A stretch of 64,000 bases of DNA, from the NCBI GenBank assembly GCA_963813815.1, contig CAWFAD010000007.1, forward strand, positions 352,001 through 416,000, in the 5' to 3' direction. A program made the position numbers and the translations under genes. Numbering within the stretch: position 1 is the first letter of the stretch; every line of letters starts with the position of its first letter. Positions 1 to 64,000 of this stretch are shown here, piece by piece. The notes beneath the pieces were generated by a model, which was not told the DNA's origin, did not search any database, and saw only the letters and a list, made by a program, of their open reading frames with translations. Source of the DNA: an uncultured bacterium. Lineage in GTDB: Bacteria > Krumholzibacteriota > Krumholzibacteriia > Krumholzibacteriales > Krumholzibacteriaceae.

Positions 1-309
1 TGGGAGCTCGACAACTTCGATCCGCTCGTCGCGCACGCGAAGGCCGTCGCGAGAAACCTCGGGCGAGAATACGCCGGCGCGCTGCTGCGCCCCCACGGCG
101 GGGCTCTCCGGCCGATGATCGAGAAAGGGATGGCGCTCGGGGACGTTCTCGACGCGGCGAGGGAGGCGGGACGGGAGATCGTCCGCGACGGCCGGATCTC
201 CGAGCGATCGATGGGAGTCGTGAGCCGTGCGCTCCTCCCGCGCGAGACGTTCATCGAAATCGCGAACACGAGAATGAAGCAGGCGCTCGACAGGCTCGAG
301 CCGAGGTAG
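1..309 (+). CDS. Flavodoxin/NADPH-dependent FMN reductase family protein, C-terminal part (5' truncated by window)
   Basis: Frame 1 reads WELDNFDPLVAHAKAVARNLGREYAGALLRPHG..., resembling the C-terminus of multimeric flavodoxin/iron-sulfur flavoprotein homologues; TAG at 307-309. Confidence 0.6.
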   Translation, partial: WELDNFDPLVAHAKAVARNLGREYAGALLRPHGGALRPMIEKGMALGDVLDAAREAGREIVRDGRISERSMGVVSRALLPRETFIEIANTRMKQALDRLEPR

Positions 310-354
310 CGTCGCCGGGGCGCGCCGTGCGGCGCGGGCTCCGGGAGGGGCGGG

Positions 355-912
355 ATGAGGCTCTTCTACGCGGTGAAGGTATCGGAGACGATCGAGACGG
401 AGATCGCCGGGGCGATCCGGACGTTCCCCGTGCGCAACCCGCCGTGGCGCTGGATACCTCCCGAGAACATGCACCTCACGCTCAAGTTTCTCGGCGAGGT
501 CGACGAAGGGATGCTCGATACCCTCCGGGAAGCGGGGGCGGAGGCCGCCGCGGCGGCGAAACCGTTTCGCGTCGTCTACGGTCCCTTCGGGGCGTTTCCG
601 AGCCTCGCGAGACCGCGCGTTCTTTTCTTCCAGGCGATCGAGGGCGCCGAGGGGCTCGCCGCGCTCGCGAGGGCGCTCGAGGAAGGGGCGGAGCGCCTCG
701 GAATCCCGCGCGAGGAGCGTCCCTTCAGGGCGCACATCACGCTGGCGCGGATCAAGGAGCCCCTGCCGGGGGCCGTGACGGAGAAGCTCGGAGCGGTGCC
801 GGCGCTATCCCCGGCCGCGGAGCAGACCGTCGACCGGTTCGCCCTCATGCGGAGCCATCTCGCCCGCTCGGGAGCGACGTACGAGGAGGTCGCGGGCTTT
901 TCGCTCGCGTGA
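355..912 (+). CDS. thpR: RNA 2',3'-cyclic phosphodiesterase (2H phosphoesterase)
   Basis: MRLF N-terminus, two HxT motifs (MHLTLKFLG, AHITLAR), C-terminal GATYE. Confidence 0.95.
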   Translation: MRLFYAVKVSETIETEIAGAIRTFPVRNPPWRWIPPENMHLTLKFLGEVDEGMLDTLREAGAEAAAAAKPFRVVYGPFGAFPSLARPRVLFFQAIEGAEGLAALARALEEGAERLGIPREERPFRAHITLARIKEPLPGAVTEKLGAVPALSPAAEQTVDRFALMRSHLARSGATYEEVAGFSLA

Positions 913-919
913 CGCGATC

Positions 920-1816
920 ATGAAGGAAACGGGATTCGTGAGAACCGCGGCCCGCGCCGGGAGAGAGCTCGTCGCGCTCTTCTCCACCGCAGGAAAACGC
1001 TGGGCCGGCGACAACATGCCCTCGATGTCCGCCTCGCTCGCGTTTCACGCCCTCCTCTCGATGGCGCCGCTCCTCCTCGTGTTCGTCGCCGTGTTCAGGC
1101 TCGTTCTCAGCAACGACGCGGTCGAGACTCAGATCCTCGCGCAGGTCGGCACGTCGCTCGGCCCCGAGGCGGCCGAGGGCGTCAGAATCGTTCTTCAGAA
1201 CGCCGTGAAAGAGCGCTCGAACGCGATCTTCATCGGCGGCGGCACGATCGTGATGCTGCTCGTGTTTTCGGCGGGTTTTTTCCGTCAGCTCATTCACGCG
1301 CTCAACGTCGTCTGGCGGGTGCACGAGGAGAAAACGGGGCTTGCGAGCGTCATCATCAGGCTCGCGAGGGGGCACTTCCTCGCCTTCGCCATGGTGATCT
1401 GCCTCGGTTTCTACCTCTACGCCTCGATGCTCATCAAAGCGGTCGCGATCATACCCGAGCAGGCGCTCATCGGCGCGTTTCCGTCCGCGGCGGGGTTCAT
1501 CACGCAGCTTCCCCGGTACCTGGCCCCGGCGATACTCTTCGTCCTCCTCATGCTCGTGTTCATGATCCTGCCCGCCCGGCGTATCTCGTTGCGCGACGTA
1601 TGGACGGGCTCGCTGCTCACGACGGTACTTTTCGTCGCCTGCTACCGGCTCATCCAACTCTACCTGCAGAGGAACGCCGTCACCTCGTACTACGGCGCGG
1701 CGGGTTCCTTCATCGTCATCCTGCTCTGGATCTACTGGTCCGCGATGATCTTTCTCTTCGGGGCGGAGTTCGCCAAGGCGTACGCAGAACGGTACGGCAC
1801 GCTCCGGCGCGGGTGA
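920..1816 (+). CDS. YihY/virulence factor BrkB family inner-membrane protein
   Basis: SASLAFHALLSMAPLL, ALNVVW and YGAAGSFIVILLWIYWSAMIFLFGAEF signatures; multiple hydrophobic segments. Confidence 0.9.
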   Translation: MKETGFVRTAARAGRELVALFSTAGKRWAGDNMPSMSASLAFHALLSMAPLLLVFVAVFRLVLSNDAVETQILAQVGTSLGPEAAEGVRIVLQNAVKERSNAIFIGGGTIVMLLVFSAGFFRQLIHALNVVWRVHEEKTGLASVIIRLARGHFLAFAMVICLGFYLYASMLIKAVAIIPEQALIGAFPSAAGFITQLPRYLAPAILFVLLMLVFMILPARRISLRDVWTGSLLTTVLFVACYRLIQLYLQRNAVTSYYGAAGSFIVILLWIYWSAMIFLFGAEFAKAYAERYGTLRRG

Positions 1817-1853
1817 GTTCGTACCGGTGCGAGCGCACCAGGAAGGAGATACC

Positions 1854-3356
1854 ATGTCGGTGAAAGCTCGGCGAATCTTGCTTCCGGCGGTGGCGCTGGT
1901 TCTGGCGCTCTTCTCCGCCGGCGTCCACGCCACGAACGGCATGAACCTCGAGGGGTACGGACCGGTTTCGGCCGGGATGGGCGGGGTTTCCCTCGCCTTT
2001 TGGAACGGCACCGCCGCCCTCATGGGCAACCCCGCGACGCTCGGTCTCATGTCCCCCGGAATGCGCCTCGAGCTCGCCCTCGGCAACCTCGGCCCCGACG
2101 TCGAGGCGATCGTCATGAATCCTCCTCCCGGGGGCCCCGTGAGCGCGGCGTCCCTGAGCGGCGCCTTCTACATGCCGGCGATCGGATTCGCCGCGAAGCG
2201 GAGCTCGTTCGCCTTCGGGCTCGGCGTGTTCAGCCAGGGCGGAATGGGAACCGAGTACGGGAGCGACTCATGGCTCTCCGATCCGAGCATGGGCGATAAC
2301 ACGGCGCTCGAACACGGTCTCGTCAACCGCTCCGAGGTCGGGGTCGGACGCGTCATGGCGCCCTTCGCCTACGACGTCAACGACCGTCTCATCCTCGGCG
2401 GCACCGTCGATTTCGTCTGGGCGGGCATCGATCTCCAGATGGCGATGTGCGAGGCGCGGTTCCAGAACCTCGCGAACCCCGACGCGCAGACGATCGGCGA
2501 GGCGTCGGGCACGCTCGTGAACGCCTTCGGGCAGCTCTACGAGCCGTTCGGCGGCACGGGCATCAGCAGGCTGTATCATGCCTATTTCGATTTCACCGAC
2601 GGGAGCGACTTCACCGGGGAGGCGAAGGGGTACGGCGTGGCCGGAAAGGTGGGCGCGCTCTACCGGGTGAACGACCGGCTCTCGATCGGAGCCACGTATC
2701 ACACCCCGACGAGCATCGGCGACATCGAAACGGAGAACGCCCGTCTCGAGATGGGCGTCAACGTCGACCCCGGCGTGTTCACCGGCTCTCCGACGGGGAG
2801 CTACGTCGATATGAACATTCCGGTGACCGGCACGCTCGCCGTCAAGGATTTTCAGTGGCCGGCTCTCCTCGGCGCGGGCGCGGCCTGGGTGCCCGTCGAA
2901 GGGATCATGCTCGCACTCGACGTCAAGTACGTCTTCTGGTCGAACGCCATGGAACGGTTCGAAATGTCCTTCACGGCGGATGAGAGCGCCGAGAACGGCG
3001 CGTTCGCCGGGCTCGTCATGGATGCCGCTCTCTTCCAGAAATGGGAGAATCAGACCGTCGTCGCCCTCGGCGGCTCGTACATGCCGACCGAGGATCTCAC
3101 GCTCCGCGCCGGTTACAACTACGGCAAGAATCCGGTTCCCGACGGATACCTGAACGCCCTCTTTCCCGCGATCGTCGAGAGCCACGTGGCGGGCGGTGCC
3201 GGATACCGCATCAGCGAATCGATCACGGGCGACGTTTCCATCGTCTATGCGCTCGAGAAGAGCGCGACGAATCCGGGCGAGCTCTCGGGGGGTTCGCCGG
3301 TGGAGTCGACCCACGGCCAGCTCAACTGGCAAGCGATGCTGAGCTACCGGTTCTAG
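1854..3356 (+). CDS. OmpP1/FadL/TodX family outer-membrane channel for hydrophobic compounds
   Basis: SD AAGGAG then ATG 1854; signal peptide; TNGMNLEGYGPVSAGMGG...NPA hatch motif; LRAGYNYG; terminal YRF. Confidence 0.9.
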   Translation: MSVKARRILLPAVALVLALFSAGVHATNGMNLEGYGPVSAGMGGVSLAFWNGTAALMGNPATLGLMSPGMRLELALGNLGPDVEAIVMNPPPGGPVSAASLSGAFYMPAIGFAAKRSSFAFGLGVFSQGGMGTEYGSDSWLSDPSMGDNTALEHGLVNRSEVGVGRVMAPFAYDVNDRLILGGTVDFVWAGIDLQMAMCEARFQNLANPDAQTIGEASGTLVNAFGQLYEPFGGTGISRLYHAYFDFTDGSDFTGEAKGYGVAGKVGALYRVNDRLSIGATYHTPTSIGDIETENARLEMGVNVDPGVFTGSPTGSYVDMNIPVTGTLAVKDFQWPALLGAGAAWVPVEGIMLALDVKYVFWSNAMERFEMSFTADESAENGAFAGLVMDAALFQKWENQTVVALGGSYMPTEDLTLRAGYNYGKNPVPDGYLNALFPAIVESHVAGGAGYRISESITGDVSIVYALEKSATNPGELSGGSPVESTHGQLNWQAMLSYRF

Positions 3357-3467
3357 GTCCCGCGAGCCGACCGGGGAGGAATGCGGATCGCGCGCCCGCC
3401 GCGCGGTCCGCATTTTCATTCCGGCGCCGCGGTGGCGAACGGGAGCCGCCCTTCGGGGCGAATTTCG

Positions 3468-3496
3468 TTGAAACACGCTCTTCGAGGTGCTATAAA
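3468..3496 (+). promoter_or_regulatory. Putative sigma70 promoter of recA
   Basis: TTGAAA-17 bp-TATAAA with extended -10 TG, in an otherwise GC-rich intergenic region. Confidence 0.65.
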
Positions 3497-3611
3497 GGGG
3501 CGCCGGCCGCGGCGCGCGGCGGGGGTGCGGGAGGTGATGTCACGCGCGGCCCGTGAAGTAAATCGGGATGTTCGCGGGGTGCTCGGGCGGGGTGTTTCGG
3601 GAGGACGAGAG

Positions 3612-4706
3612 ATGAAAGAGACGAAGGATATGAAAGAATCGAAGGATACCAAGAAAGCGGCGGCGAAGGCGGCCGGAACCGCGGCGGAAAAGGAAAAGGC
3701 GATCGAGCTCGCCATGAGCCAGATCGAGAAGCAGTTCGGCAAGGGGGCCATCATGCGGCTCGGGAGCGACGGGGTCATCGTGCCCGTCGAAGCCATCCCG
3801 ACGGGAAGCCTCAGTCTCGACGTCGCCCTCGGCATCGGCGGCGTGCCCCGCGGGCGCATCATCGAGATATTCGGCCCCGAGGGGAGCGGCAAGACGACCC
3901 TCACCTGCTCGATCGTGGCGCAGGCCCAGCGGCTCGGCGGCATCGCCGCCTTCATCGACGCGGAGCACGCCCTCGACATGGGGTACGCGCGGAAGATCGG
4001 CGTCGACGTCGACAACCTGCTCATCTCGCAGCCCGATACGGGCGAGCAGGCGCTCGATATCGCCGAAGTCCTCATCCGGAGCGGGGCCATCGACATCGTC
4101 GTCGTCGATTCGGTTGCGGCCCTCGTGCCGGCCGCCGAGATTGAAGGCGAGATGGGAGAGTCGCACGTCGGGCTCCAGGCCCGTCTCATGTCGCAGGCGC
4201 TCCGCAAGCTCGCCGGCGCCGTTTCGAAGTCGAAGACGTGCCTCATCTTTACAAACCAGATCCGCATGAAGATCGGGGTTCTCTACGGAAATCCAGAGAC
4301 GACGAGCGGCGGGAACGCGCTCAAGTTCTACGCCACCGTGCGCCTCGACGTCCGGCGGATCGGGCAGATCAACGACGGCGAGCACGTGGTCGGCAATCAG
4401 ATTCGAGTGAAGGTCGTCAAGAACAAGGTGGCGCCCCCCTTCCGCCAGGCCGAGTTCGACCTTCTCTTCAACGAGGGAATCAGCTTCGAGGGAGATCTCC
4501 TCGAGCTCGGCGTCGTCTCCAACATCGTTTCCAAGGTGGGCTCCTGGTACTCCTTCGGCGAGGAGCGCATCGGGCAGGGCAAGGACAACGCGCGGATGTT
4601 CCTCCGTGACAACAAGGACGTCCGTCGCACGATAGAGCAGAGCGTCCGCACGCATTACGGAATCCCGCTGCCGCGTCCGGCGTTGAAGAGCGACGGTGGA
4701 AAGTAA
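3612..4706 (+). CDS. recA: Recombinase RecA
   Basis: [55 protein letters not shown]. Confidence 0.99.
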
Positions 4707-5358
4707 TCGCGCAGCGGAGGAAAGGGTAACGTCGGTCCGCCGCCGCTGGGGGAAGCTCTACGCCGTGACGACGTCGTCGGGCGGGCGGTTTCTCGTGCTG
4801 CGGGACGAATCGACCGGGCGGTTTCTCGAGGAAGGCGCTCCGCTCGCGAGCGGGGATCGCGACCTTCTCGCGGGGACCGTCGCGCGGGCCGCGGGGATCG
4901 CGCTCGCGTACCGGCTGCTCGCCGGGCGCGACCGCACCGAGCGCGAGATTCGCGCCGCTCTCGCGCGGGAGGGCGTTTCGGCGCCGATGGTGGCGGAGGA
5001 CATCGTCTCCGCCCTCCGGCGCCAAGGGTATCTTGACGATCGCCGCCTCGCTTCCCATTATGTACGGTACGCGGCGGCGCATCGACCCTCGGGTCCGCAC
5101 CTCCTGCGGCGCAAGCTCCGCGAGGCGGGGGTCGGCGACGACATCATCGAGGAAGAGCTGCGGGAAGCGCTCCCGCCCGAGCGAGAGCGGGAGATCGCCG
5201 TCGCGCTCGCGCGCCGCAAGCTCCGCGGCGCGAAGGACCGCGAACAGGCCGTGCGCCGCGTTCACGGATTTCTCGCGCGGCGCGGATTCAACGAGCGGGT
5301 GGTGAGCTCCATTTGCGCCGCGATCCTGAGGGGCGCGTTGCCGGGAGAGGACGAATGA
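4696..5358 (+). CDS. recX: Regulatory protein RecX
   Basis: Overlaps recA stop; [32 protein letters not shown]. Confidence 0.9.
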
Positions 5359-8036
5359 CGGAAAAGGCTTGGCCGGCGCACGAGATCCGACGCTCGTTCA
5401 TAGAATTCTTCAAGGCCCGGGGCCATACCGAGGTGCCGAGCGCTCCGCTCGTGCCGAAGGGGGATCCGACGCTGCTCTTCACCTCCGCCGGGATGGTGCA
5501 GTTCAAGGATCTCTATCTCCATCCGCACAACCTCCCGTACGCGCGCGCGACGAGCGTTCAGAAATGTCTGCGCGCGGGGGACCTCGACAGCGTCGGCCGC
5601 ACGCTCCGGCACCACACCTTCTTCGAGATGCTCGGCAATTTCAGCTTCGGCGATTACTTCAAGCGCGAGGCGATCCAGTGGGCGTGGGAGTACTGCATCG
5701 ACGTTCTCGATCTTCCCGTCGAGAAGCTCTCGGTGAGCGTGTTCGAGGACGACGACGAGGCCTACGACATCTGGAACCGGGAGATCGGCGTTCCCGCGGC
5801 GAAGATCGCGCGTCTCGGCCGCAAGGACAACTTCTGGGGGCCGGTCGGCGCCACCGGAATCTGCGGCCCTTGCAGCGAGATCTACTACGACAGCGGCGTC
5901 GATCGCGGATGCGGCAAGTCCTCCTGCGGCACCGGTTGCGACTGCGACCGGTACCTCGAGTTCTGGAACCTCGTCTTCCCGCAGTTCTTTCTCGAGGAGG
6001 GCGGCGTCTACCGGCCCCTGGAAAAGCCGGGGATCGATACGGGGCTCGGGCTCGAGAGGCTCGCGATGATTCTCCAGGGGGTCGAGGACAACTATCATAC
6101 CGATCTCTTCGATCCGATCGTGGAGCCGCTCCTCGATCTGTTTCCTCCCGAGCGCCGCATCACCCCCGGCGACCGCATGGGGATCAACATGGTCGCCGAC
6201 CACGCGCGGGCCCTCGCCTTCACGGTGAGCGAGGGGATCTACCCCTCGAACGAGGGGCGGGGTTACCTCGTTCGGCGACTGCTGCGCCGGGCCCTCACGC
6301 GCTTTTACTCGTACGGCATCGAGGAGCCGTTTCTGCACCGTCTCATCGGAACCGTCGTCTCGGCGATGGGAGAGGATTACCCCGAGCTGGGGGCGCGCCG
6401 CGCCGAGACGGAAAAGATCGTCAGGGCGGAGGAGGAGAGCTTCTTCCGCACGCTCGAGGACGGCAAGAGGCGCTTCGCCGCCATCGTGGGCGAGGCGAGG
6501 GAGCGGGGAGAGACGGTCATCGACGGGGAGCGGGTGTTTCTGCTCCACGATACGTACGGTTTTCCGCTCGAGCTCACGCGCGCGCTCGCCGCGGCCGAAT
6601 CGTTCGGCGTCGACGAGGCCGGATTCGAAACGGCGATGGAAGAGCAGCGGCGGAGAGCGCAGGAGCAGAGCTCGTTCGCCTCGGGCGGCGCCGAGATCGT
6701 GTCGATGACCCGCGTGACGGAGGGGGCGGGCTCGGAGTTCGTCGGCTACGAGAGCCTCGGCGCGGAGGCCGTGGCGAGAAGCTTCCGCGCCGTCGAACGC
6801 TCGCGGCGGCCCGATCTTGCCTGGAGCTCCGCCGAGGGATTCGCGCTCGAGATCGTCGTCGACCGCACTCCCTTCTACGCCACGTCCGGCGGCCAGACGG
6901 CGGATCGGGGCTGGATCGAGATCGACGGGCGGCGCCTCGAGGTGAGGGACGTCGTGAAGCGCGGCGGCGATGTCGTGCATGTCGTCGAATCGCCGTGGCG
7001 GGGGGAGGAGGCCGCCTCGCTCCTCGCGGCGAACCCGCGCGTCCGTCTCGAAGTGAATACCGAGGAGCGCCTCGCGATCGCTCGGAACCATACGGCGACC
7101 CACCTGCTCCACGCGGCGTTGCGCGGGATCGTCGGCGCCCACGTCGCGCAGGCGGGTTCCCTCGTCGAGGGAGAGCGGCTGCGGTTCGATTTCAACCACT
7201 ACGAGCCCGTCGCGCGGGAGACGCTTCGCGAGATCGAGCGCCGAGTGAACGGCTGGATCCGCGACGCGATCGATCTCCGGACGGAATGGATGGGATACCA
7301 GGAAGCGGTCGAGCGCGGGACCATCGCGCTCTTCGGTGAGAAATACGGCGCGCGGGTGCGCGTCGTTCGCGTCGAGGGCGTCTCCGCCGAGCTCTGCGGC
7401 GGAACGCATCTCAGAAACACGGGCCAGATCGGTCTCTTTCTCGTCACGGCGGAGAGCGGCGTGGCCGCGGGCGTGCGCCGGATCGAGGCCGTGACGGGGA
7501 CCGGCGCGCTGGCCCGAGTCCACGCGCTCGGGGAGGAGCAGGGCGAGATCGCGGAGCTCCTGCGCGCCTCGCGCGGCGAGGCGGCCGGGCGCGTGCGCGC
7601 CCTTCTCGGCGAGATGGACGAGCTGCGCTGCGAGCTGAAGCGGGCGGAGAAGGGCGGCGCCGGCGAGGCGCTCGATCGCATCATCGCCGCCGGCTCGATG
7701 ATCGAAGGCGTCTTCGTGGCGAGCGGGAGTCTCGCCGTAAAGGACCTCGGCGCGCTCCGCGCGCAGGCGGACGTGTTCCGGGGGAAGGTAAAGAGCGGGG
7801 TCGCGGTGCTCGCGGCCGAGCTCAACGAGAAGATGCAATACATCGTCGCGGTGAGCGACGATCTCGTCGAGCGCGGCGTCGCCGCCGACGCAATCGTGCG
7901 AGAGCTCGCGGCGATCGCCGGCGGCGGGGGCGGGGGAAAGAAGCATCTCGCCCAGCTCGGCACGAAGGATCTCGAAAGCGCGGGGCGGGTGTTCGGAGCC
8001 ATCGCCGGCATCGTCGCGCGGCTCGCTTCGAAGTGA
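5355..8036 (+). CDS. alaS: Alanine--tRNA ligase
   Basis: DPTLLFTSAGMVQFK, HHTFFEMLGNFSFGDYFK, NHTATHLLH, ELCGGTH, GVRRIEA, GGGGG. Confidence 0.99.
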   Translation: MTEKAWPAHEIRRSFIEFFKARGHTEVPSAPLVPKGDPTLLFTSAGMVQFKDLYLHPHNLPYARATSVQKCLRAGDLDSVGRTLRHHTFFEMLGNFSFGDYFKREAIQWAWEYCIDVLDLPVEKLSVSVFEDDDEAYDIWNREIGVPAAKIARLGRKDNFWGPVGATGICGPCSEIYYDSGVDRGCGKSSCGTGCDCDRYLEFWNLVFPQFFLEEGGVYRPLEKPGIDTGLGLERLAMILQGVEDNYHTDLFDPIVEPLLDLFPPERRITPGDRMGINMVADHARALAFTVSEGIYPSNEGRGYLVRRLLRRALTRFYSYGIEEPFLHRLIGTVVSAMGEDYPELGARRAETEKIVRAEEESFFRTLEDGKRRFAAIVGEARERGETVIDGERVFLLHDTYGFPLELTRALAAAESFGVDEAGFETAMEEQRRRAQEQSSFASGGAEIVSMTRVTEGAGSEFVGYESLGAEAVARSFRAVERSRRPDLAWSSAEGFALEIVVDRTPFYATSGGQTADRGWIEIDGRRLEVRDVVKRGGDVVHVVESPWRGEEAASLLAANPRVRLEVNTEERLAIARNHTATHLLHAALRGIVGAHVAQAGSLVEGERLRFDFNHYEPVARETLREIERRVNGWIRDAIDLRTEWMGYQEAVERGTIALFGEKYGARVRVVRVEGVSAELCGGTHLRNTGQIGLFLVTAESGVAAGVRRIEAVTGTGALARVHALGEEQGEIAELLRASRGEAAGRVRALLGEMDELRCELKRAEKGGAGEALDRIIAAGSMIEGVFVASGSLAVKDLGALRAQADVFRGKVKSGVAVLAAELNEKMQYIVAVSDDLVERGVAADAIVRELAAIAGGGGGGKKHLAQLGTKDLESAGRVFGAIAGIVARLASK

Positions 8037-8119
8037 TCGCCGGAACGGGCGCCGCTCGCGGAGCGACCCGTGCCGGTGGAGACGGTATCGAGCGAACGAA
8101 TAACGAGCGGAGTTCCAGC

Positions 8120-9601
8120 ATGAAAATGACGACGGTCTTCATCGCGATCGTTCTCCTGGGTTTCTCGGCGGCGACCGCCGCCGCCCCCGGACTCCTCGAG
8201 CGGGACGTTCTCGCGCGGAGCGGCTCGCGGGCGCTCGCGGACTCCCCGCGGGAGGGGTCGAAAACCGCCGCGGAGGAGGTTCGGCAAGCGGCCCTGCCGC
8301 GCGAGGCGGCCCTCGAGGGGGCGATCGATCCGGCCGAATACGTTCTCGGACCGGGGGACGAGCTCATCGTGAGCGTCGTGGGGCCCGACTCGAGATCGTT
8401 CGTCGCCGTCGTGCTCCCCGAAGGAGACGTCTTTCTGCCCGAAATCGGCGCCGTCCGCGCGGACGGGCTGACGCTCGAGGCGTTTCGCGCCTCCCTCGCC
8501 GAGGCGATCGGCCGCCACTTCCGCAACGTCGACCTCTACTGCTTCCTCAAGACCCCGGCCCGTCTGCGCGTCTTCGTGACGGGCGAGGTGAATACCCCCG
8601 GCGCGGTCGAGGTCTCCGGCATCGAACGCGTCGCCGACGCGATCGCTCGAGCGGGCGGCGCCACGAAACTCGGCTCGTCGCGCCTCGTGACCGTCGAGAG
8701 AGAAGGAGCGCTCGTCAGGGTCGACCTGCAGCGCTTTCTCGCGCAGGGGGATTTCGCGAACAACCCGCACCTGCGCAGCGGCGACCGCATACACGTTCCG
8801 CCGAAGGGCTCGTACGCTGTCATTTACGGGGAAGTCAAAAAGCCGGGCTGGTACGAGATACTCGAGGGGGAGACGATTCGCGATCTCATCTCGATCGCGG
8901 GCGGTTTCACGACCGACGCGCTCGGCGACAGCGTCGTATTCGCGCGCGTCCAGCCGGGAGGCGGCGTGCGATCCGAGACGATCCCCTCCTCGGACATGGA
9001 CGCGGGGCTCGTCGACAAGGACGAGGTGGGCGTGTTCAGCCGGTTCAAGTACCGGAGGTTCGTGTACGTCGAGGGAGCGATGCAGCGTATCGGACGCATC
9101 TACCTCGCCGAGAACGAGGGGCTCACCGAGCTCATCGTCCGGGCGGGCGGGTTTACGCCCGACGCCGATCTCTCGTCGGCGTACGTCGCCAAGCGCGGCT
9201 CCGGCGTGCTCCGGGTAAACCTGCGCGAGTACCTCGCGCCGAACGCGGAAAAGAGCCTCCTCCTCGACGACGGGGACGTGCTCGCGATCCCGCGCGTGCC
9301 GAAGACCGTCACCGTGGGGGGAGAGGTCAACAATCCCGGCGAGTTCGAGTACATGGGCGATCTGACGATCGTCCAGTACATCGGGCTCGCGGGAGGGCCC
9401 ACGAAGGAAGGCAGCGTCGACCGGGTCGTGGTCTACGCTAAGGACGGAACGGCGCGCAACGTCTCGCGCGACGACCTTCCGAACAGAGGAGACGTGATCG
9501 TCGTGAAGCGGTCGTTCTCGCGGATTCTCGCGGACGTCTTCCGCGGCGTGCTGAGCGCCGGGACGTTCGTCGTATCGGTCCTCATTCTCGCGACCAATTG
9601 A
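8120..9601 (+). CDS. SLBB-repeat polysaccharide export protein (Wza/KpsD-like)
   Basis: Signal peptide; YVLGPGDEL export motif; repeated V.GEV..PG...AGG SLBB units; C-terminal hydrophobic helix. Confidence 0.85.
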   Translation: MKMTTVFIAIVLLGFSAATAAAPGLLERDVLARSGSRALADSPREGSKTAAEEVRQAALPREAALEGAIDPAEYVLGPGDELIVSVVGPDSRSFVAVVLPEGDVFLPEIGAVRADGLTLEAFRASLAEAIGRHFRNVDLYCFLKTPARLRVFVTGEVNTPGAVEVSGIERVADAIARAGGATKLGSSRLVTVEREGALVRVDLQRFLAQGDFANNPHLRSGDRIHVPPKGSYAVIYGEVKKPGWYEILEGETIRDLISIAGGFTTDALGDSVVFARVQPGGGVRSETIPSSDMDAGLVDKDEVGVFSRFKYRRFVYVEGAMQRIGRIYLAENEGLTELIVRAGGFTPDADLSSAYVAKRGSGVLRVNLREYLAPNAEKSLLLDDGDVLAIPRVPKTVTVGGEVNNPGEFEYMGDLTIVQYIGLAGGPTKEGSVDRVVVYAKDGTARNVSRDDLPNRGDVIVVKRSFSRILADVFRGVLSAGTFVVSVLILATN

Positions 9602-9608
9602 GGCTGTT

Positions 9609-10202
9609 ATGAATGAAGCTGCTCCCTACGTACGCCAGGTCCGCTCCGAGCTCGACGCGCTCCGCCGGACGCTCGAGTCGTTTCCCGAATCCGAGGCGGA
9701 AAAGCTCGTTCGCATGGCCCGCATCATCGCCGAGGCGATCCGCGCCGGCCGGGTCGTTTTTACGTGCGGCAACGGGGGATCCGCGGCGGACGCCCAGCAC
9801 ATCGCCGGGGAGCTCGTCGGCCGGTTCCGCCACAAAGTGCGCGGGTACAAGGCCTCCGCCCTCACGACGAACAGCTCCGTCGTGACGGCGCTCGCGAACG
9901 ATTTTTCGTTCGAGGAGGTGTTCTCGAAGCAAATCGAAAGCCGCGGCGAACGGGGAGACGTGCTCCTCGCGCTCTCGACGAGCGGCGGCTCTCCGAACGT
10001 GGTGCGCGCGGTCGAGGAGGCGAAGCGGCTCGGGCTCCACACCCTCGCCTTCTCGGGCAAGGGGGGCGGGACGCTCGCGGCCGCGGCCGAGGTCGCCGTC
10101 GTGGTTCCGCACGACGATTTCGCCCGCATACAGGAAGTGCACATGACCCTCGGGCATATTCTGTGCGGTCTCGTCGAGGACATGATCGTCCCCCGTACCT
10201 GA
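9609..10202 (+). CDS. gmhA: D-sedoheptulose 7-phosphate isomerase (SIS)
   Basis: CGNGGSAADAQH, ANDFSF, STSGGSPNV, ARIQEVH. Confidence 0.93.
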   Translation: MNEAAPYVRQVRSELDALRRTLESFPESEAEKLVRMARIIAEAIRAGRVVFTCGNGGSAADAQHIAGELVGRFRHKVRGYKASALTTNSSVVTALANDFSFEEVFSKQIESRGERGDVLLALSTSGGSPNVVRAVEEAKRLGLHTLAFSGKGGGTLAAAAEVAVVVPHDDFARIQEVHMTLGHILCGLVEDMIVPRT

Positions 10203-10223
10203 CCGGAGGAGCGGCTCGAGCCG

Positions 10224-11342
10224 ATGACCGGCGATCCCGCCATTCTCTTCCTCACGAAATACGGACGCCGCGGCCCGAGCAGCAGGTACCGCGTTCTCCA
10301 GTACCTTCCGTATCTCGAATCGCACGGTTTCCGCTGCGTCGTGCAGAGCCTCAACGACGACGAGTACCTCGACGCTCTCTACGCGGGCAGACGCCCGTCG
10401 CCCCTCTACAGCGTCTCGCGCCTGTGGGAGCGCGTCCGCGCCGTGGCCTCGGCGCGGGAGTACGCGTGCGTGTTCGTCCAGAAGGAGCTCGCGCCCTACG
10501 TTCCCCACTTCCTCGAGCGGCGGCTCGCCGCCTCGCGCGTGCCGGTCGTCCACGACATCGACGACGCGATCTTTCTCAATTACGAGCGTTCCCGGAGCCC
10601 CGTCGTGCGGCGCGCGCTCGGCGGAAAGATCCCCGAGGCGCTCTCCCTCGCGACGGTCGTGCTCGCCGGAAACGAGCACCTCGCCGAGTACGCCTCGCGC
10701 TGGAACCCCCGGACGGTCCTGTTTCCGACGGTCGTCGACCCGGCGAAATACGAGGCGGCGAGGCGCACGGCGCGCGGAGGGGCGGAGCGCTGCGACACGG
10801 CGCCGGTCGTCGTGTGGATCGGCACCCCGGAAACCGCGCCCTTCATCGAGGAGTGCCGCGAGGCGATCCGCGAGGCCTCCCGGCGCTGCCGGTTCGCCTT
10901 CCGCGTCGTCGGGGCGACGAGGGTCGCGAGCCAGCAGCCGCGCGTGGAGGCGGTTCCCTGGAGCGAGGACACCGAGGCGGACGTGCTGGCGCGCTCGGAC
11001 ATCGGGATCATGCCGCTTCCGCCCAACGATTGGTCGAAGGGCAAGTGCGGCCTCAAGGTTCTTCAGTACATGGCGAGCGCGCTTCCCGTCGTCGCCTCGC
11101 CGACGGGAGGGGCGGAGCGCATCGTCGCGCACGGAGAAACCGGTTTTCTCGCGCGCACGCGCGAAGAATGGGTCGAGCATCTCGTGGCGCTCGTCGAGCG
11201 GCCCGAGCTGCGCCGGGCGATGGGGGAGCGCGGCGCCGAGCGCGTGCGGGAGTCGTGGAGCCTCGAACGATGGGCGCCGCGCATGGCGGAAGTGCTCTCG
11301 CGCTGCGTGCGGGGAGGAACGTGGGAGGATTTCGATTGGTGA
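10224..11342 (+). CDS. Glycosyltransferase family 4
   Basis: SSRYRV, DIDDAIF, DIGIMPL..GKCGLKVLQYMA..LPVVASP. Confidence 0.9.
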   Translation: MTGDPAILFLTKYGRRGPSSRYRVLQYLPYLESHGFRCVVQSLNDDEYLDALYAGRRPSPLYSVSRLWERVRAVASAREYACVFVQKELAPYVPHFLERRLAASRVPVVHDIDDAIFLNYERSRSPVVRRALGGKIPEALSLATVVLAGNEHLAEYASRWNPRTVLFPTVVDPAKYEAARRTARGGAERCDTAPVVVWIGTPETAPFIEECREAIREASRRCRFAFRVVGATRVASQQPRVEAVPWSEDTEADVLARSDIGIMPLPPNDWSKGKCGLKVLQYMASALPVVASPTGGAERIVAHGETGFLARTREEWVEHLVALVERPELRRAMGERGAERVRESWSLERWAPRMAEVLSRCVRGGTWEDFDW

Positions 11343-12496
11343 AGGTGCTGCAGCTCTGCGCGGTCGATTTTACGGCGTACCACCTGCTCCGGCCGCTCGG
11401 CCTCGGGTTGCGGGAGGCGGGATTCGAGGTCGTTTTCTGCTGCTCCCCCGGCGAGGGGCTCGATCTCCTCGCCGCGGAGGGGTTCGAGACGCGAGCGGTT
11501 CCGATCGCGAGATCCTACAACGTCGCGAGCCACGCGCGCTCGTTCGCCGCGCTGCTCGCTCTCATGCGCCGCGAGCGGTTCGAGATCGTTCACGCCCACA
11601 CGCCGGTCGCGGGGCTCATCGGCCGCGCGGCGGCCCGGGCCGCCCGCGTGCCGATCGTGGCCTACACGGCGCACGGATTCTATTTTCACGAGGGAATGAG
11701 CCCCTCCGTGCACGCGTTTTTCGTCGGGCTCGAGAAACGGGCCGCTGCCTGGAGCGACGTCGTCTTCGTGCAGAGCCGGGAGGATTGGCAGGAGGCGCTT
11801 CGCCTGCGCATCGCCCCGCCGGAGCGTCTCGTCCACATCGGGAACGGCGTCGACCCGGCGCGGTTCGGCGGCGGCCTCCACGCGGCGGCGGCCGCGCGCT
11901 TCCGCGCGGAGCGCGGGATCTCCTCGGCTCCCGTCGCCGGCTTCGTCGGGCGCATCGTCCGCGAGAAGGGGGCGGTCGAGTTCGTGCGCGCCGCCGCGAT
12001 CGTGAAGCGAGACGTGGCGGGCGCGAAGTTCGTCATGGTCGGCGAGCCGCTTCCGAGCGACCGCGACTCGTGCCTCGGCGAGATCGAGCGGCTCCGCGGC
12101 GAGCTCGGGCTCGGCGGGGACCTCGTGCTCACGGGTTACCGAAAGGACGTTCCGGCGCTCCTCGCCTCCTTCGATCTCTTCGCGCTCCCGAGCCATCGAG
12201 AGGGAATGCCGCGCGCGCTGCTCGAGGCGATGGCGTCCGGTCTTCCCGTCGTCGCGACGAACATCCGGGGCTGCCGCGAGGAGGTCGTGAACGGCGAGAC
12301 GGGGATTCTCGTCCCGCCGGGGGACCATGCGGCGCTCGCCGGGGCGATGAGCCGACTTCTCCGCTCGCGCCAGCTCATGTCGGACATGGGAGCGGCGGGG
12401 CGGGCCCGGGCGCTCGAGCATTTCGACGAGCGGAGAATCGTCGCCGCGCAGGTCGCCGCCTTGAGCAGGCTCGCCGACGCGAAACTCGAGAAATAG
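11339..12496 (+). CDS. Glycosyltransferase family 4 (PglA/CapM-like)
   Basis: GTG overlaps previous stop; HAHTPVAG, YTAHGF, VGRIVREKG, PSHREGMPRALLEAMA. Confidence 0.92.
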   Translation: MKVLQLCAVDFTAYHLLRPLGLGLREAGFEVVFCCSPGEGLDLLAAEGFETRAVPIARSYNVASHARSFAALLALMRRERFEIVHAHTPVAGLIGRAAARAARVPIVAYTAHGFYFHEGMSPSVHAFFVGLEKRAAAWSDVVFVQSREDWQEALRLRIAPPERLVHIGNGVDPARFGGGLHAAAAARFRAERGISSAPVAGFVGRIVREKGAVEFVRAAAIVKRDVAGAKFVMVGEPLPSDRDSCLGEIERLRGELGLGGDLVLTGYRKDVPALLASFDLFALPSHREGMPRALLEAMASGLPVVATNIRGCREEVVNGETGILVPPGDHAALAGAMSRLLRSRQLMSDMGAAGRARALEHFDERRIVAAQVAALSRLADAKLEK

Positions 12497-12497
12497 C

Positions 12498-12526
12498 TTG
12501 TGAGCTCGCGCCCCGTCCGGTATCAT
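12498..12526 (+). promoter_or_regulatory. Putative sigma70 promoter
   Basis: TTGTGA-17 bp-TATCAT ahead of the 12576 gene. Confidence 0.45.
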
Positions 12527-12575
12527 CACGCAATCGCTTGAGCCCATTCATCGAAGCGTCGCGAGGCCGCGCGGT

Positions 12576-15059
12576 ATGGCTGACGTCTTGTTTTTTGCAG
12601 AGGCGTTTCTGGTGTCGTACCTGCTCACGGGCGCGATCCTCCGTTTTTCGCTCCGGCGCCGCCTGCTCGACGTCCCGAATGACCGGAGCTCTCACTCGAT
12701 CCCCAAACCGCGCCTCGGCGGCGTGGCGATAACCGCAGCCTTTTACGCCGCTTGCGCGACCATGCTCATCTCCGGCGCGAGGCCCTTCTCTTCCGGCGTC
12801 GCGTTCGCGGGGGTCCTCGCGGGTGGGGCGATCATCGCGCTCGTCGGGCTCATCGACGATCTGCGGGGTCTCGACGCCCGGCTCAAGCTCCTCGCGCAGA
12901 TCATCGCCGCCTCGCTCGCCGTCGCCTCCGGCCTCGTGCTCCACGAGTTCAAGCTGCCGCTCGTGGGCACGCTCGATCTCGGCGCGTTCGGCGCCGCCGC
13001 CACCATTCTCTGGATCGTCGCCATCGTCAACTTCTACAACTTCATCGACGGCATCGACGGGCTCGCGGCCGGCATCGGCATGATCGCTTCGTCGTTCCTC
13101 TACTTTCTGGCGGGGCTCGCGGACGCCGCCGGCCTCGGATGCCTCTACGCGGCGATGGCAGGCTCCTCCTTCGGCTTTCTCCGATTCAACTTTCCACCCG
13201 CGCGCATTTTCATGGGGGATATGGGGAGCACGTTCATCGGCTACGTCTTCGCCGTGCTCGCCGTCGCGGCCGAGGGGCTCGGCGTTCCCGCCTTTCTCAC
13301 GCTGCTGCTGCTCGGGAGCGCGATCGGCGACGCCGCCCTCACGTTGGCGAGACGGGCGCTTCGGCGCGAGCGGCTGCTGTCGCCGCACCGGACGCACTAC
13401 TACCAGCGCCTCACGAGTCTCGGCCTCTCGCACAAGCAGGTCACCCTGCTCGAGTATCTCGTCACGACGCTCCTCGGCGTGAGCGCGATACTGGCGTATC
13501 ATCAGCAGTGGACTTTCATCGTCTTCCTTTCCGTCATGTGGATCGGATTCTTCCTCTGGACGCTCGCGAAGATTCGGAGCATGGAGCAGGGGAAACGCCT
13601 CTTTTGGGCGGGCCGGGCGCTCGGCATAGCGTTCGGCGACCTCGCGTTCATCGGGCTCAGCTACGTGCTGAGCTACTGGCTGCGACTCAACTTCCGCTTT
13701 CCCGAGGCGGAGACCGCCTCCATGCTCATGAGCCTTCCGATCGTGCTCGTGATCCGCACGGCCGTGTTCTTTTGGTACGGGCTCTACCGGAACGTCTGGC
13801 GCTACACCAACTTCGACGACGTCGTCCGGATCGTCAAGGCCGTCTCCGTCGGCTCCGCCGTCATGGTGGCCTCCTTCACGTTCCTCTTCCGGTTCCAGGC
13901 GTTCCCGCGCTCCGCGTTCATCATCGACTGGTTCATCCTCATCGTTTTCATGGCCGGCTCGCGGATTGCGACCCGCTGGTTTCACGAGCTGCCCGCCCGC
14001 GAGGACATAGGGGCGAAGCGCGTCATCATCGCGGGAACGGGCCCCGCGGCGGAGCTCGCGCTCGCACAGATCAAGCGCGTCGGAGGCCTCGAGCCGATCG
14101 GCTGTCTCGACGACCGGGTCGAGATGACGGGAAGGGTCGCACACGGCCTCGCCGTTCTCGGCACCCTCGCCGGGGCCGACGCCGTGGCGCGGGCGCATCG
14201 CGCCGACGAGATAGTGGCGATCGCGGCGTTTCTCGACCGAATCCCGCGAAGCGTTCGCTCGGCGCTCGAGCGCGACGGGATCCCGGTGCACGTCATCGGC
14301 GACCCCGCGGAGTACCCGGAGGCGCGCGCGCATGAGGAGCCCCCGTGCGCGCTCATGCGCGTGCTCGTCGCGGGGAACGGCCCGCTGCTCGAGCGGGCGG
14401 GGGAGATCTTCGCGGGCTCCTCGCGGATCGCGATCGCCGCCGACGATCCCCGCTCGCTCGATGGGTGCGCGCGGGTCGGCGCGGGAGCGATCCCGCGCGA
14501 GTCGTGCTTCCTCGGGGTTCTCGGCGACCGTGCCGCTCTCCGGAACGTCTTCGAGCGGAGCGAGCCGGAGATCGTATTCGCCGATCTCACGACGCGGGAG
14601 GCGCCGGTCGCGAATCCTCTCGAGGCCTCCTGCCGCGCGGTCGTCGCGCCGCTCGAACGGATAGCCGCCGAGTCGCTGAAGCGGGGCGTCCGGCTCGTCG
14701 CCGTTCTGCGGGATGCCGAGGCGGGCGCCGCGGCCGACGCCGCCGAGGCCGTGCTGCGGGACGTCTTTCGAGACGATCCTCCGCGTCTGTCGATTCTCCG
14801 GATCGATCGCGAGCCGCGCTCCGGGGAGTGGGGCTCGCTCCTCCGGACGCTCGTCGAGCGCGGCGGGGGCGTGTATCGGGCCCTCCGCGACGACGCGGCG
14901 GGCGGAGCGATCGTCGTGCAGCCGATCCCGCGGGGGAGCGCACCCGAGGTGCGCGAGCTCTATCTCGCGCTCCTGCGGAGCCTCGACGGGGGGGACGGGA
15001 CCTCGCTCGAGCGCGCGCTCGCCGAGATCGCGCGCGGCGTGGGGGAGCATGTTTCGTAA
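12576..15059 (+). CDS. Fusion: MraY/WecA-family polyprenyl-P HexNAc-1-P transferase + PglF/CapD-like region (degenerate)
   Basis: N-half: DVPNDRSSH, PRLGG, GLIDD, NFYNFIDGIDGLA, IFMGDMGS, HRTHYYQRL. C-half: GLYRNVWRY, PRS..IIDW, CoA-binding-like Rossmann fold and an eroded dehydratase. Confidence 0.85.
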   Translation: MADVLFFAEAFLVSYLLTGAILRFSLRRRLLDVPNDRSSHSIPKPRLGGVAITAAFYAACATMLISGARPFSSGVAFAGVLAGGAIIALVGLIDDLRGLDARLKLLAQIIAASLAVASGLVLHEFKLPLVGTLDLGAFGAAATILWIVAIVNFYNFIDGIDGLAAGIGMIASSFLYFLAGLADAAGLGCLYAAMAGSSFGFLRFNFPPARIFMGDMGSTFIGYVFAVLAVAAEGLGVPAFLTLLLLGSAIGDAALTLARRALRRERLLSPHRTHYYQRLTSLGLSHKQVTLLEYLVTTLLGVSAILAYHQQWTFIVFLSVMWIGFFLWTLAKIRSMEQGKRLFWAGRALGIAFGDLAFIGLSYVLSYWLRLNFRFPEAETASMLMSLPIVLVIRTAVFFWYGLYRNVWRYTNFDDVVRIVKAVSVGSAVMVASFTFLFRFQAFPRSAFIIDWFILIVFMAGSRIATRWFHELPAREDIGAKRVIIAGTGPAAELALAQIKRVGGLEPIGCLDDRVEMTGRVAHGLAVLGTLAGADAVARAHRADEIVAIAAFLDRIPRSVRSALERDGIPVHVIGDPAEYPEARAHEEPPCALMRVLVAGNGPLLERAGEIFAGSSRIAIAADDPRSLDGCARVGAGAIPRESCFLGVLGDRAALRNVFERSEPEIVFADLTTREAPVANPLEASCRAVVAPLERIAAESLKRGVRLVAVLRDAEAGAAADAAEAVLRDVFRDDPPRLSILRIDREPRSGEWGSLLRTLVERGGGVYRALRDDAAGGAIVVQPIPRGSAPEVRELYLALLRSLDGGDGTSLERALAEIARGVGEHVS

Positions 15060-16263
15060 CGACGGATCCGCCGCCCGGAGCGGGACGCCGCCCGTCCTGC
15101 AGGCAACGATCGGCGCGCTCGTGTTCTGCTCGACCTTCTCGATCGCCGGAACGCAGACGGCGCTCGGCGTGTCGCTGCTGTTCTGGATAGCCCTCGTGCT
15201 CGGAGGGCGCCTCCCGGCGCCGCGCCGAACGTTTCTCGATCTTCCCGTGCTGCTTTTCGCCGCTTCGTCGCTCGCGGCGGCGCTGTGCTCCGACGAGCGG
15301 ATCGCGAGCCTCCGGGGTCTCAAGAACCTTCTGCTCGCGAGCGTGATCTATCTCCTCGCTTACGGCGTCACGACGCGCGCGGCGGCCCGGCGACTCTTTG
15401 CGGTACTCCTCGTCTCGGGGGCCGCGAGCTCGGTTTTCGGCGTCGCGGTTTTTCTGCTCGGCAGGGGGGAGGGGGCGCTCGGAAGGAGCCCCGGCACCTT
15501 TTCGACCGCGATGACCTTCGGCGGCATCCAGCTCGCGCTGTCCTCGCTCTTCGTCGCGGTGGCCGTCGGGTCCGGGCTCGGCCGCCGCGCCCGCGTCGCG
15601 GCCGCCGCGGCGGCGTGCGTTTCGCTCGCGGCCCTCTTTTTCTCGTTCACGCGAAGCTCGTGGCTCGGAATGGTCGTTTCTCTCGCCGTCATCCTCGCGC
15701 TGCTCCGGCGCCGCTGGCTCCTGCCCTTCGCGGCGGGGCTCGTTCTCTTCGCCATGCTGCTGCCGGCGCCCTACCGCGAGCGGATCGCGAGCATCTGGGA
15801 CCCCTCCTACCGGACGAACGTGCAGCGCGTCGAGCTGCTGCGGGGGGGATGGGGGATTTTCAAGGAGCACCCCGTCGTCGGCGTCGGCACGCGCGATCTC
15901 GCCGAGCTCTACCGCGCGCACATGCCGCCGGGGGCCGTCCACGTCCACGGGCACCTGCACAACGTTTTTCTCCAGATCGCCGTGCAAACGGGCGCCGTCG
16001 GCCTCGCCGCGTTCGTCTACCTCTTCGTGTCATTCTTCGTCCTCGTCGCGGGGAATCTGAAGCTCGATCTCCCGCCGCCCGAGCGCTCCTTCGCGGCCGG
16101 CTCCGTCGGCGCGCTCGCGGGATTCCTTGTGAACGGCCTGTTCGAGTGGAACTTCGGCGACGCGGAGGTCGTGACGATGCTCTACCTCGTCGTCGGAGCG
16201 AACCTCGCGCTCGCGATCCGCCGAGGCGAGGACCCGGACGGACGAGCCGCCGCGGCTCAATAA
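15049..16263 (+). CDS. O-antigen ligase/Wzy_C family membrane protein
   Basis: SFTRSSWLG, R..L...W.IFKEHPVVGVG, HLHNVFLQ, G.VGL. Confidence 0.88.
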   Translation: MFRNDGSAARSGTPPVLQATIGALVFCSTFSIAGTQTALGVSLLFWIALVLGGRLPAPRRTFLDLPVLLFAASSLAAALCSDERIASLRGLKNLLLASVIYLLAYGVTTRAAARRLFAVLLVSGAASSVFGVAVFLLGRGEGALGRSPGTFSTAMTFGGIQLALSSLFVAVAVGSGLGRRARVAAAAAACVSLAALFFSFTRSSWLGMVVSLAVILALLRRRWLLPFAAGLVLFAMLLPAPYRERIASIWDPSYRTNVQRVELLRGGWGIFKEHPVVGVGTRDLAELYRAHMPPGAVHVHGHLHNVFLQIAVQTGAVGLAAFVYLFVSFFVLVAGNLKLDLPPPERSFAAGSVGALAGFLVNGLFEWNFGDAEVVTMLYLVVGANLALAIRRGEDPDGRAAAAQ

Positions 16264-16306
16264 TCGGTTGCGGCGCCGCGCCGGCATCCGGTACAATCCC
16301 TCTCGT

Positions 16307-17194
16307 ATGACGCTCTGGCACCTTCTCGTATCGATGCGGCCCCGGCAGTGGACGAAGAACCTCGTTCTCTTCGCGGGGATCGTCTTCTCGCGGCACCTCT
16401 TCGAGCGGGATCTGCTGCTGAGGAGCTTCTACGCCTTCTGCGTTTTCTGCGTCATATCGGGCGCGGCGTATCTCCTGAACGACGTGTTCGACCGCAAGCG
16501 CGACGCCGGACATCCCGGCAAGAAAAAGCGCCCCATCGCCTCGGGGCTCCTCTCCGCCGGCGACGCGCTGCTCATGGCCGCTATCGTGATCGTCGTCTCG
16601 CTCGCCGCCGCGGCGTTGCTCGGGCGCGAGTTCTTCGCGGTGTCGGCGATCTTTGTCGCCCTCAACCTCGCGTACTCGACCTTCCTCCGCCAGGTCGTGA
16701 TTCTCGACGTGATCGCGATCTCGTTCAATTTTCTCCTGCGCGCGTGGGGGGGCGTCGCCGTGCTGCATCCGGTCCTGCCGGATCTCGCGATCAGCCCCTG
16801 GTTGCTCATCTGCACGCTCTTTCTTTCGCTCTTTCTCGCGTTCTGCAAGCGGCGGAACGAGATCGAGCATCTCGTGCGCGCGGACGAGCACCGGCTCGCC
16901 CTGAAGGACTATTCGGTGCATCTCCTCGATCAGCTCGTCGGGCTCTCGGCCACGACGGCTCTCGTGTCGTACTCGATCTACACCGTCTGGCCGGCGACGG
17001 TCGAGAAGTTCGGCACGAGCAACCTCGTGTTCACGATTCCCTTCGTCGTTTTCGGCATCATGCGGTACCTCTACATCGTGTACAGCAGGAACGAGGGGGG
17101 CGACCCGTCGGGCATCCTCCTCACCGAGAAATCGATCATCATCGACGTGTTTCTCTGGTTCCTCGCCGTCATCTTTATTCTGTGGCGTGTCTAG
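16307..17194 (+). CDS. UbiA-family decaprenyl-phosphate phosphoribosyltransferase homologue
   Basis: MRPRQWTKN, YLLNDVFDRKRD.HP.KKKRPIASG, AFCKRRNE, RYLY...GGDP. Confidence 0.9.
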   Translation: MTLWHLLVSMRPRQWTKNLVLFAGIVFSRHLFERDLLLRSFYAFCVFCVISGAAYLLNDVFDRKRDAGHPGKKKRPIASGLLSAGDALLMAAIVIVVSLAAAALLGREFFAVSAIFVALNLAYSTFLRQVVILDVIAISFNFLLRAWGGVAVLHPVLPDLAISPWLLICTLFLSLFLAFCKRRNEIEHLVRADEHRLALKDYSVHLLDQLVGLSATTALVSYSIYTVWPATVEKFGTSNLVFTIPFVVFGIMRYLYIVYSRNEGGDPSGILLTEKSIIIDVFLWFLAVIFILWRV

Positions 17195-17212
17195 CGCTCG
17201 GAGGCGTTCATC

Positions 17213-18310
17213 GTGAGTTCGACCGTGGCGATCGTGCGGACGAGTCCGGCAACCGTTCTCGACGATATCGCGCGCGCGATGGACCTCGCCGGCGCGGACG
17301 CGCATCTCGCGGGCGAGCGGGAGCTCCTTCTCAAGCTCAACCTTTCGTGGACGAAGTATTTCCCGGCCTGCTCGAGCCAGCCCTGGCAGCTCGAGGGGGT
17401 CGTACGGTATCTCCTCGCGCACGGGTACCGGCCCGATCTCCTCATTCCGGTCGAGAACAAGACGGTCGTCACGAACCCCTGGAAAGGCGCCGAGAACAAC
17501 CTCTGGCTCCCCGTGCTCGAGCGATACGGCCTCGAGTTCAAGCCGCTCACCGAGGTGGAATGGACCGTGCACCGCTTCCGCGAGCCGCTGCTGCGGCTCC
17601 ACGAGATCTTTCCCGAAGGGATCGAAATCCCGGCGCTCTACGCGGGGCGGGACATTCTCCATCTCCCCACGGTCAAAACGCACGGCCATTCGACGACGAC
17701 GGGTGCCGTGAAGAACGCCTTCGGCGGCCTCCTCAAGGAGGTGCGCCACTACGCCCACAAATACATCCACGAGGTGCTCGTGGATCTTCTCATCATGCAG
17801 CGGGAGCTTCATCCGCGGGTCTTCGCCGTGATGGACGGAACGGTCTGCGGGGACGGCGCGGGTCCCCGGACGATGCGCCCCGTCGCCGGAAACGTGCTGC
17901 TCGCGAGCTCCGATTCCGTCGCGATCGACGCGGTCGCCGCCCGGATCATGGGATTCGATCCGCTGTCGATTCCGTATCTCCGCATGGCCTCCGAGCGCGG
18001 GCTCGGCGAGGCGCGGATCGACCGCATTTCGATCGCGGGCGAGGATCCCGGCAGCTTCGGTCTTCATTTCAAGGCGAAGCGGAGCCTCGTCATCTGGGGC
18101 GATCAGATGCTGCGGCTCGGGCCGCTGCGGTGTTTCGAGAGAATCGCCCTCCATTCGCCCCTCAAATGCTGGGCGCCGATGGCGTCGAACCTGTATCACG
18201 ACCTGCTCTGGTATCCGACCGTCGGCCGGACGAGGATACGGGCGTTCGAGAGGACCGACTGGGGAGCGCTCTGGAGGACGTACCGGCGCGGCGGGGCGGA
18301 GCGGCGCTAG
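17213..18310 (+). CDS. DUF362 domain protein
   Basis: LLKLNLSW, LPTVKTHGH.TTTGAVKNAFGG, MDGTVCGDGAGP, D.VAIDAVAARIMGFDP. Confidence 0.85.
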   Translation: MSSTVAIVRTSPATVLDDIARAMDLAGADAHLAGERELLLKLNLSWTKYFPACSSQPWQLEGVVRYLLAHGYRPDLLIPVENKTVVTNPWKGAENNLWLPVLERYGLEFKPLTEVEWTVHRFREPLLRLHEIFPEGIEIPALYAGRDILHLPTVKTHGHSTTTGAVKNAFGGLLKEVRHYAHKYIHEVLVDLLIMQRELHPRVFAVMDGTVCGDGAGPRTMRPVAGNVLLASSDSVAIDAVAARIMGFDPLSIPYLRMASERGLGEARIDRISIAGEDPGSFGLHFKAKRSLVIWGDQMLRLGPLRCFERIALHSPLKCWAPMASNLYHDLLWYPTVGRTRIRAFERTDWGALWRTYRRGGAERR

Positions 18311-18355
18311 CGGCCGGTCCGGCCCCCGGCCGGGACGCGCCGGAGGGCGCGCGGA

Positions 18356-19222
18356 ATGATCAAGGCACTCGCCGCGGCGAAGATCAACCTCTACCTCGAC
18401 GTCATCCGCCGCCGCGAAGACGGCTACCACGACGTCGAAACCTTCTACCAGCCCGTTTCGCTCTTCGACGAGCTCACCTTCGAGAGCGCTGAGCGCGGCG
18501 TCACGGTGACGGGCGACGATCCGGCGGTTCCCTGGAACGAGGAGAATCTCTGCCATCGCGCCGCCCGGCTCGTCCTCGAGCGCGCGGGCGTCCGCGGCGG
18601 CGTGCGCATCTCGTGCCGGAAGGAGATACCGACGGGGGCGGGGCTCGGGGGGGGGAGCGCCGATGCCGCGGCCACCCTCATCGCGGTCAACCGGCTGCTC
18701 GGCGCCCGGCTCGACGCCGGGGACCTGCTCGACCTCGGCTCGCGCCTCGGGAGCGACGTGCCTTTTTTCGTCCTCGGAAGGCCGGCGATCGGGCGGGGGA
18801 GGGGGGAGATTCTCGAGGCCTCTCCGGGGCTTTCGGGGGGCTGGATACTCATCGTGAAACCACATCTATCTATTTCTACTAAATGGGCTTATGAAAATCT
18901 CAATTTACTGTTGACACGGGATGAGGGCGAGGCTACACTTGGCTCGTTCTTGGCGGATTTGCGCGCATTTCCGAATGCGGCGCTCGCGGTCCGAAACAGC
19001 TTCGAGGCGGGCGCGGCCGGGCGTTTTCCGGAGATCGCGAGGGTGCTCGCGGAGCTGAGGGAGGCGCGGCCGGTTCTCTGTTCGCTCAGCGGAAGCGGGT
19101 CGGCGTGTTTCGCCGTGTTCAGGGAGGAGAGAGAGGCGCGGGAGGCCGCGGGGCGATTCGAAGGCGAAGGCCTCTTCGCGAGAATAGCGCAGCCGATAAA
19201 CGATTCCATTCGAATGGGGTAG
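18356..19222 (+). CDS. ispE: 4-(cytidine 5'-diphospho)-2-C-methyl-D-erythritol kinase
   Basis: AKINLYL, K.IP.GAGLGGGSADAA, LGSDVPFF, GRGE, SGSGS. Confidence 0.97.
   Translation: MIKALAAAKINLYLDVIRRREDGYHDVETFYQPVSLFDELTFESAERGVTVTGDDPAVPWNEENLCHRAARLVLERAGVRGGVRISCRKEIPTGAGLGGGSADAAATLIAVNRLLGARLDAGDLLDLGSRLGSDVPFFVLGRPAIGRGRGEILEASPGLSGGWILIVKPHLSISTKWAYENLNLLLTRDEGEATLGSFLADLRAFPNAALAVRNSFEAGAAGRFPEIARVLAELREARPVLCSLSGSGSACFAVFREEREAREAAGRFEGEGLFARIAQPINDSIRMG
18911..18939 (+). promoter_or_regulatory. Internal sigma70 promoter within ispE, with upstream AT-rich element
   Basis: TTGACA-17 bp-TACACT preceded by an AT-rich tract (about 18860-18910). Confidence 0.75.
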
Positions 19223-19258
19223 GATAGAGCGGTTCGGAGGCAACTCTAGGGGGACGAC

Positions 19259-19543
19259 ATGGAAATCACGGAGATTCGGATCTCTGTCAGGAACGACAAC
19301 AAGTTGAAGGCCTTCGCGAGCATCACCCTCGACAACATGCTCGTCATCAGAGGGCTCAAGATCATCGAGGGCGCAAAGGGGCTCTTCGTCGCCATGCCGA
19401 GCCGCAGGCGCCCCGACGGGACGTTCCAGGACATCGCCCATCCGATCAGCAACGAGTCGCGGGCCTGGCTTGAGGGAAAGGTCATCAAGGCGTACCTGAG
19501 CGAAAAAGATACCATCAGCACGGAGGCGGGCGTCGAAGTCTAG
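19259..19543 (+). CDS. spoVG: SpoVG family nucleic-acid-binding regulator
   Basis: MEITEIRI, KLKAFASIT.D, GLFVAMPSR, FQDIAHPI. Confidence 0.95.
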   Translation: MEITEIRISVRNDNKLKAFASITLDNMLVIRGLKIIEGAKGLFVAMPSRRRPDGTFQDIAHPISNESRAWLEGKVIKAYLSEKDTISTEAGVEV

Positions 19544-19581
19544 CGGGACGTGTAGCGCGGCGCTCCCGGGCTGCGGACGTT

Positions 19582-19655
19582 TGGGGAGTCGTCAAGCGGC
19601 AAGACACGGGACTTTGGATCCTGGATCGGAGGTTCGAATCCTCCCTCCCCAACCA
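19582..19655 (+). tRNA. tRNA-Gln (anticodon UUG)
   Basis: Acceptor TGGGGAG/CTCCCCA, D-arm GTC/GAC, anticodon arm CGGGA-CTTTGGA-TCCTG, T-arm GGAGG-TTCGAAT-CCTCC, encoded CCA. Confidence 0.97.
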
Positions 19656-19670
19656 GATGGTCGATGGCAG

Positions 19671-19689
19671 GGTGACCTGAGAGGTCACC
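19671..19689 (+). other. Stem-loop after tRNA-Gln (processing site or weak terminator)
   Basis: GGTGACCT-gag-AGGTCACC followed by pyrimidine-rich TTCCTTGTT. Confidence 0.4.
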
Positions 19690-19717
19690 TTCCTTGTTCT
19701 ATACGGAGGATGTTCGG

Positions 19718-20653
19718 ATGAACGACGAGCTCAAGATTCTGGCGGGAACCGCCAACCCAGAGCTGGTGAAAAAGATAGCGGAGTACCTCGGCGTCGGGCT
19801 CTGCGACCTCGAAATCGGCCGCTTCACGGACGGCGAGATCAAGGTGCGTATTCTCGACAATATCCGCGGGCGCGACGTGTTCATCATACAGCCGACCTTC
19901 GCGCCGGCCGACAATCTCATGGAGCTGCTGCTCCTCATCGACGCGTGCTCCCGCGCCTCGGCGGACCGCATCACGGCCGTCATCCCGTACTACGGCTACG
20001 CGCGGCAGGACCGCAAAGATCAGCCCCGGGTGCCGATCTCGGCGAAGCTCGTGGCGAATCTCATCACGACGGCGGGGGCCGACCGGGTGCTCGCCCTCGA
20101 GCTCCATGCCGCCCAGATCCAGGGATTTTTCGACATTCAGGTCGATAATCTTTTTGCGGCCCCGGTGCTCTTTGAATATATTCAGGGGAAAAATTTGAAG
20201 AACGTGACCGTCGTGTCCCCCGACGTCGGCGGCATCAAGATGGGGCGCGCCTTCGCCAAGCGCCTGGGGGCGAACCTGGCGATCGTGGACAAACGGCGCA
20301 CGGCGGCCGATCAGTCGGAGGTCATGAATATCATCGGAGAGGTCGAGGGAAGCGATATCATCATTCTCGACGACCTCATCAGCACGGCCGGGACGACCAC
20401 GCAGGCGGCGAAGGTTCTCAGGGATGCGGGCGCGCGGCGGATCATCGCCGCGGCGACGCACGCCGTTTTCGCGGGAGAGGTGTTCGACAGACTGCAGGGC
20501 TCTCCGATAGAGGAAGTCATCGTCACGAACTCGCTTCCCGTCGCTGTGCCGCCCCTGTGCCGGAAAATAAAGGTGCTGGACGTGTCGCCGCTTCTCGGAG
20601 AGGCGATACGCCGCATCCATACGGGAGAGTCGATCAGCAACTTGTTCGCGTAG
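19718..20653 (+). CDS. prs: Ribose-phosphate pyrophosphokinase
   Basis: F.DGE, PYYGYARQDRK, LHAAQIQGFFD, VVSPDVGG, DDLISTAGT. Confidence 0.98.
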   Translation: MNDELKILAGTANPELVKKIAEYLGVGLCDLEIGRFTDGEIKVRILDNIRGRDVFIIQPTFAPADNLMELLLLIDACSRASADRITAVIPYYGYARQDRKDQPRVPISAKLVANLITTAGADRVLALELHAAQIQGFFDIQVDNLFAAPVLFEYIQGKNLKNVTVVSPDVGGIKMGRAFAKRLGANLAIVDKRRTAADQSEVMNIIGEVEGSDIIILDDLISTAGTTTQAAKVLRDAGARRIIAAATHAVFAGEVFDRLQGSPIEEVIVTNSLPVAVPPLCRKIKVLDVSPLLGEAIRRIHTGESISNLFA

Positions 20654-20667
20654 CTCCGGAGGAAAAC

Positions 20668-21423
20668 ATGAAGCATATGAATCTCAAGTCCCGCATGCGG
20701 GAGGCGGACGGCAAGGAAGCGGCGCGGAGGCTTCGCCGCACGGGAGACGTTCCGGCGATTCTGTACGGCCACAAGCGCGAGCCGATCAACCTCAGCGTGG
20801 GGCAGAAGGATCTCTGGCACATCCTGCACACCGCCACCAGCGAGCACATGATCCTCAATCTCGACATCGAGGGCGCGAGCGAGGGCACGATACTCACGCT
20901 CGTGCGCGACGTTCAGCATCACCCGGTGACGGGAAACGTGCTGCACCTCGATCTCCAGCGCATCTCCGTCGACGAGAAGCTTCACATCGGCGTGCCGCTC
21001 GAGCTCACCGGCCTCGCCGCCGGCGTCAAGGATCAGGGCGGCATCCTCGATCACGGCGTGCGCGAGGTGACGATCAACGTGAAACCGATGGAGATTCCCG
21101 AGAAGCTCTCGATCGACGTCTCGGGCCTCAGCATCGGCCAGTCGCTCCACGTCTCGGACCTCATCGCCATTTACCCCGACCTCGACTTCGTCGACGACGC
21201 GAACGTGACGATCGCGCACGTTTCAGCGCCCAAGAAGCTCGAGACGCTCGTTCCCGAACCGGGAGCCGCGCCCGAGGCGGCCGTCGCCCCCGAGGAAGGG
21301 GAAGGCGCCGAGGGAGAGGAAGCGGAAGGCGAAGGGGAAGAGGACAAGAAGAAGGAAAAGGGAAAAGAGAAAGAAAAGGGAAAAGAGAAAGAAAAGGGAA
21401 AAGAGAAGGAAAAGGGAAAATAG
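20668..21423 (+). CDS. rplY: 50S ribosomal protein L25/CTC
   Basis: GK.AARRLR..G.VPAILYG, VQHHPV, HLD, GVKDQGG; acidic then KEKGKE tail. Confidence 0.95.
   Translation: MKHMNLKSRMREADGKEAARRLRRTGDVPAILYGHKREPINLSVGQKDLWHILHTATSEHMILNLDIEGASEGTILTLVRDVQHHPVTGNVLHLDLQRISVDEKLHIGVPLELTGLAAGVKDQGGILDHGVREVTINVKPMEIPEKLSIDVSGLSIGQSLHVSDLIAIYPDLDFVDDANVTIAHVSAPKKLETLVPEPGAAPEAAVAPEEGEGAEGEEAEGEGEEDKKKEKGKEKEKGKEKEKGKEKEKGK
21352..21420 (+). repeat. 18-bp tandem repeat (KEKGKE), three full copies plus one partial
   Basis: AARGAAAAGGGAAAAGAG repeated in frame at the 3' end of rplY. Confidence 0.9.
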
Positions 21424-21429
21424 CCTTTC

Positions 21430-22014
21430 ATGGGGGATCTCTCCGTCGTTTGCGGGCTCGGGAACCCCGGGGCCCGCTACCGCGCCACGAGACACAATCT
21501 CGGTTTTCTCACGCTCGACGTCCTGTCGCGGCGCCACGGGCTCGCGTGGCGCCGCGTCGGGGGCCCCGCCCAGGAGACCCGCTGGCGCTCGGCGGGGCGG
21601 ACGGTCGTGCTCCTCAAGCCCCTCACGTTCATGAATGATTCCGGAGCTGCCGTGGCCCGCATACCCGGGCTCGACCCCGCGGAGCTCCTCGTCGTGAGCG
21701 ACGATCTCAACCTGCCGCTCGGAAGGCTGCGGTTCCGCATGGGCGGAGGGAGCGGAGGACACAACGGCCTCGCCTCGATTATCGAGCGCCTCGGGACCGA
21801 GGCGTTTCCGCGCCTGCGTCTCGGCATCGGTTCGGCTCCCGGCGGCATCGACTGGGCCGATTTCGTGCTGACGGAATTCCGCGAGGACGAGCGCGAAGCG
21901 GCGGACGCCCTCGTCGAGGAGGCCGCCGACGCCGTCGAGCTCGCCGTACGCCGGGGCCTCGGCGAGGCGATGCGGCGGCATCATCGTCCCGATGGGGCCG
22001 CCGGGGACCCTTGA
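21430..22014 (+). CDS. pth: Peptidyl-tRNA hydrolase
   Basis: GLGNPG..Y..TRHN.GF, KPLTFMNDSG, GGHNGL, RLRLGIG. Confidence 0.97.
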   Translation: MGDLSVVCGLGNPGARYRATRHNLGFLTLDVLSRRHGLAWRRVGGPAQETRWRSAGRTVVLLKPLTFMNDSGAAVARIPGLDPAELLVVSDDLNLPLGRLRFRMGGGSGGHNGLASIIERLGTEAFPRLRLGIGSAPGGIDWADFVLTEFREDEREAADALVEEAADAVELAVRRGLGEAMRRHHRPDGAAGDP

Positions 22015-22039
22015 CCGGGGGCGCGCGGCGTGTTATATT
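22011..22039 (+). promoter_or_regulatory. Sigma70 promoter of rpsF operon
   Basis: TTGACC-17 bp-TATATT with extended -10 TG. Confidence 0.75.
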
Positions 22040-22078
22040 GCCCCGTACCCGCGGCAGGACATCGCCTGCGTACATAAA

Positions 22079-22138
22079 TCCCTACTTTCACGGCGCCTCC
22101 CGGCCCCGATGAAAGTCGCTTTCAGTCCGAAGGGAGGA
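22079..22138 (+). ncRNA. Probable S6:S18 ribosomal protein leader
   Basis: TCCCT can pair with SD-containing AGGGA; ACTTTCA/TGAAAGT stem; unpaired CCG (22127-22129) just 5' of the SD strand; upstream of rpsF-rpsR. Confidence 0.65.
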
Positions 22139-22146
22139 GTTGCTCG

Positions 22147-22461
22147 ATGCGCACCTACGAGTGCATCTATATCCTCAATCCCGCCCTCGATGAACAAACG
22201 GTGAAGGACAAGGCCGTTCGCTACGGCGAAATCGTGACGTCGCGCCAGGGTCAGATGCAGACGCTCGACCAGTGGGGCAAACGCCGGCTCGCCTTCCCCA
22301 TCAAGAAGCAGTTCGAGGGCTACTACACGTTCATGCGTTTCGCCGGCACCGGCGAGATCCTGAAGGAGCTCAACCGCGTGTTCGGATTCGACGAGGCCGT
22401 GCTTCGCCACATGATTGTCGTCGAGGAAAAGCCGCGGCAGGCCGAGCCGCCGCGGGCATAA
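22147..22461 (+). CDS. rpsF: 30S ribosomal protein S6
   Basis: [32 protein letters not shown]. Confidence 0.97.
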
Positions 22462-22495
22462 CCCCGGATACGGGACCATTCACGGAGGACCATTC

Positions 22496-22744
22496 ATGAG
22501 GAATGAGCGGAAGAAGAAGGAAAAACGCCCGATGCCGACGAAGCCCTGCCGGTTCTGCATCGACAGGCTTCCCATCGATTACAAGGATCAGGGGTTCCTG
22601 AGCCGCTTCGTCACCGAGCGCGGCAAGATCACGCCGCGGCGCATCACGGGCACGTGCGCGTGGCATCAGCGCGTGCTGACGCGCGCGATCAAGAAGGCGC
22701 GGTTCATCGCGCTCCTTCCGTACGTCAGGGAATACTATCGCTAA
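22496..22744 (+). CDS. rpsR: 30S ribosomal protein S18 (Cys/His zinc-binding type)
   Basis: [38 protein letters not shown]. Confidence 0.97.
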
Positions 22745-22756
22745 GGGGAGAGCACC

Positions 22757-23200
22757 ATGGAAGTGATCCTTACGCAAAAGGTCCAGGGCCTCGGAGAGCG
22801 CGGAGACCGCGTCCGCGTGAAGGACGGTTACGCGCGGAACTACCTCTTCCCGAAACGGCTCGCGGTTTCCTCGACGGAGAGCCAGAAACGAGTGCTCGCG
22901 GAGGAGAACAAGCTCAGCGCCTCGCGTGAGACGAAGCTCAAGCAGGCCCTCTCCGCCGTCGCCGAAAAGATGAAGGACATCTCCTGCACGCTCGTCGTGC
23001 AGGCGGGTGAGGAAGACAAGCTCTACGGCTCCGTGACGGGGCACGACATCGCCAAGGCGATCGTCGATCAGGGGTTCGCCGTCGACCACAAGATGGTCGT
23101 TCTCGACGAGCCGATCAAGAAGCTCGGCGTCTATACGGTCCCCGTCCGGCTCCACCGCGAGGTCGAAGTTCAGGTCAAGGTGTGGGTCGTGAAGGAGTGA
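22757..23200 (+). CDS. rplI: 50S ribosomal protein L9
   Basis: MEVIL...V.GLG..GD.V.VKDGYARNYL.PK, KLYGSVT, PIKKLG. Confidence 0.98.
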   Translation: MEVILTQKVQGLGERGDRVRVKDGYARNYLFPKRLAVSSTESQKRVLAEENKLSASRETKLKQALSAVAEKMKDISCTLVVQAGEEDKLYGSVTGHDIAKAIVDQGFAVDHKMVVLDEPIKKLGVYTVPVRLHREVEVQVKVWVVKE

Positions 23201-23218
23201 CACCGGGGGGGCGCGGAG

Positions 23219-24601
23219 ATGAAGCACGCCGCATTGCCGCCGCATATCTTCCGCGAGTACGACATCAGGGGCGTCGTCGACGTCGATCTCACCGATGACG
23301 GCGTCCGCCGGCTCGGACTCGCCGCCGCGGCCGCCTTCGCCCGCGAAGGCATCGTCGAGGCGGTCGTCGGACGCGACGTCCGCCGTTCGAGCGATCGGTA
23401 TTTCGAGGCGCTCACCGCAGGGCTCCGGGCCGGCGGCGTGAACGTGATCGACATCGGAGCCGTTCCGACGCCCGTTTTCTATTTTGCGGCGAGGCGATGG
23501 GGCCATCGCGGCGGCGTCATGATCACGGCGAGCCACAATCCAGGGCACTACAACGGTTTCAAGGTGCTCCGCGGCGAAAGCACGATCTACGGCGCCGACA
23601 TCCTCGAGCTTCGCGATCTCGCCGAGGCGAACCTCCCCGAGCCGGGCGGGGGCCGTCTCGAGAGACGCGAGGCGCGGGGGGAGTACGTCGAATACGTCTC
23701 GCGTTCCGTCACCGTATCGCGGCCGGTCGCCTTCGCGGCGGACGGCGGCAACGGAACGTCCGGGCTCGTCGCGGGGGAGCTCTTCGCCGCGCTCGGCGTG
23801 CGGCCGATCGAGCTCTTCATGGAACCGGACGGCGCATTCCCCAACCACCATCCCGATCCGACGGTGCCGGAGAACCTCCGCGTCCTGCGGGACACCGTCC
23901 TCGATCGACGCCTCGAGTACGGCGTCGCCTTCGACGGCGATTCCGACCGTATCGGCGTCATCGACGACCGGGGGGAGATCCTGTGGGGAGACCGGCTGCT
24001 CGCGCTCTTCGCGCGCGACGTTCTCGCGGCTCACCCGGGATCGACGGTCATCTTCGAGGTCAAATGCTCGCAGGCCCTCGAGGATGATATCGTCCGGCAC
24101 GGCGGCAAGGCCGTCATGTGGAAGACGGGACATTCCCTCATCAAGAAAAAGATGCGCGAGACCGGGGCGCTCCTCGCCGGCGAGATGAGCGGGCACCTGT
24201 TCTTCGCGGACCGCTATTTTGGCTTCGACGACGCGCTCTACGCCGCGTGCCGGCTGCTCGAGATCGTGTCGCGGGGGAGCGTCCCGCTGAGCTCGCTCCT
24301 CGCCGATCTCCCGCGTTTCGAGACGACGCCGGAGATCAGGATCGATTGCCCCGACGAAGAGAAGTTCGCGGTGGTCGAAGCGATCCGGCGACGGTTCGCG
24401 AAGGACCGCCGGGTCATCGACGTCGACGGAGCGCGCATCGTCTTCGACGGCGGCTGGGGGCTCGTGCGCGCGTCGAACACGCAGCCGGTCCTCGTGCTCA
24501 GGTTCGAGGCCTCGACGCCGGAGCGCCTCGCCTCGATCCGCGGCGAGATCGCGGACGCGCTCGCCTCGTACGTCGACGTGTCGTCGCTCAGGGAGGGCTG
24601 A
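23219..24601 (+). CDS. Phosphomannomutase/phosphoglucomutase (AlgC/ManB-like)
   Basis: FREYDIRG, ITASHNP, FDGDSDR, GEMSGH, RASNTQP. Confidence 0.95.
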   Translation: MKHAALPPHIFREYDIRGVVDVDLTDDGVRRLGLAAAAAFAREGIVEAVVGRDVRRSSDRYFEALTAGLRAGGVNVIDIGAVPTPVFYFAARRWGHRGGVMITASHNPGHYNGFKVLRGESTIYGADILELRDLAEANLPEPGGGRLERREARGEYVEYVSRSVTVSRPVAFAADGGNGTSGLVAGELFAALGVRPIELFMEPDGAFPNHHPDPTVPENLRVLRDTVLDRRLEYGVAFDGDSDRIGVIDDRGEILWGDRLLALFARDVLAAHPGSTVIFEVKCSQALEDDIVRHGGKAVMWKTGHSLIKKKMRETGALLAGEMSGHLFFADRYFGFDDALYAACRLLEIVSRGSVPLSSLLADLPRFETTPEIRIDCPDEEKFAVVEAIRRRFAKDRRVIDVDGARIVFDGGWGLVRASNTQPVLVLRFEASTPERLASIRGEIADALASYVDVSSLREG

Positions 24602-24606
24602 TACCC

Positions 24607-25680
24607 GTGTACGGCGTCATTCTCGCCGGCGGCAAGGGGAAACGGTTCTGGCCGCGAAGCCGCGCGGCGAGGCCGAAGCAGTTTCTCGACATTGCGGGCG
24701 AGGGCTCGATGCTGTCGCTCACCTGGCGCCGCCTCTCGGCTTTCATTCCGCCCGAGCGGATTCTCGTCGTCACGGTCGATGAGCAGGCACGGCCGGTCAG
24801 GGAGGAGCTCCCCGCGCTTCTTCCCGGCAACGTTTTCGTCGAGCCCGAGGGCCGCAATACGGCTCCCGCCATCGCCGTCGCCGCGGCGCTCGCGCGGCGC
24901 CGGGGCGCCGCCGAAGAGCCGCTCCTTGTTTGCCCCGCCGACCACTCGATCCGCGGAGAGGCGGAGCTCGGACGCATCGTCGCCGCCGCCTCGGCTCTGG
25001 CCGGCAAGCGGGACGCGCTCGTGACCTTCGGCGTCGTGCCCGCGTTTCCCGCGACCGGCTACGGCTATATCGAGTCCGGGGAGAGCGTCGCCGTCGAGGA
25101 TGGCGTTTCGTTCTTCGAGGCGAAGCGGTTTCACGAGAAGCCCGACGCCGCGCGGGCGGCGGACTATCTGCGGGCGGGAACCTATTTCTGGAACAGCGGT
25201 ATATTCCTCTGGCGGCCCTCGGTGTATCTCGCCGCGTGGGCGCGTTTTCTCCCCGAAGGCGTCGCGCCGCTCGAGGCGATCGAGGCGGCGATCGGAACGG
25301 CCGCCGAGAGGGAAACGATCGAGCGCGAGTATCCGCGCCTTCCGGCGATATCGGTCGACTACGGGATTCTCGAGAAGGCCGGGAACGTCGTCGTGGCGCC
25401 GGCCGATATCGGATGGAGCGACGTCGGGTCGTGGGACTCGCTGTTCGATATGCTCGCCGCCGACGCGGCGGGCAACGCCGGCGCCGGCGGCCGGGAGCTC
25501 GTCGACTGCAAGCGGAACCTGTTTTTCAATCCGGGCGGTTTCACCGCGGCGGTCGGTGTCGACGATATCATCGTGGTCGTGGACGGCGGGACGGTGCTCG
25601 TGTGCCGGCGCGGGGAAAGCCAGCGGGTGCGCGAGATCACCGATTCGCTCGAGCGCAACGATCGAAAGGAATTGCTCTAG
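24607..25680 (+). CDS. manC: Mannose-1-phosphate guanylyltransferase
   Basis: GTG start after GGAGG; ILAGG.GKRFWP.SR..PKQFL, EP.GRNTAPA, PADH, FHEKP, WNSGIF, SVDYGILEK, WSDVGSW. Confidence 0.92.
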   Translation: MYGVILAGGKGKRFWPRSRAARPKQFLDIAGEGSMLSLTWRRLSAFIPPERILVVTVDEQARPVREELPALLPGNVFVEPEGRNTAPAIAVAAALARRRGAAEEPLLVCPADHSIRGEAELGRIVAAASALAGKRDALVTFGVVPAFPATGYGYIESGESVAVEDGVSFFEAKRFHEKPDAARAADYLRAGTYFWNSGIFLWRPSVYLAAWARFLPEGVAPLEAIEAAIGTAAERETIEREYPRLPAISVDYGILEKAGNVVVAPADIGWSDVGSWDSLFDMLAADAAGNAGAGGRELVDCKRNLFFNPGGFTAAVGVDDIIVVVDGGTVLVCRRGESQRVREITDSLERNDRKELL

Positions 25681-25721
25681 TCCGGCCGGGGACGCCGGTC
25701 GACGTTCGGAAGGAGGATTCG

Positions 25722-26945
25722 ATGTTCGCGAGGAGAGCGGCAATCATCGTGCTCGCCGCCGTCGTCGCCGCGTTCGGCGGTTCGTGCGGCAAGCAGAAGG
25801 AAGAGGGCATCAAGATCAAAGAGGGGCTCTCGGCCCGCGTCGCCGATTACAAGCTCACCGACGAGGCGGTGAACCGCCGCTTCGAGGAGCTTCCCGAGGC
25901 GCAGCGCAAGGAGTTCAAGGGCATCGAGGGAAAGGCGAAATTCGTCGATCGACTCATCGAGGAGCACCTCCTCTATCGGGCCGCGGTCGACGCCAAGATC
26001 GACCGCGAGGACGAGATCAGCGAGCGTCTGCGGTGGGTCACGATGAACCTGCTCGTCGCCGAGTACTTCAACCGGAACATCGGCGGCAAGGTGAAGATCG
26101 AGGACGCGGACGTCGAAACGTACTACCAGGAGCATCCGGAAGAATTCCGGCAGCCGTCCGTCGTGCGGGCGCAGTATCTCCTCTCGGCCGATAGCCTCAA
26201 GGCGGCTTCCTGGCGGAAGAGGATTCTCGGCGGCGAGAAGATGACGGACATCGCGCACAAGGAATCGGAAGACCGGGCCACGGCCGCCGAGGGCGGCGAC
26301 CTCGGCTACTTCAACCTCGGGGGTTACATCAAGGGGATCGGCCAGTCCGCAGCTTTCAGCGCGGTCGTCGAGAAGCTCGAGATCGGCAAGATCAGCGACG
26401 TGTTTCGATTCGAGAAGGGGTACGCCGTCGTGCGCGTCTCGGAGAAGAATCCCGAGAAGCATCTGACGCTGGAGGAGGCACGCCGCACGATCACCGGCAA
26501 GCTCCACGGCGCGAGGGCGGAGGATCTCTACCATGCCGAGATCGAGCGGCTCAAAAAGCAGTACGAGTCCGAGAACTACGTTCGGGAGCGGATCGCGACC
26601 ACGAAGCGCACCGCGGCCGAGCTCTGGGAGATGGCTCAGATGGAGAGCGATACGCACGCGCGGATCCAGTTCTACCGCGACATCGTCAACCAGTACCCTC
26701 AGGAGAAGAACGCTCCCGAGGCGCTCTTCATGATCGCGTTCACGTACGCCGAGGATCTCAAGGATTTCGTTCAGGCGCGCCGCACCCTCGACGAGCTGAT
26801 CGAGAAGTATCCGGCGAGCGGGATGATCGATTCGGCGAAATGGATGATCGAGAACATGGGCAAACCGGGGTTCGACGTCGATACGCCGGAGGACGTGCAG
26901 CGGCGGGCCGGGGAAGGCGCGACCGCCGGGAAGGCGGGCTCGTAA
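25722..26945 (+). CDS. Parvulin (PpiC)-type peptidyl-prolyl isomerase lipoprotein with C-terminal TPR
   Basis: SD AGGAGG; lipobox-like GSC; SED..TA.EGGDLGYF, GKISD; C-terminal YP...APEALFMIAFTY...KYP TPR. Confidence 0.8.
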   Translation: MFARRAAIIVLAAVVAAFGGSCGKQKEEGIKIKEGLSARVADYKLTDEAVNRRFEELPEAQRKEFKGIEGKAKFVDRLIEEHLLYRAAVDAKIDREDEISERLRWVTMNLLVAEYFNRNIGGKVKIEDADVETYYQEHPEEFRQPSVVRAQYLLSADSLKAASWRKRILGGEKMTDIAHKESEDRATAAEGGDLGYFNLGGYIKGIGQSAAFSAVVEKLEIGKISDVFRFEKGYAVVRVSEKNPEKHLTLEEARRTITGKLHGARAEDLYHAEIERLKKQYESENYVRERIATTKRTAAELWEMAQMESDTHARIQFYRDIVNQYPQEKNAPEALFMIAFTYAEDLKDFVQARRTLDELIEKYPASGMIDSAKWMIENMGKPGFDVDTPEDVQRRAGEGATAGKAGS

Positions 26946-26953
26946 GCGCCGCC

Positions 26954-27436
26954 ATGGAACTCGTCGAGGTATTCGTTCGTGGAATCGCGCTCGATCAGGA
27001 GCGCCGGCACCCGGTCGTGCTGCTCCGGTCGGAGGAGGAGGACGAGATTCTCCCGATCTGGATCGGCACGGCGGAGGCCACGGCGATATTCACCGCGCTC
27101 GCGGGAAAGTCCTTCGAGCGGCCGATGACGCACGATCTCCTGCGGATCGTCATCGACGTGCTGGACGCGACGGTCGACCGGATCGAGATCACCGGCATCC
27201 ACGCCGACACGTACTTCGCGCGCATCGTGCTCCGGCACGGCGACGACACCTTCTACGTCGATGCTCGCCCGAGCGATTCGATCGCGCTCGCGCTGCGGGC
27301 GAACGCGTCGATCTTCATCGATCACGAGCTGTTCGACTCGTACAAGCGGCCCATCGATCTCGGCGCCGAGGAAGACGACGTCCGCCGGCGGCTCAAGGAG
27401 CTCGATCCCGGAGACTTCGGAGAGTTCGAGGCGTAG
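26954..27436 (+). CDS. Bifunctional nuclease (DUF151) family protein
   Basis: LPIWIG.AEA.AI, RPMTHDL, DARPSDSIALALR. Confidence 0.93.
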   Translation: MELVEVFVRGIALDQERRHPVVLLRSEEEDEILPIWIGTAEATAIFTALAGKSFERPMTHDLLRIVIDVLDATVDRIEITGIHADTYFARIVLRHGDDTFYVDARPSDSIALALRANASIFIDHELFDSYKRPIDLGAEEDDVRRRLKELDPGDFGEFEA

Positions 27437-27451
27437 CGAGGGGGGAGCGCC

Positions 27452-27991
27452 GTGATAGAATCCTTCAAGGGAATCCGGCCGCGCATCGGCCGGGACGTGT
27501 TCGTCGCGCCCTCGGCCTGGATCATCGGCGACGTCGAGCTCGGCGACCGCTCGAGCGTGTGGCACGGCGCCGTCGTCCGCGGGGACGTGTGCCGGATCCG
27601 CATCGGAGAGCTCTCGAACATACAGGATCTCTGCGTCTGCCACGTGACGACGGGAGGGCCCGAGCTCGTGATCGGGAGCGGCGTGACGGTCGGCCATCGC
27701 GCGATCCTGCATTCGTGCGTCGTCGAGGACACCTGCCTCATCGGCATGGGGTCGGTGATTCTCGACGGCGTCCGCGTCGGACGGGGTTCGATCGTGGCGG
27801 CGGGAAGCGTGCTGCTCCCGGGGACCGTCGTGCCGCCCTGCTCTCTCGTCGCCGGCGTTCCCGCGAAGGTGAAGCGGGAGCTCGACGGGACGGAGGCGGA
27901 AAGGCTCGCGCGGAGCGCCGAAGCGTACCATGTCCTCGCGATGTCGTATCGCGGGCAATCGCCGGATCATCCGCCGGAGGAGCGTGCATGA
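27452..27991 (+). CDS. Gamma carbonic anhydrase family (hexapeptide repeat) protein
   Basis: IIGDV.LG..SSVW.GAVVRGD, SNIQD..V.H, TVGH.AILHSC, LIGMGS. Confidence 0.93.
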   Translation: MIESFKGIRPRIGRDVFVAPSAWIIGDVELGDRSSVWHGAVVRGDVCRIRIGELSNIQDLCVCHVTTGGPELVIGSGVTVGHRAILHSCVVEDTCLIGMGSVILDGVRVGRGSIVAAGSVLLPGTVVPPCSLVAGVPAKVKRELDGTEAERLARSAEAYHVLAMSYRGQSPDHPPEERA

Positions 27992-29109
27992 GAAACGTAC
28001 TTCGAGCTGCCGTCCTGCTCGGCGCCGCGCTCGCGGCGGGCGTCGCCGGGGCCGAGGAGTCCGCCAAACAGAGACAAACGGCCACCCTGAAAATCGGGGC
28101 TCTCTGCCCGCTCGAGGGGCGCTACGCCACGCTCGGCGAATCGTTTCTCCGCGGATCGTCGATCGCGCTCAAGGAGGCGAGGTTGCGGGGAATCAAGAAC
28201 ATCGAGCTCGTCGTGGGCGATACGCGGGGCGCGCCGCTCACCTGCCGGGCCGTGGCCGAGAGGCTCATAGAGGAGGAGCGCGTCGACGCGCTCCTCGGCG
28301 AGGTTCTCAGCTCCTCGACGATCGCCGCGGCGCAGGTGGCCGAGCTCTCGCGCGTCGTGCTTCTTTCGCCCGTCGCGACGGAGGAGGGAATCGACGACAT
28401 CGGTGGTTGGGTGTTCCAGACCTCGCTCGGCGCCGAGACGGAGATCGCTGCTCTTTCCCGGATGGCCTGCGGGCGCCTCGGCCTGAGGCGCTTCGCGTAC
28501 CTCTCGACCGATGACCCCGCCTCCCGGAGAGGCGCCGCGCTCTTCTCCGACGAGATCGAGCGGCTCGGCGGCCGCCTCGTCGCCGCCGAGTTCTACCCGG
28601 CCGGTAGCACCGATTTCACCGAAGTCCTGAACCGCCTCGCCGCCGCCGCGCCGGAGGCGCTCTATATCGGTTCGGAGATCGAGGATCTCATTCTCATCCT
28701 GCCGCAGCTCTCTTTCCACGAGTTCGGTGTGCAGCTCCTCGGCACGAGCGCGTGGGATTCCCGGCGTCTCATCAGAATGGCCGGGAAAGACCTCGAGGGG
28801 GCGATCTTTCCCGAGGATATCGGGACGCGCAAGGCCGAGCAGCGGTTTCTCGCCGCCTGCGCCGCGGTGAACGAGGTTCCCGGCGAGCGCAACCAAGTCA
28901 TGATCGGCGCCTACCAGGGCACGCGGATGCTCGTCGAGGCGATGGCGAAGGTGAAGGGTGGCGGCGAGGCGCTGCGCGAGGAGATGTCGCGGACGCTCGA
29001 GAAAAGGCGCCATCCCTATCTCGATCTCGTCGCCGGCGACGGCATTCCGTTTCGCATCGTGCGCGGCGAAAAGCTCGTCGATTTCGAGGCGCTCCGGACG
29101 GCGCGCTAG
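27988..29109 (+). CDS. Periplasmic binding-protein-fold protein (LivJ/LpoA C-terminal-like)
   Basis: Signal peptide; KIGALCPLEG.YA..G, G..LSS.T, FY..GSTDF, QLLGT..W. Confidence 0.75.
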   Translation: MRNVLRAAVLLGAALAAGVAGAEESAKQRQTATLKIGALCPLEGRYATLGESFLRGSSIALKEARLRGIKNIELVVGDTRGAPLTCRAVAERLIEEERVDALLGEVLSSSTIAAAQVAELSRVVLLSPVATEEGIDDIGGWVFQTSLGAETEIAALSRMACGRLGLRRFAYLSTDDPASRRGAALFSDEIERLGGRLVAAEFYPAGSTDFTEVLNRLAAAAPEALYIGSEIEDLILILPQLSFHEFGVQLLGTSAWDSRRLIRMAGKDLEGAIFPEDIGTRKAEQRFLAACAAVNEVPGERNQVMIGAYQGTRMLVEAMAKVKGGGEALREEMSRTLEKRRHPYLDLVAGDGIPFRIVRGEKLVDFEALRTAR

Positions 29110-29774
29110 CGGCGCATCTCGTACCGCACGAGGAAGCTCACCCAGAACGAGACGCCCTTTCCCCCCTCGCGGATCGGTTCGAAGAGAAACTGTCGGAGCG
29201 CCCGGAGGGACGATTCCTCGAACGAGCGCGGGCCGTAGGACGTCCTCACGTACGCTTCGCCCACGCTGCCGTCGGAGGAGATGTACGCTTCGACGAGCAC
29301 GTACCCTTCCTCGAGCGCGGCGAGCGCGTCCGCGGGGTATTCCGGCTCCACCATGCGGAGGATCACGTAGTCGAGGCGATAGGGAACGGGCGCCCGCGAC
29401 GCGTAGCTGCGGAACTCGAAATCCCCCGGAATCTCGGGAGCCACGATCGAAGGGCGCGTCGTTTCCGCGGGCCGCGGCGCGGGCTCGTTGCCTCGGTCGC
29501 GCCGCGGGCGGTCGAGCCCCTCGATGAACACGTTCTGGACCACGAGGGCGGTTCTCTGCGGGGCGACGATTCCCTCGGGCGTGCGGTCGTTGAGGACCGA
29601 GATCTCCGGCCGCAAGGCTTCCGGTCCCCGGTACCCGAAGAGAATGATGCTTTCAACGAGATCGACGCGGGCGAACGCCAAGAGAAGTATCGCGTGCGCG
29701 AGCAGGACGGGGAGAACGATGAGCGCGAGCCGTCGCCGGTACCTTCGATCATACTCGCCGATGCTGATCATCAC
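29106..29774 (-). CDS. TonB family energy transducer (TonB_C)
   Basis: N-terminal TM segment; PEYPADA....EEGYV.V...I..DGSV, FE.SSLRALRQFLFEP. Confidence 0.8.
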   Translation of the reverse strand: MMISIGEYDRRYRRRLALIVLPVLLAHAILLLAFARVDLVESIILFGYRGPEALRPEISVLNDRTPEGIVAPQRTALVVQNVFIEGLDRPRRDRGNEPAPRPAETTRPSIVAPEIPGDFEFRSYASRAPVPYRLDYVILRMVEPEYPADALAALEEGYVLVEAYISSDGSVGEAYVRTSYGPRSFEESSLRALRQFLFEPIREGGKGVSFWVSFLVRYEMRR

Positions 29775-29864
29775 CGCCGGGTGGCGCCTCCCTCCTCATC
29801 AATATCGCCGCCGGGACGCCGGGGTGTCAAGCCCGGCCCGCGGTGGGTCCCCCCGCGAGACCGT

Positions 29865-31949
29865 TCACTTGCCGGCGGCCATGATGCGGACCGTCGCTTC
29901 GAGCGTCCGTTCCGCCGCGAGGCGGATCCAGGCCCCGTCCTCCATGAGCCGCTCCGTCGCTTCATCCTCGACGGCGCCGCAGTAGATCTCGACGGCGGCG
30001 CAGGAGGTCTGCTGGAGGAAGAGACTCGACCCTTCATGGACGGCGAAGGCGCCGCCCGGAGGAAGAGTGGAAAGCGAAGCGGCGAGCGAATCGGCGGCGA
30101 GCCTTCCGCGCGCGCTTCCTGGGTAGTGGAACGCGAGCCGCGCTCCGCCGGTTCCACCGGGCGCCGCGCCGGCGCGAATGCCGATGGCGAGCTCGGCGCC
30201 GGAACGGTTCGCGGCGTACACGCGCTCCTGCGCCGACAGCGTTTCTTCACCTTCCCGCGTGAGCGCCACCTCGGCGCCGGCCTCCTCGAGGAGCTCGCGG
30301 AGGCTCCGTGCTATGGCGAGGTTGACCGAGGCGCCGCGCAGCCCCCGCCGGCCGAATCCGCCCGGCTCCGCGCCGCCGCCGCCCGGGTCGATCGCGATGC
30401 GCCGCCCGGCGAGAACCCCGCCGTAAAGAGGTTCGAGCTCGACGACGCTCTCCGCCGCCGGCGAGCCGCCCCCGATCGCGGCGAGCGCGACGGCCGCGGC
30501 ACGGTAACCGCGCGCGCTCACCCGGAGCGTTTCGCCCGCGGCCGAGCGCGGGAGGAGCAGCGCGCCGCGCGGGTCGCCGGCGACGCTGCCGAACGACGAC
30601 GACGCCGCGGAGGGCCGGGGGACGGGGCGGCGCGTTCGCGCGTCGATCACGAGCATGCCGATCTTGTCCGTCGGGTCCAGTGCGGGGAAGCCGATCGTAT
30701 CCGAGTAGGCTCCCGCCGATACGATGAACACGTCTCCGGCGTCGGGGGGGCGCTCCGCCGTGAACCGGGCGATTCCGCCGCGGCACGCGTCGGCGAGCTT
30801 CCACCCGCGCCGCGGCGCCGAGAGGACGACCGGTGTTCCGTCGGCGACGGGCATGGCGAGCTCGTCGAGAATCATGAGGGAGAGTTGCACCTCGGCGCCG
30901 AAGGGCCGCGGCACGAGCGGCACGGCGTGACGCGCGGGGCGGTTCAGCAGGACGGTGAAGGGCTTGCTGCGCCCGGTGGCTCCGCGCGCGCTCCGTACGG
31001 ACGCCTGCACGGCGTAGGGGCCGTTCGGAAGCTCCCCGTCCATCGGCCAGCGGATGGCCGACGTGTCGGGGTCGACGATCGGGACGACCTCGCTCGCGCC
31101 GATCGTGATCCGCGCCGAAGCGGGATCGAGCGGCACGCCGGCGTCTCCGCGCACGCTGAAAACGAGCTCCGCGGGCGCGGCGACGGTATCGGCGACGGGG
31201 GCGCGGCGCTCGACGGACGGCACGCCGCGCGAGAAATAATCGACGAGCCCGAGAAAATAGGCCTGAGCCTCGAGCTTTTGCTTGTCCGCGAGACGGAGCC
31301 GGTTCTCGACGAGCGGATGCGAGAGATAGCTCGCCTCTCCGAGCACGGCCGCGTGCGCGGCGGAGGATCGCAGGACGAGATAGTTGCCCGGTTTCACCTC
31401 CGCGGCGGCGATGCCGAGGTTCCGCGAGAGGTGAACCTGGACCGCCTGCGCGAGCTCGAGGGAGGGTCCCGGGTCGTTCGAGCGATAGTACGCCTCGATT
31501 TTGTTGAGGGCGCGGTCGAGGGCGAGGTTCGAGTTGTGGTGTATCGAGATGAAAACGTCCGGATCGAGCTCGTTCGCCGCCTCCGAGCGCGCGTCGAGAT
31601 CGTCCCGCGCCTCGGTCGAGCCTTCGGGGAGCCGGTCGCGGTCGGTTGTCCGGGTGAGATGGGCATCGGCTCCCGCGTCCGCGCACAGCCCCCAAAGGTA
31701 GAGGGCCACGCCGAGATTCGCGTCCGCCTCGCGCAGGCTGTCGAGCCCGACGGCGCCGGCGAAGCTGCCGCCGTGGCCGGGATCTATCACGATGCGTTTG
31801 CCCGTGAGAACGCCCGCCGGAAAATCCTCCGGCCTCTCGGCGAGGTCCACATAGATCCGCTCGACGGGGGGCGCCGTCTTCGGAGCGCACCCCGCGGCGA
31901 GAACGCATCCGGCGAGCGCCGCGGCGACGGGGAATCTTAATTGGTTCAT
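29865..31949 (-). CDS. N-acetylmuramoyl-L-alanine amidase lipoprotein with two Amidase_3 domains
   Basis: Lipobox LAAGC; domain 1 IVIDPGHGG..READAN..FISIHHN..LGE; domain 2 IAIDPGGGG..LTR..ER...AN. Confidence 0.88.
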   Translation of the reverse strand: MNQLRFPVAAALAGCVLAAGCAPKTAPPVERIYVDLAERPEDFPAGVLTGKRIVIDPGHGGSFAGAVGLDSLREADANLGVALYLWGLCADAGADAHLTRTTDRDRLPEGSTEARDDLDARSEAANELDPDVFISIHHNSNLALDRALNKIEAYYRSNDPGPSLELAQAVQVHLSRNLGIAAAEVKPGNYLVLRSSAAHAAVLGEASYLSHPLVENRLRLADKQKLEAQAYFLGLVDYFSRGVPSVERRAPVADTVAAPAELVFSVRGDAGVPLDPASARITIGASEVVPIVDPDTSAIRWPMDGELPNGPYAVQASVRSARGATGRSKPFTVLLNRPARHAVPLVPRPFGAEVQLSLMILDELAMPVADGTPVVLSAPRRGWKLADACRGGIARFTAERPPDAGDVFIVSAGAYSDTIGFPALDPTDKIGMLVIDARTRRPVPRPSAASSSFGSVAGDPRGALLLPRSAAGETLRVSARGYRAAAVALAAIGGGSPAAESVVELEPLYGGVLAGRRIAIDPGGGGAEPGGFGRRGLRGASVNLAIARSLRELLEEAGAEVALTREGEETLSAQERVYAANRSGAELAIGIRAGAAPGGTGGARLAFHYPGSARGRLAADSLAASLSTLPPGGAFAVHEGSSLFLQQTSCAAVEIYCGAVEDEATERLMEDGAWIRLAAERTLEATVRIMAAGK

Positions 31950-32052
31950 CGACCACTCCTTTGCACGGATCGGGCCGTTTCGCGCTCATTCTTCATCAAA
32001 GGGCGGCCATCCATCAAGGGACAAATGGTGGTCGAGGGGGGTTTTCGGCGCC

Positions 32053-32100
32053 GCTCCATATATTGTGAAAATTGTTGACGCTATATACCATATATGGTAG
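32053..32100. promoter_or_regulatory. Two tandem NrdR-box-like operators overlapping a candidate promoter (TTGACG-17-TAGAAG)
   Basis: gctCcAtATaTtGtga (32053-32068) and ataCcAtATaTgGtag (32085-32100), 32 bp apart, close to the NrdR consensus acaCwAtATaTwGtgt. Confidence 0.65.
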
Positions 32101-32128
32101 AAGATGGCAGATTTCGTTACAGTAACGA

Positions 32129-33556
32129 GTGAAGCAGGTCATGGAAATGCACGAGCACCTCAAAAAGCTGCCGTCGGTGGAGCGTATCCTCGAAGACCCC
32201 CGGGTCGCGGGGAGAATCACGCTCCTCTCGCGCAAGGGAGTCACGCGGCTCGTGCGCGAGACGATGGAGGTCTTCCGCGAACGGTTGCTCAAAGGGGATA
32301 TGGCCGCGAGCTCCGAGGAGAACGTGCGGGCGTCGATCGCCGACGACGTGGCGCGGAAGCTCGAAACGATCGAGCGCGGCGGGCAGCGCCGCGTCATCAA
32401 CGCCACGGGGGTCATTCTCCACACGAACATCGGCCGCGCGATCCTCGGCGAGGGAGCGAGGCGGGCGATCGAGGAGGCCGCTTGCGGATACGTCGATCTC
32501 GAGATCGATCTCGAGAGCGGCGAGCGGACGGAGCGGGGAGAGCGCGTTTCTCGGCTTCTCTCGCTCCTCACGGACGCCGAGGACGCGCACGTCGTGAACA
32601 ACAACGCCGCGGCCGTGCTGCTCGCCGTCGAAACGCTCGCGGGAGAGGGGGCGGTGGCCATCTCGCGCGGCGAGCTCGTCGAGATCGGAGGCTCCTTCCG
32701 GCTGCCCGAGATTCTCTCGCACGCGGCCCGTCGCGTGATCGAGGTCGGCACGACGAACCGCACCCACCGCAAGGATTACGAAAAGGCGATCAAGGAGGGG
32801 GCCACACTCCTCCTCAAGGTGCATACGAGCAACTACCGCATCGTCGGCTACACGAACGAAGTGCCGCTCCGCGATCTCGTCGAGCTCGGGCGGGCCCGCG
32901 GCGTGCCGGTGATGTACGACCAGGGAAGCGGCGTTCTCTTTCCGCTCGCGACGAGGGGGATCGAGGGGGAGGAGTGCCTCGCCGACGTCATGGCGAGCGG
33001 CGTCGACCTCATGAGCTTCAGCATGGACAAGGTGCTCGGAGGACCGCAGGGAGGAGCGATCGTCGGCAGGGCCGGTCTCATCAGGCTCATGCGCGAAAAC
33101 CATCTCGCCCGGGCGCTCCGTCTCGACAAGATGACGCTGGCGGCCCTCGAAAGCGTGCTGCTCGAATACTGGCGCGGGAGATTCGACGAGGTGCCGGCGC
33201 TGCGCATGATCACGGCCGATATCGAGAGCGTGCGCTCCCGCGCGGAGACGATCGCATCGCGCCTCCGCGAGAGCTGCGCCGGAGGGATCGAAGCGGCGCT
33301 CGAGGAGGCGGAGTCGTCGATCGGGGGAGGGAGCTTTCCCAGTAACCCCTTGCGGTCGGTTCTCGTACGGGTTACTCTTCCCGGGAGCCGCGCGGAGAAG
33401 ATCGCGGCGCGGTTGCGCTCTGGATCGCCCGCGGTGCTCGTCCGTGTCAGGGAACAATCGATCATGATCGATCCGCGTACCGTTCTCCCCGGCGAGGAGG
33501 ACGCGCTCGTCGAGAGGTTCGCAGTGGCATTCGGCGCTCTGTGCCGGAGGGAGTGA
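32129..33556 (+). CDS. selA: L-seryl-tRNA(Sec) selenium transferase
   Basis: VINATGVILHTNIGRA, VVNNNAAAV, SRGELVEIGGSFR, EVGTTNRTH, KVHTSNY, DKVLGGPQ; exact start uncertain (GTG 32129 or ATG 32141). Confidence 0.96.
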   Translation: MKQVMEMHEHLKKLPSVERILEDPRVAGRITLLSRKGVTRLVRETMEVFRERLLKGDMAASSEENVRASIADDVARKLETIERGGQRRVINATGVILHTNIGRAILGEGARRAIEEAACGYVDLEIDLESGERTERGERVSRLLSLLTDAEDAHVVNNNAAAVLLAVETLAGEGAVAISRGELVEIGGSFRLPEILSHAARRVIEVGTTNRTHRKDYEKAIKEGATLLLKVHTSNYRIVGYTNEVPLRDLVELGRARGVPVMYDQGSGVLFPLATRGIEGEECLADVMASGVDLMSFSMDKVLGGPQGGAIVGRAGLIRLMRENHLARALRLDKMTLAALESVLLEYWRGRFDEVPALRMITADIESVRSRAETIASRLRESCAGGIEAALEEAESSIGGGSFPSNPLRSVLVRVTLPGSRAEKIAARLRSGSPAVLVRVREQSIMIDPRTVLPGEEDALVERFAVAFGALCRRE

Positions 33557-33562
33557 TTCGTC

Positions 33563-35017
33563 GTGCATGATGAGCGTAGGGCAGCGAAGAAGGACTCCTG
33601 CGGCTCCGTCGAGGGAGGTTTTACGATCTCTCTGGACGAGGACCGCATTCGGGTGTTCATGGAGGCGGGGGATTTTTCGTCGGCGGGCGAGCTCGAGCAT
33701 TTCGCTGGAATCGGCGCCCAGATCGACGCTCGCGTTCGGGGGGGCGGCGGCGGTGTATCGCTGCTCGCGCTCTCGATCGGCGGCAAGGGGCTCGAGCGGG
33801 ATTTCGCCGTGCTCGAGATCGCGCATCTGCTCGCGAAGAACGGCAAGAGCGTGCTCGTCGTCGACTGCGACTTTCTCCACCCGGGGCTCGGCGGCCTCGT
33901 CGAAAACCTCGAGGAGCACGGGTTCCTCGATCTGCTGCTCTACGGAAGCTCGCTCAAGTCGGTGGCGAGGACGATCGGAATCGACGGCGTGACGATCGCC
34001 GGACCGGGATCCTTCCCCGTGTCGCGCACGATTCCCTTCGCCCTCAAGGAATTCGACAAGATCAGGGATTTTCTGCGGTCGAAGCACGATGTCGTGATCT
34101 ACTGCACGACGCTCCACACGGAGGACGGGCGGCTCAACCCGCTCGTTCCGCTCGTCGACGGCGTCATCGTGGCCTGCCGTATCGAGAATCTCGCCGAGGG
34201 CGAGCTCGAGCGGCACGTCGCAGCCCTCGGCGCCGAGCGGGCGAAATCCGTGGAGCTCGTTTGCTTCTGCGGCAGGCGCGAGGAGGCGCCCGTCGCTGCC
34301 GCCGCCCGTCCGGCCCCGGAGGCCGCGCGGGAGGTGCCGCGCATCGAGCTCAAACGCGAGGCGGCCGGGGATGAGGCCCTGCCGGTCCCGGCCGGAGAAC
34401 CCGCGGGGGACGTCGTTCGCGAGGCGGGCGAGCCGGGGGGCGGACGGCGCTTCAGCAGGCTCCGGATTCTGCTCGCCGCCGGCGCCGTGATCGTGGCTGC
34501 CTTCGTCGTCTGGTGGCTGGCGATGAACCGGACGGTGAAGGACGAAGTCTCTCCGGCCGGTCTGCCGTCCGCCGCGGTCGAGCGCCCCGGGGCCGACACG
34601 GGCGCCGCTCCCGTCGACTCGGGAGCGGCCGAAGAGGGCGCGCTCGCCGGCGGAGGACTCGACACCGCCGCGGCGGCCGCGGATGGAGCGGATCGGCAGC
34701 CCTCCCCCGCGGAGCGGGGCACGGAGGAAAAACCGGCCCCCGCCGCCGAAACGGCGCGAACGGGTCCGGCGAAATACACGATACATGTCGCCTCCTTCAC
34801 CGATCCGGTTCGGGCCGAGGCGGAGAAGGAGCTGCTCGAGAAGAGCGGGTTCTCCGTGCGCGTCGTCGAGGTGCCGATCCGCGGAGAGCGGTGGCTCCGC
34901 GTGTTCGCGGGCTCCTACGCGACCACGGAGGAGGCCGACGGCGCGCGGCTCGAGATCCTCGCGCTCAAGGGACACGCCTACGCGCGCATCGTCGAGATCG
35001 ACAAGGCGGGAAGATAG
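33563..35017 (+). CDS. Membrane protein: degenerate CpsD/MinD-like P-loop domain + TM + linker + SPOR domain
   Basis: LA..GKSVLVVDCDFLHPGL, DGVIV; TM LLAAGAVIVAAFVVWW; C-terminal YTIHVASF...WLRVFAGSYAT.EEA. Confidence 0.75.
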   Translation: MHDERRAAKKDSCGSVEGGFTISLDEDRIRVFMEAGDFSSAGELEHFAGIGAQIDARVRGGGGGVSLLALSIGGKGLERDFAVLEIAHLLAKNGKSVLVVDCDFLHPGLGGLVENLEEHGFLDLLLYGSSLKSVARTIGIDGVTIAGPGSFPVSRTIPFALKEFDKIRDFLRSKHDVVIYCTTLHTEDGRLNPLVPLVDGVIVACRIENLAEGELERHVAALGAERAKSVELVCFCGRREEAPVAAAARPAPEAAREVPRIELKREAAGDEALPVPAGEPAGDVVREAGEPGGGRRFSRLRILLAAGAVIVAAFVVWWLAMNRTVKDEVSPAGLPSAAVERPGADTGAAPVDSGAAEEGALAGGGLDTAAAAADGADRQPSPAERGTEEKPAPAAETARTGPAKYTIHVASFTDPVRAEAEKELLEKSGFSVRVVEVPIRGERWLRVFAGSYATTEEADGARLEILALKGHAYARIVEIDKAGR

Positions 35018-35104
35018 CGGGGGGACGCTCTCGGCCCCGCGCGGGAGGAAACGCTCTCCGGCGCGAGGAACGCCGGGATGACGACAGCTGGAGGATGATG
35101 TTAC

Positions 35105-38100
35105 GTGAGCCTTTCTAAGATCGAGCTCGTCGGCTTTAAATCGTTCATGGCGCCGATTACCCTGCAGTTTCGGGAAGGCATCACGGCGATCCTCGGTCCG
35201 AACGGGTGCGGCAAGACGAATATCGTCGACGCGGTGCGATGGGTGCTCGGCGAGCAGAGCGCCCGGCAGCTGCGAGGCGCGAAGATGGAGAACGTGATCT
35301 TCAACGGCACGCAGGCGCACAAGCCGATGGGGTTCGCGTCGGTGAACCTCACGATCAACAACGAGCGCGGACAGTTTCCGCTCGATTTCTCCGAGATCCT
35401 GATCACCCGCAAGGTCTACCGCTCGGGAGTGAGCGAGTATTTCATCAACAAGGCCCCCTGCCGCCTCAAGGATATCCGGGACCTCTTCGCCGATACGGGC
35501 ACGGGGAGCCACTCTTACTCGGTCATCGAGCAGGAGATGATCGACTGGGTTCTCAACAACGTCCACGGCGAACGGCGTCTCATGTTCGAGGAGGCCGCCG
35601 GCATCGTGAAATACCGGATGCGCCGCGAAGAAGCGCAGCGGAAGCTCGATCAGACGGGAGCGGATCTCGTTCGTCTCGAGGATATCCTCGATGAGCTCCG
35701 CAAAACGGTCGGATCGCTCAAGTACCAGATGGCGAAGGCGCGCCGGTACCAGATCATACGCGACCGCATCCGCGGATGGGAGCTCGTCTGTCTCCGGCGT
35801 CAGCTCGGCGAGCTCCTCGCCGAGCGCCGGGAGGCCGACGGCGCGCTCGCGGGGCTCGTCGATCTCACGAAGAACGAGGACACCTCCCTCGCGGATCTCG
35901 AGCGCAGGGTCGAGGAGGCCCGCGCCGCGCATCTCGAGCTCGAGCGCCGGCGTTCGGAGCTTCAGAACGGCCGCTACGATCTGCGCCGCCGGATCGAGTC
36001 GTCCGAGGGAACGATCATCCAGTTCACCGAACGGCAGAGCCACGCGCGCGCCCGCGTGGACAAGGCGAAGCGCGAGATCGAGGAATCCGAGAAGCGTCTC
36101 GCGGGGATCGCGGGCCGGCGCGCCGACGTGGAACGCCACGCCGCCGACACCGATGCGCGCATCGCGGCCGAGGACGCCACGGTCGCCGATCTCGCCCGCG
36201 AGCACCGCGAGCTCTCCGAAAAGATACAGGCGCTCCAGGCGAAGCTCATGGACGCCAAGCAGACGCAGCTCGATTTTCTGCAGGACCGCGTGCGGGCCAA
36301 AAGCTCGCTCGAGCACTACGAGGGAATGCTCGCCGAGCTCGACGGGCGCTCGGCGGAGATCCGGGAACGGATCGCCGACACGGAGCGCGCGGGCGCCGAG
36401 ATCGTGTCGGGCAAGGAGCGCGCCGCAGCCGTTTGCCGGGAGCTGGAGGAGCGGAGCGCGGGACTCGAGCGGGAGCGTCTCGAGCTCGTGGATGCGGTGC
36501 GGGAAACGGAGCGGCGGATTCTCGACGTCGAGCGGCGGCTGGCGGGGAAGAGAGTCGAGCTCGACGCGGTTCGCGGAAAGCACGACCTCCTGCGGCGCAT
36601 GAAGGAGAACTTCGAGGGCTTCCCCGGCGGAGCCCGGCATCTGCTGTCGAACGGCGACGGCAGGATCCGGGGACCGCTCGTCGAGTTTCTCCGCGTCGAG
36701 GATCGGCACCGGAGCGCCGTGGAAGCGGCGCTCGGGGGAATGCTCGAGGGGATCGTCGTCGGCGAGAGCGCCGACGGGCTCGCCCTCGTGCGCGATCTCG
36801 CCTCGGCGAAGCACGGCCGCGTGCGGCTCTTCGCCGCCGCCGATTCCTCCGGCCCGCGCCCGGAGGGCGCCGGATCCCCGGCGGGATCGCTCGGCGCGCT
36901 CTCGTCGTTCGTCGGCGTCGATGAGCCGTACCGGGCGCTCGTCGAGAGCCTGCTCGGAGACGTGTATCTCTTCGACGATCCGGACGCCGCGCTTTCCTTC
37001 GTCGCGTCTCCGGCGGGGAGCTCGGCCTCGGCGGTCACCCTCTCGGGCGTTTCGATTTCGCGCGCGACGGGAATCTATTTCGCGGGAGGAGCGAGGGAGG
37101 AGTTCTCGCTGCTCGGACGGAGCGGCGAGATCGACCGCGCCGCGGAGGCGATCCCCGTTCTCGACGCGGAGATCGTTTCGCTCTCGGGCGAGTGCGCCGA
37201 CGCCCGCCTCGCCCGCGACCGGTCGGCCGTCCGCATGGGCGAGATCGAGGCGGGCATTCGGGATCTCCGGGAGGAGCATGCGCAGCGCAACGAGGAGCTT
37301 CAGGTCCTCGAGCGCGACCACGCAGGGAGCCGCGAGAAGGTGGCTCTCCTCATGAGGTCGGTCGACGAGATCGAGGCGGCGCGCTTCGAAACGCTCTCGA
37401 AGCTCGAGGAGGTGAAGCTCTCCCTCAAGATGCGGGAGGAGGCCGGTTCCCCGGCGGAGGGAGAGTGGATGGAGACCGAGCTCTCGGGTCTGCACAAGCG
37501 CAAGGAAGAGGTCGAGACCGCCACGACCGATCGCCGGGTGGCGCTCGCATCGCTTCGCGGCGGTCTCGAGAAGGATCGCGAGGAGCAGAAGGGGCTCGCC
37601 GAGATGGAGCAGCAGTTCCGCTCGATCGCCGACGAGCGGGGAGGGGAGATCGAGACCTCGACGCGCGAGACGGTTGAGCTTGAGGCCTCGATCGCCGCGG
37701 AGCGCGGTTCGGTCCGCGAGCTGCTCGAGGAAGAGCGGGGTTTCGAGTCGTCGCTCAATTCCCTCACCGGAGAGCTCGAGGAGCGAAGGGGCCAGGCGGA
37801 GGCCGCGGAAAAGGAGCTCAAGAGCCGCGCGGCGGAGCGCGAGCGGATATTCGAAAGGCTGAACGAGACCAAAATCGCGCTCTCGACGATCGGCGCGCGG
37901 ATGGGCGGCCTCATCGAGAAGGGGCGGGAGCTCTACCGCGAGGATCTCGGCTGCTACCTCGAGGGCAAGGAGCTTCCCCTCACCGAGGAGGAATCGACCG
38001 TCGATCGCGACATGCTCGAGCGGGAGCGCCGGAAGCTCGAATCCCTCGGCCCGGTGAACCTGGCCGCGGTCGACGAGTATGCCGAGAAGAAGTCGCGTCT

Positions 38101-38713
38101 CGATTTTCTCGAGGCGCAAAAGGCCGATCTCGTGAAGGCCACCGAGGAGCTTGCCGAGGCGATCGGAAAGATCAACGCCCGCGCGCGCGAGCAGTTTCTC
38201 GAGACCTACACCGCCGTGCGCGCGAATTTCCAGGAAACCTTCAAGATTCTCTTCGAGGGGGGAGAGGCGGACCTCGCCCTCGGCGAGGGGGAGGATCCCC
38301 TCGAGGCGGACATCATCATCACGGCGCGGCCCCGCGGAAAGCGCCTGCAGGATATCGCTCTCCTCTCGGGGGGAGAACGGGCGTTGACGGCCCTCGCACT
38401 GCTCTTTGCCCTCTACAAGGCCAAACCGAGCCCGTTCTGCATCTTCGACGAGGTCGACGCTCCCCTCGACGACGCCAACATACAGCGTTTCGTGCGCATG
38501 CTGCACGTCTTCAAGAAGGACACGCAGTTCATCATCATCACGCACAACAAGCGCACGATGGAAGCGGCCGAGCAGCTGTACGGGGTGACGATGGAGGAGC
38601 TCGGCGTTTCGCGGGTCGTGTCGGTCGATTTCGCGAGCATCGAGCAGGTCATGAAGAACCGCGCGGCCTCCGGACGCGCCTTGATGCCGTCGGAGGTCTC
38701 CTCCAACAACTAG
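35105..38713 (+). CDS. smc: Chromosome segregation protein SMC
   Basis: GFKSF, GPNGCGKTN, FEEAAGI, coiled coils and hinge, LGPVN, LLSGGE, DEVDAPLD, QFIIITH. Confidence 0.98.
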   Translation: MSLSKIELVGFKSFMAPITLQFREGITAILGPNGCGKTNIVDAVRWVLGEQSARQLRGAKMENVIFNGTQAHKPMGFASVNLTINNERGQFPLDFSEILITRKVYRSGVSEYFINKAPCRLKDIRDLFADTGTGSHSYSVIEQEMIDWVLNNVHGERRLMFEEAAGIVKYRMRREEAQRKLDQTGADLVRLEDILDELRKTVGSLKYQMAKARRYQIIRDRIRGWELVCLRRQLGELLAERREADGALAGLVDLTKNEDTSLADLERRVEEARAAHLELERRRSELQNGRYDLRRRIESSEGTIIQFTERQSHARARVDKAKREIEESEKRLAGIAGRRADVERHAADTDARIAAEDATVADLAREHRELSEKIQALQAKLMDAKQTQLDFLQDRVRAKSSLEHYEGMLAELDGRSAEIRERIADTERAGAEIVSGKERAAAVCRELEERSAGLERERLELVDAVRETERRILDVERRLAGKRVELDAVRGKHDLLRRMKENFEGFPGGARHLLSNGDGRIRGPLVEFLRVEDRHRSAVEAALGGMLEGIVVGESADGLALVRDLASAKHGRVRLFAAADSSGPRPEGAGSPAGSLGALSSFVGVDEPYRALVESLLGDVYLFDDPDAALSFVASPAGSSASAVTLSGVSISRATGIYFAGGAREEFSLLGRSGEIDRAAEAIPVLDAEIVSLSGECADARLARDRSAVRMGEIEAGIRDLREEHAQRNEELQVLERDHAGSREKVALLMRSVDEIEAARFETLSKLEEVKLSLKMREEAGSPAEGEWMETELSGLHKRKEEVETATTDRRVALASLRGGLEKDREEQKGLAEMEQQFRSIADERGGEIETSTRETVELEASIAAERGSVRELLEEERGFESSLNSLTGELEERRGQAEAAEKELKSRAAERERIFERLNETKIALSTIGARMGGLIEKGRELYREDLGCYLEGKELPLTEEESTVDRDMLERERRKLESLGPVNLAAVDEYAEKKSRLDFLEAQKADLVKATEELAEAIGKINARAREQFLETYTAVRANFQETFKILFEGGEADLALGEGEDPLEADIIITARPRGKRLQDIALLSGGERALTALALLFALYKAKPSPFCIFDEVDAPLDDANIQRFVRMLHVFKKDTQFIIITHNKRTMEAAEQLYGVTMEELGVSRVVSVDFASIEQVMKNRAASGRALMPSEVSSNN

Positions 38714-38758
38714 CGTCGGGCGGCCGCGCGGGGCGCGGCGGCGCGCCGGAGGCGGGGC

Positions 38759-39121
38759 ATGCTGATTCTGAAATACGCCCTGATGGTGCTCGCGGGAGCG
38801 GCCGTCGGCGTCGTCGCCTCGTTCGCCGGTCTCGGCGGAGGCATCATCATCGTGCCGCTTCTCATGTTTCTGGGATATACGGCGCAGCGGGCGGTCGGCA
38901 CGTCGGTTCTGGCGATACTCATCATCGCCGTCTCGAGCCTTGTCGCTCATAACAAGCTCACCAACATCGACTATCGGATCGGACTTCTCATGGGCGTCGG
39001 CGGCATCGTTGGCGCGCAGGTCGGCGCCATGCTGCTCGAGGATGTCTCCACGGCGGGGTTCAAAAGGGTTTTCGCCCTGATCCTCGCCGCGCTCTCGTTC
39101 TACCTGTTCTTCAAGAAATAA
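38759..39121 (+). CDS. Half-size TSUP (TauE/SafE) family transporter
   Basis: GLGGGIIIVP, AVGTS, GGIVGAQVGA, KRVFA; only 120 aa. Confidence 0.8.
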   Translation: MLILKYALMVLAGAAVGVVASFAGLGGGIIIVPLLMFLGYTAQRAVGTSVLAILIIAVSSLVAHNKLTNIDYRIGLLMGVGGIVGAQVGAMLLEDVSTAGFKRVFALILAALSFYLFFKK

Positions 39122-39157
39122 GCCGGGAACACGTCGATTGACGCGGAGAATGCGCGA

Positions 39158-40050
39158 ATGAGGGGATTGTTTCAGGGGCTGCGCCGGACGAAGGAGCGCC
39201 TCTTCGGCTCGATCCAGCAGGTCCTCTCGGGGGCTCGCTCGACGCGGGCGCCATCGAAGACCTCGAGGGGATTCTTCTCGGCGCCGATATAGGTGTCGAG
39301 GCGACCGAGCGGATCATCGAGCGGCTCCGCGAGCGCTCCGGCGGAGCGGCCGCGGCCGTCGATTTGCGGCGCGTCATGGGGAAGGAGCTCCTCGCGATCA
39401 TCGGCGAGACGCCGAGGCCGTCGCCGCCTCCGGGCAGGCCTCGCGTGATCGTTGTCATCGGCGTAAACGGCGTCGGCAAAACGTCTACCATCGGAAAGCT
39501 CGCGCATCGCCTGAAGTCGGAAGGGAGCTCCGTTCTGCTCGCGGCCTGCGACACCTTCAGGGCGGCGGCGATCGATCAGCTCGAGTTGTGGGCCTCCCGC
39601 GCGGATGTTCCCCTCGTCCGCCAGCAGATGGGCTCGGACCCGGCCGCCGTCGCCTTCGACGCGGTTCAGGCCGCCCGCGCGCGAGGCGTCGACGTCGTCA
39701 TCGTCGACACGGCCGGGCGGCTGCACACGCGGGTCAATCTCATGGAGGAGCTGAAAAAGGTGTTCACCGTTCTCTCCACGCGCATGGAGGGGATCGCGCT
39801 CGAAGGCTGGCTCGTCCTCGACGCCAACACCGGCCAGAACAGCCTCCGGCAGGCGGAGGCCTTTACGGCGTCTCTTCCCGTCACGGGGCTCGTTCTCACG
39901 AAGCTCGACAGCACCGCCAAGGGCGGCGCCGTGATCGCCATCCAGCAGAAGCTCGGAATCCCCGTTCTGTACGTCGGGCTCGGCGAGGGAGTGGAGGATC
40001 TCGCGCCGTTCGATCCGGGCGAATTCGTCGAGGGCATACTCGGGGAATGA
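39158..40050 (+). CDS. ftsY: Signal recognition particle receptor FtsY, frameshifted at the G5 run 39229-39233
   Basis: ATG 39158 gives MRGLFQGLRRTKERL; the -1 frame continues LEGILLGADIGVEATERII, GVNGVGKT, DTFRAAA, DTAGRLH, TKLDSTAKGG. Confidence 0.92.
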
Positions 40051-40092
40051 CCGGAGCGGGCATCCGCAGCGCCTCCGCGCCGATTTGACTCC

Positions 40093-40121
40093 TTGACAGG
40101 CGTGTTCCGGCAACGTAACAT
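40093..40121 (+). promoter_or_regulatory. Sigma70 promoter of rib operon
   Basis: TTGACA-17 bp-TAACAT just upstream of the FMN riboswitch. Confidence 0.75.
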
Positions 40122-40151
40122 GTTGGTTATGAGCCCCTCCGCGGGGCGCTG

Positions 40152-40268
40152 AAACCTTCGGGGCGGGGTGCAAGTCCCCACCGGCGGTATAGCCCGCGAA
40201 TGAGCCGACGCTCACCGATCCGGTGCGATTCCGGAGCCGACAGTGACAGTCTGGATGGAAGAAGGTGC
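40152..40268 (+). ncRNA. FMN riboswitch (RFN element)
   Basis: CTTCGGGGCGGGGTGCAAGTCCCCACCGGCGGT..AGCCCGCGA...GATCCGGTGCGATTCCGGAGCCGACAGT..AGTCTGGATGGAAGAAG; P1 ACCTTC/GAAGGT; upstream of ribD. Confidence 0.97.
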
Positions 40269-40421
40269 ATTTTTATTGCCCGGACCGTGCTGCATTCCGA
40301 GCCTCTCCATCTATGAGCTCCCGAGGATCCGCGCGCGAATAGGATCGTGCGTCCGCTTCGCGCGCGGGGAACGACCGTCTTCATCAGGGCCGCGGCCCCT
40401 ACCGCGGCTCGGGACTGCGGC

Positions 40422-41564
40422 ATGAGCGCGGAAGAGGGATATCTGCACAGGGCGCTCGAGCTGGCCGGGAAGGCCCTCGGCGAGACCTTTCCGAATCCGC
40501 TCGTCGGCGCGGTGATCGTGAAGGACGGCGAGATCGTCGGCGAGGGGTATCATCGCGGGGCCGGCTGTCTCCATGCCGAGATAGAGGCGATCAGTGCGGC
40601 GGGGGAGCGCTCGCGAGGCGCCACCCTCTACCTCAACCTCGAGCCGTGCTGCCATTTCGGAAAGACGCCTCCCTGCACGGAGGCGCTCGCGGCGGCGGGG
40701 ATCGCCCGCGTCGTTTTCAGCATGTACGATCCCGATGAACGCGTGCGCGGCCGGGGCGCCTCGTCTCTCCGCTCGCTGGGGATCGCGACGGAGGCGGGAA
40801 TCTTGGCGCGCGAGGCCCTCGAGCTCAACCTTCCCTACGTGCACCGCAGTCTCACCGGCGAGCCCTTCGTCGTGGTCAAGCTCGCCTCCACCCTCGACGG
40901 GAGGCTCTCGAAGGGCGCCGGGCGGATGCTCTCCGGCGACGCGGAGCAGCGCTACGTCCACCGGCTGCGCGCCTGGACCGAGGCGATCGCGATCGGCATC
41001 GGCACCCTCGAAAAGGACGCTCCGCGGCTCGACCGGCGGCTCTATCGCGACGACATGGCGCCGCCGGCGCGCATGGTCTTCGATTCCGAGCTGCGTTTTC
41101 CGCCGGACTATCCGTGGCTCGTCCGCGGCGAGCGGGTCATCGTCTACTGCAGCACGCACGGCGACCGCGACCGGCGGAGCCGTCTCGAGGCCGCCGGCGC
41201 CGAGGTCGTGTCGCTGCCCGCCGGTCCCGGCGGCGTCGATCTCGAATACTGGATGGATGACGTCGCGGAGCGGGGGATCACCTCCGTGCTCGTCGAAGGG
41301 GGCGGGGAGGTCGCGACGTCCTTCATTCGCGAGGGACTCTTCGAACGCCTCGTTCTCTGCTACGCGCCGGCCCTCGGCGGGGGCGAGGCGGTCGGCTGGT
41401 ATCAATCGGCCGCGCCCCCCGGATGGCTCGCCGAGGAGGGGCTTTCCCTCACGCGGCTCGATGCGCTGGACAACGATTTCGCCGCCGTGTACGATTCGCG
41501 GCCGATCGCGCGCTATCTCGAAACGGTGACGGAGGAAGAGAAGATTGTTCACTGGACTGATTGA
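40422..41564 (+). CDS. ribD: Riboflavin biosynthesis deaminase/reductase
   Basis: PNPLVGAVIV, HAE, LEPCCH.GKTPPC, KLASTLDG, VLVEGG. Confidence 0.96.
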   Translation: MSAEEGYLHRALELAGKALGETFPNPLVGAVIVKDGEIVGEGYHRGAGCLHAEIEAISAAGERSRGATLYLNLEPCCHFGKTPPCTEALAAAGIARVVFSMYDPDERVRGRGASSLRSLGIATEAGILAREALELNLPYVHRSLTGEPFVVVKLASTLDGRLSKGAGRMLSGDAEQRYVHRLRAWTEAIAIGIGTLEKDAPRLDRRLYRDDMAPPARMVFDSELRFPPDYPWLVRGERVIVYCSTHGDRDRRSRLEAAGAEVVSLPAGPGGVDLEYWMDDVAERGITSVLVEGGGEVATSFIREGLFERLVLCYAPALGGGEAVGWYQSAAPPGWLAEEGLSLTRLDALDNDFAAVYDSRPIARYLETVTEEEKIVHWTD

Positions 41565-42144
41565 GTCGGTCGGCGTCGTGCGGGCCATGCGAAAGCTCCC
41601 GCGCGGCGCGCGCATCACGATCGAGACGGAGCTCGACGGGCTCGCGCCGGGCGAGAGCGTCGCCGTCGACGGCGTCTGCCAGACGGTGGCCGAAATCGAC
41701 GGAAAACGCTTTTCCTGCGACGTGCTTCCCGAGACCCTGCGCGTGACGACGCTCGGCGCCGCGCGGCCGGGCTCGCGCGTCAACCTCGAGCGCGCGCTCG
41801 GGACGCTCTCGCGGCTCGGCGGCCACGTCGTGAACGGCCACGTCGACGGCACGGGCCGGGTGGCGCGGATCGCGAAAAGGCCGCTCTCGATCGAAATCGC
41901 TCTCGCCCCGGCGCTCCTGCGCTATCTCGTGCCGAAGGGCCCGGTGGCGGTGAACGGCGTGAGCCTCACCGTCGGCCCGGCGATCCGAGGCGGCCGCTTC
42001 ATCGTCTTCATCGTTCCGCACACGTGGGAGCATACGAATCTCCGGGATCTCGCGGCGGGAAGCGCCGTGAACGTCGAAGTGGACATTCTCGCCAAATACG
42101 TCGAACGATTCGCCGACGCGGCGAAGGGGAGTGATCGGTCGTGA
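41545..42144 (+). CDS. ribE: Riboflavin synthase (alpha chain; ribC in E. coli naming)
   Basis: [39 protein letters not shown]. Confidence 0.96.
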
Positions 42145-43409
42145 GCGTCACGAGCTCCATCGCGAACGCGCTCGAGGAGATCAAAAAGGGTCGCATGGTC
42201 ATCGTCGTCGACGACGAGGACCGGGAGAACGAGGGGGACATCATCATGGCCGCCGAGTTCGCGACCGCCGAGAGCGTCAATTTCATCGCGCGCCACGCGC
42301 GGGGCCTCGTCTGCGTGGCGCTCGAGGGGGAGCGTCTCGACGAGCTCCGTCTCGGACCCATGGTGCAGGAGAACACGGCCAAGCTGCAGACCCACTTCAC
42401 CGTTTCGGTCGATGCCGTGCATGGGACGACGACCGGCATCAGCGCCTACGACCGCGCCGCGACGATCAAGGCCCTCATCGATCCCGTCACGCGCCCGCAC
42501 GATCTCGCGCGGCCCGGCCATGTGTTCCCGCTCCGGGCGGCACGGGGCGGAGTGCTCCGTCGCGCCGGGCACACCGAGGCCGCGGTCGACCTCGCGCGGC
42601 TGGCCGGGCTCAAGCCCGCGGGCGTTCTCTGCGAAATCATGGCCGAGGACGGCACGATGGCGCGCGTTCCGCAGCTCGTCGAGTTCGCGAAGCGGCACGA
42701 TCTCGCGATCGTGACGATCTGCGACCTCATCGAGTACCGGCGCCGCACGGAGAAGCTCGTTCGCCGCGTGGCCGAGGCGAGCCTGCCGACGCGCTACGGC
42801 GAATTCCGCCTCGTCGCGTACGAAGGCTCGCTCGACGGCTCCCAGAGCATCGCCCTCGTGATGGGCGATCCCCGCCGGGACAAGGCGGCGCTCGTGCGGG
42901 TTCATTCGCAGTGCATGACGGGCGACGTCTTCGGATCGCTCCGCTGCGATTGCGGCGATCAGCTCGGCGAGGCGCTGCGCATCATCGCCGCCGAGGAGAG
43001 CGGCGTGTTTCTCTACATCCAGCAGGAAGGCCGCGGGATCGGGCTCGTGAACAAAGTGCGCGCCTACGCCCTGCAGGACACGGGACAGGACACCGTCGAG
43101 GCGAACGCGGCTCTCGGTTTCCCCGCAGACCTTCGCGACTACGGCATCGGCGCCCAGATACTCGCCGATCTCGGCCTCCACGAGATACGGCTCCTCACGA
43201 ACAACCCGCGCAAGATCATCGGGCTTCGAGCGTACGGGCTCGAGATCGTCGAGCGGGTACCCATCGAGATACCGCCGAACAAGCGAAACCTGCGCTATCT
43301 CATGGCCAAGCGCGACAAGCTCGGCCATATCTTCACGATCCTCGACGAAGCTGAAACCGCGCAGAGCGGCGCTCCCGCCGCGAGAAAGGAAGAGAGCGAT
43401 GGTTCATGA
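42141..43409 (+). CDS. ribBA: Bifunctional DHBP synthase / GTP cyclohydrolase II
   Basis: [51 protein letters not shown]. Confidence 0.98.
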
Positions 43410-43866
43410 AAAAGCGGGGCACCTCACCGGTGCCGGCAAGAGCTTCGCCATCGTTATCGGGCGTTTCAACGAGCTCGTCTCCGGGCGTCTGCTCGAAGGC
43501 GCGATCGATTGCCTCGTCCGGCACGACGTCGCGGAGAAGGACATCACGGTCTACTGGGTTCCCGGCTCGTTCGAGATTCCGCAGGCCGCGAAACGCGCGG
43601 CGGGGACGGGCGTCGACGCCGTGATTTGTCTCGGAGCGCTCATCCGGGGGGATACGGCTCATTTCGACATTCTCGCGCACCAGGCGGTGCGCGACATTTC
43701 CGGGGTGGCGCTCGAGACGGGCAAGCCCGTCTCCTTCGGCATCATCGCGGCCGACACGCAGGAGCAGGCGCTCGAGCGCGCGGGCAGCAAGTCGGGCAAC
43801 AAGGGATGGCACGCGGCCCTCTCGGCGCTCGAGATGGCGAGTCTCTGGAAAACGATGAAGAAGTAG
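43399..43866 (+). CDS. ribH: 6,7-dimethyl-8-ribityllumazine synthase
   Basis: [32 protein letters not shown]. Confidence 0.97.
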
Positions 43867-43882
43867 GAAAGGCGCCGGTCTC

Positions 43883-44293
43883 ATGAGCCGCAGGCGAAAA
43901 GCGCGCGAGATAGCGCTCCAAGCGCTCTACACCGAGGAGGTGTCCGGCGCCGATTGGCGCGCGGCTCTCCGCGACAACATTGAGCGGCGCAAGCCCTCGG
44001 CCGAGGTGGTCGAGTACGCGGAGCGGCTCGTCGAGAACGTCGTCGGCGACAAGGCCGGGCTCGACGAGCGCATCGGGGCCAAGCTCGTGAACTGGGAGCT
44101 CGGCCGCGTGTCGATCGTGGACAAGACGATCCTGCGCATCGCCCTCTCCGAGCTCCAGCATTGCCCGGAGGTTCCGACGAACGTCATCCTGAACGAGGCG
44201 ATCGAAATCGCCCGGAACTTCAGCTCGGCGGATGCGGGGCGGTTCGTGAACGGCATCCTCGACGCCCTCGCGCGGGAGGTCCGCGGGAGTTGA
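43883..44293 (+). CDS. nusB: Transcription antitermination factor NusB
   Basis: RRKARE.ALQALY, W...R...VDK.ILR, V.LNEAIEIA, FVNGILD. Confidence 0.96.
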   Translation: MSRRRKAREIALQALYTEEVSGADWRAALRDNIERRKPSAEVVEYAERLVENVVGDKAGLDERIGAKLVNWELGRVSIVDKTILRIALSELQHCPEVPTNVILNEAIEIARNFSSADAGRFVNGILDALAREVRGS

Positions 44294-45021
44294 AGGTCTT
44301 CGTAGCTTCCGACGTGCACGGGAACATCAGGGCGCTCGGCGCGGTTCTCGCGATCTATCGCCGGGAGTATCCGTGCGAATTTCTCTTTCTCGGCGACGCC
44401 GTCGGGTACGGGGCCCATCCCGACGCCTGCCTCGACGTCATTCTCAACCTTCCGCGCGCGCGGCTCGTCCTCGGCAACCACGACGCGGCGCTGATCGAGG
44501 AGGGAAAGAGGCCCGATATGAACGAGGTCGCCGCCGAAGCGATCGAGTGGACGCGGCGGCACGTCGACGAACGGTACCGCGAGGCGATTCGGAGCCGGTT
44601 CCGTCTGTCGGTCGAGGAGGAGTCGTACGTCGCCGCTCACGGCTCGCCGCATCGTCCCGAGGAATGGGTGTACCTGCTGTCGCCCCTCGAAGCGGGACAG
44701 GCGTTCCTCTCGGAGGGATTCCGGGTCTGTTTCGTCGGACACACGCATTCGCCGGCCGCGTTCGACTCGGGCGGCGGCCGGCTTCCGTTCGCCGAGGACG
44801 CTCCGATCGCGCTCGAGGAGGGGAGCCGCTATATCTTCAATCCGGGGAGCGTGGGCCAGCCCCGGGACGGCGATCCGCGCGCGGCGTTTCTCCTCTACGA
44901 TACGAAAGCGGGAACCGTGACGCTCCGCCGGTGTGCATACGATATCGAGGCGGAGGCGAAGGACATCATCGCCGCGGGTCTTCCCGCGGTCCTCGCCGAA
45001 CGGCTGTATCTCGGCGCGTAG
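44290..45021 (+). CDS. Calcineurin-like metallophosphoesterase
   Basis: SDVHGN, LGDAVGYG, GNHD, HGSP, GHTH, NPGSVGQPRDGD. Confidence 0.93.
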   Translation: MKVFVASDVHGNIRALGAVLAIYRREYPCEFLFLGDAVGYGAHPDACLDVILNLPRARLVLGNHDAALIEEGKRPDMNEVAAEAIEWTRRHVDERYREAIRSRFRLSVEEESYVAAHGSPHRPEEWVYLLSPLEAGQAFLSEGFRVCFVGHTHSPAAFDSGGGRLPFAEDAPIALEEGSRYIFNPGSVGQPRDGDPRAAFLLYDTKAGTVTLRRCAYDIEAEAKDIIAAGLPAVLAERLYLGA

Positions 45022-45036
45022 CGGAGGGAGCGTTCC

Positions 45037-45804
45037 ATGACGCCGGTATCCGAAAAGAAGCACTGGGACCGGTTCTGGACCGGCGCCGGAGAGGCTGAAG
45101 ATGTCTACTCGAACGAGGGGCGCGTAGCGGAGCGCCTCTCGCGCGCCCTGCCGCTCGAGGGAAAGCTCGTGCTCGAGGTGGGGGCGGGAACGGGACGGGA
45201 CGCTCTCGATCTCGCCCGCCGCGGCTCCCGGGCGGTGGCGCTCGACTACAGCCAGGCGAGCCTGCGTCTCATCCGATCGCAGCTCGCCGCCGGCGCCGGC
45301 GCGAGCCTCGTCTGCGGCGACGCCTTCGCGCTCCCCTTCCCGGACGAAACCTTCGACGTCGTGTTTCACCAGGGGCTCCTCGAGCACTTCCGGAACCCGG
45401 ACGACCTCATCGCGGAAAACGCGCGGGTGCTGAGGCGCGGGGGAATCATGCTCGTCGACGTGCCGCAGCGGTACCACTACTACACGATCGTCAAGCACGT
45501 CCTCATCGCCATGAACCGCTGGTTCGCCGGCTGGGAACGCGAGTATTCGGTGGGAGAGCTCGAGCGCATGCTGGAGCGGCACGGATTCTCCGTCGTCGAG
45601 AGCTACGGAGAGTGGTTCGATCCGCCGATATGGTATAGAATGCTGCGTCGTTCGCTGAGGCCGGCGGGCGTGTCGCTTCCGATGTATCCGAGGCTTTTCC
45701 GGGCGATGTCCCGCGCTCTCGCGGGGCCGCGGCGATGGCTGCTCGAGCGGCGGCCTGCGCTCTACACGACGGTCATCGTTGGGACCGTCGCCCGCAAGAG
45801 ATAG
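45037..45804 (+). CDS. Class I SAM-dependent methyltransferase
   Basis: VLEVGAGTG, GDAFALPF.D.TFD, GLLEHF, RVLRRGG. Confidence 0.9.
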   Translation: MTPVSEKKHWDRFWTGAGEAEDVYSNEGRVAERLSRALPLEGKLVLEVGAGTGRDALDLARRGSRAVALDYSQASLRLIRSQLAAGAGASLVCGDAFALPFPDETFDVVFHQGLLEHFRNPDDLIAENARVLRRGGIMLVDVPQRYHYYTIVKHVLIAMNRWFAGWEREYSVGELERMLERHGFSVVESYGEWFDPPIWYRMLRRSLRPAGVSLPMYPRLFRAMSRALAGPRRWLLERRPALYTTVIVGTVARKR

Positions 45805-45845
45805 CGCGCCCCCCGGCGGCGGCGGGAGCGGGAATACGGAGACGG

Positions 45846-46976
45846 ATGAGAATCTGCGCGGTGAACTGGCGCGACATCGCGAACCCGGAAGCGGGCGGGG
45901 CCGAGGTCCATCTGCACGAGATCCTCTCGCGCATCGCGGGCTGGGGTCACGAGGCGACGCAGATGAGCGCCGGTTGGCCGGGTTGCCGCCCCGAGGAGAC
46001 GATCGACGGCGTCAGGGTGCTTCGACGAGGAGCGTGGTTCGACGCCAACTTTGCGCTGCCGCTTTTCGCGCGGCGGCATTTCCAACGAGAGCGCTACGAC
46101 GTCGTTCTCGAGGACATCAACAAGCTTCCGTTCTTCATGCCGCTCGTCGCGAGGGCCCCGGTCGTAGCCGTGGTGCCGCACCTGTTCGGCACGACCGCTT
46201 TCCGGGAGGCGAATCCCGCGATCGCCTCGTATGTCTGGCTGCTCGAGCGGTTCATACCGGTCGTGTTCAAACGAAACGAGTTCATGGTCATCAGCCCGAG
46301 CACGAAGGACGATCTCGTCGCGAGAGGCGTCGATCCCCGCCGCGTCACCGTCGTTCTCTGCGGGCTCGATCATGGACGCTACCGCGATCTCGGGCTCGAG
46401 CGCTTCCCCGACCCCGTCATCGTGCACCTCGGGCGACTGCGCAAGTACAAGAGCGTGGAGGTGGCGCTGCGGGCGATGACGCGCGTCCGGGAGCGCCTGC
46501 CCTCGGCGAGGCTCGTCGTCGTCGGCGATGGGCCGCATCGCCCCGCCCTCGAGCGCGAGGCGGAACGGCTCGGTCTCGGCGGGGCGGTGGAGTTCCGCGG
46601 CTACCTCCGCGGCGACGAGCTCGTCGAGCTGCTCAACCGGGCGCATCTCGTCGTCAATCCGAGTCCGAAGGAAGGGTGGGGGCTCACGGTCGTCGAGGCG
46701 GGGGCGTGCGGCGTCCCCGTGGTCGCGAGCGACCGTCCGGGGCTCCGCGATTCCGTCCGTCACGGCGAGACGGGGTTGCTCGTTCCGTACGGGGACGTCG
46801 AGGCGTTCGCCGCCGCGTCGATCCGGATTCTCGAGGACCGGGCTCTCAGGGAAAGGCTCGGGCGCGGCGCCGTGGAGCGCGTGAAGGAGCTCACGTGGGA
46901 GCGCTGCGCGCGCGAAACGCTCACCGTCCTCGATCGGGTCGCGGGGGCGCCGGCCCCGGAGGAGGGACGTCCATGA
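45846..46976 (+). CDS. Glycosyltransferase family 4
   Basis: NWRD..NPEAGGAE, GRL.KYK, PSPKEGWGLTVVEA..G.PVVASD. Confidence 0.92.
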   Translation: MRICAVNWRDIANPEAGGAEVHLHEILSRIAGWGHEATQMSAGWPGCRPEETIDGVRVLRRGAWFDANFALPLFARRHFQRERYDVVLEDINKLPFFMPLVARAPVVAVVPHLFGTTAFREANPAIASYVWLLERFIPVVFKRNEFMVISPSTKDDLVARGVDPRRVTVVLCGLDHGRYRDLGLERFPDPVIVHLGRLRKYKSVEVALRAMTRVRERLPSARLVVVGDGPHRPALEREAERLGLGGAVEFRGYLRGDELVELLNRAHLVVNPSPKEGWGLTVVEAGACGVPVVASDRPGLRDSVRHGETGLLVPYGDVEAFAAASIRILEDRALRERLGRGAVERVKELTWERCARETLTVLDRVAGAPAPEEGRP

Positions 46977-47968
46977 ACGCGAGAAAGCGGCTGCTGCAGG
47001 CGTTCAAGATCGCGGTCAGCGTGGGGCTCATCGCGTTTCTGCTGCGGAGGCTGTCTCCCGAGGACGTGCTGTCGAATCTGAGAAATCTCTCCGCCGCCCC
47101 GCTCGTCGCGGCGACGGCGATATTCTTCGTGAGCGTCGCGCTCGGGGCGTGGCAGTGGCACCGCCTGCTCCGCGCGGGAGGCATCGCGCTCCCCTTCGGG
47201 AGAACCTTCCGTTTCTACTTCATCGGCATCTTCTTCAACAACTTTCTGCCGGCGGGCGTCGGTGGGGACGTCGTGAAGATCTACGACGTGACGAAGATCG
47301 GAAACGATCCCTACCAAGTCTTCGCCACGACGATCCTCGACCGCGTCATCGGCATCGCGGGGCTCTGCGTCCTCGCGCTCGCGGCCTCCCTGACGCTGCT
47401 CGCGGGGGAAGGCCTCGAGCACCTCGGTCTCTACGCGCTCATCTTCGCGGGGTGCATGGCGCCGCTCCTCGCGCTCATCCTCAACCGGCGCCTCTCGAGG
47501 GGCGTGCGCACCCTCTTCGGCCGGATCTCGCTCTGGGGGCTCGGGCCCCGCTTCGACGCTCTCTTTAGGCGTCTCGGCGAGTACCGGCGCGTCCGTTCCC
47601 TCCTCGCCGGCCTCACGGGGCTCGCCGTGGCCGTTCAGTTTCTGCGCGTCGTCACGCACGTGCTCGTCGCGCGGGCTCTCGGGATCGACGTGACGCCGCT
47701 CGCCTTCGTGCAGTTCTTCGTTTTCGTTCCGCTCCTCGGGCTGCTCATGGTGGTCCCGATCTCGATCAACGGGCTCGGCGTGCGCGAGGGAGCCGGGATA
47801 CTGCTCTTTTCGCAGATCGGATTCTCGAGCGAGCAGGCGCTGCTCATGGAGCTCATCACCTACGCGATTATGGTCGTCGTGAGCCTCCTCGGCGGGGTAT
47901 ACTTTCTCCAGAGGCATCTCGAACGTTTGGGCGCGACCGAAAGGAATGGGGCTGGCGGACATGTCTGA
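46973..47968 (+). CDS. Lysylphosphatidylglycerol synthase TM domain (flippase-like) protein
   Basis: W..LL, FFNNFLP..VGGDVVK, DRVIG, PISINGLGVRE. Confidence 0.88.
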   Translation: MNARKRLLQAFKIAVSVGLIAFLLRRLSPEDVLSNLRNLSAAPLVAATAIFFVSVALGAWQWHRLLRAGGIALPFGRTFRFYFIGIFFNNFLPAGVGGDVVKIYDVTKIGNDPYQVFATTILDRVIGIAGLCVLALAASLTLLAGEGLEHLGLYALIFAGCMAPLLALILNRRLSRGVRTLFGRISLWGLGPRFDALFRRLGEYRRVRSLLAGLTGLAVAVQFLRVVTHVLVARALGIDVTPLAFVQFFVFVPLLGLLMVVPISINGLGVREGAGILLFSQIGFSSEQALLMELITYAIMVVVSLLGGVYFLQRHLERLGATERNGAGGHV

Positions 47969-50483
47969 CAAGCGTCTTCAGCTGGTGCTAGCGCTGGTGG
48001 TGTTCATCGTGCCGTTTGTCGTCTATTTTTTGACGATGGCGGCGACGGTGTCGTTCTGGGACAGCGGCGAGTTCATAGCGACGAGCTACATACTGGGGAT
48101 ACCGCATTCGCCGGGGACGCCGCTGTACGTGCTGGTGGGGCGGGTGTTCACGATGCTGCCGTTGCCGCTGTCGATTGCGGAGCGAGTGAACCTGCTGTCG
48201 GTGGTGTTTTCGGCGCTGGCGTCGATGATGGTGTATCTGATCGTGACGGCGACGGTGCGGTTCATGTATCCGGCGCTGAAGGGCGGGATGGGGCGGTTCA
48301 TGGTGCACGCGGGGGGGTTGACGGGTGCGTTTTTTCTTGCGTTCAGCACGACGTTTTGGTGGGACGCGACGGAGGCGGAGGTATACGCGCTGAGCTCGTT
48401 CGTGATGGGGCTGTGCACGTGGCTGGCTCTCTCGTGGTATCGCAACCCCGCGGGGCACGCGGCGGTGGCGGACGGGGGGAAGGCGGTCGAGATCGAGGAG
48501 GTTCAGGAGCGCCGGCACGCGCGGGGGCTCGTGTATCTCATCGTGTATCTGCTGGCGCTGGGGATCGGGTTTCACCTGGGGACGATTCTGGTGTTCGGCG
48601 GCATATTTCTGCTGTTTTTGCTCGTGAAGGAGAAGGCGTTTTCGAACGCGGAGCTCATCATCTTCACCTTCGGTTTGGCGGTGCTGCTGGCGGACATGAC
48701 GCTGTACCGCAGCTCGGCGGCGACGGTCGTGGGGCTGCTGGTGTTCGCGGCGCTGGTCGTGTGGGCGACGAAGGCGCGGGGGCGGTTCGCGCTGGCGTCG
48801 ACGGGGCTTTTGGCGCTCGGTTTGTCGGTGCACCTCTATCTCTACATTCGTTCGCATCTCGATCCGGGGATCGACATGGTCGATCCGGAGACGTGGAAGG
48901 CGATGTACGCGCATCTGCGCCGGGAGCAGTATCCGCCGATCAACGTGCTCGAGCGGAAGGCGTCGCTGGCGTTTCAGCTGAGGCACTTCGGCGGGTATTT
49001 TCGCGAGCAGTTCCGGATGACGGGGGACGCGTACGTCGGGCCGTTCAACGCGGGGCAGGCGCTGACGGCGATTCCGGTGGCGCTCGGGTTTTTGGGGATC
49101 GCGGCGAACTGGGTGCGGGAGCGGCGGACGTGGGCGCTCAACTTCGCGAACCTGGCGATCAACTCGGCGGGGCTCTTGGTGTTTTTGAACTTCAGCGCGA
49201 GCGAGGTGCGTGAGCGGGATTATTTTTACGGTCCGGCGTTTTACTTTTTCGCGGTGTTCATCGGGATCGGGGCCTCGTGGCTGCTCGTGACGGTCGCCGA
49301 GTGGGCCGAGCGGCGGCGGGCGGAGCGGTTCGGGTACGTGGTGCCGGTCGGAGCCCTCTGCATCGTCCTCTCGCTCCTCCCCATCCGCCACAACTGGTGG
49401 ACCCACGACCGGTCGGAGCACTATTTCGCCGAAGACTACGGTCGCAACATGCTGGGGAGCCTCGAGTCAGGGGCGATCCTCTTCACCTACGGCGACAACG
49501 ACACGTATCCGCTCTGGTATCTGCAGAACGTCGAGCGGTTCCGGACCGACGTGCGGATCGCGAACCTGAGCCTCCTCCACACGGACTGGTACATCAAGCA
49601 GCTCCGCGACCGGGAGCCGAAGGTGCCCATCGCCTACACCGACGAGGAGATCGAGAACCTCCGCCCCGTTGCCCTCAAGGGAGGCGGCATCGCCTGGCGG
49701 AACGACCTCATGGTGCAGCACATCATCAACGAAACCGCGTGGAAGCGCCCGATCTATTTCTCGACGGGTGCCGCCTTCGAGTCATGGAAGCCGTACGCCG
49801 AATATCTCGAGATGGAGGGCCTCGCCCGCAGGCTCGTTCCGCGGCAGGGATCGAACCAGGTGAACGCCGCCATACTCGAGCGCAATCTCAGCGAGATATT
49901 CGCCTATCGAGGGGTCGTCGATCGCGACTGGCGTCCCGACAACTCGATCTACCGCGAAAAGGATTTCCGGTTCGTTCTCAACAACTACGCCGTCGCCATG
50001 CTGCAGCTCGCCGGCGTCAGGGCGAGCGAGCGCGATTTCGCGGGGGGGGCGCTGTGGGTGGAGCGCGCGCTGCTCTTCGAACCGGAGCTCAAGCCCGGCA
50101 AGGAAATTCTCGGAACGTACTACGCGCTCGGCGGCGACGTGGCGAGCGGCATCGCCTACTACGACAGCCTCGTGAAAGCGGAGCCCGCGACGGGCGAGTA
50201 CTGGCTTCGCTACGCGCGGCTTCTGGCCATCGAGGGGCGGACGGATCTCGCGCTCGCCACGGTCGACGAGGGTATCGCGGGCCTTCCCGAGTTCCGCCAG
50301 CTCTACATCGAGGGGTTCCAGCACGCCGCGCGCGCCGGGCTCGCCGACACGGCGCGAAGCTACATCGAGCGCTGGCTCGAAAAGCACCCCGACGACAACG
50401 AGTTCTCGGCGACGCTGCGCGACTTCGGCGCGATCATGGAGGAGGCGCGGCGGGCGGCCTCCGCTCCCCGCGACGGGAGCTAG
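47961..50483 (+). CDS. DUF2723/TMEM260-like GT-C glycosyltransferase with C-terminal TPR-like region, copy 1
   Basis: FWDSGEF...LGIPHSPGTPLY, ATEAEVY, RERDYFY, GDNDTYPLWY; many TM helices; helical C-terminus. Confidence 0.88.
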   Translation: MSDKRLQLVLALVVFIVPFVVYFLTMAATVSFWDSGEFIATSYILGIPHSPGTPLYVLVGRVFTMLPLPLSIAERVNLLSVVFSALASMMVYLIVTATVRFMYPALKGGMGRFMVHAGGLTGAFFLAFSTTFWWDATEAEVYALSSFVMGLCTWLALSWYRNPAGHAAVADGGKAVEIEEVQERRHARGLVYLIVYLLALGIGFHLGTILVFGGIFLLFLLVKEKAFSNAELIIFTFGLAVLLADMTLYRSSAATVVGLLVFAALVVWATKARGRFALASTGLLALGLSVHLYLYIRSHLDPGIDMVDPETWKAMYAHLRREQYPPINVLERKASLAFQLRHFGGYFREQFRMTGDAYVGPFNAGQALTAIPVALGFLGIAANWVRERRTWALNFANLAINSAGLLVFLNFSASEVRERDYFYGPAFYFFAVFIGIGASWLLVTVAEWAERRRAERFGYVVPVGALCIVLSLLPIRHNWWTHDRSEHYFAEDYGRNMLGSLESGAILFTYGDNDTYPLWYLQNVERFRTDVRIANLSLLHTDWYIKQLRDREPKVPIAYTDEEIENLRPVALKGGGIAWRNDLMVQHIINETAWKRPIYFSTGAAFESWKPYAEYLEMEGLARRLVPRQGSNQVNAAILERNLSEIFAYRGVVDRDWRPDNSIYREKDFRFVLNNYAVAMLQLAGVRASERDFAGGALWVERALLFEPELKPGKEILGTYYALGGDVASGIAYYDSLVKAEPATGEYWLRYARLLAIEGRTDLALATVDEGIAGLPEFRQLYIEGFQHAARAGLADTARSYIERWLEKHPDDNEFSATLRDFGAIMEEARRAASAPRDGS
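47967..49417 (+). repeat. Direct repeat copy A (about 1.45 kb), matching 50630-52080
   Basis: Matches at offset 2663 by inspection; the overlapping alternative-frame ORFs in the track are also identical. Confidence 0.93.
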
Positions 50484-50623
50484 CCCGGTTGCGCCCGAAG
50501 CCCCGCGCCGCCCGGCGGGTCCGGCCCCGCCCGCCCCAGAAAATGCTTCCAAATAACGCGGAGTTTTTGTAGTTTTAACGAGTTCCGACATCTCCGGAAC
50601 TCCGTCATCGAGGTGCGATCGGT

Positions 50624-53158
50624 ATGTCCGACAAGCGTCTTCAGCTGGTGCTAGCGCTGGTGGTGTTCATCGTGCCGTTTGTCGTCTATTTTTTGACGAT
50701 GGCGGCGACGGTGTCGTTCTGGGACAGCGGCGAGTTCATAGCGACGAGCTACATACTGGGGATACCGCATTCGCCGGGGACGCCGCTGTACGTGCTGGTG
50801 GGGCGGGTGTTCACGATGCTGCCGTTGCCGCTGTCGATTGCGGAGCGAGTGAACCTGCTGTCGGTGGTGTTTTCGGCGCTGGCGTCGATGATGGTGTATC
50901 TGATCGTGACGGCGACGGTGCGGTTCATGTATCCGGCGCTGAAGGGCGGGATGGGGCGGTTCATGGTGCACGCGGGGGGGTTGACGGGTGCGTTTTTTCT
51001 TGCGTTCAGCACGACGTTTTGGTGGGACGCGACGGAGGCGGAGGTATACGCGCTGAGCTCGTTCGTGATGGGGCTGTGCACGTGGCTGGCTCTCTCGTGG
51101 TATCGCAACCCCGCGGGGCACGCGGCGGTGGCGGACGGGGGGAAGGCGGTCGAGATCGAGGAGGTTCAGGAGCGCCGGCACGCGCGGGGGCTCGTGTATC
51201 TCATCGTGTATCTGCTGGCGCTGGGGATCGGGTTTCACCTGGGGACGATTCTGGTGTTCGGCGGCATATTTCTGCTGTTTTTGCTCGTGAAGGAGAAGGC
51301 GTTTTCGAACGCGGAGCTCATCATCTTCACCTTCGGTTTGGCGGTGCTGCTGGCGGACATGACGCTGTACCGCAGCTCGGCGGCGACGGTCGTGGGGCTG
51401 CTGGTGTTCGCGGCGCTGGTCGTGTGGGCGACGAAGGCGCGGGGGCGGTTCGCGCTGGCGTCGACGGGGCTTTTGGCGCTCGGTTTGTCGGTGCACCTCT
51501 ATCTCTACATTCGTTCGCATCTCGATCCGGGGATCGACATGGTCGATCCGGAGACGTGGAAGGCGATGTACGCGCATCTGCGCCGGGAGCAGTATCCGCC
51601 GATCAACGTGCTCGAGCGGAAGGCGTCGCTGGCGTTTCAGCTGAGGCACTTCGGCGGGTATTTTCGCGAGCAGTTCCGGATGACGGGGGACGCGTACGTC
51701 GGGCCGTTCAACGCGGGGCAGGCGCTGACGGCGATTCCGGTGGCGCTCGGGTTTTTGGGGATCGCGGCGAACTGGGTGCGGGAGCGGCGGACGTGGGCGC
51801 TCAACTTCGCGAACCTGGCGATCAACTCGGCGGGGCTCTTGGTGTTTTTGAACTTCAGCGCGAGCGAGGTGCGTGAGCGGGATTATTTTTACGGTCCGGC
51901 GTTTTACTTTTTCGCGGTGTTCATCGGGATCGGGGCCTCGTGGCTGCTCGTGACGGTCGCCGAGTGGGCCGAGCGGCGGCGGGCGGAGCGGTTCGGGTAC
52001 GTGGTGCCGGTCGGAGCCCTCTGCATCGTCCTCTCGCTCCTCCCCATCCGCCACAACTGGTGGACCCACGACCGGTCGGACAACTACATTGCGAGGGATT
52101 ACGCGCACAACATGCTCGCCGGGCTCGAGTCCGGAGCGATCCTCTTCACGAACGGCGACAACGACACGTATCCGCTCTGGTATCTGCAGAACGTCGAGCG
52201 GTTCCGGACCGACGTGCGCGTCGCGAACCTCAACCTGCTCAACACGGACTGGTACATCAAGCAGCTCCGCGACCGGGAGCCGAAGGTGCCCATCGCCTAC
52301 ACCGACGAGGAGATCGAGAACCTCCGCCCCGTTGCCCTCAAGGGAGGCGGCATCGCCTGGCGGCGCGACCAGGCGGTGCAGCACGTCATCAACGAGGCGA
52401 GTTGGAAGCGTCCGATCTACTTCGCGGTCACGGTGCCGCTCGAGATCTGGCGGCCGTACGAACGGTATCTCGAGACGGAGGGGATCGTGCGCCGTCTCGT
52501 TCCGACCGCGGGGGAGGACCGCGTCAACGAGTATCTCCTCGCGCGCAACCTCGACGAGATCTACCGCTTCAGAGGCATGCTCACGGCCGGTGGCGCGGTC
52601 GATTCCACGATCTACAAGGACCGGGACGTGCGAGCCACCTTCGTCAATTTCGCCGTCGCGGCGGCGCAGCTTGGCCAGCAGCGGGCGATCGCCAAGGATT
52701 TCGACGACGCGATTCGCCGGATGGAGCTCGCGCTCGCGCTCGATCCCGGTCTCGATGCCGCGAAGGTGCTGCTCGGCAGCTACTATATGATGGCGGGCAG
52801 GGACGCGGACGCGATCGCGCATTACCTCCGGGCGATCGCGGAGGAGCCGGGACAGGGGGAATACTGGGTGCGGCTCGCCCGGATCTACGAGTTCAAGGAG
52901 CAACTGCCGTTCGCGATGCAGAATCTCGGCGAGGGTATCCGCCTCGCTCCCGACCACCGGCAGCTCTATATCGACGCGTTCCGCGTCGCGGCCCTCATGG
53001 GGGATGCCGATCGGGCGAAGGGGTTCATCGCCCGGTGGCTCGAACGGCACCCGGAGGACGAGGAGATGCAGGCCGTCCTCGAGGGGGCGGACCGGCTGCT
53101 CGAGGAGGAGTTCGGACTCGACGGCTCGGAGCGGCCGCGCGGAGGGGGCGACGAATGA
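50624..53158 (+). CDS. DUF2723/TMEM260-like GT-C glycosyltransferase with C-terminal TPR-like region, copy 2
   Basis: Same N-terminal ~485 aa as copy 1; divergent C-terminus with TPR-like A..LDP..AKVLLG.YY...A..HY..A motif. Confidence 0.88.
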   Translation: MSDKRLQLVLALVVFIVPFVVYFLTMAATVSFWDSGEFIATSYILGIPHSPGTPLYVLVGRVFTMLPLPLSIAERVNLLSVVFSALASMMVYLIVTATVRFMYPALKGGMGRFMVHAGGLTGAFFLAFSTTFWWDATEAEVYALSSFVMGLCTWLALSWYRNPAGHAAVADGGKAVEIEEVQERRHARGLVYLIVYLLALGIGFHLGTILVFGGIFLLFLLVKEKAFSNAELIIFTFGLAVLLADMTLYRSSAATVVGLLVFAALVVWATKARGRFALASTGLLALGLSVHLYLYIRSHLDPGIDMVDPETWKAMYAHLRREQYPPINVLERKASLAFQLRHFGGYFREQFRMTGDAYVGPFNAGQALTAIPVALGFLGIAANWVRERRTWALNFANLAINSAGLLVFLNFSASEVRERDYFYGPAFYFFAVFIGIGASWLLVTVAEWAERRRAERFGYVVPVGALCIVLSLLPIRHNWWTHDRSDNYIARDYAHNMLAGLESGAILFTNGDNDTYPLWYLQNVERFRTDVRVANLNLLNTDWYIKQLRDREPKVPIAYTDEEIENLRPVALKGGGIAWRRDQAVQHVINEASWKRPIYFAVTVPLEIWRPYERYLETEGIVRRLVPTAGEDRVNEYLLARNLDEIYRFRGMLTAGGAVDSTIYKDRDVRATFVNFAVAAAQLGQQRAIAKDFDDAIRRMELALALDPGLDAAKVLLGSYYMMAGRDADAIAHYLRAIAEEPGQGEYWVRLARIYEFKEQLPFAMQNLGEGIRLAPDHRQLYIDAFRVAALMGDADRAKGFIARWLERHPEDEEMQAVLEGADRLLEEEFGLDGSERPRGGGDE
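50630..52080 (+). repeat. Direct repeat copy B (about 1.45 kb), matching 47967-49417
   Basis: Matches copy A at offset 2663. Confidence 0.93.
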
Positions 53159-54129
53159 AACGATCGGTCGTGGTGACCGGAGCGGCGGGATTCATCGGGT
53201 CGCACCTGTGCGAGCGTCTTCTCGACGACGGGTTCGAGGTGCTCGGGGTCGACTGTCTCACCGATTACTACAGCCCCGCGCGCAAGCGCGGCCACATCGC
53301 CGCCCTTCGCAGCCGCGCGGGTTTCCGCTTCGCCGAGGAGGATCTCGCGACGGCCGACGTCGGCCGTTTGCTCGAGGGGACGGACGGCGTGTTCCACCTC
53401 GCCGCGCAGGCAGGCGTCCGCTCGAGCTGGGGGAAGGACTTCAAGCCCTACCTCGACTCGAACGTGCTCGCCACGCAGCGTCTCCTCGAAGCGGTGAAGG
53501 GACGGGCCGGCACGCGGATCGTCCACGCGAGCTCGAGCTCCGTGTACGGCGAACCGAAGGAGCTCCCGATGCGCGAGGACGCCGAGAAGTCGCCGCGTTC
53601 GCCCTACGGCGCCACCAAGCTCGCCGCCGAGCATCTCCTCGAGTTGTACCGGATCGGGTTCGGCGTCGCCTACCGGGCGCTGCGGTTCTTCACCGTGTAC
53701 GGCCCCCGGCAGCGCCCCGACATGGCCTTCAGCAGGTTCATCCAAGCGGGACTGTCCGGAGTCCCCATCGAGGTGTACGGCGACGGGGAGCAGACGAGGG
53801 ATTTCACGTACGTCTCCGACGCCGTCGAGGCGGCCGTGCTCGCCTATCGCTACGAGGGGCCCGAGACGGTGTTCAACATCGGCGGCGGCAGCCGCACGTC
53901 GCTCGCCGACGCCATCGGCATCGTGGCCGCCGGGCTCGGGGGACGTCTCGCCGTGCGCCGCCTCGAGAGCGCGAAAGGGGACGTGGGCGACACGCTCGCC
54001 GACACGTCGCGCGCGCGGCGCGAGCTCGGGTTCGCTCCCCGCGTCGGGCTCGCCGAGGGCATTCGGAACGAGATCGCGTGGTACCGGGAGTATATCGCGG
54101 GAACCGAAGGGAGGACGAGCTCCTCATGA
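53155..54129 (+). CDS. NAD-dependent nucleotide-sugar epimerase (UDP-glucuronate 4-epimerase-like)
   Basis: TGAAGFIGSH, HLAAQAGVR, SSSSVYG, YGATK, RFFTVYGPRQRPDMA. Confidence 0.92.
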   Translation: MKRSVVVTGAAGFIGSHLCERLLDDGFEVLGVDCLTDYYSPARKRGHIAALRSRAGFRFAEEDLATADVGRLLEGTDGVFHLAAQAGVRSSWGKDFKPYLDSNVLATQRLLEAVKGRAGTRIVHASSSSVYGEPKELPMREDAEKSPRSPYGATKLAAEHLLELYRIGFGVAYRALRFFTVYGPRQRPDMAFSRFIQAGLSGVPIEVYGDGEQTRDFTYVSDAVEAAVLAYRYEGPETVFNIGGGSRTSLADAIGIVAAGLGGRLAVRRLESAKGDVGDTLADTSRARRELGFAPRVGLAEGIRNEIAWYREYIAGTEGRTSSS

Positions 54130-55067
54130 CAGTGAAAACGAGCTATTTCGGATCGGCCGTCGTTCCACTCTACAACGAGCGCGAGAGCCTCGTTGAGCTC
54201 CATCGCCAGCTCGCCGCGGTGATGGATCGCACGTTCGCGGGGTACGAGCTCATCTTCGTCGACGACGGGTCGACGGACGGCTCCATCGAGACGCTGCGGG
54301 AGCTCCGTCTCGGCGACCGGCGCGTGAAGATCATATCCTTCCGCCGCAACTACGGCAAGTCGGCCGCGCTCTCCGAGGCGTTCAAGGCGGCGCGCGGCGA
54401 TATCGTCGTCACGATCGACGCCGATCTTCAGGACAACCCCGAGGAGATCCCCGGCCTCGTCGCCAAGCTCGAGGAGGGGTACGATCTCGTCTCCGGCTGG
54501 AAGCTCAAGCGCAAGGACCCGCTCACGAAGACGCTGCCGTCGCGGCTCTTCAATCTCACCACCTCGCTCGTGAGCGGCATCAAGCTGCACGATTTCAACT
54601 GCGGTCTCAAGGCGTATCGCGGCGAGGTCGTCAAGCGCATCTCGATCTACGGCGAGCTGCATCGCTTCATACCCGTCATCGCCGGATGGGAGGGGTTCCG
54701 CGTGACGGAGAAGCGGGTGACGCACTTCGAGCGCAAGTACGGCCAGAGCAAGTTCGGCGCGCGCCGCTTTCTCAACGGCATGTTCGATCTCATGACGGTC
54801 ATGTTCCTCACGCGGCGCGCCTCGACGCCGTTCCATTTCTTCGGACGCGTCGCCTTTTTCTTTCTGGCCGCGGGCTCCCTCATCACGCTCTATTTTCTCG
54901 CGATCTGGATGTTCGGACACGGGCTCCGCGTGCGGCCGCTCATGGTCGGCGGACTCGTCATGATCGTGATCGCGATCCAGATCGGGTCGTTCGGGCTTCT
55001 CGCGGAGCTCTTCACGTCGCGGGTCGAGCGAACCTTCGCGTACCGCGAGCAGAGCATCGATGACTAA
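54126..55067 (+). CDS. GT2 polyprenol-phosphate glycosyltransferase (ArnC/GtrB-like, C-terminal TMs)
   Basis: VPLYNE, VDDGSTD, RNYGKS.AL, DADLQD.P, DFNCGLKAYR, ELHRFIP. Confidence 0.9.
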   Translation: MTVKTSYFGSAVVPLYNERESLVELHRQLAAVMDRTFAGYELIFVDDGSTDGSIETLRELRLGDRRVKIISFRRNYGKSAALSEAFKAARGDIVVTIDADLQDNPEEIPGLVAKLEEGYDLVSGWKLKRKDPLTKTLPSRLFNLTTSLVSGIKLHDFNCGLKAYRGEVVKRISIYGELHRFIPVIAGWEGFRVTEKRVTHFERKYGQSKFGARRFLNGMFDLMTVMFLTRRASTPFHFFGRVAFFFLAAGSLITLYFLAIWMFGHGLRVRPLMVGGLVMIVIAIQIGSFGLLAELFTSRVERTFAYREQSIDD

Positions 55068-56217
55068 GGGACCTGCACGGCGCCGCTACTGTCTCGTCGG
55101 ACCCGCGTACCCGTACCGGGGAGGCATCTCGCATTACAACACGTGCCTCATCCGGGAGCTCTCCGGGAAGAGCGACGTGCGGGCGATCAATTTCTCGCGC
55201 TTGTACCCCGGCTTCCTCTTTCCGGGGAAGACGCAGTTCGACGAGAGCGCGCGGCCGCTCGAGGCGCCCTCGCTCCGGCTCGTCGATTCGCTCAATCCGT
55301 TGTCCTGGATTCGCGCCGGCGCGGCGGCGGCGCGTTTCCGTCCCGACGCCGTGCTCGTTCAGTGGTGGCATCCCTTCTTCGCCCTTTCGATGGCCGCGCT
55401 CTGCGCCGTCGTCAGGATGCGGTGCCGCGCGAAGATCGTTTTCATCTGCCACAACGTTCTGCCGCACGAGCGCTCCCTCGTCGACGCGACGCTCGCCCGC
55501 GTCGCCTTCGCGGCGGCGGACGCCTTCGTCGTTCAGTCGAACGAGGACCGCGGCAAGCTCTCGCGGATCAAGCGCCGCTCTCCGGTCATCGTGCATCCGC
55601 ATCCCAGCTACGATTTCTTCGCCTCGGGGGGGTTCACGCGGGAGAGCGCGCGCTCGGCGATCGGAGAGGGCGCGGGGCCGCTCGTGCTCTTTTTCGGGTA
55701 CGTGCGGGGCTACAAGGGCCTGCGGTATCTTCTCGAGGCCATGCCGGCGCTGCGCGAGCGAGTGCCGGCCCGGCTGCTCGTCGTCGGGGAGTTCTACGAC
55801 AGCCGCTCCCCCTACGACGAGCTCGTCTCGAGGCTCGGCCTCGGGGACGCCGTCCGCTTCGTCGACCGCTACGTCGGAAACGAGGAGGTGGAGGCGTACT
55901 TTGCCGCGAGCGATCTCGTCGTCCTGCCCTACGTGTCGGCGACGCAGAGCGGCATCGCTCAGATCGCCATCGCCTTCGACCGTCCCGCCGTCGTGACGGA
56001 CGTCGGAGGGCTTCCCGAGGCGATCGCTCACGAGCGAACGGGATTCGTCGTGCCGCCGCGCGATCCGGCCGCCCTCGCCGGCGCGATGGCGCGGTTCTTC
56101 GAGGAAGGCTGGGCGGGGAAAATGGCGCCGCTCTTCGCGGAGGAGAAGCGGCGCTTCTCGTGGAGCGCCATGGCGGAAGCGGTCGAGGGGCTTCTCGACC
56201 GCCTCGAACGCGGGTGA
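55060..56217 (+). CDS. Glycosyltransferase family 4
   Basis: GPAYPYRGGIS.Y, QWWHPFF, HNVLPHE, FFGYVR.YKGL, PY.SATQSG. Confidence 0.9.
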   Translation: MTKGPARRRYCLVGPAYPYRGGISHYNTCLIRELSGKSDVRAINFSRLYPGFLFPGKTQFDESARPLEAPSLRLVDSLNPLSWIRAGAAAARFRPDAVLVQWWHPFFALSMAALCAVVRMRCRAKIVFICHNVLPHERSLVDATLARVAFAAADAFVVQSNEDRGKLSRIKRRSPVIVHPHPSYDFFASGGFTRESARSAIGEGAGPLVLFFGYVRGYKGLRYLLEAMPALRERVPARLLVVGEFYDSRSPYDELVSRLGLGDAVRFVDRYVGNEEVEAYFAASDLVVLPYVSATQSGIAQIAIAFDRPAVVTDVGGLPEAIAHERTGFVVPPRDPAALAGAMARFFEEGWAGKMAPLFAEEKRRFSWSAMAEAVEGLLDRLERG

Positions 56218-56224
56218 GGACCGG

Positions 56225-57112
56225 GTGGATCGCACCATCCACGTCATCGTTCTCAACTGGAACGGCGCCGCCGTGCTCGGAGAATGCCTCGCCTCCCTCG
56301 CGAGGGTTCGCGGGCCGCGCCTCGAGATCATCGTCGTGGACAACGCTTCGACGGACGGTTCCGCCGGCATCATCCGGCGCGGCCACCCCGGAATCGAGCT
56401 TCTCGTGAACGAGCGCAATCTGCTCTTCGCCGGGGGAAACAACGTCGGGATGCGGCGCGCGATGGAACGGGGAGCCCGGCGCATCCTTCTCCTCAACAAC
56501 GACACCGAGGTGGATCCCGACTTCGCCGGGCGCCTGCTCGACTCGCTCGAGACCGATCCGCGGGCGGGGATAGCGGGGCCGAAGATCCTCTATCACGGCG
56601 ATCCGGAGCGGATCTGGTACGGCGGGGCGGATTTCTATCCGATCATCGGCGTGCCGCGTCATCGCAACATCCGCCGCAGGGACGGCGCTTTTCCCGAGCG
56701 CGCCGTCGAGACGGGGTGGGTGTCGGGATGCGCGATGCTCGTGCGGCGGGAGGTCGTCGAGGCGATCGGGTATCTCGATCCTTCCTACGAGATGTACTGC
56801 GAGGACGTCGATTACTGTCTCCGGGCGCGGCTCGCGGGGTGGCGCTGCCGATACGAGCCGGAGGCCCGCGTGTGGCACAAGGTGAGCTCCTCGAGCGGGG
56901 GCGGCATGACGCCCTTCAAGCTCGAGAACAGGATCGCGAGCACGAAGCGGCTCTTCGCGCGCTTCAGGCCCTTGTGGTGGCGGGCGCTGCTCGCGCCGGC
57001 GCACGCGGCGGGGCTCGCGCTGCTCGTGGCGGGGTTCATCGCGAGCGGCAGGGCGCAGCTGGCGCGCGCGGCGTGGCGCGGCGCATGGCGCCGCCGAAGA
57101 GAGGCACCCTAA
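56225..57112 (+). CDS. Glycosyltransferase family 2
   Basis: LNWNG, VDNASTD, FAGGNN.G, LLNNDT, GCAML, EDVDYC. Confidence 0.9.
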   Translation: MDRTIHVIVLNWNGAAVLGECLASLARVRGPRLEIIVVDNASTDGSAGIIRRGHPGIELLVNERNLLFAGGNNVGMRRAMERGARRILLLNNDTEVDPDFAGRLLDSLETDPRAGIAGPKILYHGDPERIWYGGADFYPIIGVPRHRNIRRRDGAFPERAVETGWVSGCAMLVRREVVEAIGYLDPSYEMYCEDVDYCLRARLAGWRCRYEPEARVWHKVSSSSGGGMTPFKLENRIASTKRLFARFRPLWWRALLAPAHAAGLALLVAGFIASGRAQLARAAWRGAWRRRREAP

Positions 57113-57131
57113 GGCAATCATTTTTAATGGG

Positions 57132-57160
57132 TTGCTTGGAACGCCGAGAAGTGGTACTCT
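57132..57160 (+). promoter_or_regulatory. Putative sigma70 promoter of the yfhO-like gene
   Basis: AT-rich upstream tract; TTGCTT-17 bp-TACTCT with extended -10 TG. Confidence 0.55.
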
Positions 57161-57181
57161 TTGAAGTGACGGAGGTAATGT

Positions 57182-59647
57182 TTGAGTAAGGCAGTATCCC
57201 CGCAGGGCGGGGCGGGGGAAACCGGGATATTCGATCGTCTCGAATCCCTGCGCCCGCGGTACCAGGCGCTCGTGCTCGCCGCCGTTCTCGTCGCGGCGCT
57301 CTGCCTGCTTCTGCCGGACGTCATCTTTCAAGGCAAGCTCTTTCTCGTGCCCGACGCGATCGCCCCGATGAACTTCGCCGTCGTGGGAGAGAAGGAGCTC
57401 GCCGCCGGCTCGTATCCTCTCTGGAATCCGTACCTCTTCTGCGGCATGCCGAGCTACGCGAGCCTCGCCTTCACTCCCTACGTCTATCCGCCGTCCTTCG
57501 TCACCTTCGCGCTCCAGCGATACCTCGGTTTTCCCGAGATGACGTGGCTGCTCATCCATTACCTGCTCGCGGGCGCGGGCATGTACCTTCTCGCCCGGGC
57601 GCTCGGGTGCCGCGCGGCGGTCTCCATGGCGGCGGGACTCGTCTTCATGCTTCTCCCGAACTACGTCGCGATGGGAGCGAACGGCCACGGATCGCAGGCC
57701 GTCTCGATAGCGTACATGCCGCTCGCGCTGCTGCTGGCGTGGCGCGTTCTCTCCGGGCCCCGGCGCCTCGCCCCGGCGGGATTGCTCGCGATCGTTCTCG
57801 GGTTTCAGATGCTCCGCGGCCACGTGCAGATCGCCTACTACACCTATCTCCTCATCGGGCTCCTCGTTCTCTTCGAGGCGGCGGCGCTTCTCCGGGCTCG
57901 GGATCGCGCGGGGCTCGCGAGGGGCGCCGGTTTTCTCGCCGGGTCGTTCGCCGTGGCGGTCGGCATCGCCGCCGTTCTCATCTTCCCCGTGCGCGAGTAC
58001 GCGGCGCATTCGATTCGGGGCGGCGCGGCGGGCGGCGGGCTCGACTACGGCTACGCGACGGGCTGGAGCCTCCATCCGAGGGAAATGGCGACCTTCGTGT
58101 TCGCCTGGGCGAGCGGGTTCGGAAAGGCGACCTACTGGGGGGCGATGCCGTTCACGGATTATCCGAACTACCTCGGGGTCGCGACCGCCGTCTGCGCCGT
58201 TTTCGGGCTCCTGCTCGCGAAGGACCGCCGGAGATGGTTTCTCCTGGCCGCCGCGCTCGCGGCGACGCTCGTGAGTTTCGGCAAGTTCTTTCCGCTTCTG
58301 TACGAGCCGATGTTCGAGTATCTGCCCTATTTCAACAAGTTCCGCGTGCCCGTCATGGCGCTCATCGTCCAGCAGCTCGCCGTCGTTCTCCTCATGGCGA
58401 CCGGGCTCGAGGCCTTCCTCTCTCGCGCACGCGGCGGAACGCTTCCTCCGTGGTGCGCGGCGAAGCGCCTCAAATGGGCGCTCGTCGCCGTCGCGATCGC
58501 CCTTCTCCTCACGCTCGTGGGGAGCGGCGGAATCAGGGAGAGCGTGGGCGGCAGCGCGGCGGTGAAGGCGAGAGTGCCGGCGGAATGGATCGCCGCCGCG
58601 TCCTCGGCCTACGCGAGCGATCTCGCCAAGACGCTCGCCGTTCTCGCGGCGGTCATCCTCGTTCTCGCGTTCGCGGCGGGGAAGCGGATGAGCGCCGGGA
58701 CGGCGGCCGTCCTGATCGCGGCGTTCGCGGCGGTCGATCTCTTTCTCGTCGATCGCGCCGTTTTGCATCCCGAGGGGACGTGGCGGGGGACGCAGCCGAT
58801 CGTGATGGAGAAGGGCGTCCGGGAGCGATACCTCCTTCCCGACGACGCCGTCCGATTCTTCCGCGCCGACACGTCGTACTTCCGCGTCTTTCCCGTTCCC
58901 GACGCGCGGATCGGCCAGTGGTCGCACAACGCGTACCCCTTCAGCGACAACCGGTTCATGTCGCACGGCATTTTCTCGCTCGGCGGGTACCACGCGGCCA
59001 AGCTCAAGCGGTACCAGAACGTCATGGACGCGATGTTCGAGGCCTTCAACGGCCGGCGATACCCGGCGGCGCTCGTCGACATGCTGAACGCGAAGTATTT
59101 CCTCTCCTCCTACCGGCTCTTTCCCGAGAACACGGGAATGCCGCTCGTGGCGAGCGGAGAGAAATTCTTCGTTTACGAGAATCCGACGGCGCTGCCGAGG
59201 GTCTCCTTCGTCGACTCCGTCCGCGTGCTGTCCCCGGAGGCGGCGCTGAGGAAACTCGCCGCCGGCGAGGTCGAGCCGGCCCGCGAGGTGATTCTCGAAA
59301 GGGATCCGCCGATTCGTCCGGAGTCCGCGGCGGGGGCGCACGCCCGCATCACGTCGTACCGCGCGAACGAAATCCGCGTGCGCGCCCATACCGAGCGCCC
59401 CTGCATTCTGCTCCTCAGCGAGATCTGGTATCCCGACTGGAAGGCCGAGGTGAACGGCGAGGAGACCCCGGTGCTCGCGGCCGATTACTGTCTCCGCGCC
59501 ATCGCGCTCGACGCCGGGGACCACGACGTCCGCATGTATTTCGCCTCGCGCCGCCTGCGCGTTTCGCTCATCGTCTCGATCGCGTGTTTCATCGCCGCGG
59601 TCTCGGCCCCGATTTTCTCCCGGGCGGCGGCATGGAGGAGGAGGTAA
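57182..59647 (+). CDS. YfhO family GT-C membrane glycosyltransferase
   Basis: TTG start after GGAGG; PLWNPY..GMP, H.QIAYY, WS, YWG..PFT..P.Y.G, FNKFRVP, GYH.AKL, SEIWYP.WKA.V.G. Confidence 0.85.
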   Translation: MSKAVSPQGGAGETGIFDRLESLRPRYQALVLAAVLVAALCLLLPDVIFQGKLFLVPDAIAPMNFAVVGEKELAAGSYPLWNPYLFCGMPSYASLAFTPYVYPPSFVTFALQRYLGFPEMTWLLIHYLLAGAGMYLLARALGCRAAVSMAAGLVFMLLPNYVAMGANGHGSQAVSIAYMPLALLLAWRVLSGPRRLAPAGLLAIVLGFQMLRGHVQIAYYTYLLIGLLVLFEAAALLRARDRAGLARGAGFLAGSFAVAVGIAAVLIFPVREYAAHSIRGGAAGGGLDYGYATGWSLHPREMATFVFAWASGFGKATYWGAMPFTDYPNYLGVATAVCAVFGLLLAKDRRRWFLLAAALAATLVSFGKFFPLLYEPMFEYLPYFNKFRVPVMALIVQQLAVVLLMATGLEAFLSRARGGTLPPWCAAKRLKWALVAVAIALLLTLVGSGGIRESVGGSAAVKARVPAEWIAAASSAYASDLAKTLAVLAAVILVLAFAAGKRMSAGTAAVLIAAFAAVDLFLVDRAVLHPEGTWRGTQPIVMEKGVRERYLLPDDAVRFFRADTSYFRVFPVPDARIGQWSHNAYPFSDNRFMSHGIFSLGGYHAAKLKRYQNVMDAMFEAFNGRRYPAALVDMLNAKYFLSSYRLFPENTGMPLVASGEKFFVYENPTALPRVSFVDSVRVLSPEAALRKLAAGEVEPAREVILERDPPIRPESAAGAHARITSYRANEIRVRAHTERPCILLLSEIWYPDWKAEVNGEETPVLAADYCLRAIALDAGDHDVRMYFASRRLRVSLIVSIACFIAAVSAPIFSRAAAWRRR

Positions 59648-59651
59648 GCGC

Positions 59652-60368
59652 GTGGAGACGCTCGTCATAGTTCCGACCTACAACGAGAAAGAGAACATCG
59701 CCTCCATCGTCGGCGCCGTGCTCAAGCTCGGCAGCGGCGTCGAGATCCTCGTCATCGATGACGCGAGCCCCGACGGCACCGGCGCCATCGTCGATTCCCT
59801 CGCCGCCGTGAATCCCCGCGTCCACGTGCTCCATCGGCCCGGGAAGCTCGGGCTCGGCTCAGCGTACATCGCCGGCTTCAACTGGGCCCTCGCGAACACC
59901 GAGGCCCGGTACGTCTTCGAGATGGACGCCGATTTCTCGCACGACCCGAACGCGATCCCGCAGTTTCTCGAAGCGGCCAAGGAGGCGGATCTCGTCATCG
60001 GCTCCCGGTATCTCAGGGGGGTCACGGTGGTGAACTGGCCGCTCGGCCGGCTCATCCTGAGCTACGGCGCGAACGTCTATACGCGCCTCATTACGGGGAT
60101 GCCGATCAAGGACGCGACGGGCGGTTTCAAGTGCTTCCGGCGGGAGGTGCTCGAGCGCCTGCCTCTCGATCGCATCAGGAGCGACGGATATTCCTTTCAG
60201 ATCGAGCTGAACTATATCGCGTGGAAACAGGGCTTCCGCATCGTCGAGATACCCATTCTGTTCGTCGATCGCCGCGTGGGCATCTCGAAGATGTCGAAGA
60301 AAATAGTCTGGGAAGCGACTTTCATGGTCTGGAGGATCCGCTTCATGAACCCGCGACGCTGGCGGTAG
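59652..60368 (+). CDS. Polyprenol monophosphomannose synthase (Ppm1/DPM1-like GT2)
   Basis: VPTYNE.ENI, DD.SPDGTG, GKLGLGSAY..GF, EMDADFSHDP, GSRY, DATGGF, GYSFQIE, G.SKM. Confidence 0.92.
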   Translation: METLVIVPTYNEKENIASIVGAVLKLGSGVEILVIDDASPDGTGAIVDSLAAVNPRVHVLHRPGKLGLGSAYIAGFNWALANTEARYVFEMDADFSHDPNAIPQFLEAAKEADLVIGSRYLRGVTVVNWPLGRLILSYGANVYTRLITGMPIKDATGGFKCFRREVLERLPLDRIRSDGYSFQIELNYIAWKQGFRIVEIPILFVDRRVGISKMSKKIVWEATFMVWRIRFMNPRRWR

Positions 60369-60389
60369 GGTTCGTCCGCGGGAGCGACT

Positions 60390-62465
60390 ATGGACCTGTC
60401 CATCATCATCGTCACCTACAACAGCCGCGCCCCCGTCGAGCGCTGTCTCGCCTCGCTCGAAAGGCATCCCGCCTCGGGGCTCGCCGAGACGATCGTCGTC
60501 GACAACGCCTCTTCCGACGGCACCGCGGAGACGGTGCGCGGGCGATTTCCCGGCGTGCGCGTCGTCGCGAACGCGGAGAACCGGGGATACTCCCGGGGCG
60601 TGAACCAGGGCATCCATTCCTCGACCGGGCGCCTCATCCTCATTCTCAATCCCGACATCGTCGTCGGCGAGGGTTCGATCGACCGGCTCGCCTCTTTCAT
60701 GGCGGAACATCCCGACGCGGGCATCGCCGGGGCCAAGCTCGTGTATCCCGACGGCACGCTCCAGTATTCCGCGCGGGCCTTCTACACGCCGAGCGCGCTC
60801 CTCTTCCGCCGGACCGTTCTCGGCAGGATGTTCCCGAGGGCGAAGCCGCTCCGCGATCACCTCCTCATGGACGACGGCCATGCCGTCTCCCGCGAGGTCG
60901 ATTGGATCATCGGCGCCTGCATGCTCGTGCGGCGCGCGGCGCTCGAACAGGTGGGGGCGATGGACGAGCGCTTCTTCCTCTACTTCGAGGATCTCGACTG
61001 GTGCTACCGCATGAAGCAACGCGGCTGGAAGGTGTGCTACGTTCCCGACTCGGTCATGGTTCATACCTACGAGCGCTCGAGCGCGCGATCCGTTTTCCGC
61101 AAGCCCTTCATCATTCACATTCTGAGCCTCCTGCGATACTACGAGAAATGGAACCGGCTCTTCTACTTCCTGCGCCGCAATCGAGGGGCGGCCAAGACGC
61201 TCGTGCTCGCCGCCGGCGATCTCGCGGCGTTGAACGCCGCCTTCTTCGCGGCGTACTACGCGCGGGTGCTCGCGCAGCCGTTCTTTACCCACGAGCTCTA
61301 TCCGGTGAGCTGGTACGGATCGTTCATGGGCTTCTACAACCTCGTCCTTCTCCTCACTTTTTTCGCCTTCGGGCTCTACGGCGTGCGCCGGGAGACGCCC
61401 CCCGAGGAGGAGGTTCTCCGCGTCGTCCGGGCGGTGTTTCTCGGACTCGTCATTCTCATGGCGGCGACCTACATGAGCAGGGTTCGCATCTATTCGCGCG
61501 CGGTCGTCATCGCTCAGGGGGCGCTCGCGATCGTCCTCGTCTCGCTCTCCCGTCGGGCCATCCGCGCCATGCACGGCACGCTCGTGAGGGCGCGATTCGA
61601 TCTCAAGCGCGTCCTCATCGTCGGAACGCGCGAGGAGGCGGCGGCGCTCTCCGAGCAGTTCGCCGGGCTCCCCGAGCTCGGGATCGACGTCGTCGGCTTT
61701 CTGGGCGGCTCCGGAGACGGTCTCGGCGCCATCGCGGACCTGTCGGACGTGGTGGAGCGGTTCACGATTCAGGAGGTCGTCATCTGCGAGTCTCATCAGG
61801 GGGACCGGACGCTCGTGCCCTTTCTCTCGCGGGTGCGCCGCCGCATGATCCAGATAACGATGGTGTCCCCGCTCGCGCGCTTTCTCGGGAGAGGCGCCCG
61901 AGTGGAGGAGCTCGCGGGCCTGCACGTATTTTCCATGGAACGCCGGTCGTATCTCTGGTTCGAGCGCGGCATGAAGAGGCTCTTCGACGGGGCGGCCGGA
62001 ATCGCCGTCCTTCCGTTCGCCCTATTTGCCTCCGGCGTCTTCCGGATCTATGGTACACTGACCCGCCGGGTTCGCTTTTTCGCGGAGGCGCGGCGGGGGA
62101 GGGGCGGGGACGCGATTCGGTGGCCGCGAGCCGTCCGCGCGTCGGGGCGCGAAGCGGGAGATCTCGTGAAACCGGCGCTCTGGCTCTCGCTCGTCGTCGG
62201 TCGGCTCAGCCTCGTCGGCCCGCCGGCGCTCCCCGGGGCGCCCGCCGCGGGCCTCGCCGCGGCGCTCGATTCCGTGCGGCCCGGCATCACGGGGCGCTGG
62301 CGCATCGCGAGGCACGGCGACGCTCGAGAGGCGCTCGAGGAGGAGGCGCTCGCGCTCAGCTCATGGTCCTCGAGCCGGGATCTCGTGATTTTGCTCGCCT
62401 CTCTCGGGGGCATCTGGTCGGGATCGTATCCGGCGTGGTTCCACGGCAAGGGGGATGCATCGTGA
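60390..62465 (+). CDS. Fusion: WbbL-like GT2 + WcaJ-like phosphoglycosyltransferase region (catalytic domain degenerate)
   Basis: N-half: VDNASSDG, LNPD, GACML, MDERFFLYFED.DWC. C-half: TMs, KRVLIVG Rossmann, KRLFD, LSLVGP, RPGITG. Confidence 0.82.
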   Translation: MDLSIIIVTYNSRAPVERCLASLERHPASGLAETIVVDNASSDGTAETVRGRFPGVRVVANAENRGYSRGVNQGIHSSTGRLILILNPDIVVGEGSIDRLASFMAEHPDAGIAGAKLVYPDGTLQYSARAFYTPSALLFRRTVLGRMFPRAKPLRDHLLMDDGHAVSREVDWIIGACMLVRRAALEQVGAMDERFFLYFEDLDWCYRMKQRGWKVCYVPDSVMVHTYERSSARSVFRKPFIIHILSLLRYYEKWNRLFYFLRRNRGAAKTLVLAAGDLAALNAAFFAAYYARVLAQPFFTHELYPVSWYGSFMGFYNLVLLLTFFAFGLYGVRRETPPEEEVLRVVRAVFLGLVILMAATYMSRVRIYSRAVVIAQGALAIVLVSLSRRAIRAMHGTLVRARFDLKRVLIVGTREEAAALSEQFAGLPELGIDVVGFLGGSGDGLGAIADLSDVVERFTIQEVVICESHQGDRTLVPFLSRVRRRMIQITMVSPLARFLGRGARVEELAGLHVFSMERRSYLWFERGMKRLFDGAAGIAVLPFALFASGVFRIYGTLTRRVRFFAEARRGRGGDAIRWPRAVRASGREAGDLVKPALWLSLVVGRLSLVGPPALPGAPAAGLAAALDSVRPGITGRWRIARHGDAREALEEEALALSSWSSSRDLVILLASLGGIWSGSYPAWFHGKGDAS

Positions 62466-64000
62466 AAAGGCTCGTGATCGCCGCGGCGCTCGCCGCGCTC
62501 GCGACGGCGTCGACGGCGCGGGGCGTGGGCGGCGACTGGAACATCTGGTGCAACGCGAGCGGCGTCAACCGCATCATGGTCGCCGGCGACTCGCTCTGGT
62601 GCGCGACGCGCGGCGGCATCATGGTCATGAACCTCCTCGACTCGACGTTCGCCCGGCACCTCGACGGCCTCGGGTTCCTGTCGACGGACGTCACGGCGAT
62701 CGCGATCGACCGCCGCGGGAGCGTCTGGGCGGGATTCACGACGACGGGAGCGGCGCGAATCGACCGCTTCGCGCCCGACGCGATCGTAAAGCTCTACGGC
62801 TCCGCGATCGACGGGCTGCTGAGCGACAGCGTCACCTGTCTCGCCGTCGCGGGAGACGACGTCTACTACGGCTCGCGTTCCGGCGTGGCCAAATTCTACG
62901 AGAATCTGCATTCCTACGAGACGGTGCTCACCGACAGCCTCGAGGGCGTGCCGGTGCACGATCTCCTCGTCCGGGACGACACGCTTTTCGTCGCCTGCGA
63001 ACGGGGCGTGGCGCGATTCAACCGTCTTACCTTCGCCTACCGGCTCGACCGGATCGGCAAGTCGGTGTCCCTCTGCGTCCACGAGGGCGCGGTGCACGCC
63101 GCGACGGAGTTCGGCGTGCAGCGTCTCGCCGGCTCGTCGTGGACGTCGCTCGGCTTGCCCGGGGGATACGCGCCGCTCGCGGTGGCGGCAGGCTCGGGGG
63201 CGCTCCACTCGATCACCGAGGGGCGGGCCTTTTCCTGGAGCGGATCGTCGTGGATCGAGATCACGGCGGATATGAAGACGACGCTGAGCGAGCGTTACAA
63301 GATCTTTTCGCAGTTCAACGTGCCGCGCACGATCGCCGTCGACCGTCGCGGCACGCTCTGGCTCGGGGGGGTCGCGTTTCAGCTCGACCGCGGCGCCTAC
63401 CTTTTCCACTACGACGGCGGCGGCTGGATCAACGAAGCCCCCGTGGAGCTCTCGCAGAGCGGCGTCCTCGCCCTCTCCCTCGAGCAGGGCGGGGAGCCTT
63501 GGGTGAGCACGAAGCATTTCGGAGTGAGCGTGCGGCGCGACGACGACACGTGGCTGCAGTACACGAAGCTCCGCACCGTGTCGGATCCCGAGGGGTTTTC
63601 GTACTTTTCCTTCATGCTCGCCTTTCTCCTCGATTCGCAGGGGTATCTCTGGTGCAACGTGATCGGGAACGACCTCGACCGGGTCGCGGTGAACGACCCG
63701 GCGGTGCAGGACGACGACGTGTGGACGCACTACGCCCTCAACACGGGAACGATCACGTCGAACCGGTACGTGAAAATCAGGGAGGATCCCGCCGGTAACC
63801 GCTGGTTCCTCTCCCATGACGAGGTTGCGGGAATGTGGGGCGTCGATATCCTGAGCGCGGACGGGGCGCACTGGCTCGCCGTCAACCCCTCGATCGAGCC
63901 CCGGATGGCGGGGGGAAACGTGTTCGACGTGGCCTTCGGGGCCAACGGCACGGCGTATCTCGCGCTCCGGAACTACGGGCTGCAGGCGTGGGTGACGGGG
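62462..64000 (+). CDS. Exported beta-propeller protein (Reg_prop repeats, PorZ-like), 3' truncated by window
   Basis: GTG overlaps previous stop; frame appears open to window end (absent from ORF track); signal peptide; LWCATRGG, DVTAIAIDRRGSVWAG, DSQGYLW, EDPAGNRWF repeats. Confidence 0.75.
   Translation, partial: MKRLVIAAALAALATASTARGVGGDWNIWCNASGVNRIMVAGDSLWCATRGGIMVMNLLDSTFARHLDGLGFLSTDVTAIAIDRRGSVWAGFTTTGAARIDRFAPDAIVKLYGSAIDGLLSDSVTCLAVAGDDVYYGSRSGVAKFYENLHSYETVLTDSLEGVPVHDLLVRDDTLFVACERGVARFNRLTFAYRLDRIGKSVSLCVHEGAVHAATEFGVQRLAGSSWTSLGLPGGYAPLAVAAGSGALHSITEGRAFSWSGSSWIEITADMKTTLSERYKIFSQFNVPRTIAVDRRGTLWLGGVAFQLDRGAYLFHYDGGGWINEAPVELSQSGVLALSLEQGGEPWVSTKHFGVSVRRDDDTWLQYTKLRTVSDPEGFSYFSFMLAFLLDSQGYLWCNVIGNDLDRVAVNDPAVQDDDVWTHYALNTGTITSNRYVKIREDPAGNRWFLSHDEVAGMWGVDILSADGAHWLAVNPSIEPRMAGGNVFDVAFGANGTAYLALRNYGLQAWVTG

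Follow-up and report, generated by a model that had tools for sequence, protein, structure and literature searches.

Which enzyme attaches the first sugar in the general protein O-glycosylation of Bacteroidota? The search for this initiating enzyme has lasted more than 15 years. The system acts on a D-S/T-hydrophobic motif and its core transferase, flippase and ligase are unidentified; the core glycan starts with mannose, and a review advises looking for the undiscovered transferase among homologues of O-mannosylation enzymes (PMC12871550). On proteins the Bacteroidota-type core is Man-(Me)Rha-GlcA. A preprint from 2026 predicts YfhO as the initiating transferase, based on a Pmt-like profile match, wide conservation and essentiality (10.64898/2026.07.27.740950). 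We analysed a window of 64,000 bp from an uncultured member of the Krumholzibacteriota, where a single operon brings together the two competing initiators, TMEM260-like and YfhO, and a predicted lipid-mannose synthase. As both candidates share an operon and the control residues D34 and D512 can be named, the question becomes directly testable. We favour, with a probability of roughly 0.55, the reading that initiation of FCB-type protein O-glycosylation falls to the TMEM260-like enzymes, and extension of the glycan to YfhO. If true, the enzyme still missing in Bacteroides-type bacteria would be identified, and a human disease enzyme (SHDRA syndrome) would be tied to a general bacterial pathway reaching beyond Bacteroidota.

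Extent and content of the gene run

All genes named in a preliminary description of this DNA (two DUF2723 genes with TPR-like tails, synthases, glycosyltransferases, an epimerase and a methyltransferase) were recovered by Pfam and ORF analysis. They lie on the + strand between 45037 and 62465, co-oriented and largely overlapping, with intergenic gaps of -8 to +140 bp (Table 1). The limits proposed there were too narrow: the co-oriented run begins at the rib/nusB genes (40347) and extends beyond the window end. The manB/manC-like genes placed at 23-25.7 kb are also present, about 19 kb upstream and outside the run. That description contained neither the Bacteroidota O-glycosylation question nor the rival YfhO proposal nor the gene-conversion repeat. 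Gene calls and signal peptides were obtained with a simple in-house script.

Table 1. Features of the window, in order of position
Feature	Position	Strand	Support or remark
Phosphomannomutase/phosphoglucomutase (GDP-Man supply)	23219..24601	+	
Mannose-1-phosphate guanylyltransferase, ManC-like	24607..25680	+	
SAM-dependent methyltransferase, candidate glycan O-methyltransferase	45037..45804	+	PF08241 E 1e-23
GT4 glycosyltransferase GT4a	45846..46976	+	PF00534
LPG_synthase_TM flippase-like membrane protein, candidate lipid-sugar flippase	46973..47968	+	PF03706; TIGR00374 above cut-off
TMEM260-like GT-C copy A, 840 aa	47961..50483	+	PF11028, TPR matches; fast-evolving TPR end
Repeat copy 1, GRINS-type gene-conversion tract	47967..49417	+	codons 3-486 of copy A
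TMEM260-like GT-C copy B, 844 aa	50624..53158	+	PF11028, TPR matches, model; membrane, Rossmann-like, TPR domains
Repeat copy 2	50630..52080	+	identical to copy 1
NAD-dependent epimerase/dehydratase	53155..54129	+	PF01370 E 5e-56
ArnC/GtrB-like GT2, second predicted polyprenyl-P-sugar synthase	54129..55067	+	best NCBIfam match ArnC, below cut-off
GT4 glycosyltransferase GT4b	55060..56217	+	Pfam
GT2 glycosyltransferase, weak rhamnosyltransferase-type match	56225..57112	+	PF00535; TIGR01556 56.8 bits, cut-off 200
YfhO-like GT-C, C-terminal beta-sandwich; candidate second periplasmic transferase or ligase	57182..59647	+	
DPM1/Ppm1-like polyprenyl-P-mannose synthase (sugar predicted)	59652..60368	+	best PDB match 5mlz
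GT2 fused to WcaJ/WbaP-like region	60390..62465	+	
Exported beta-propeller protein, 772 aa	62462..64000 in window, ends about 64780	+	4 D-S/T-L/I/V motifs

The accessory genes differ in how widely they are shared. The ArnC-like GT2, which also gave a weak PgfS match, has a single-copy orthologue in 31/31 Bacteroidota at E<=1e-70. GT4b has one in 24 of the 31 (E<=1e-50), in several cases no more than about 6 kb from the YfhO-like gene, and GT4a in 6/31 at the same threshold. The flippase candidate, with the protein of this locus as query, was matched in 7/31 at E<=1e-8. Across 72 FCB loci the TMEM260-like gene is linked to GT4a in 20 (a few of these by weak matches) and adjoined by the methyltransferase in 13. 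The GT2-WcaJ/WbaP-like fusion is found directly 3' of the DPM1-like gene in many Bacteroidota also. Its phosphoglycosyl-transferase domain looks degenerate, with Bac_transf below cut-off: the Asp-Glu pair of L-D-E-L-P-Q, which we take to be the motif carrying the catalytic pair of WcaJ/WbaP enzymes, is absent from this region and from the 8/8 orthologues shown. The beta-propeller protein that follows is presumably PorZ-like, and a CapD-like gene lies downstream of the run.

The TMEM260-like pair and its partner enzymes

Human TMEM260 (CAZy GT117, PF11028; PDB 9RQL/9RQM/9RQN) is IPT-specific, recruits its peptide through the Rossmann-domain base and a TPR lobe, and requires each of D52/H67/R264/Y267/R355/D441 for full activity. 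Copies A and B each reached 150.4 bits against PF11028 (cut-off 24.2), and an alignment profile matched 9rql with E 2.8e-47, spanning human residues 28-485; the TPR region gave no significant alignment to 9RQL. By alignment the six human residues correspond to D34/H49/R321/Y324/R419/D512 in both copies. These donor-binding and catalytic positions were invariant across 121 aligned homologues. For 77 FCB ORFs we counted D in 77, H in 77, R in 76, Y in 76, R in 74 and D in 71, where the shortfall at the R419 and D512 equivalents is mostly due to gaps in ORFs that are cut off. The acidic loop FWDSGEF singled out in the preliminary description is present and kept, but not as the site of a catalytic residue: the DSGE aspartate D34 matches the donor binder D52, and the catalytic base D441 is matched by D512, which both copies possess.

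The AlphaFold2 model of copy B (pLDDT 94.8) displays the expected GT-C fold with the acidic residues kept. Its fold matches reached Z 20-24 (about 24 to STT3), with TPR matches at residues 674-834, and 9RQL was absent among the fold-search matches listed. The layout of GT-C membrane, Rossmann-like and TPR domains is thus that of the human enzyme, as are all six key residues. Unlike in the human enzyme, the acceptor contacts R439 and E466 are replaced by N/Y510 and S/N537 (N is usual at the first position and copy A has Y510), and the proteins are tandem paralogues of a bacterial inner membrane, encoded in an operon with glycan-extending genes.

For the DPM1-like protein the archaeal Dol-P-Man synthase 5mlz scored E 1.9e-32, compared to 1.1e-9 for ArnC and 4e-5 for a GtrB-type enzyme. 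The model of the YfhO-like protein (pLDDT 89.3) has a GT-C fold. The protein itself scores 22.3 bits against a PF09586 cut-off of 28.5, and we call it YfhO-like after its close homologues, which are annotated YfhO and carry PF09586. AftD, a glycan-extending enzyme of mycobacteria, was its top match (Z 19.7, rmsd 5.8, 583 aligned), in a tie with STT3B (Z 19.0). Bacillus subtilis CsbB/YfhO and AftD share with this locus the YfhO-like GT-C fold and a nearby ArnC/CsbB-type synthase; the Gram-negative host and the score below the PF09586 cut-off set it apart. The protein O-glycosylation pathways of actinobacteria (Ppm1/Pmt) and Streptococcus mutans (PgfS/PgfE/PgfM) likewise pair a polyprenyl-P-sugar synthase with an extracytoplasmic GT-C enzyme, whereas the transferases here are PF11028 proteins and gave no Pmt-family Pfam match.

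TMEM260-like genes were present in 147/151 genomes of Krumholzibacteriota, in 201/201 Bacteroidota (mostly as a single copy) and in 1/14 control genomes, namely B. thetaiotaomicron. The co-occurrence of DUF2723 with Ppm1 that had been anticipated was observed: a DPM1-like orthologue occurs in 61/61 Bacteroidota, and the order TMEM260-like…YfhO–DPM1-like–GT2 is kept in 22 of the 31 relatives fetched, the other nine being cut by contig ends. A YfhO-like orthologue was found in 41/41 Bacteroidota. Every Bacteroidota genome searched thus held orthologues of the TMEM260-, DPM1-, ArnC- and YfhO-like genes, largely scattered there and clustered in Krumholzibacteriota; outside the phylum, a DPM1-like gene lies within at most 7 kb of the TMEM260-like gene in 6/72 loci (one weak) and a YfhO-like gene in 2/72. 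The Krumholzibacteriota are a different phylum, known here from genes and not from a glycan.

Initiation, extension and the choice of acceptor

In the pathway that we propose, the DPM1-like enzyme would transfer mannose from ManB/ManC-derived GDP-Man to polyprenyl phosphate, and the predicted polyprenyl-phosphate-mannose would be flipped, possibly by the LPG_synthase_TM protein. As in human TMEM260, the membrane domain would hold the donor via D34, H49, R321, Y324 and R419, and D512 would activate the acceptor hydroxyl. Both TMEM260-like enzymes would then act in the periplasm and place the first sugar, probably mannose, on Ser/Thr residues of exported proteins, the most likely sites being D-S/T-L motifs of the Bacteroidota type. 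The YfhO-like GT-C would next attach a second sugar or the outer glycan, with the ArnC-like and GT2/GT4 enzymes as suppliers, and the product would be methylated by the methyltransferase. Mannose is not assured, because the operon encodes two candidate lipid-sugar synthases, 12 further PMT_2 matches occur in the genome, and the glycan of T. forsythia starts with Gal. That proteins rather than lipids or polysaccharide receive it is a well-argued prediction. The mono- and di-saccharide stubs carried by P. gingivalis mutants (PMC8729774) are in keeping with stepwise transfer, and the AftD match of the YfhO-like model counts for a role in extension.

We compared the frequency of DSL between predicted exported and cytoplasmic proteins. 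The motif was seen 100 times in exported proteins versus 50.8 expected (O/E 1.97; 73 proteins) and 88 times in cytoplasmic proteins versus 81.8 expected (O/E 1.08), a difference with p 2.4e-5 and rank 2 among 4115 tripeptides. Over-representation of DSL would agree with the Bacteroidota system. The signal is modest and the controls are weak and under-powered: exported/cytoplasmic DSL ratios of 1.38 in the sister genome (p 0.16), 1.57 in the Bacteroidota positive control (p 0.09) and 1.53 in the S. meliloti negative control (7 counts) all fell short of significance, and the broad motif D-S/T-[AILVMT], with a ratio of 1.19 here and 1.32 in E. coli, did not set this genome apart from E. coli.

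Alternatively, YfhO could be the initiating oligosaccharyltransferase, moving a lipid-linked core glycan en bloc and leaving the TMEM260-like enzymes a side job on a few proteins or a branch. The prediction in the preprint, the occurrence of YfhO-like genes throughout the Bacteroidota searched and the fold tie with STT3B speak for this. The same preprint (10.64898/2026.07.27.740950) reports YfhO as absent from P. gingivalis, an organism with 257 O-glycosylation sites, although this absence may be an artefact, because the Pfam cut-off used in the search also misses the YfhO of our window. No TPR match was detected by Pfam in the YfhO-like protein, and it is the TMEM260-like gene that retains a protein-acceptor active site. 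Moreover, the characterised B. subtilis YfhO reportedly acts on a glycopolymer. Taken together we regard initiation by YfhO as unlikely.

Decoration of a lipid or an envelope polysaccharide (lipid A/LPS, a glycolipid) instead of proteins, in the manner of ArnC/ArnT or CsbB/YfhO, is in our view an improbable role for the GT-C enzymes. The ArnC-like synthase, the epimerase, the GT2/GT4s and the CapD-like gene would suit such a role, and the best fold matches of the TMEM260-like model include ArnT (Z 22.9). However, the sequence kinship is to TMEM260 and not to ArnT, and the Rossmann-domain base and TPR lobe, which recruit the peptide in TMEM260, are kept.

A domain-specific O-mannosyltransferase of the human kind, serving a small number of Ig/IPT-type proteins and working apart from the D-S/T system, appears still more doubtful. 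The genome does encode an exported protein of 2289 aa that carries two TIG domains, and extra copies differ at the acceptor-contact positions. Yet a loose version of the human sequon, itself tolerant of much variation, matched 4 unrelated proteins and missed the TIG protein, and the mostly single copy in all 201 Bacteroidota suits a general system better.

Gene conversion between copies A and B

Copies A and B, the two DUF2723 genes, are not independent: they are 100% identical over 1451 bp, in a tract ending at the membrane-domain border, while their acceptor-binding (Rossmann/TPR) parts diverge. In the membrane-domain tree the copies cluster by genome, whereas in the C-terminal tree A groups with A and B with B across the genus; for the C-terminus the AU test rejected a clade of A with B (p 5.6e-7). 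These sequence comparisons show that the duplication into A and B is old and that gene conversion holds the donor-binding membrane domain identical here; this G-skewed (GRINS) conversion has homogenised the copies independently in sister lineages.

It is very unlikely that the identity, w/o functional meaning, reflects a collapsed assembly or a duplication of very recent date: the assembly is of metagenome type and a consensus could produce 100% over 1451 bp, but the A/B pair of a sister genome is 98.6% alike over 489 bp and only 82-84% to this genome (being not fully identical, it is therefore not collapsed), the C-terminal halves are orthologous across the genus, a separate duplication in another genus (G142) has tracts of 97-100%, and the base composition of the tract is biased in its own way, with G at 78% of fourfold sites versus 41% genome-wide. 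As regards conversion itself, this explanation is largely refuted.

The end of the tract coincides with the border between donor and acceptor domains in the human structure, and therefore residues 510 and 537 and the TPR region are likely to govern acceptor choice. Since the donor-binding domain is shared and the acceptor lobe diverges, copies A and B would use the same donor on different sets of sites. More tentatively, and at somewhat less than even odds, the operon could be the linked form of an FCB-wide O-glycosylation core and supply the three parts missing in Bacteroidota, with a TMEM260-like initiating O-mannosyltransferase, YfhO as outer-glycan ligase and donor supply by the DPM1-like and LPG_synthase_TM proteins; the tandem paralogues would then amount to a natural series of chimeras, their donor domain fixed by GRINS-type conversion and their acceptor lobe evolving new site preferences.

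The converted tract showed a mean absolute GC skew of 0.23 and a TA skew of 0.30, strongest at third codon positions, compared to 0.05-0.08 in the C-terminal parts; the TA skew is partly usual for membrane domains, at 0.12-0.25 where orthologues are unconverted. No GC skew was seen in the converted pairs of G142 and of G087. By definition, GRINS are duplicated regions longer than 500 bp that are more than 80% identical (Nivina et al. 2021, PMC8256042). The repeat described here exceeds both values and is skewed as well, and it differs from the GRINS of comparison, which lie in PKS, in occupying a pair of membrane glycosyltransferases.

Gene run, surroundings and distribution

The run consists of 12 genes on the plus strand with intergenic gaps of -8 to +140 bp, and Pfam supports the gene set named in the preliminary description: a methyltransferase, two GT4s, an LPG_synthase_TM protein, two PF11028 proteins with TPR matches, an epimerase and four GT2-type genes. 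The YfhO assignment stands in part, as its Pfam score (22.3) is below the cut-off of 28.5 while its homologues are annotated as YfhO and its predicted structure shows a GT-C fold. Searching the PDB with this protein as a single sequence gave nothing useful. The manB/manC-like genes expected for GDP-Man are present ~19 kb upstream. In the last gene of the run, a GT2 is joined to a WcaJ/WbaP-like region. The Asp-Glu pair that we take to be the catalytic PGT motif of such regions is absent, here and in all eight orthologues shown.

The extent originally described is co-oriented throughout, but the run actually starts earlier, at rib/nusB genes, and ends beyond the window. The upstream genes, whose names were assigned by reading translations, share the orientation of the glycosylation run and adjoin it tightly; ribH-nusB also lies upstream in many relatives and at 7 of 72 FCB loci. 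Downstream the run goes on with a propeller protein (presumably PorZ-like), a CapD-like gene, a GNAT, a GT4 and a methyltransferase. A Pfam search with the 506-aa membrane protein and the 517-aa protein of this stretch had no match; we assume them to be Wzx-like and GT-C-like, respectively. A cell-division cluster follows. Neither a sigma-70 promoter nor a terminator was found between copies A and B, the tandem TMEM260-like genes, and none of the sequencing runs listed is RNA except one guessed to be so (share 0.05).

Locations of the features discussed (plain numbers: window positions; C: contigs of the source genome; L: fetched loci)
Feature	Location	Remark
ribD-ribE-ribBA-ribH-nusB-like genes, metallophosphoesterase	40347-45021	upstream of run
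Run	45037-62465	plus strand
GT4a	45846-46976	
Flippase-like LPG_synthase_TM	46973-47968	
Copy A	47961-50483	PF11028
Copy B	50624-53158	PF11028
Identical tract	47967-49417, 50630-52080	codons 3-486
ArnC-like GT2	54129-55067	
GT4b	55060-56217	
YfhO-like	57182-59647	
DPM1-like	59652-60368	
GT2 fusion	60390-62465	
CapD/PglF-like, GNAT, 506-aa membrane protein, GT4, 517-aa protein, methyltransferase	L295:2777-10366	contig C7, directly past window
EF-Tu gene pair	C16:275974-277182, C16:291845-293053	
2289-aa exported protein	C16:521921-528790	two IPT/TIG domains
4712-aa protein	C12:156086-170224	~100-aa internal repeats
ORF between copies, G008	L044:893-2854	480 aa

Close homologues that carry a name come mostly from Candidatus Krumholzibacteriota, and the source genome probably belongs to it. 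PF11028 was detected in 147 of the 151 sampled genomes of the same phylum, in all 201 taken from the Bacteroidota phylum of G167 and in 1 of 14 control genomes. For the gene-order comparison loci were fetched from 31 of 40 relatives. The order from TMEM260-like to YfhO, DPM1-like and GT2 fusion is the same on one contig in 22 of the 31; the other nine loci are broken by contig ends and none conflicts with it. We also compared 72 named loci spanning Eisenbacteria, Latescibacterota, Gemmatimonadota, Zixibacteria, KSB1, Marinimicrobia, Cloacimonadota, Fibrobacterota, WOR-3, Ignavibacteria, Chlorobia and others. Within 7 kb of the TMEM260-like gene, GT4a was found at 20 of these, the methyltransferase at 13, the flippase-like gene at 12, the DPM1-like gene at 6 (one weak) and the YfhO-like gene at 2. 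The proposed co-occurrence of DUF2723 with Ppm1 and YfhO was borne out in Bacteroidota, where DPM1-like (61/61) and YfhO-like genes (41/41) lie elsewhere in the genome, as do, at the thresholds used, ArnC-like (31/31), GT4b (24/31), GT4a (6/31) and flippase-like genes (7/31).

TMEM260-like enzymes and the proposed pathway

The relationship of both copies to TMEM260 rests on sequence matches: copy B matches human TMEM260 (9RQL) with E 5e-16 as a single sequence and 2.8e-47 as a profile. The predicted model (pLDDT 94.8) has the anticipated GT-C fold, with a membrane GT-C core, an alpha/beta domain and TPRs. Fold searches with it did not return TMEM260 among the matches, and 9RQL is probably outside the library searched. 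According to a 2026 structure preprint (10.64898/2026.03.17.711096), the human enzyme binds its donor through D52, H67, R264, Y267 and R355, has D441 in the Rossmann-like domain as base and recruits the acceptor by its TPRs. These six residues align to D34, H49, R321, Y324, R419 and D512, all invariant in a 121-sequence alignment and nearly invariant in 77 ORFs from FCB loci, although for D34 the latter holds by construction because the ORFs were chosen by a W-D-x-G/S-E motif. The DSGE aspartate singled out earlier, D34, is thus the donor-binding residue; the base corresponds to D512.

The closest solved relative of the DPM1-like protein is an archaeal Dol-P-Man synthase. The analysis establishes family membership, key residues, fold, conservation, gene order and gene conversion. 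Our reading beyond this is that polyprenyl-P-Man would be synthesised and then flipped, the sugar transferred to protein Ser/Thr, and the glycan extended by YfhO and methylated. We consider this slightly better than an even bet (roughly 0.55). The main rival takes YfhO as the initiating transferase, a role predicted in a July 2026 preprint (10.64898/2026.07.27.740950). The same preprint reports YfhO missing from P. gingivalis, for which 257 O-glycosylation sites are given in PMC8729774; this speaks against the rival, though the absence may stem from the Pfam cut-off. Transfer to a lipid or polysaccharide instead of protein is less likely, as is IPT-type specificity. The human IPT sequon had no meaningful match in this genome.

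In the open-access literature covered, DUF2723 appears in one paper, which mentions no bacterial homologues but distant ones, and an assignment linking TMEM260 to Bacteroidota O-glycosylation was not found there; subscription papers were outside its scope. New here is a complete operon holding both candidate transferases. The genome has 12 further PMT_2 (PF13231) matches on several contigs and is therefore rich in GT-C enzymes; a single RmlC-like gene lies on C11. The exported 2289-aa protein carries the sole TIG matches of the genome.

Acceptor motif and acceptor-contact positions

According to a review (PMC12871550), Bacteroidota glycosylate D-S/T-hydrophobic motifs with L as the commonest third residue and mannose first in most core glycans, and the components still to be identified include the transferase, the flippase of the core and the ligase. 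We counted motifs with our own gene caller (2023 genes) and a hydropathy rule for exported proteins. The 398 proteins predicted to be exported contain 100 DSL motifs where 50.8 are expected, and the 938 cytoplasmic proteins contain 88 where 81.8 are expected (p 2.4e-5). DSL ranked second among 4115 tripeptides; ESL and DAL showed no enrichment. The ratio for exported proteins was 2.60 in the sister genome G023, 2.56 in a Chitinophagaceae genome, 1.16 in E. coli and 1.26 in S. meliloti pSymB (6-24 counts each), the last two being without PF11028. The exported-versus-cytoplasmic contrast was non-significant in G023 and the Bacteroidota positive control, and its ratio was 1.53 in S. meliloti. The first controls comprised just 29 and 34 exported proteins and stayed weak after twofold enlargement. 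As an acceptor signal the DSL enrichment is suggestive only. We discarded the broad D-S/T-[AILVMT] motif for telling genomes apart, as E. coli scores higher on it than this genome.

Extra copies mostly depart from the usual N510/S537; four sets have G/T, Y/S, N/Q and N/M, and residue 537 of copy B here is N. These positions correspond to the human acceptor contacts R439 and E466 (10.64898/2026.03.17.711096), and the altered residues may change specificity. Stand-alone second copies outside the operon (L050/G021, L052/G017, L054/G025) all have M at 537.

Gene conversion and base bias in the tandem copies

A tract of 1451 bp is the same in copies A and B, which are ~90% alike over the Rossmann-like core and 55-62% alike further on. 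This identical tract stops where human residue 415 aligns, at the border of the membrane modules; this coincidence of a conversion tract with the donor/acceptor border is new here. Over the 489 bp assembled for the relative G004, its copies are 98.6% alike, yet only 82-84% alike to this genome. Copies of the source genome and G004 cluster by genome in the membrane-domain tree, while in the C-terminal tree A copies throughout the genus cluster with A copies and B copies with B copies, a long branch leading to the A copies of these two genomes; both are quick trees with SH-aLRT only, the latter without G035, G036 and G040. For the C-terminal region an A+B clade is rejected. Membrane-domain likeness is only 70-86% in G003, G009, G012 and G014 of the same genus, and conversion is therefore episodic. 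Tandem pairs of another genus show tracts of 97-100% in G142, those of G087 being patchier, and G016 has an identical 125-bp start at a contig end. A 126-bp match in G002 was rejected as conversion, being a contig overlap of a single gene. In an independent run the shared stretch fell into one 973-bp contig of depth 10.1 versus 3.3-7.1 for others. Two collapsed copies would give this pattern, but depth does not measure copy number, and we do not count it as evidence. G008 has an ORF between its copies that is presumably B12-binding radical SAM-like. Loci with two TMEM260-like ORFs are likewise present in Latescibacterota, KSB1 and further FCB genomes (L089, L091, L092, L096).

The tract falls under the definition of GRINS (PMC8256042), whereas the converted pairs of G142 and G087 are without GC skew. 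G occupies 78% of its fourfold sites versus 41% genome-wide. Among 1471 genes scanned, more than 80% in a 600-nt window was reached only by copies A and B, by tufA/tufB as a pair and by one giant gene rich in repeats. The EF-Tu genes agree at 1206 of 1209 bases (fourfold-site G 73%). The internal repeats of the 4712-aa protein are 90-92% alike (fourfold-site G 75-81%), making its gene a third G-skewed homogenised repeat in this genome. Copy B of G002 (L047) has a G-skewed membrane domain (GC skew 0.23) with a partner A that is neither skewed nor identical, and is perhaps an orphaned repeat or the trace of a third, unassembled copy.
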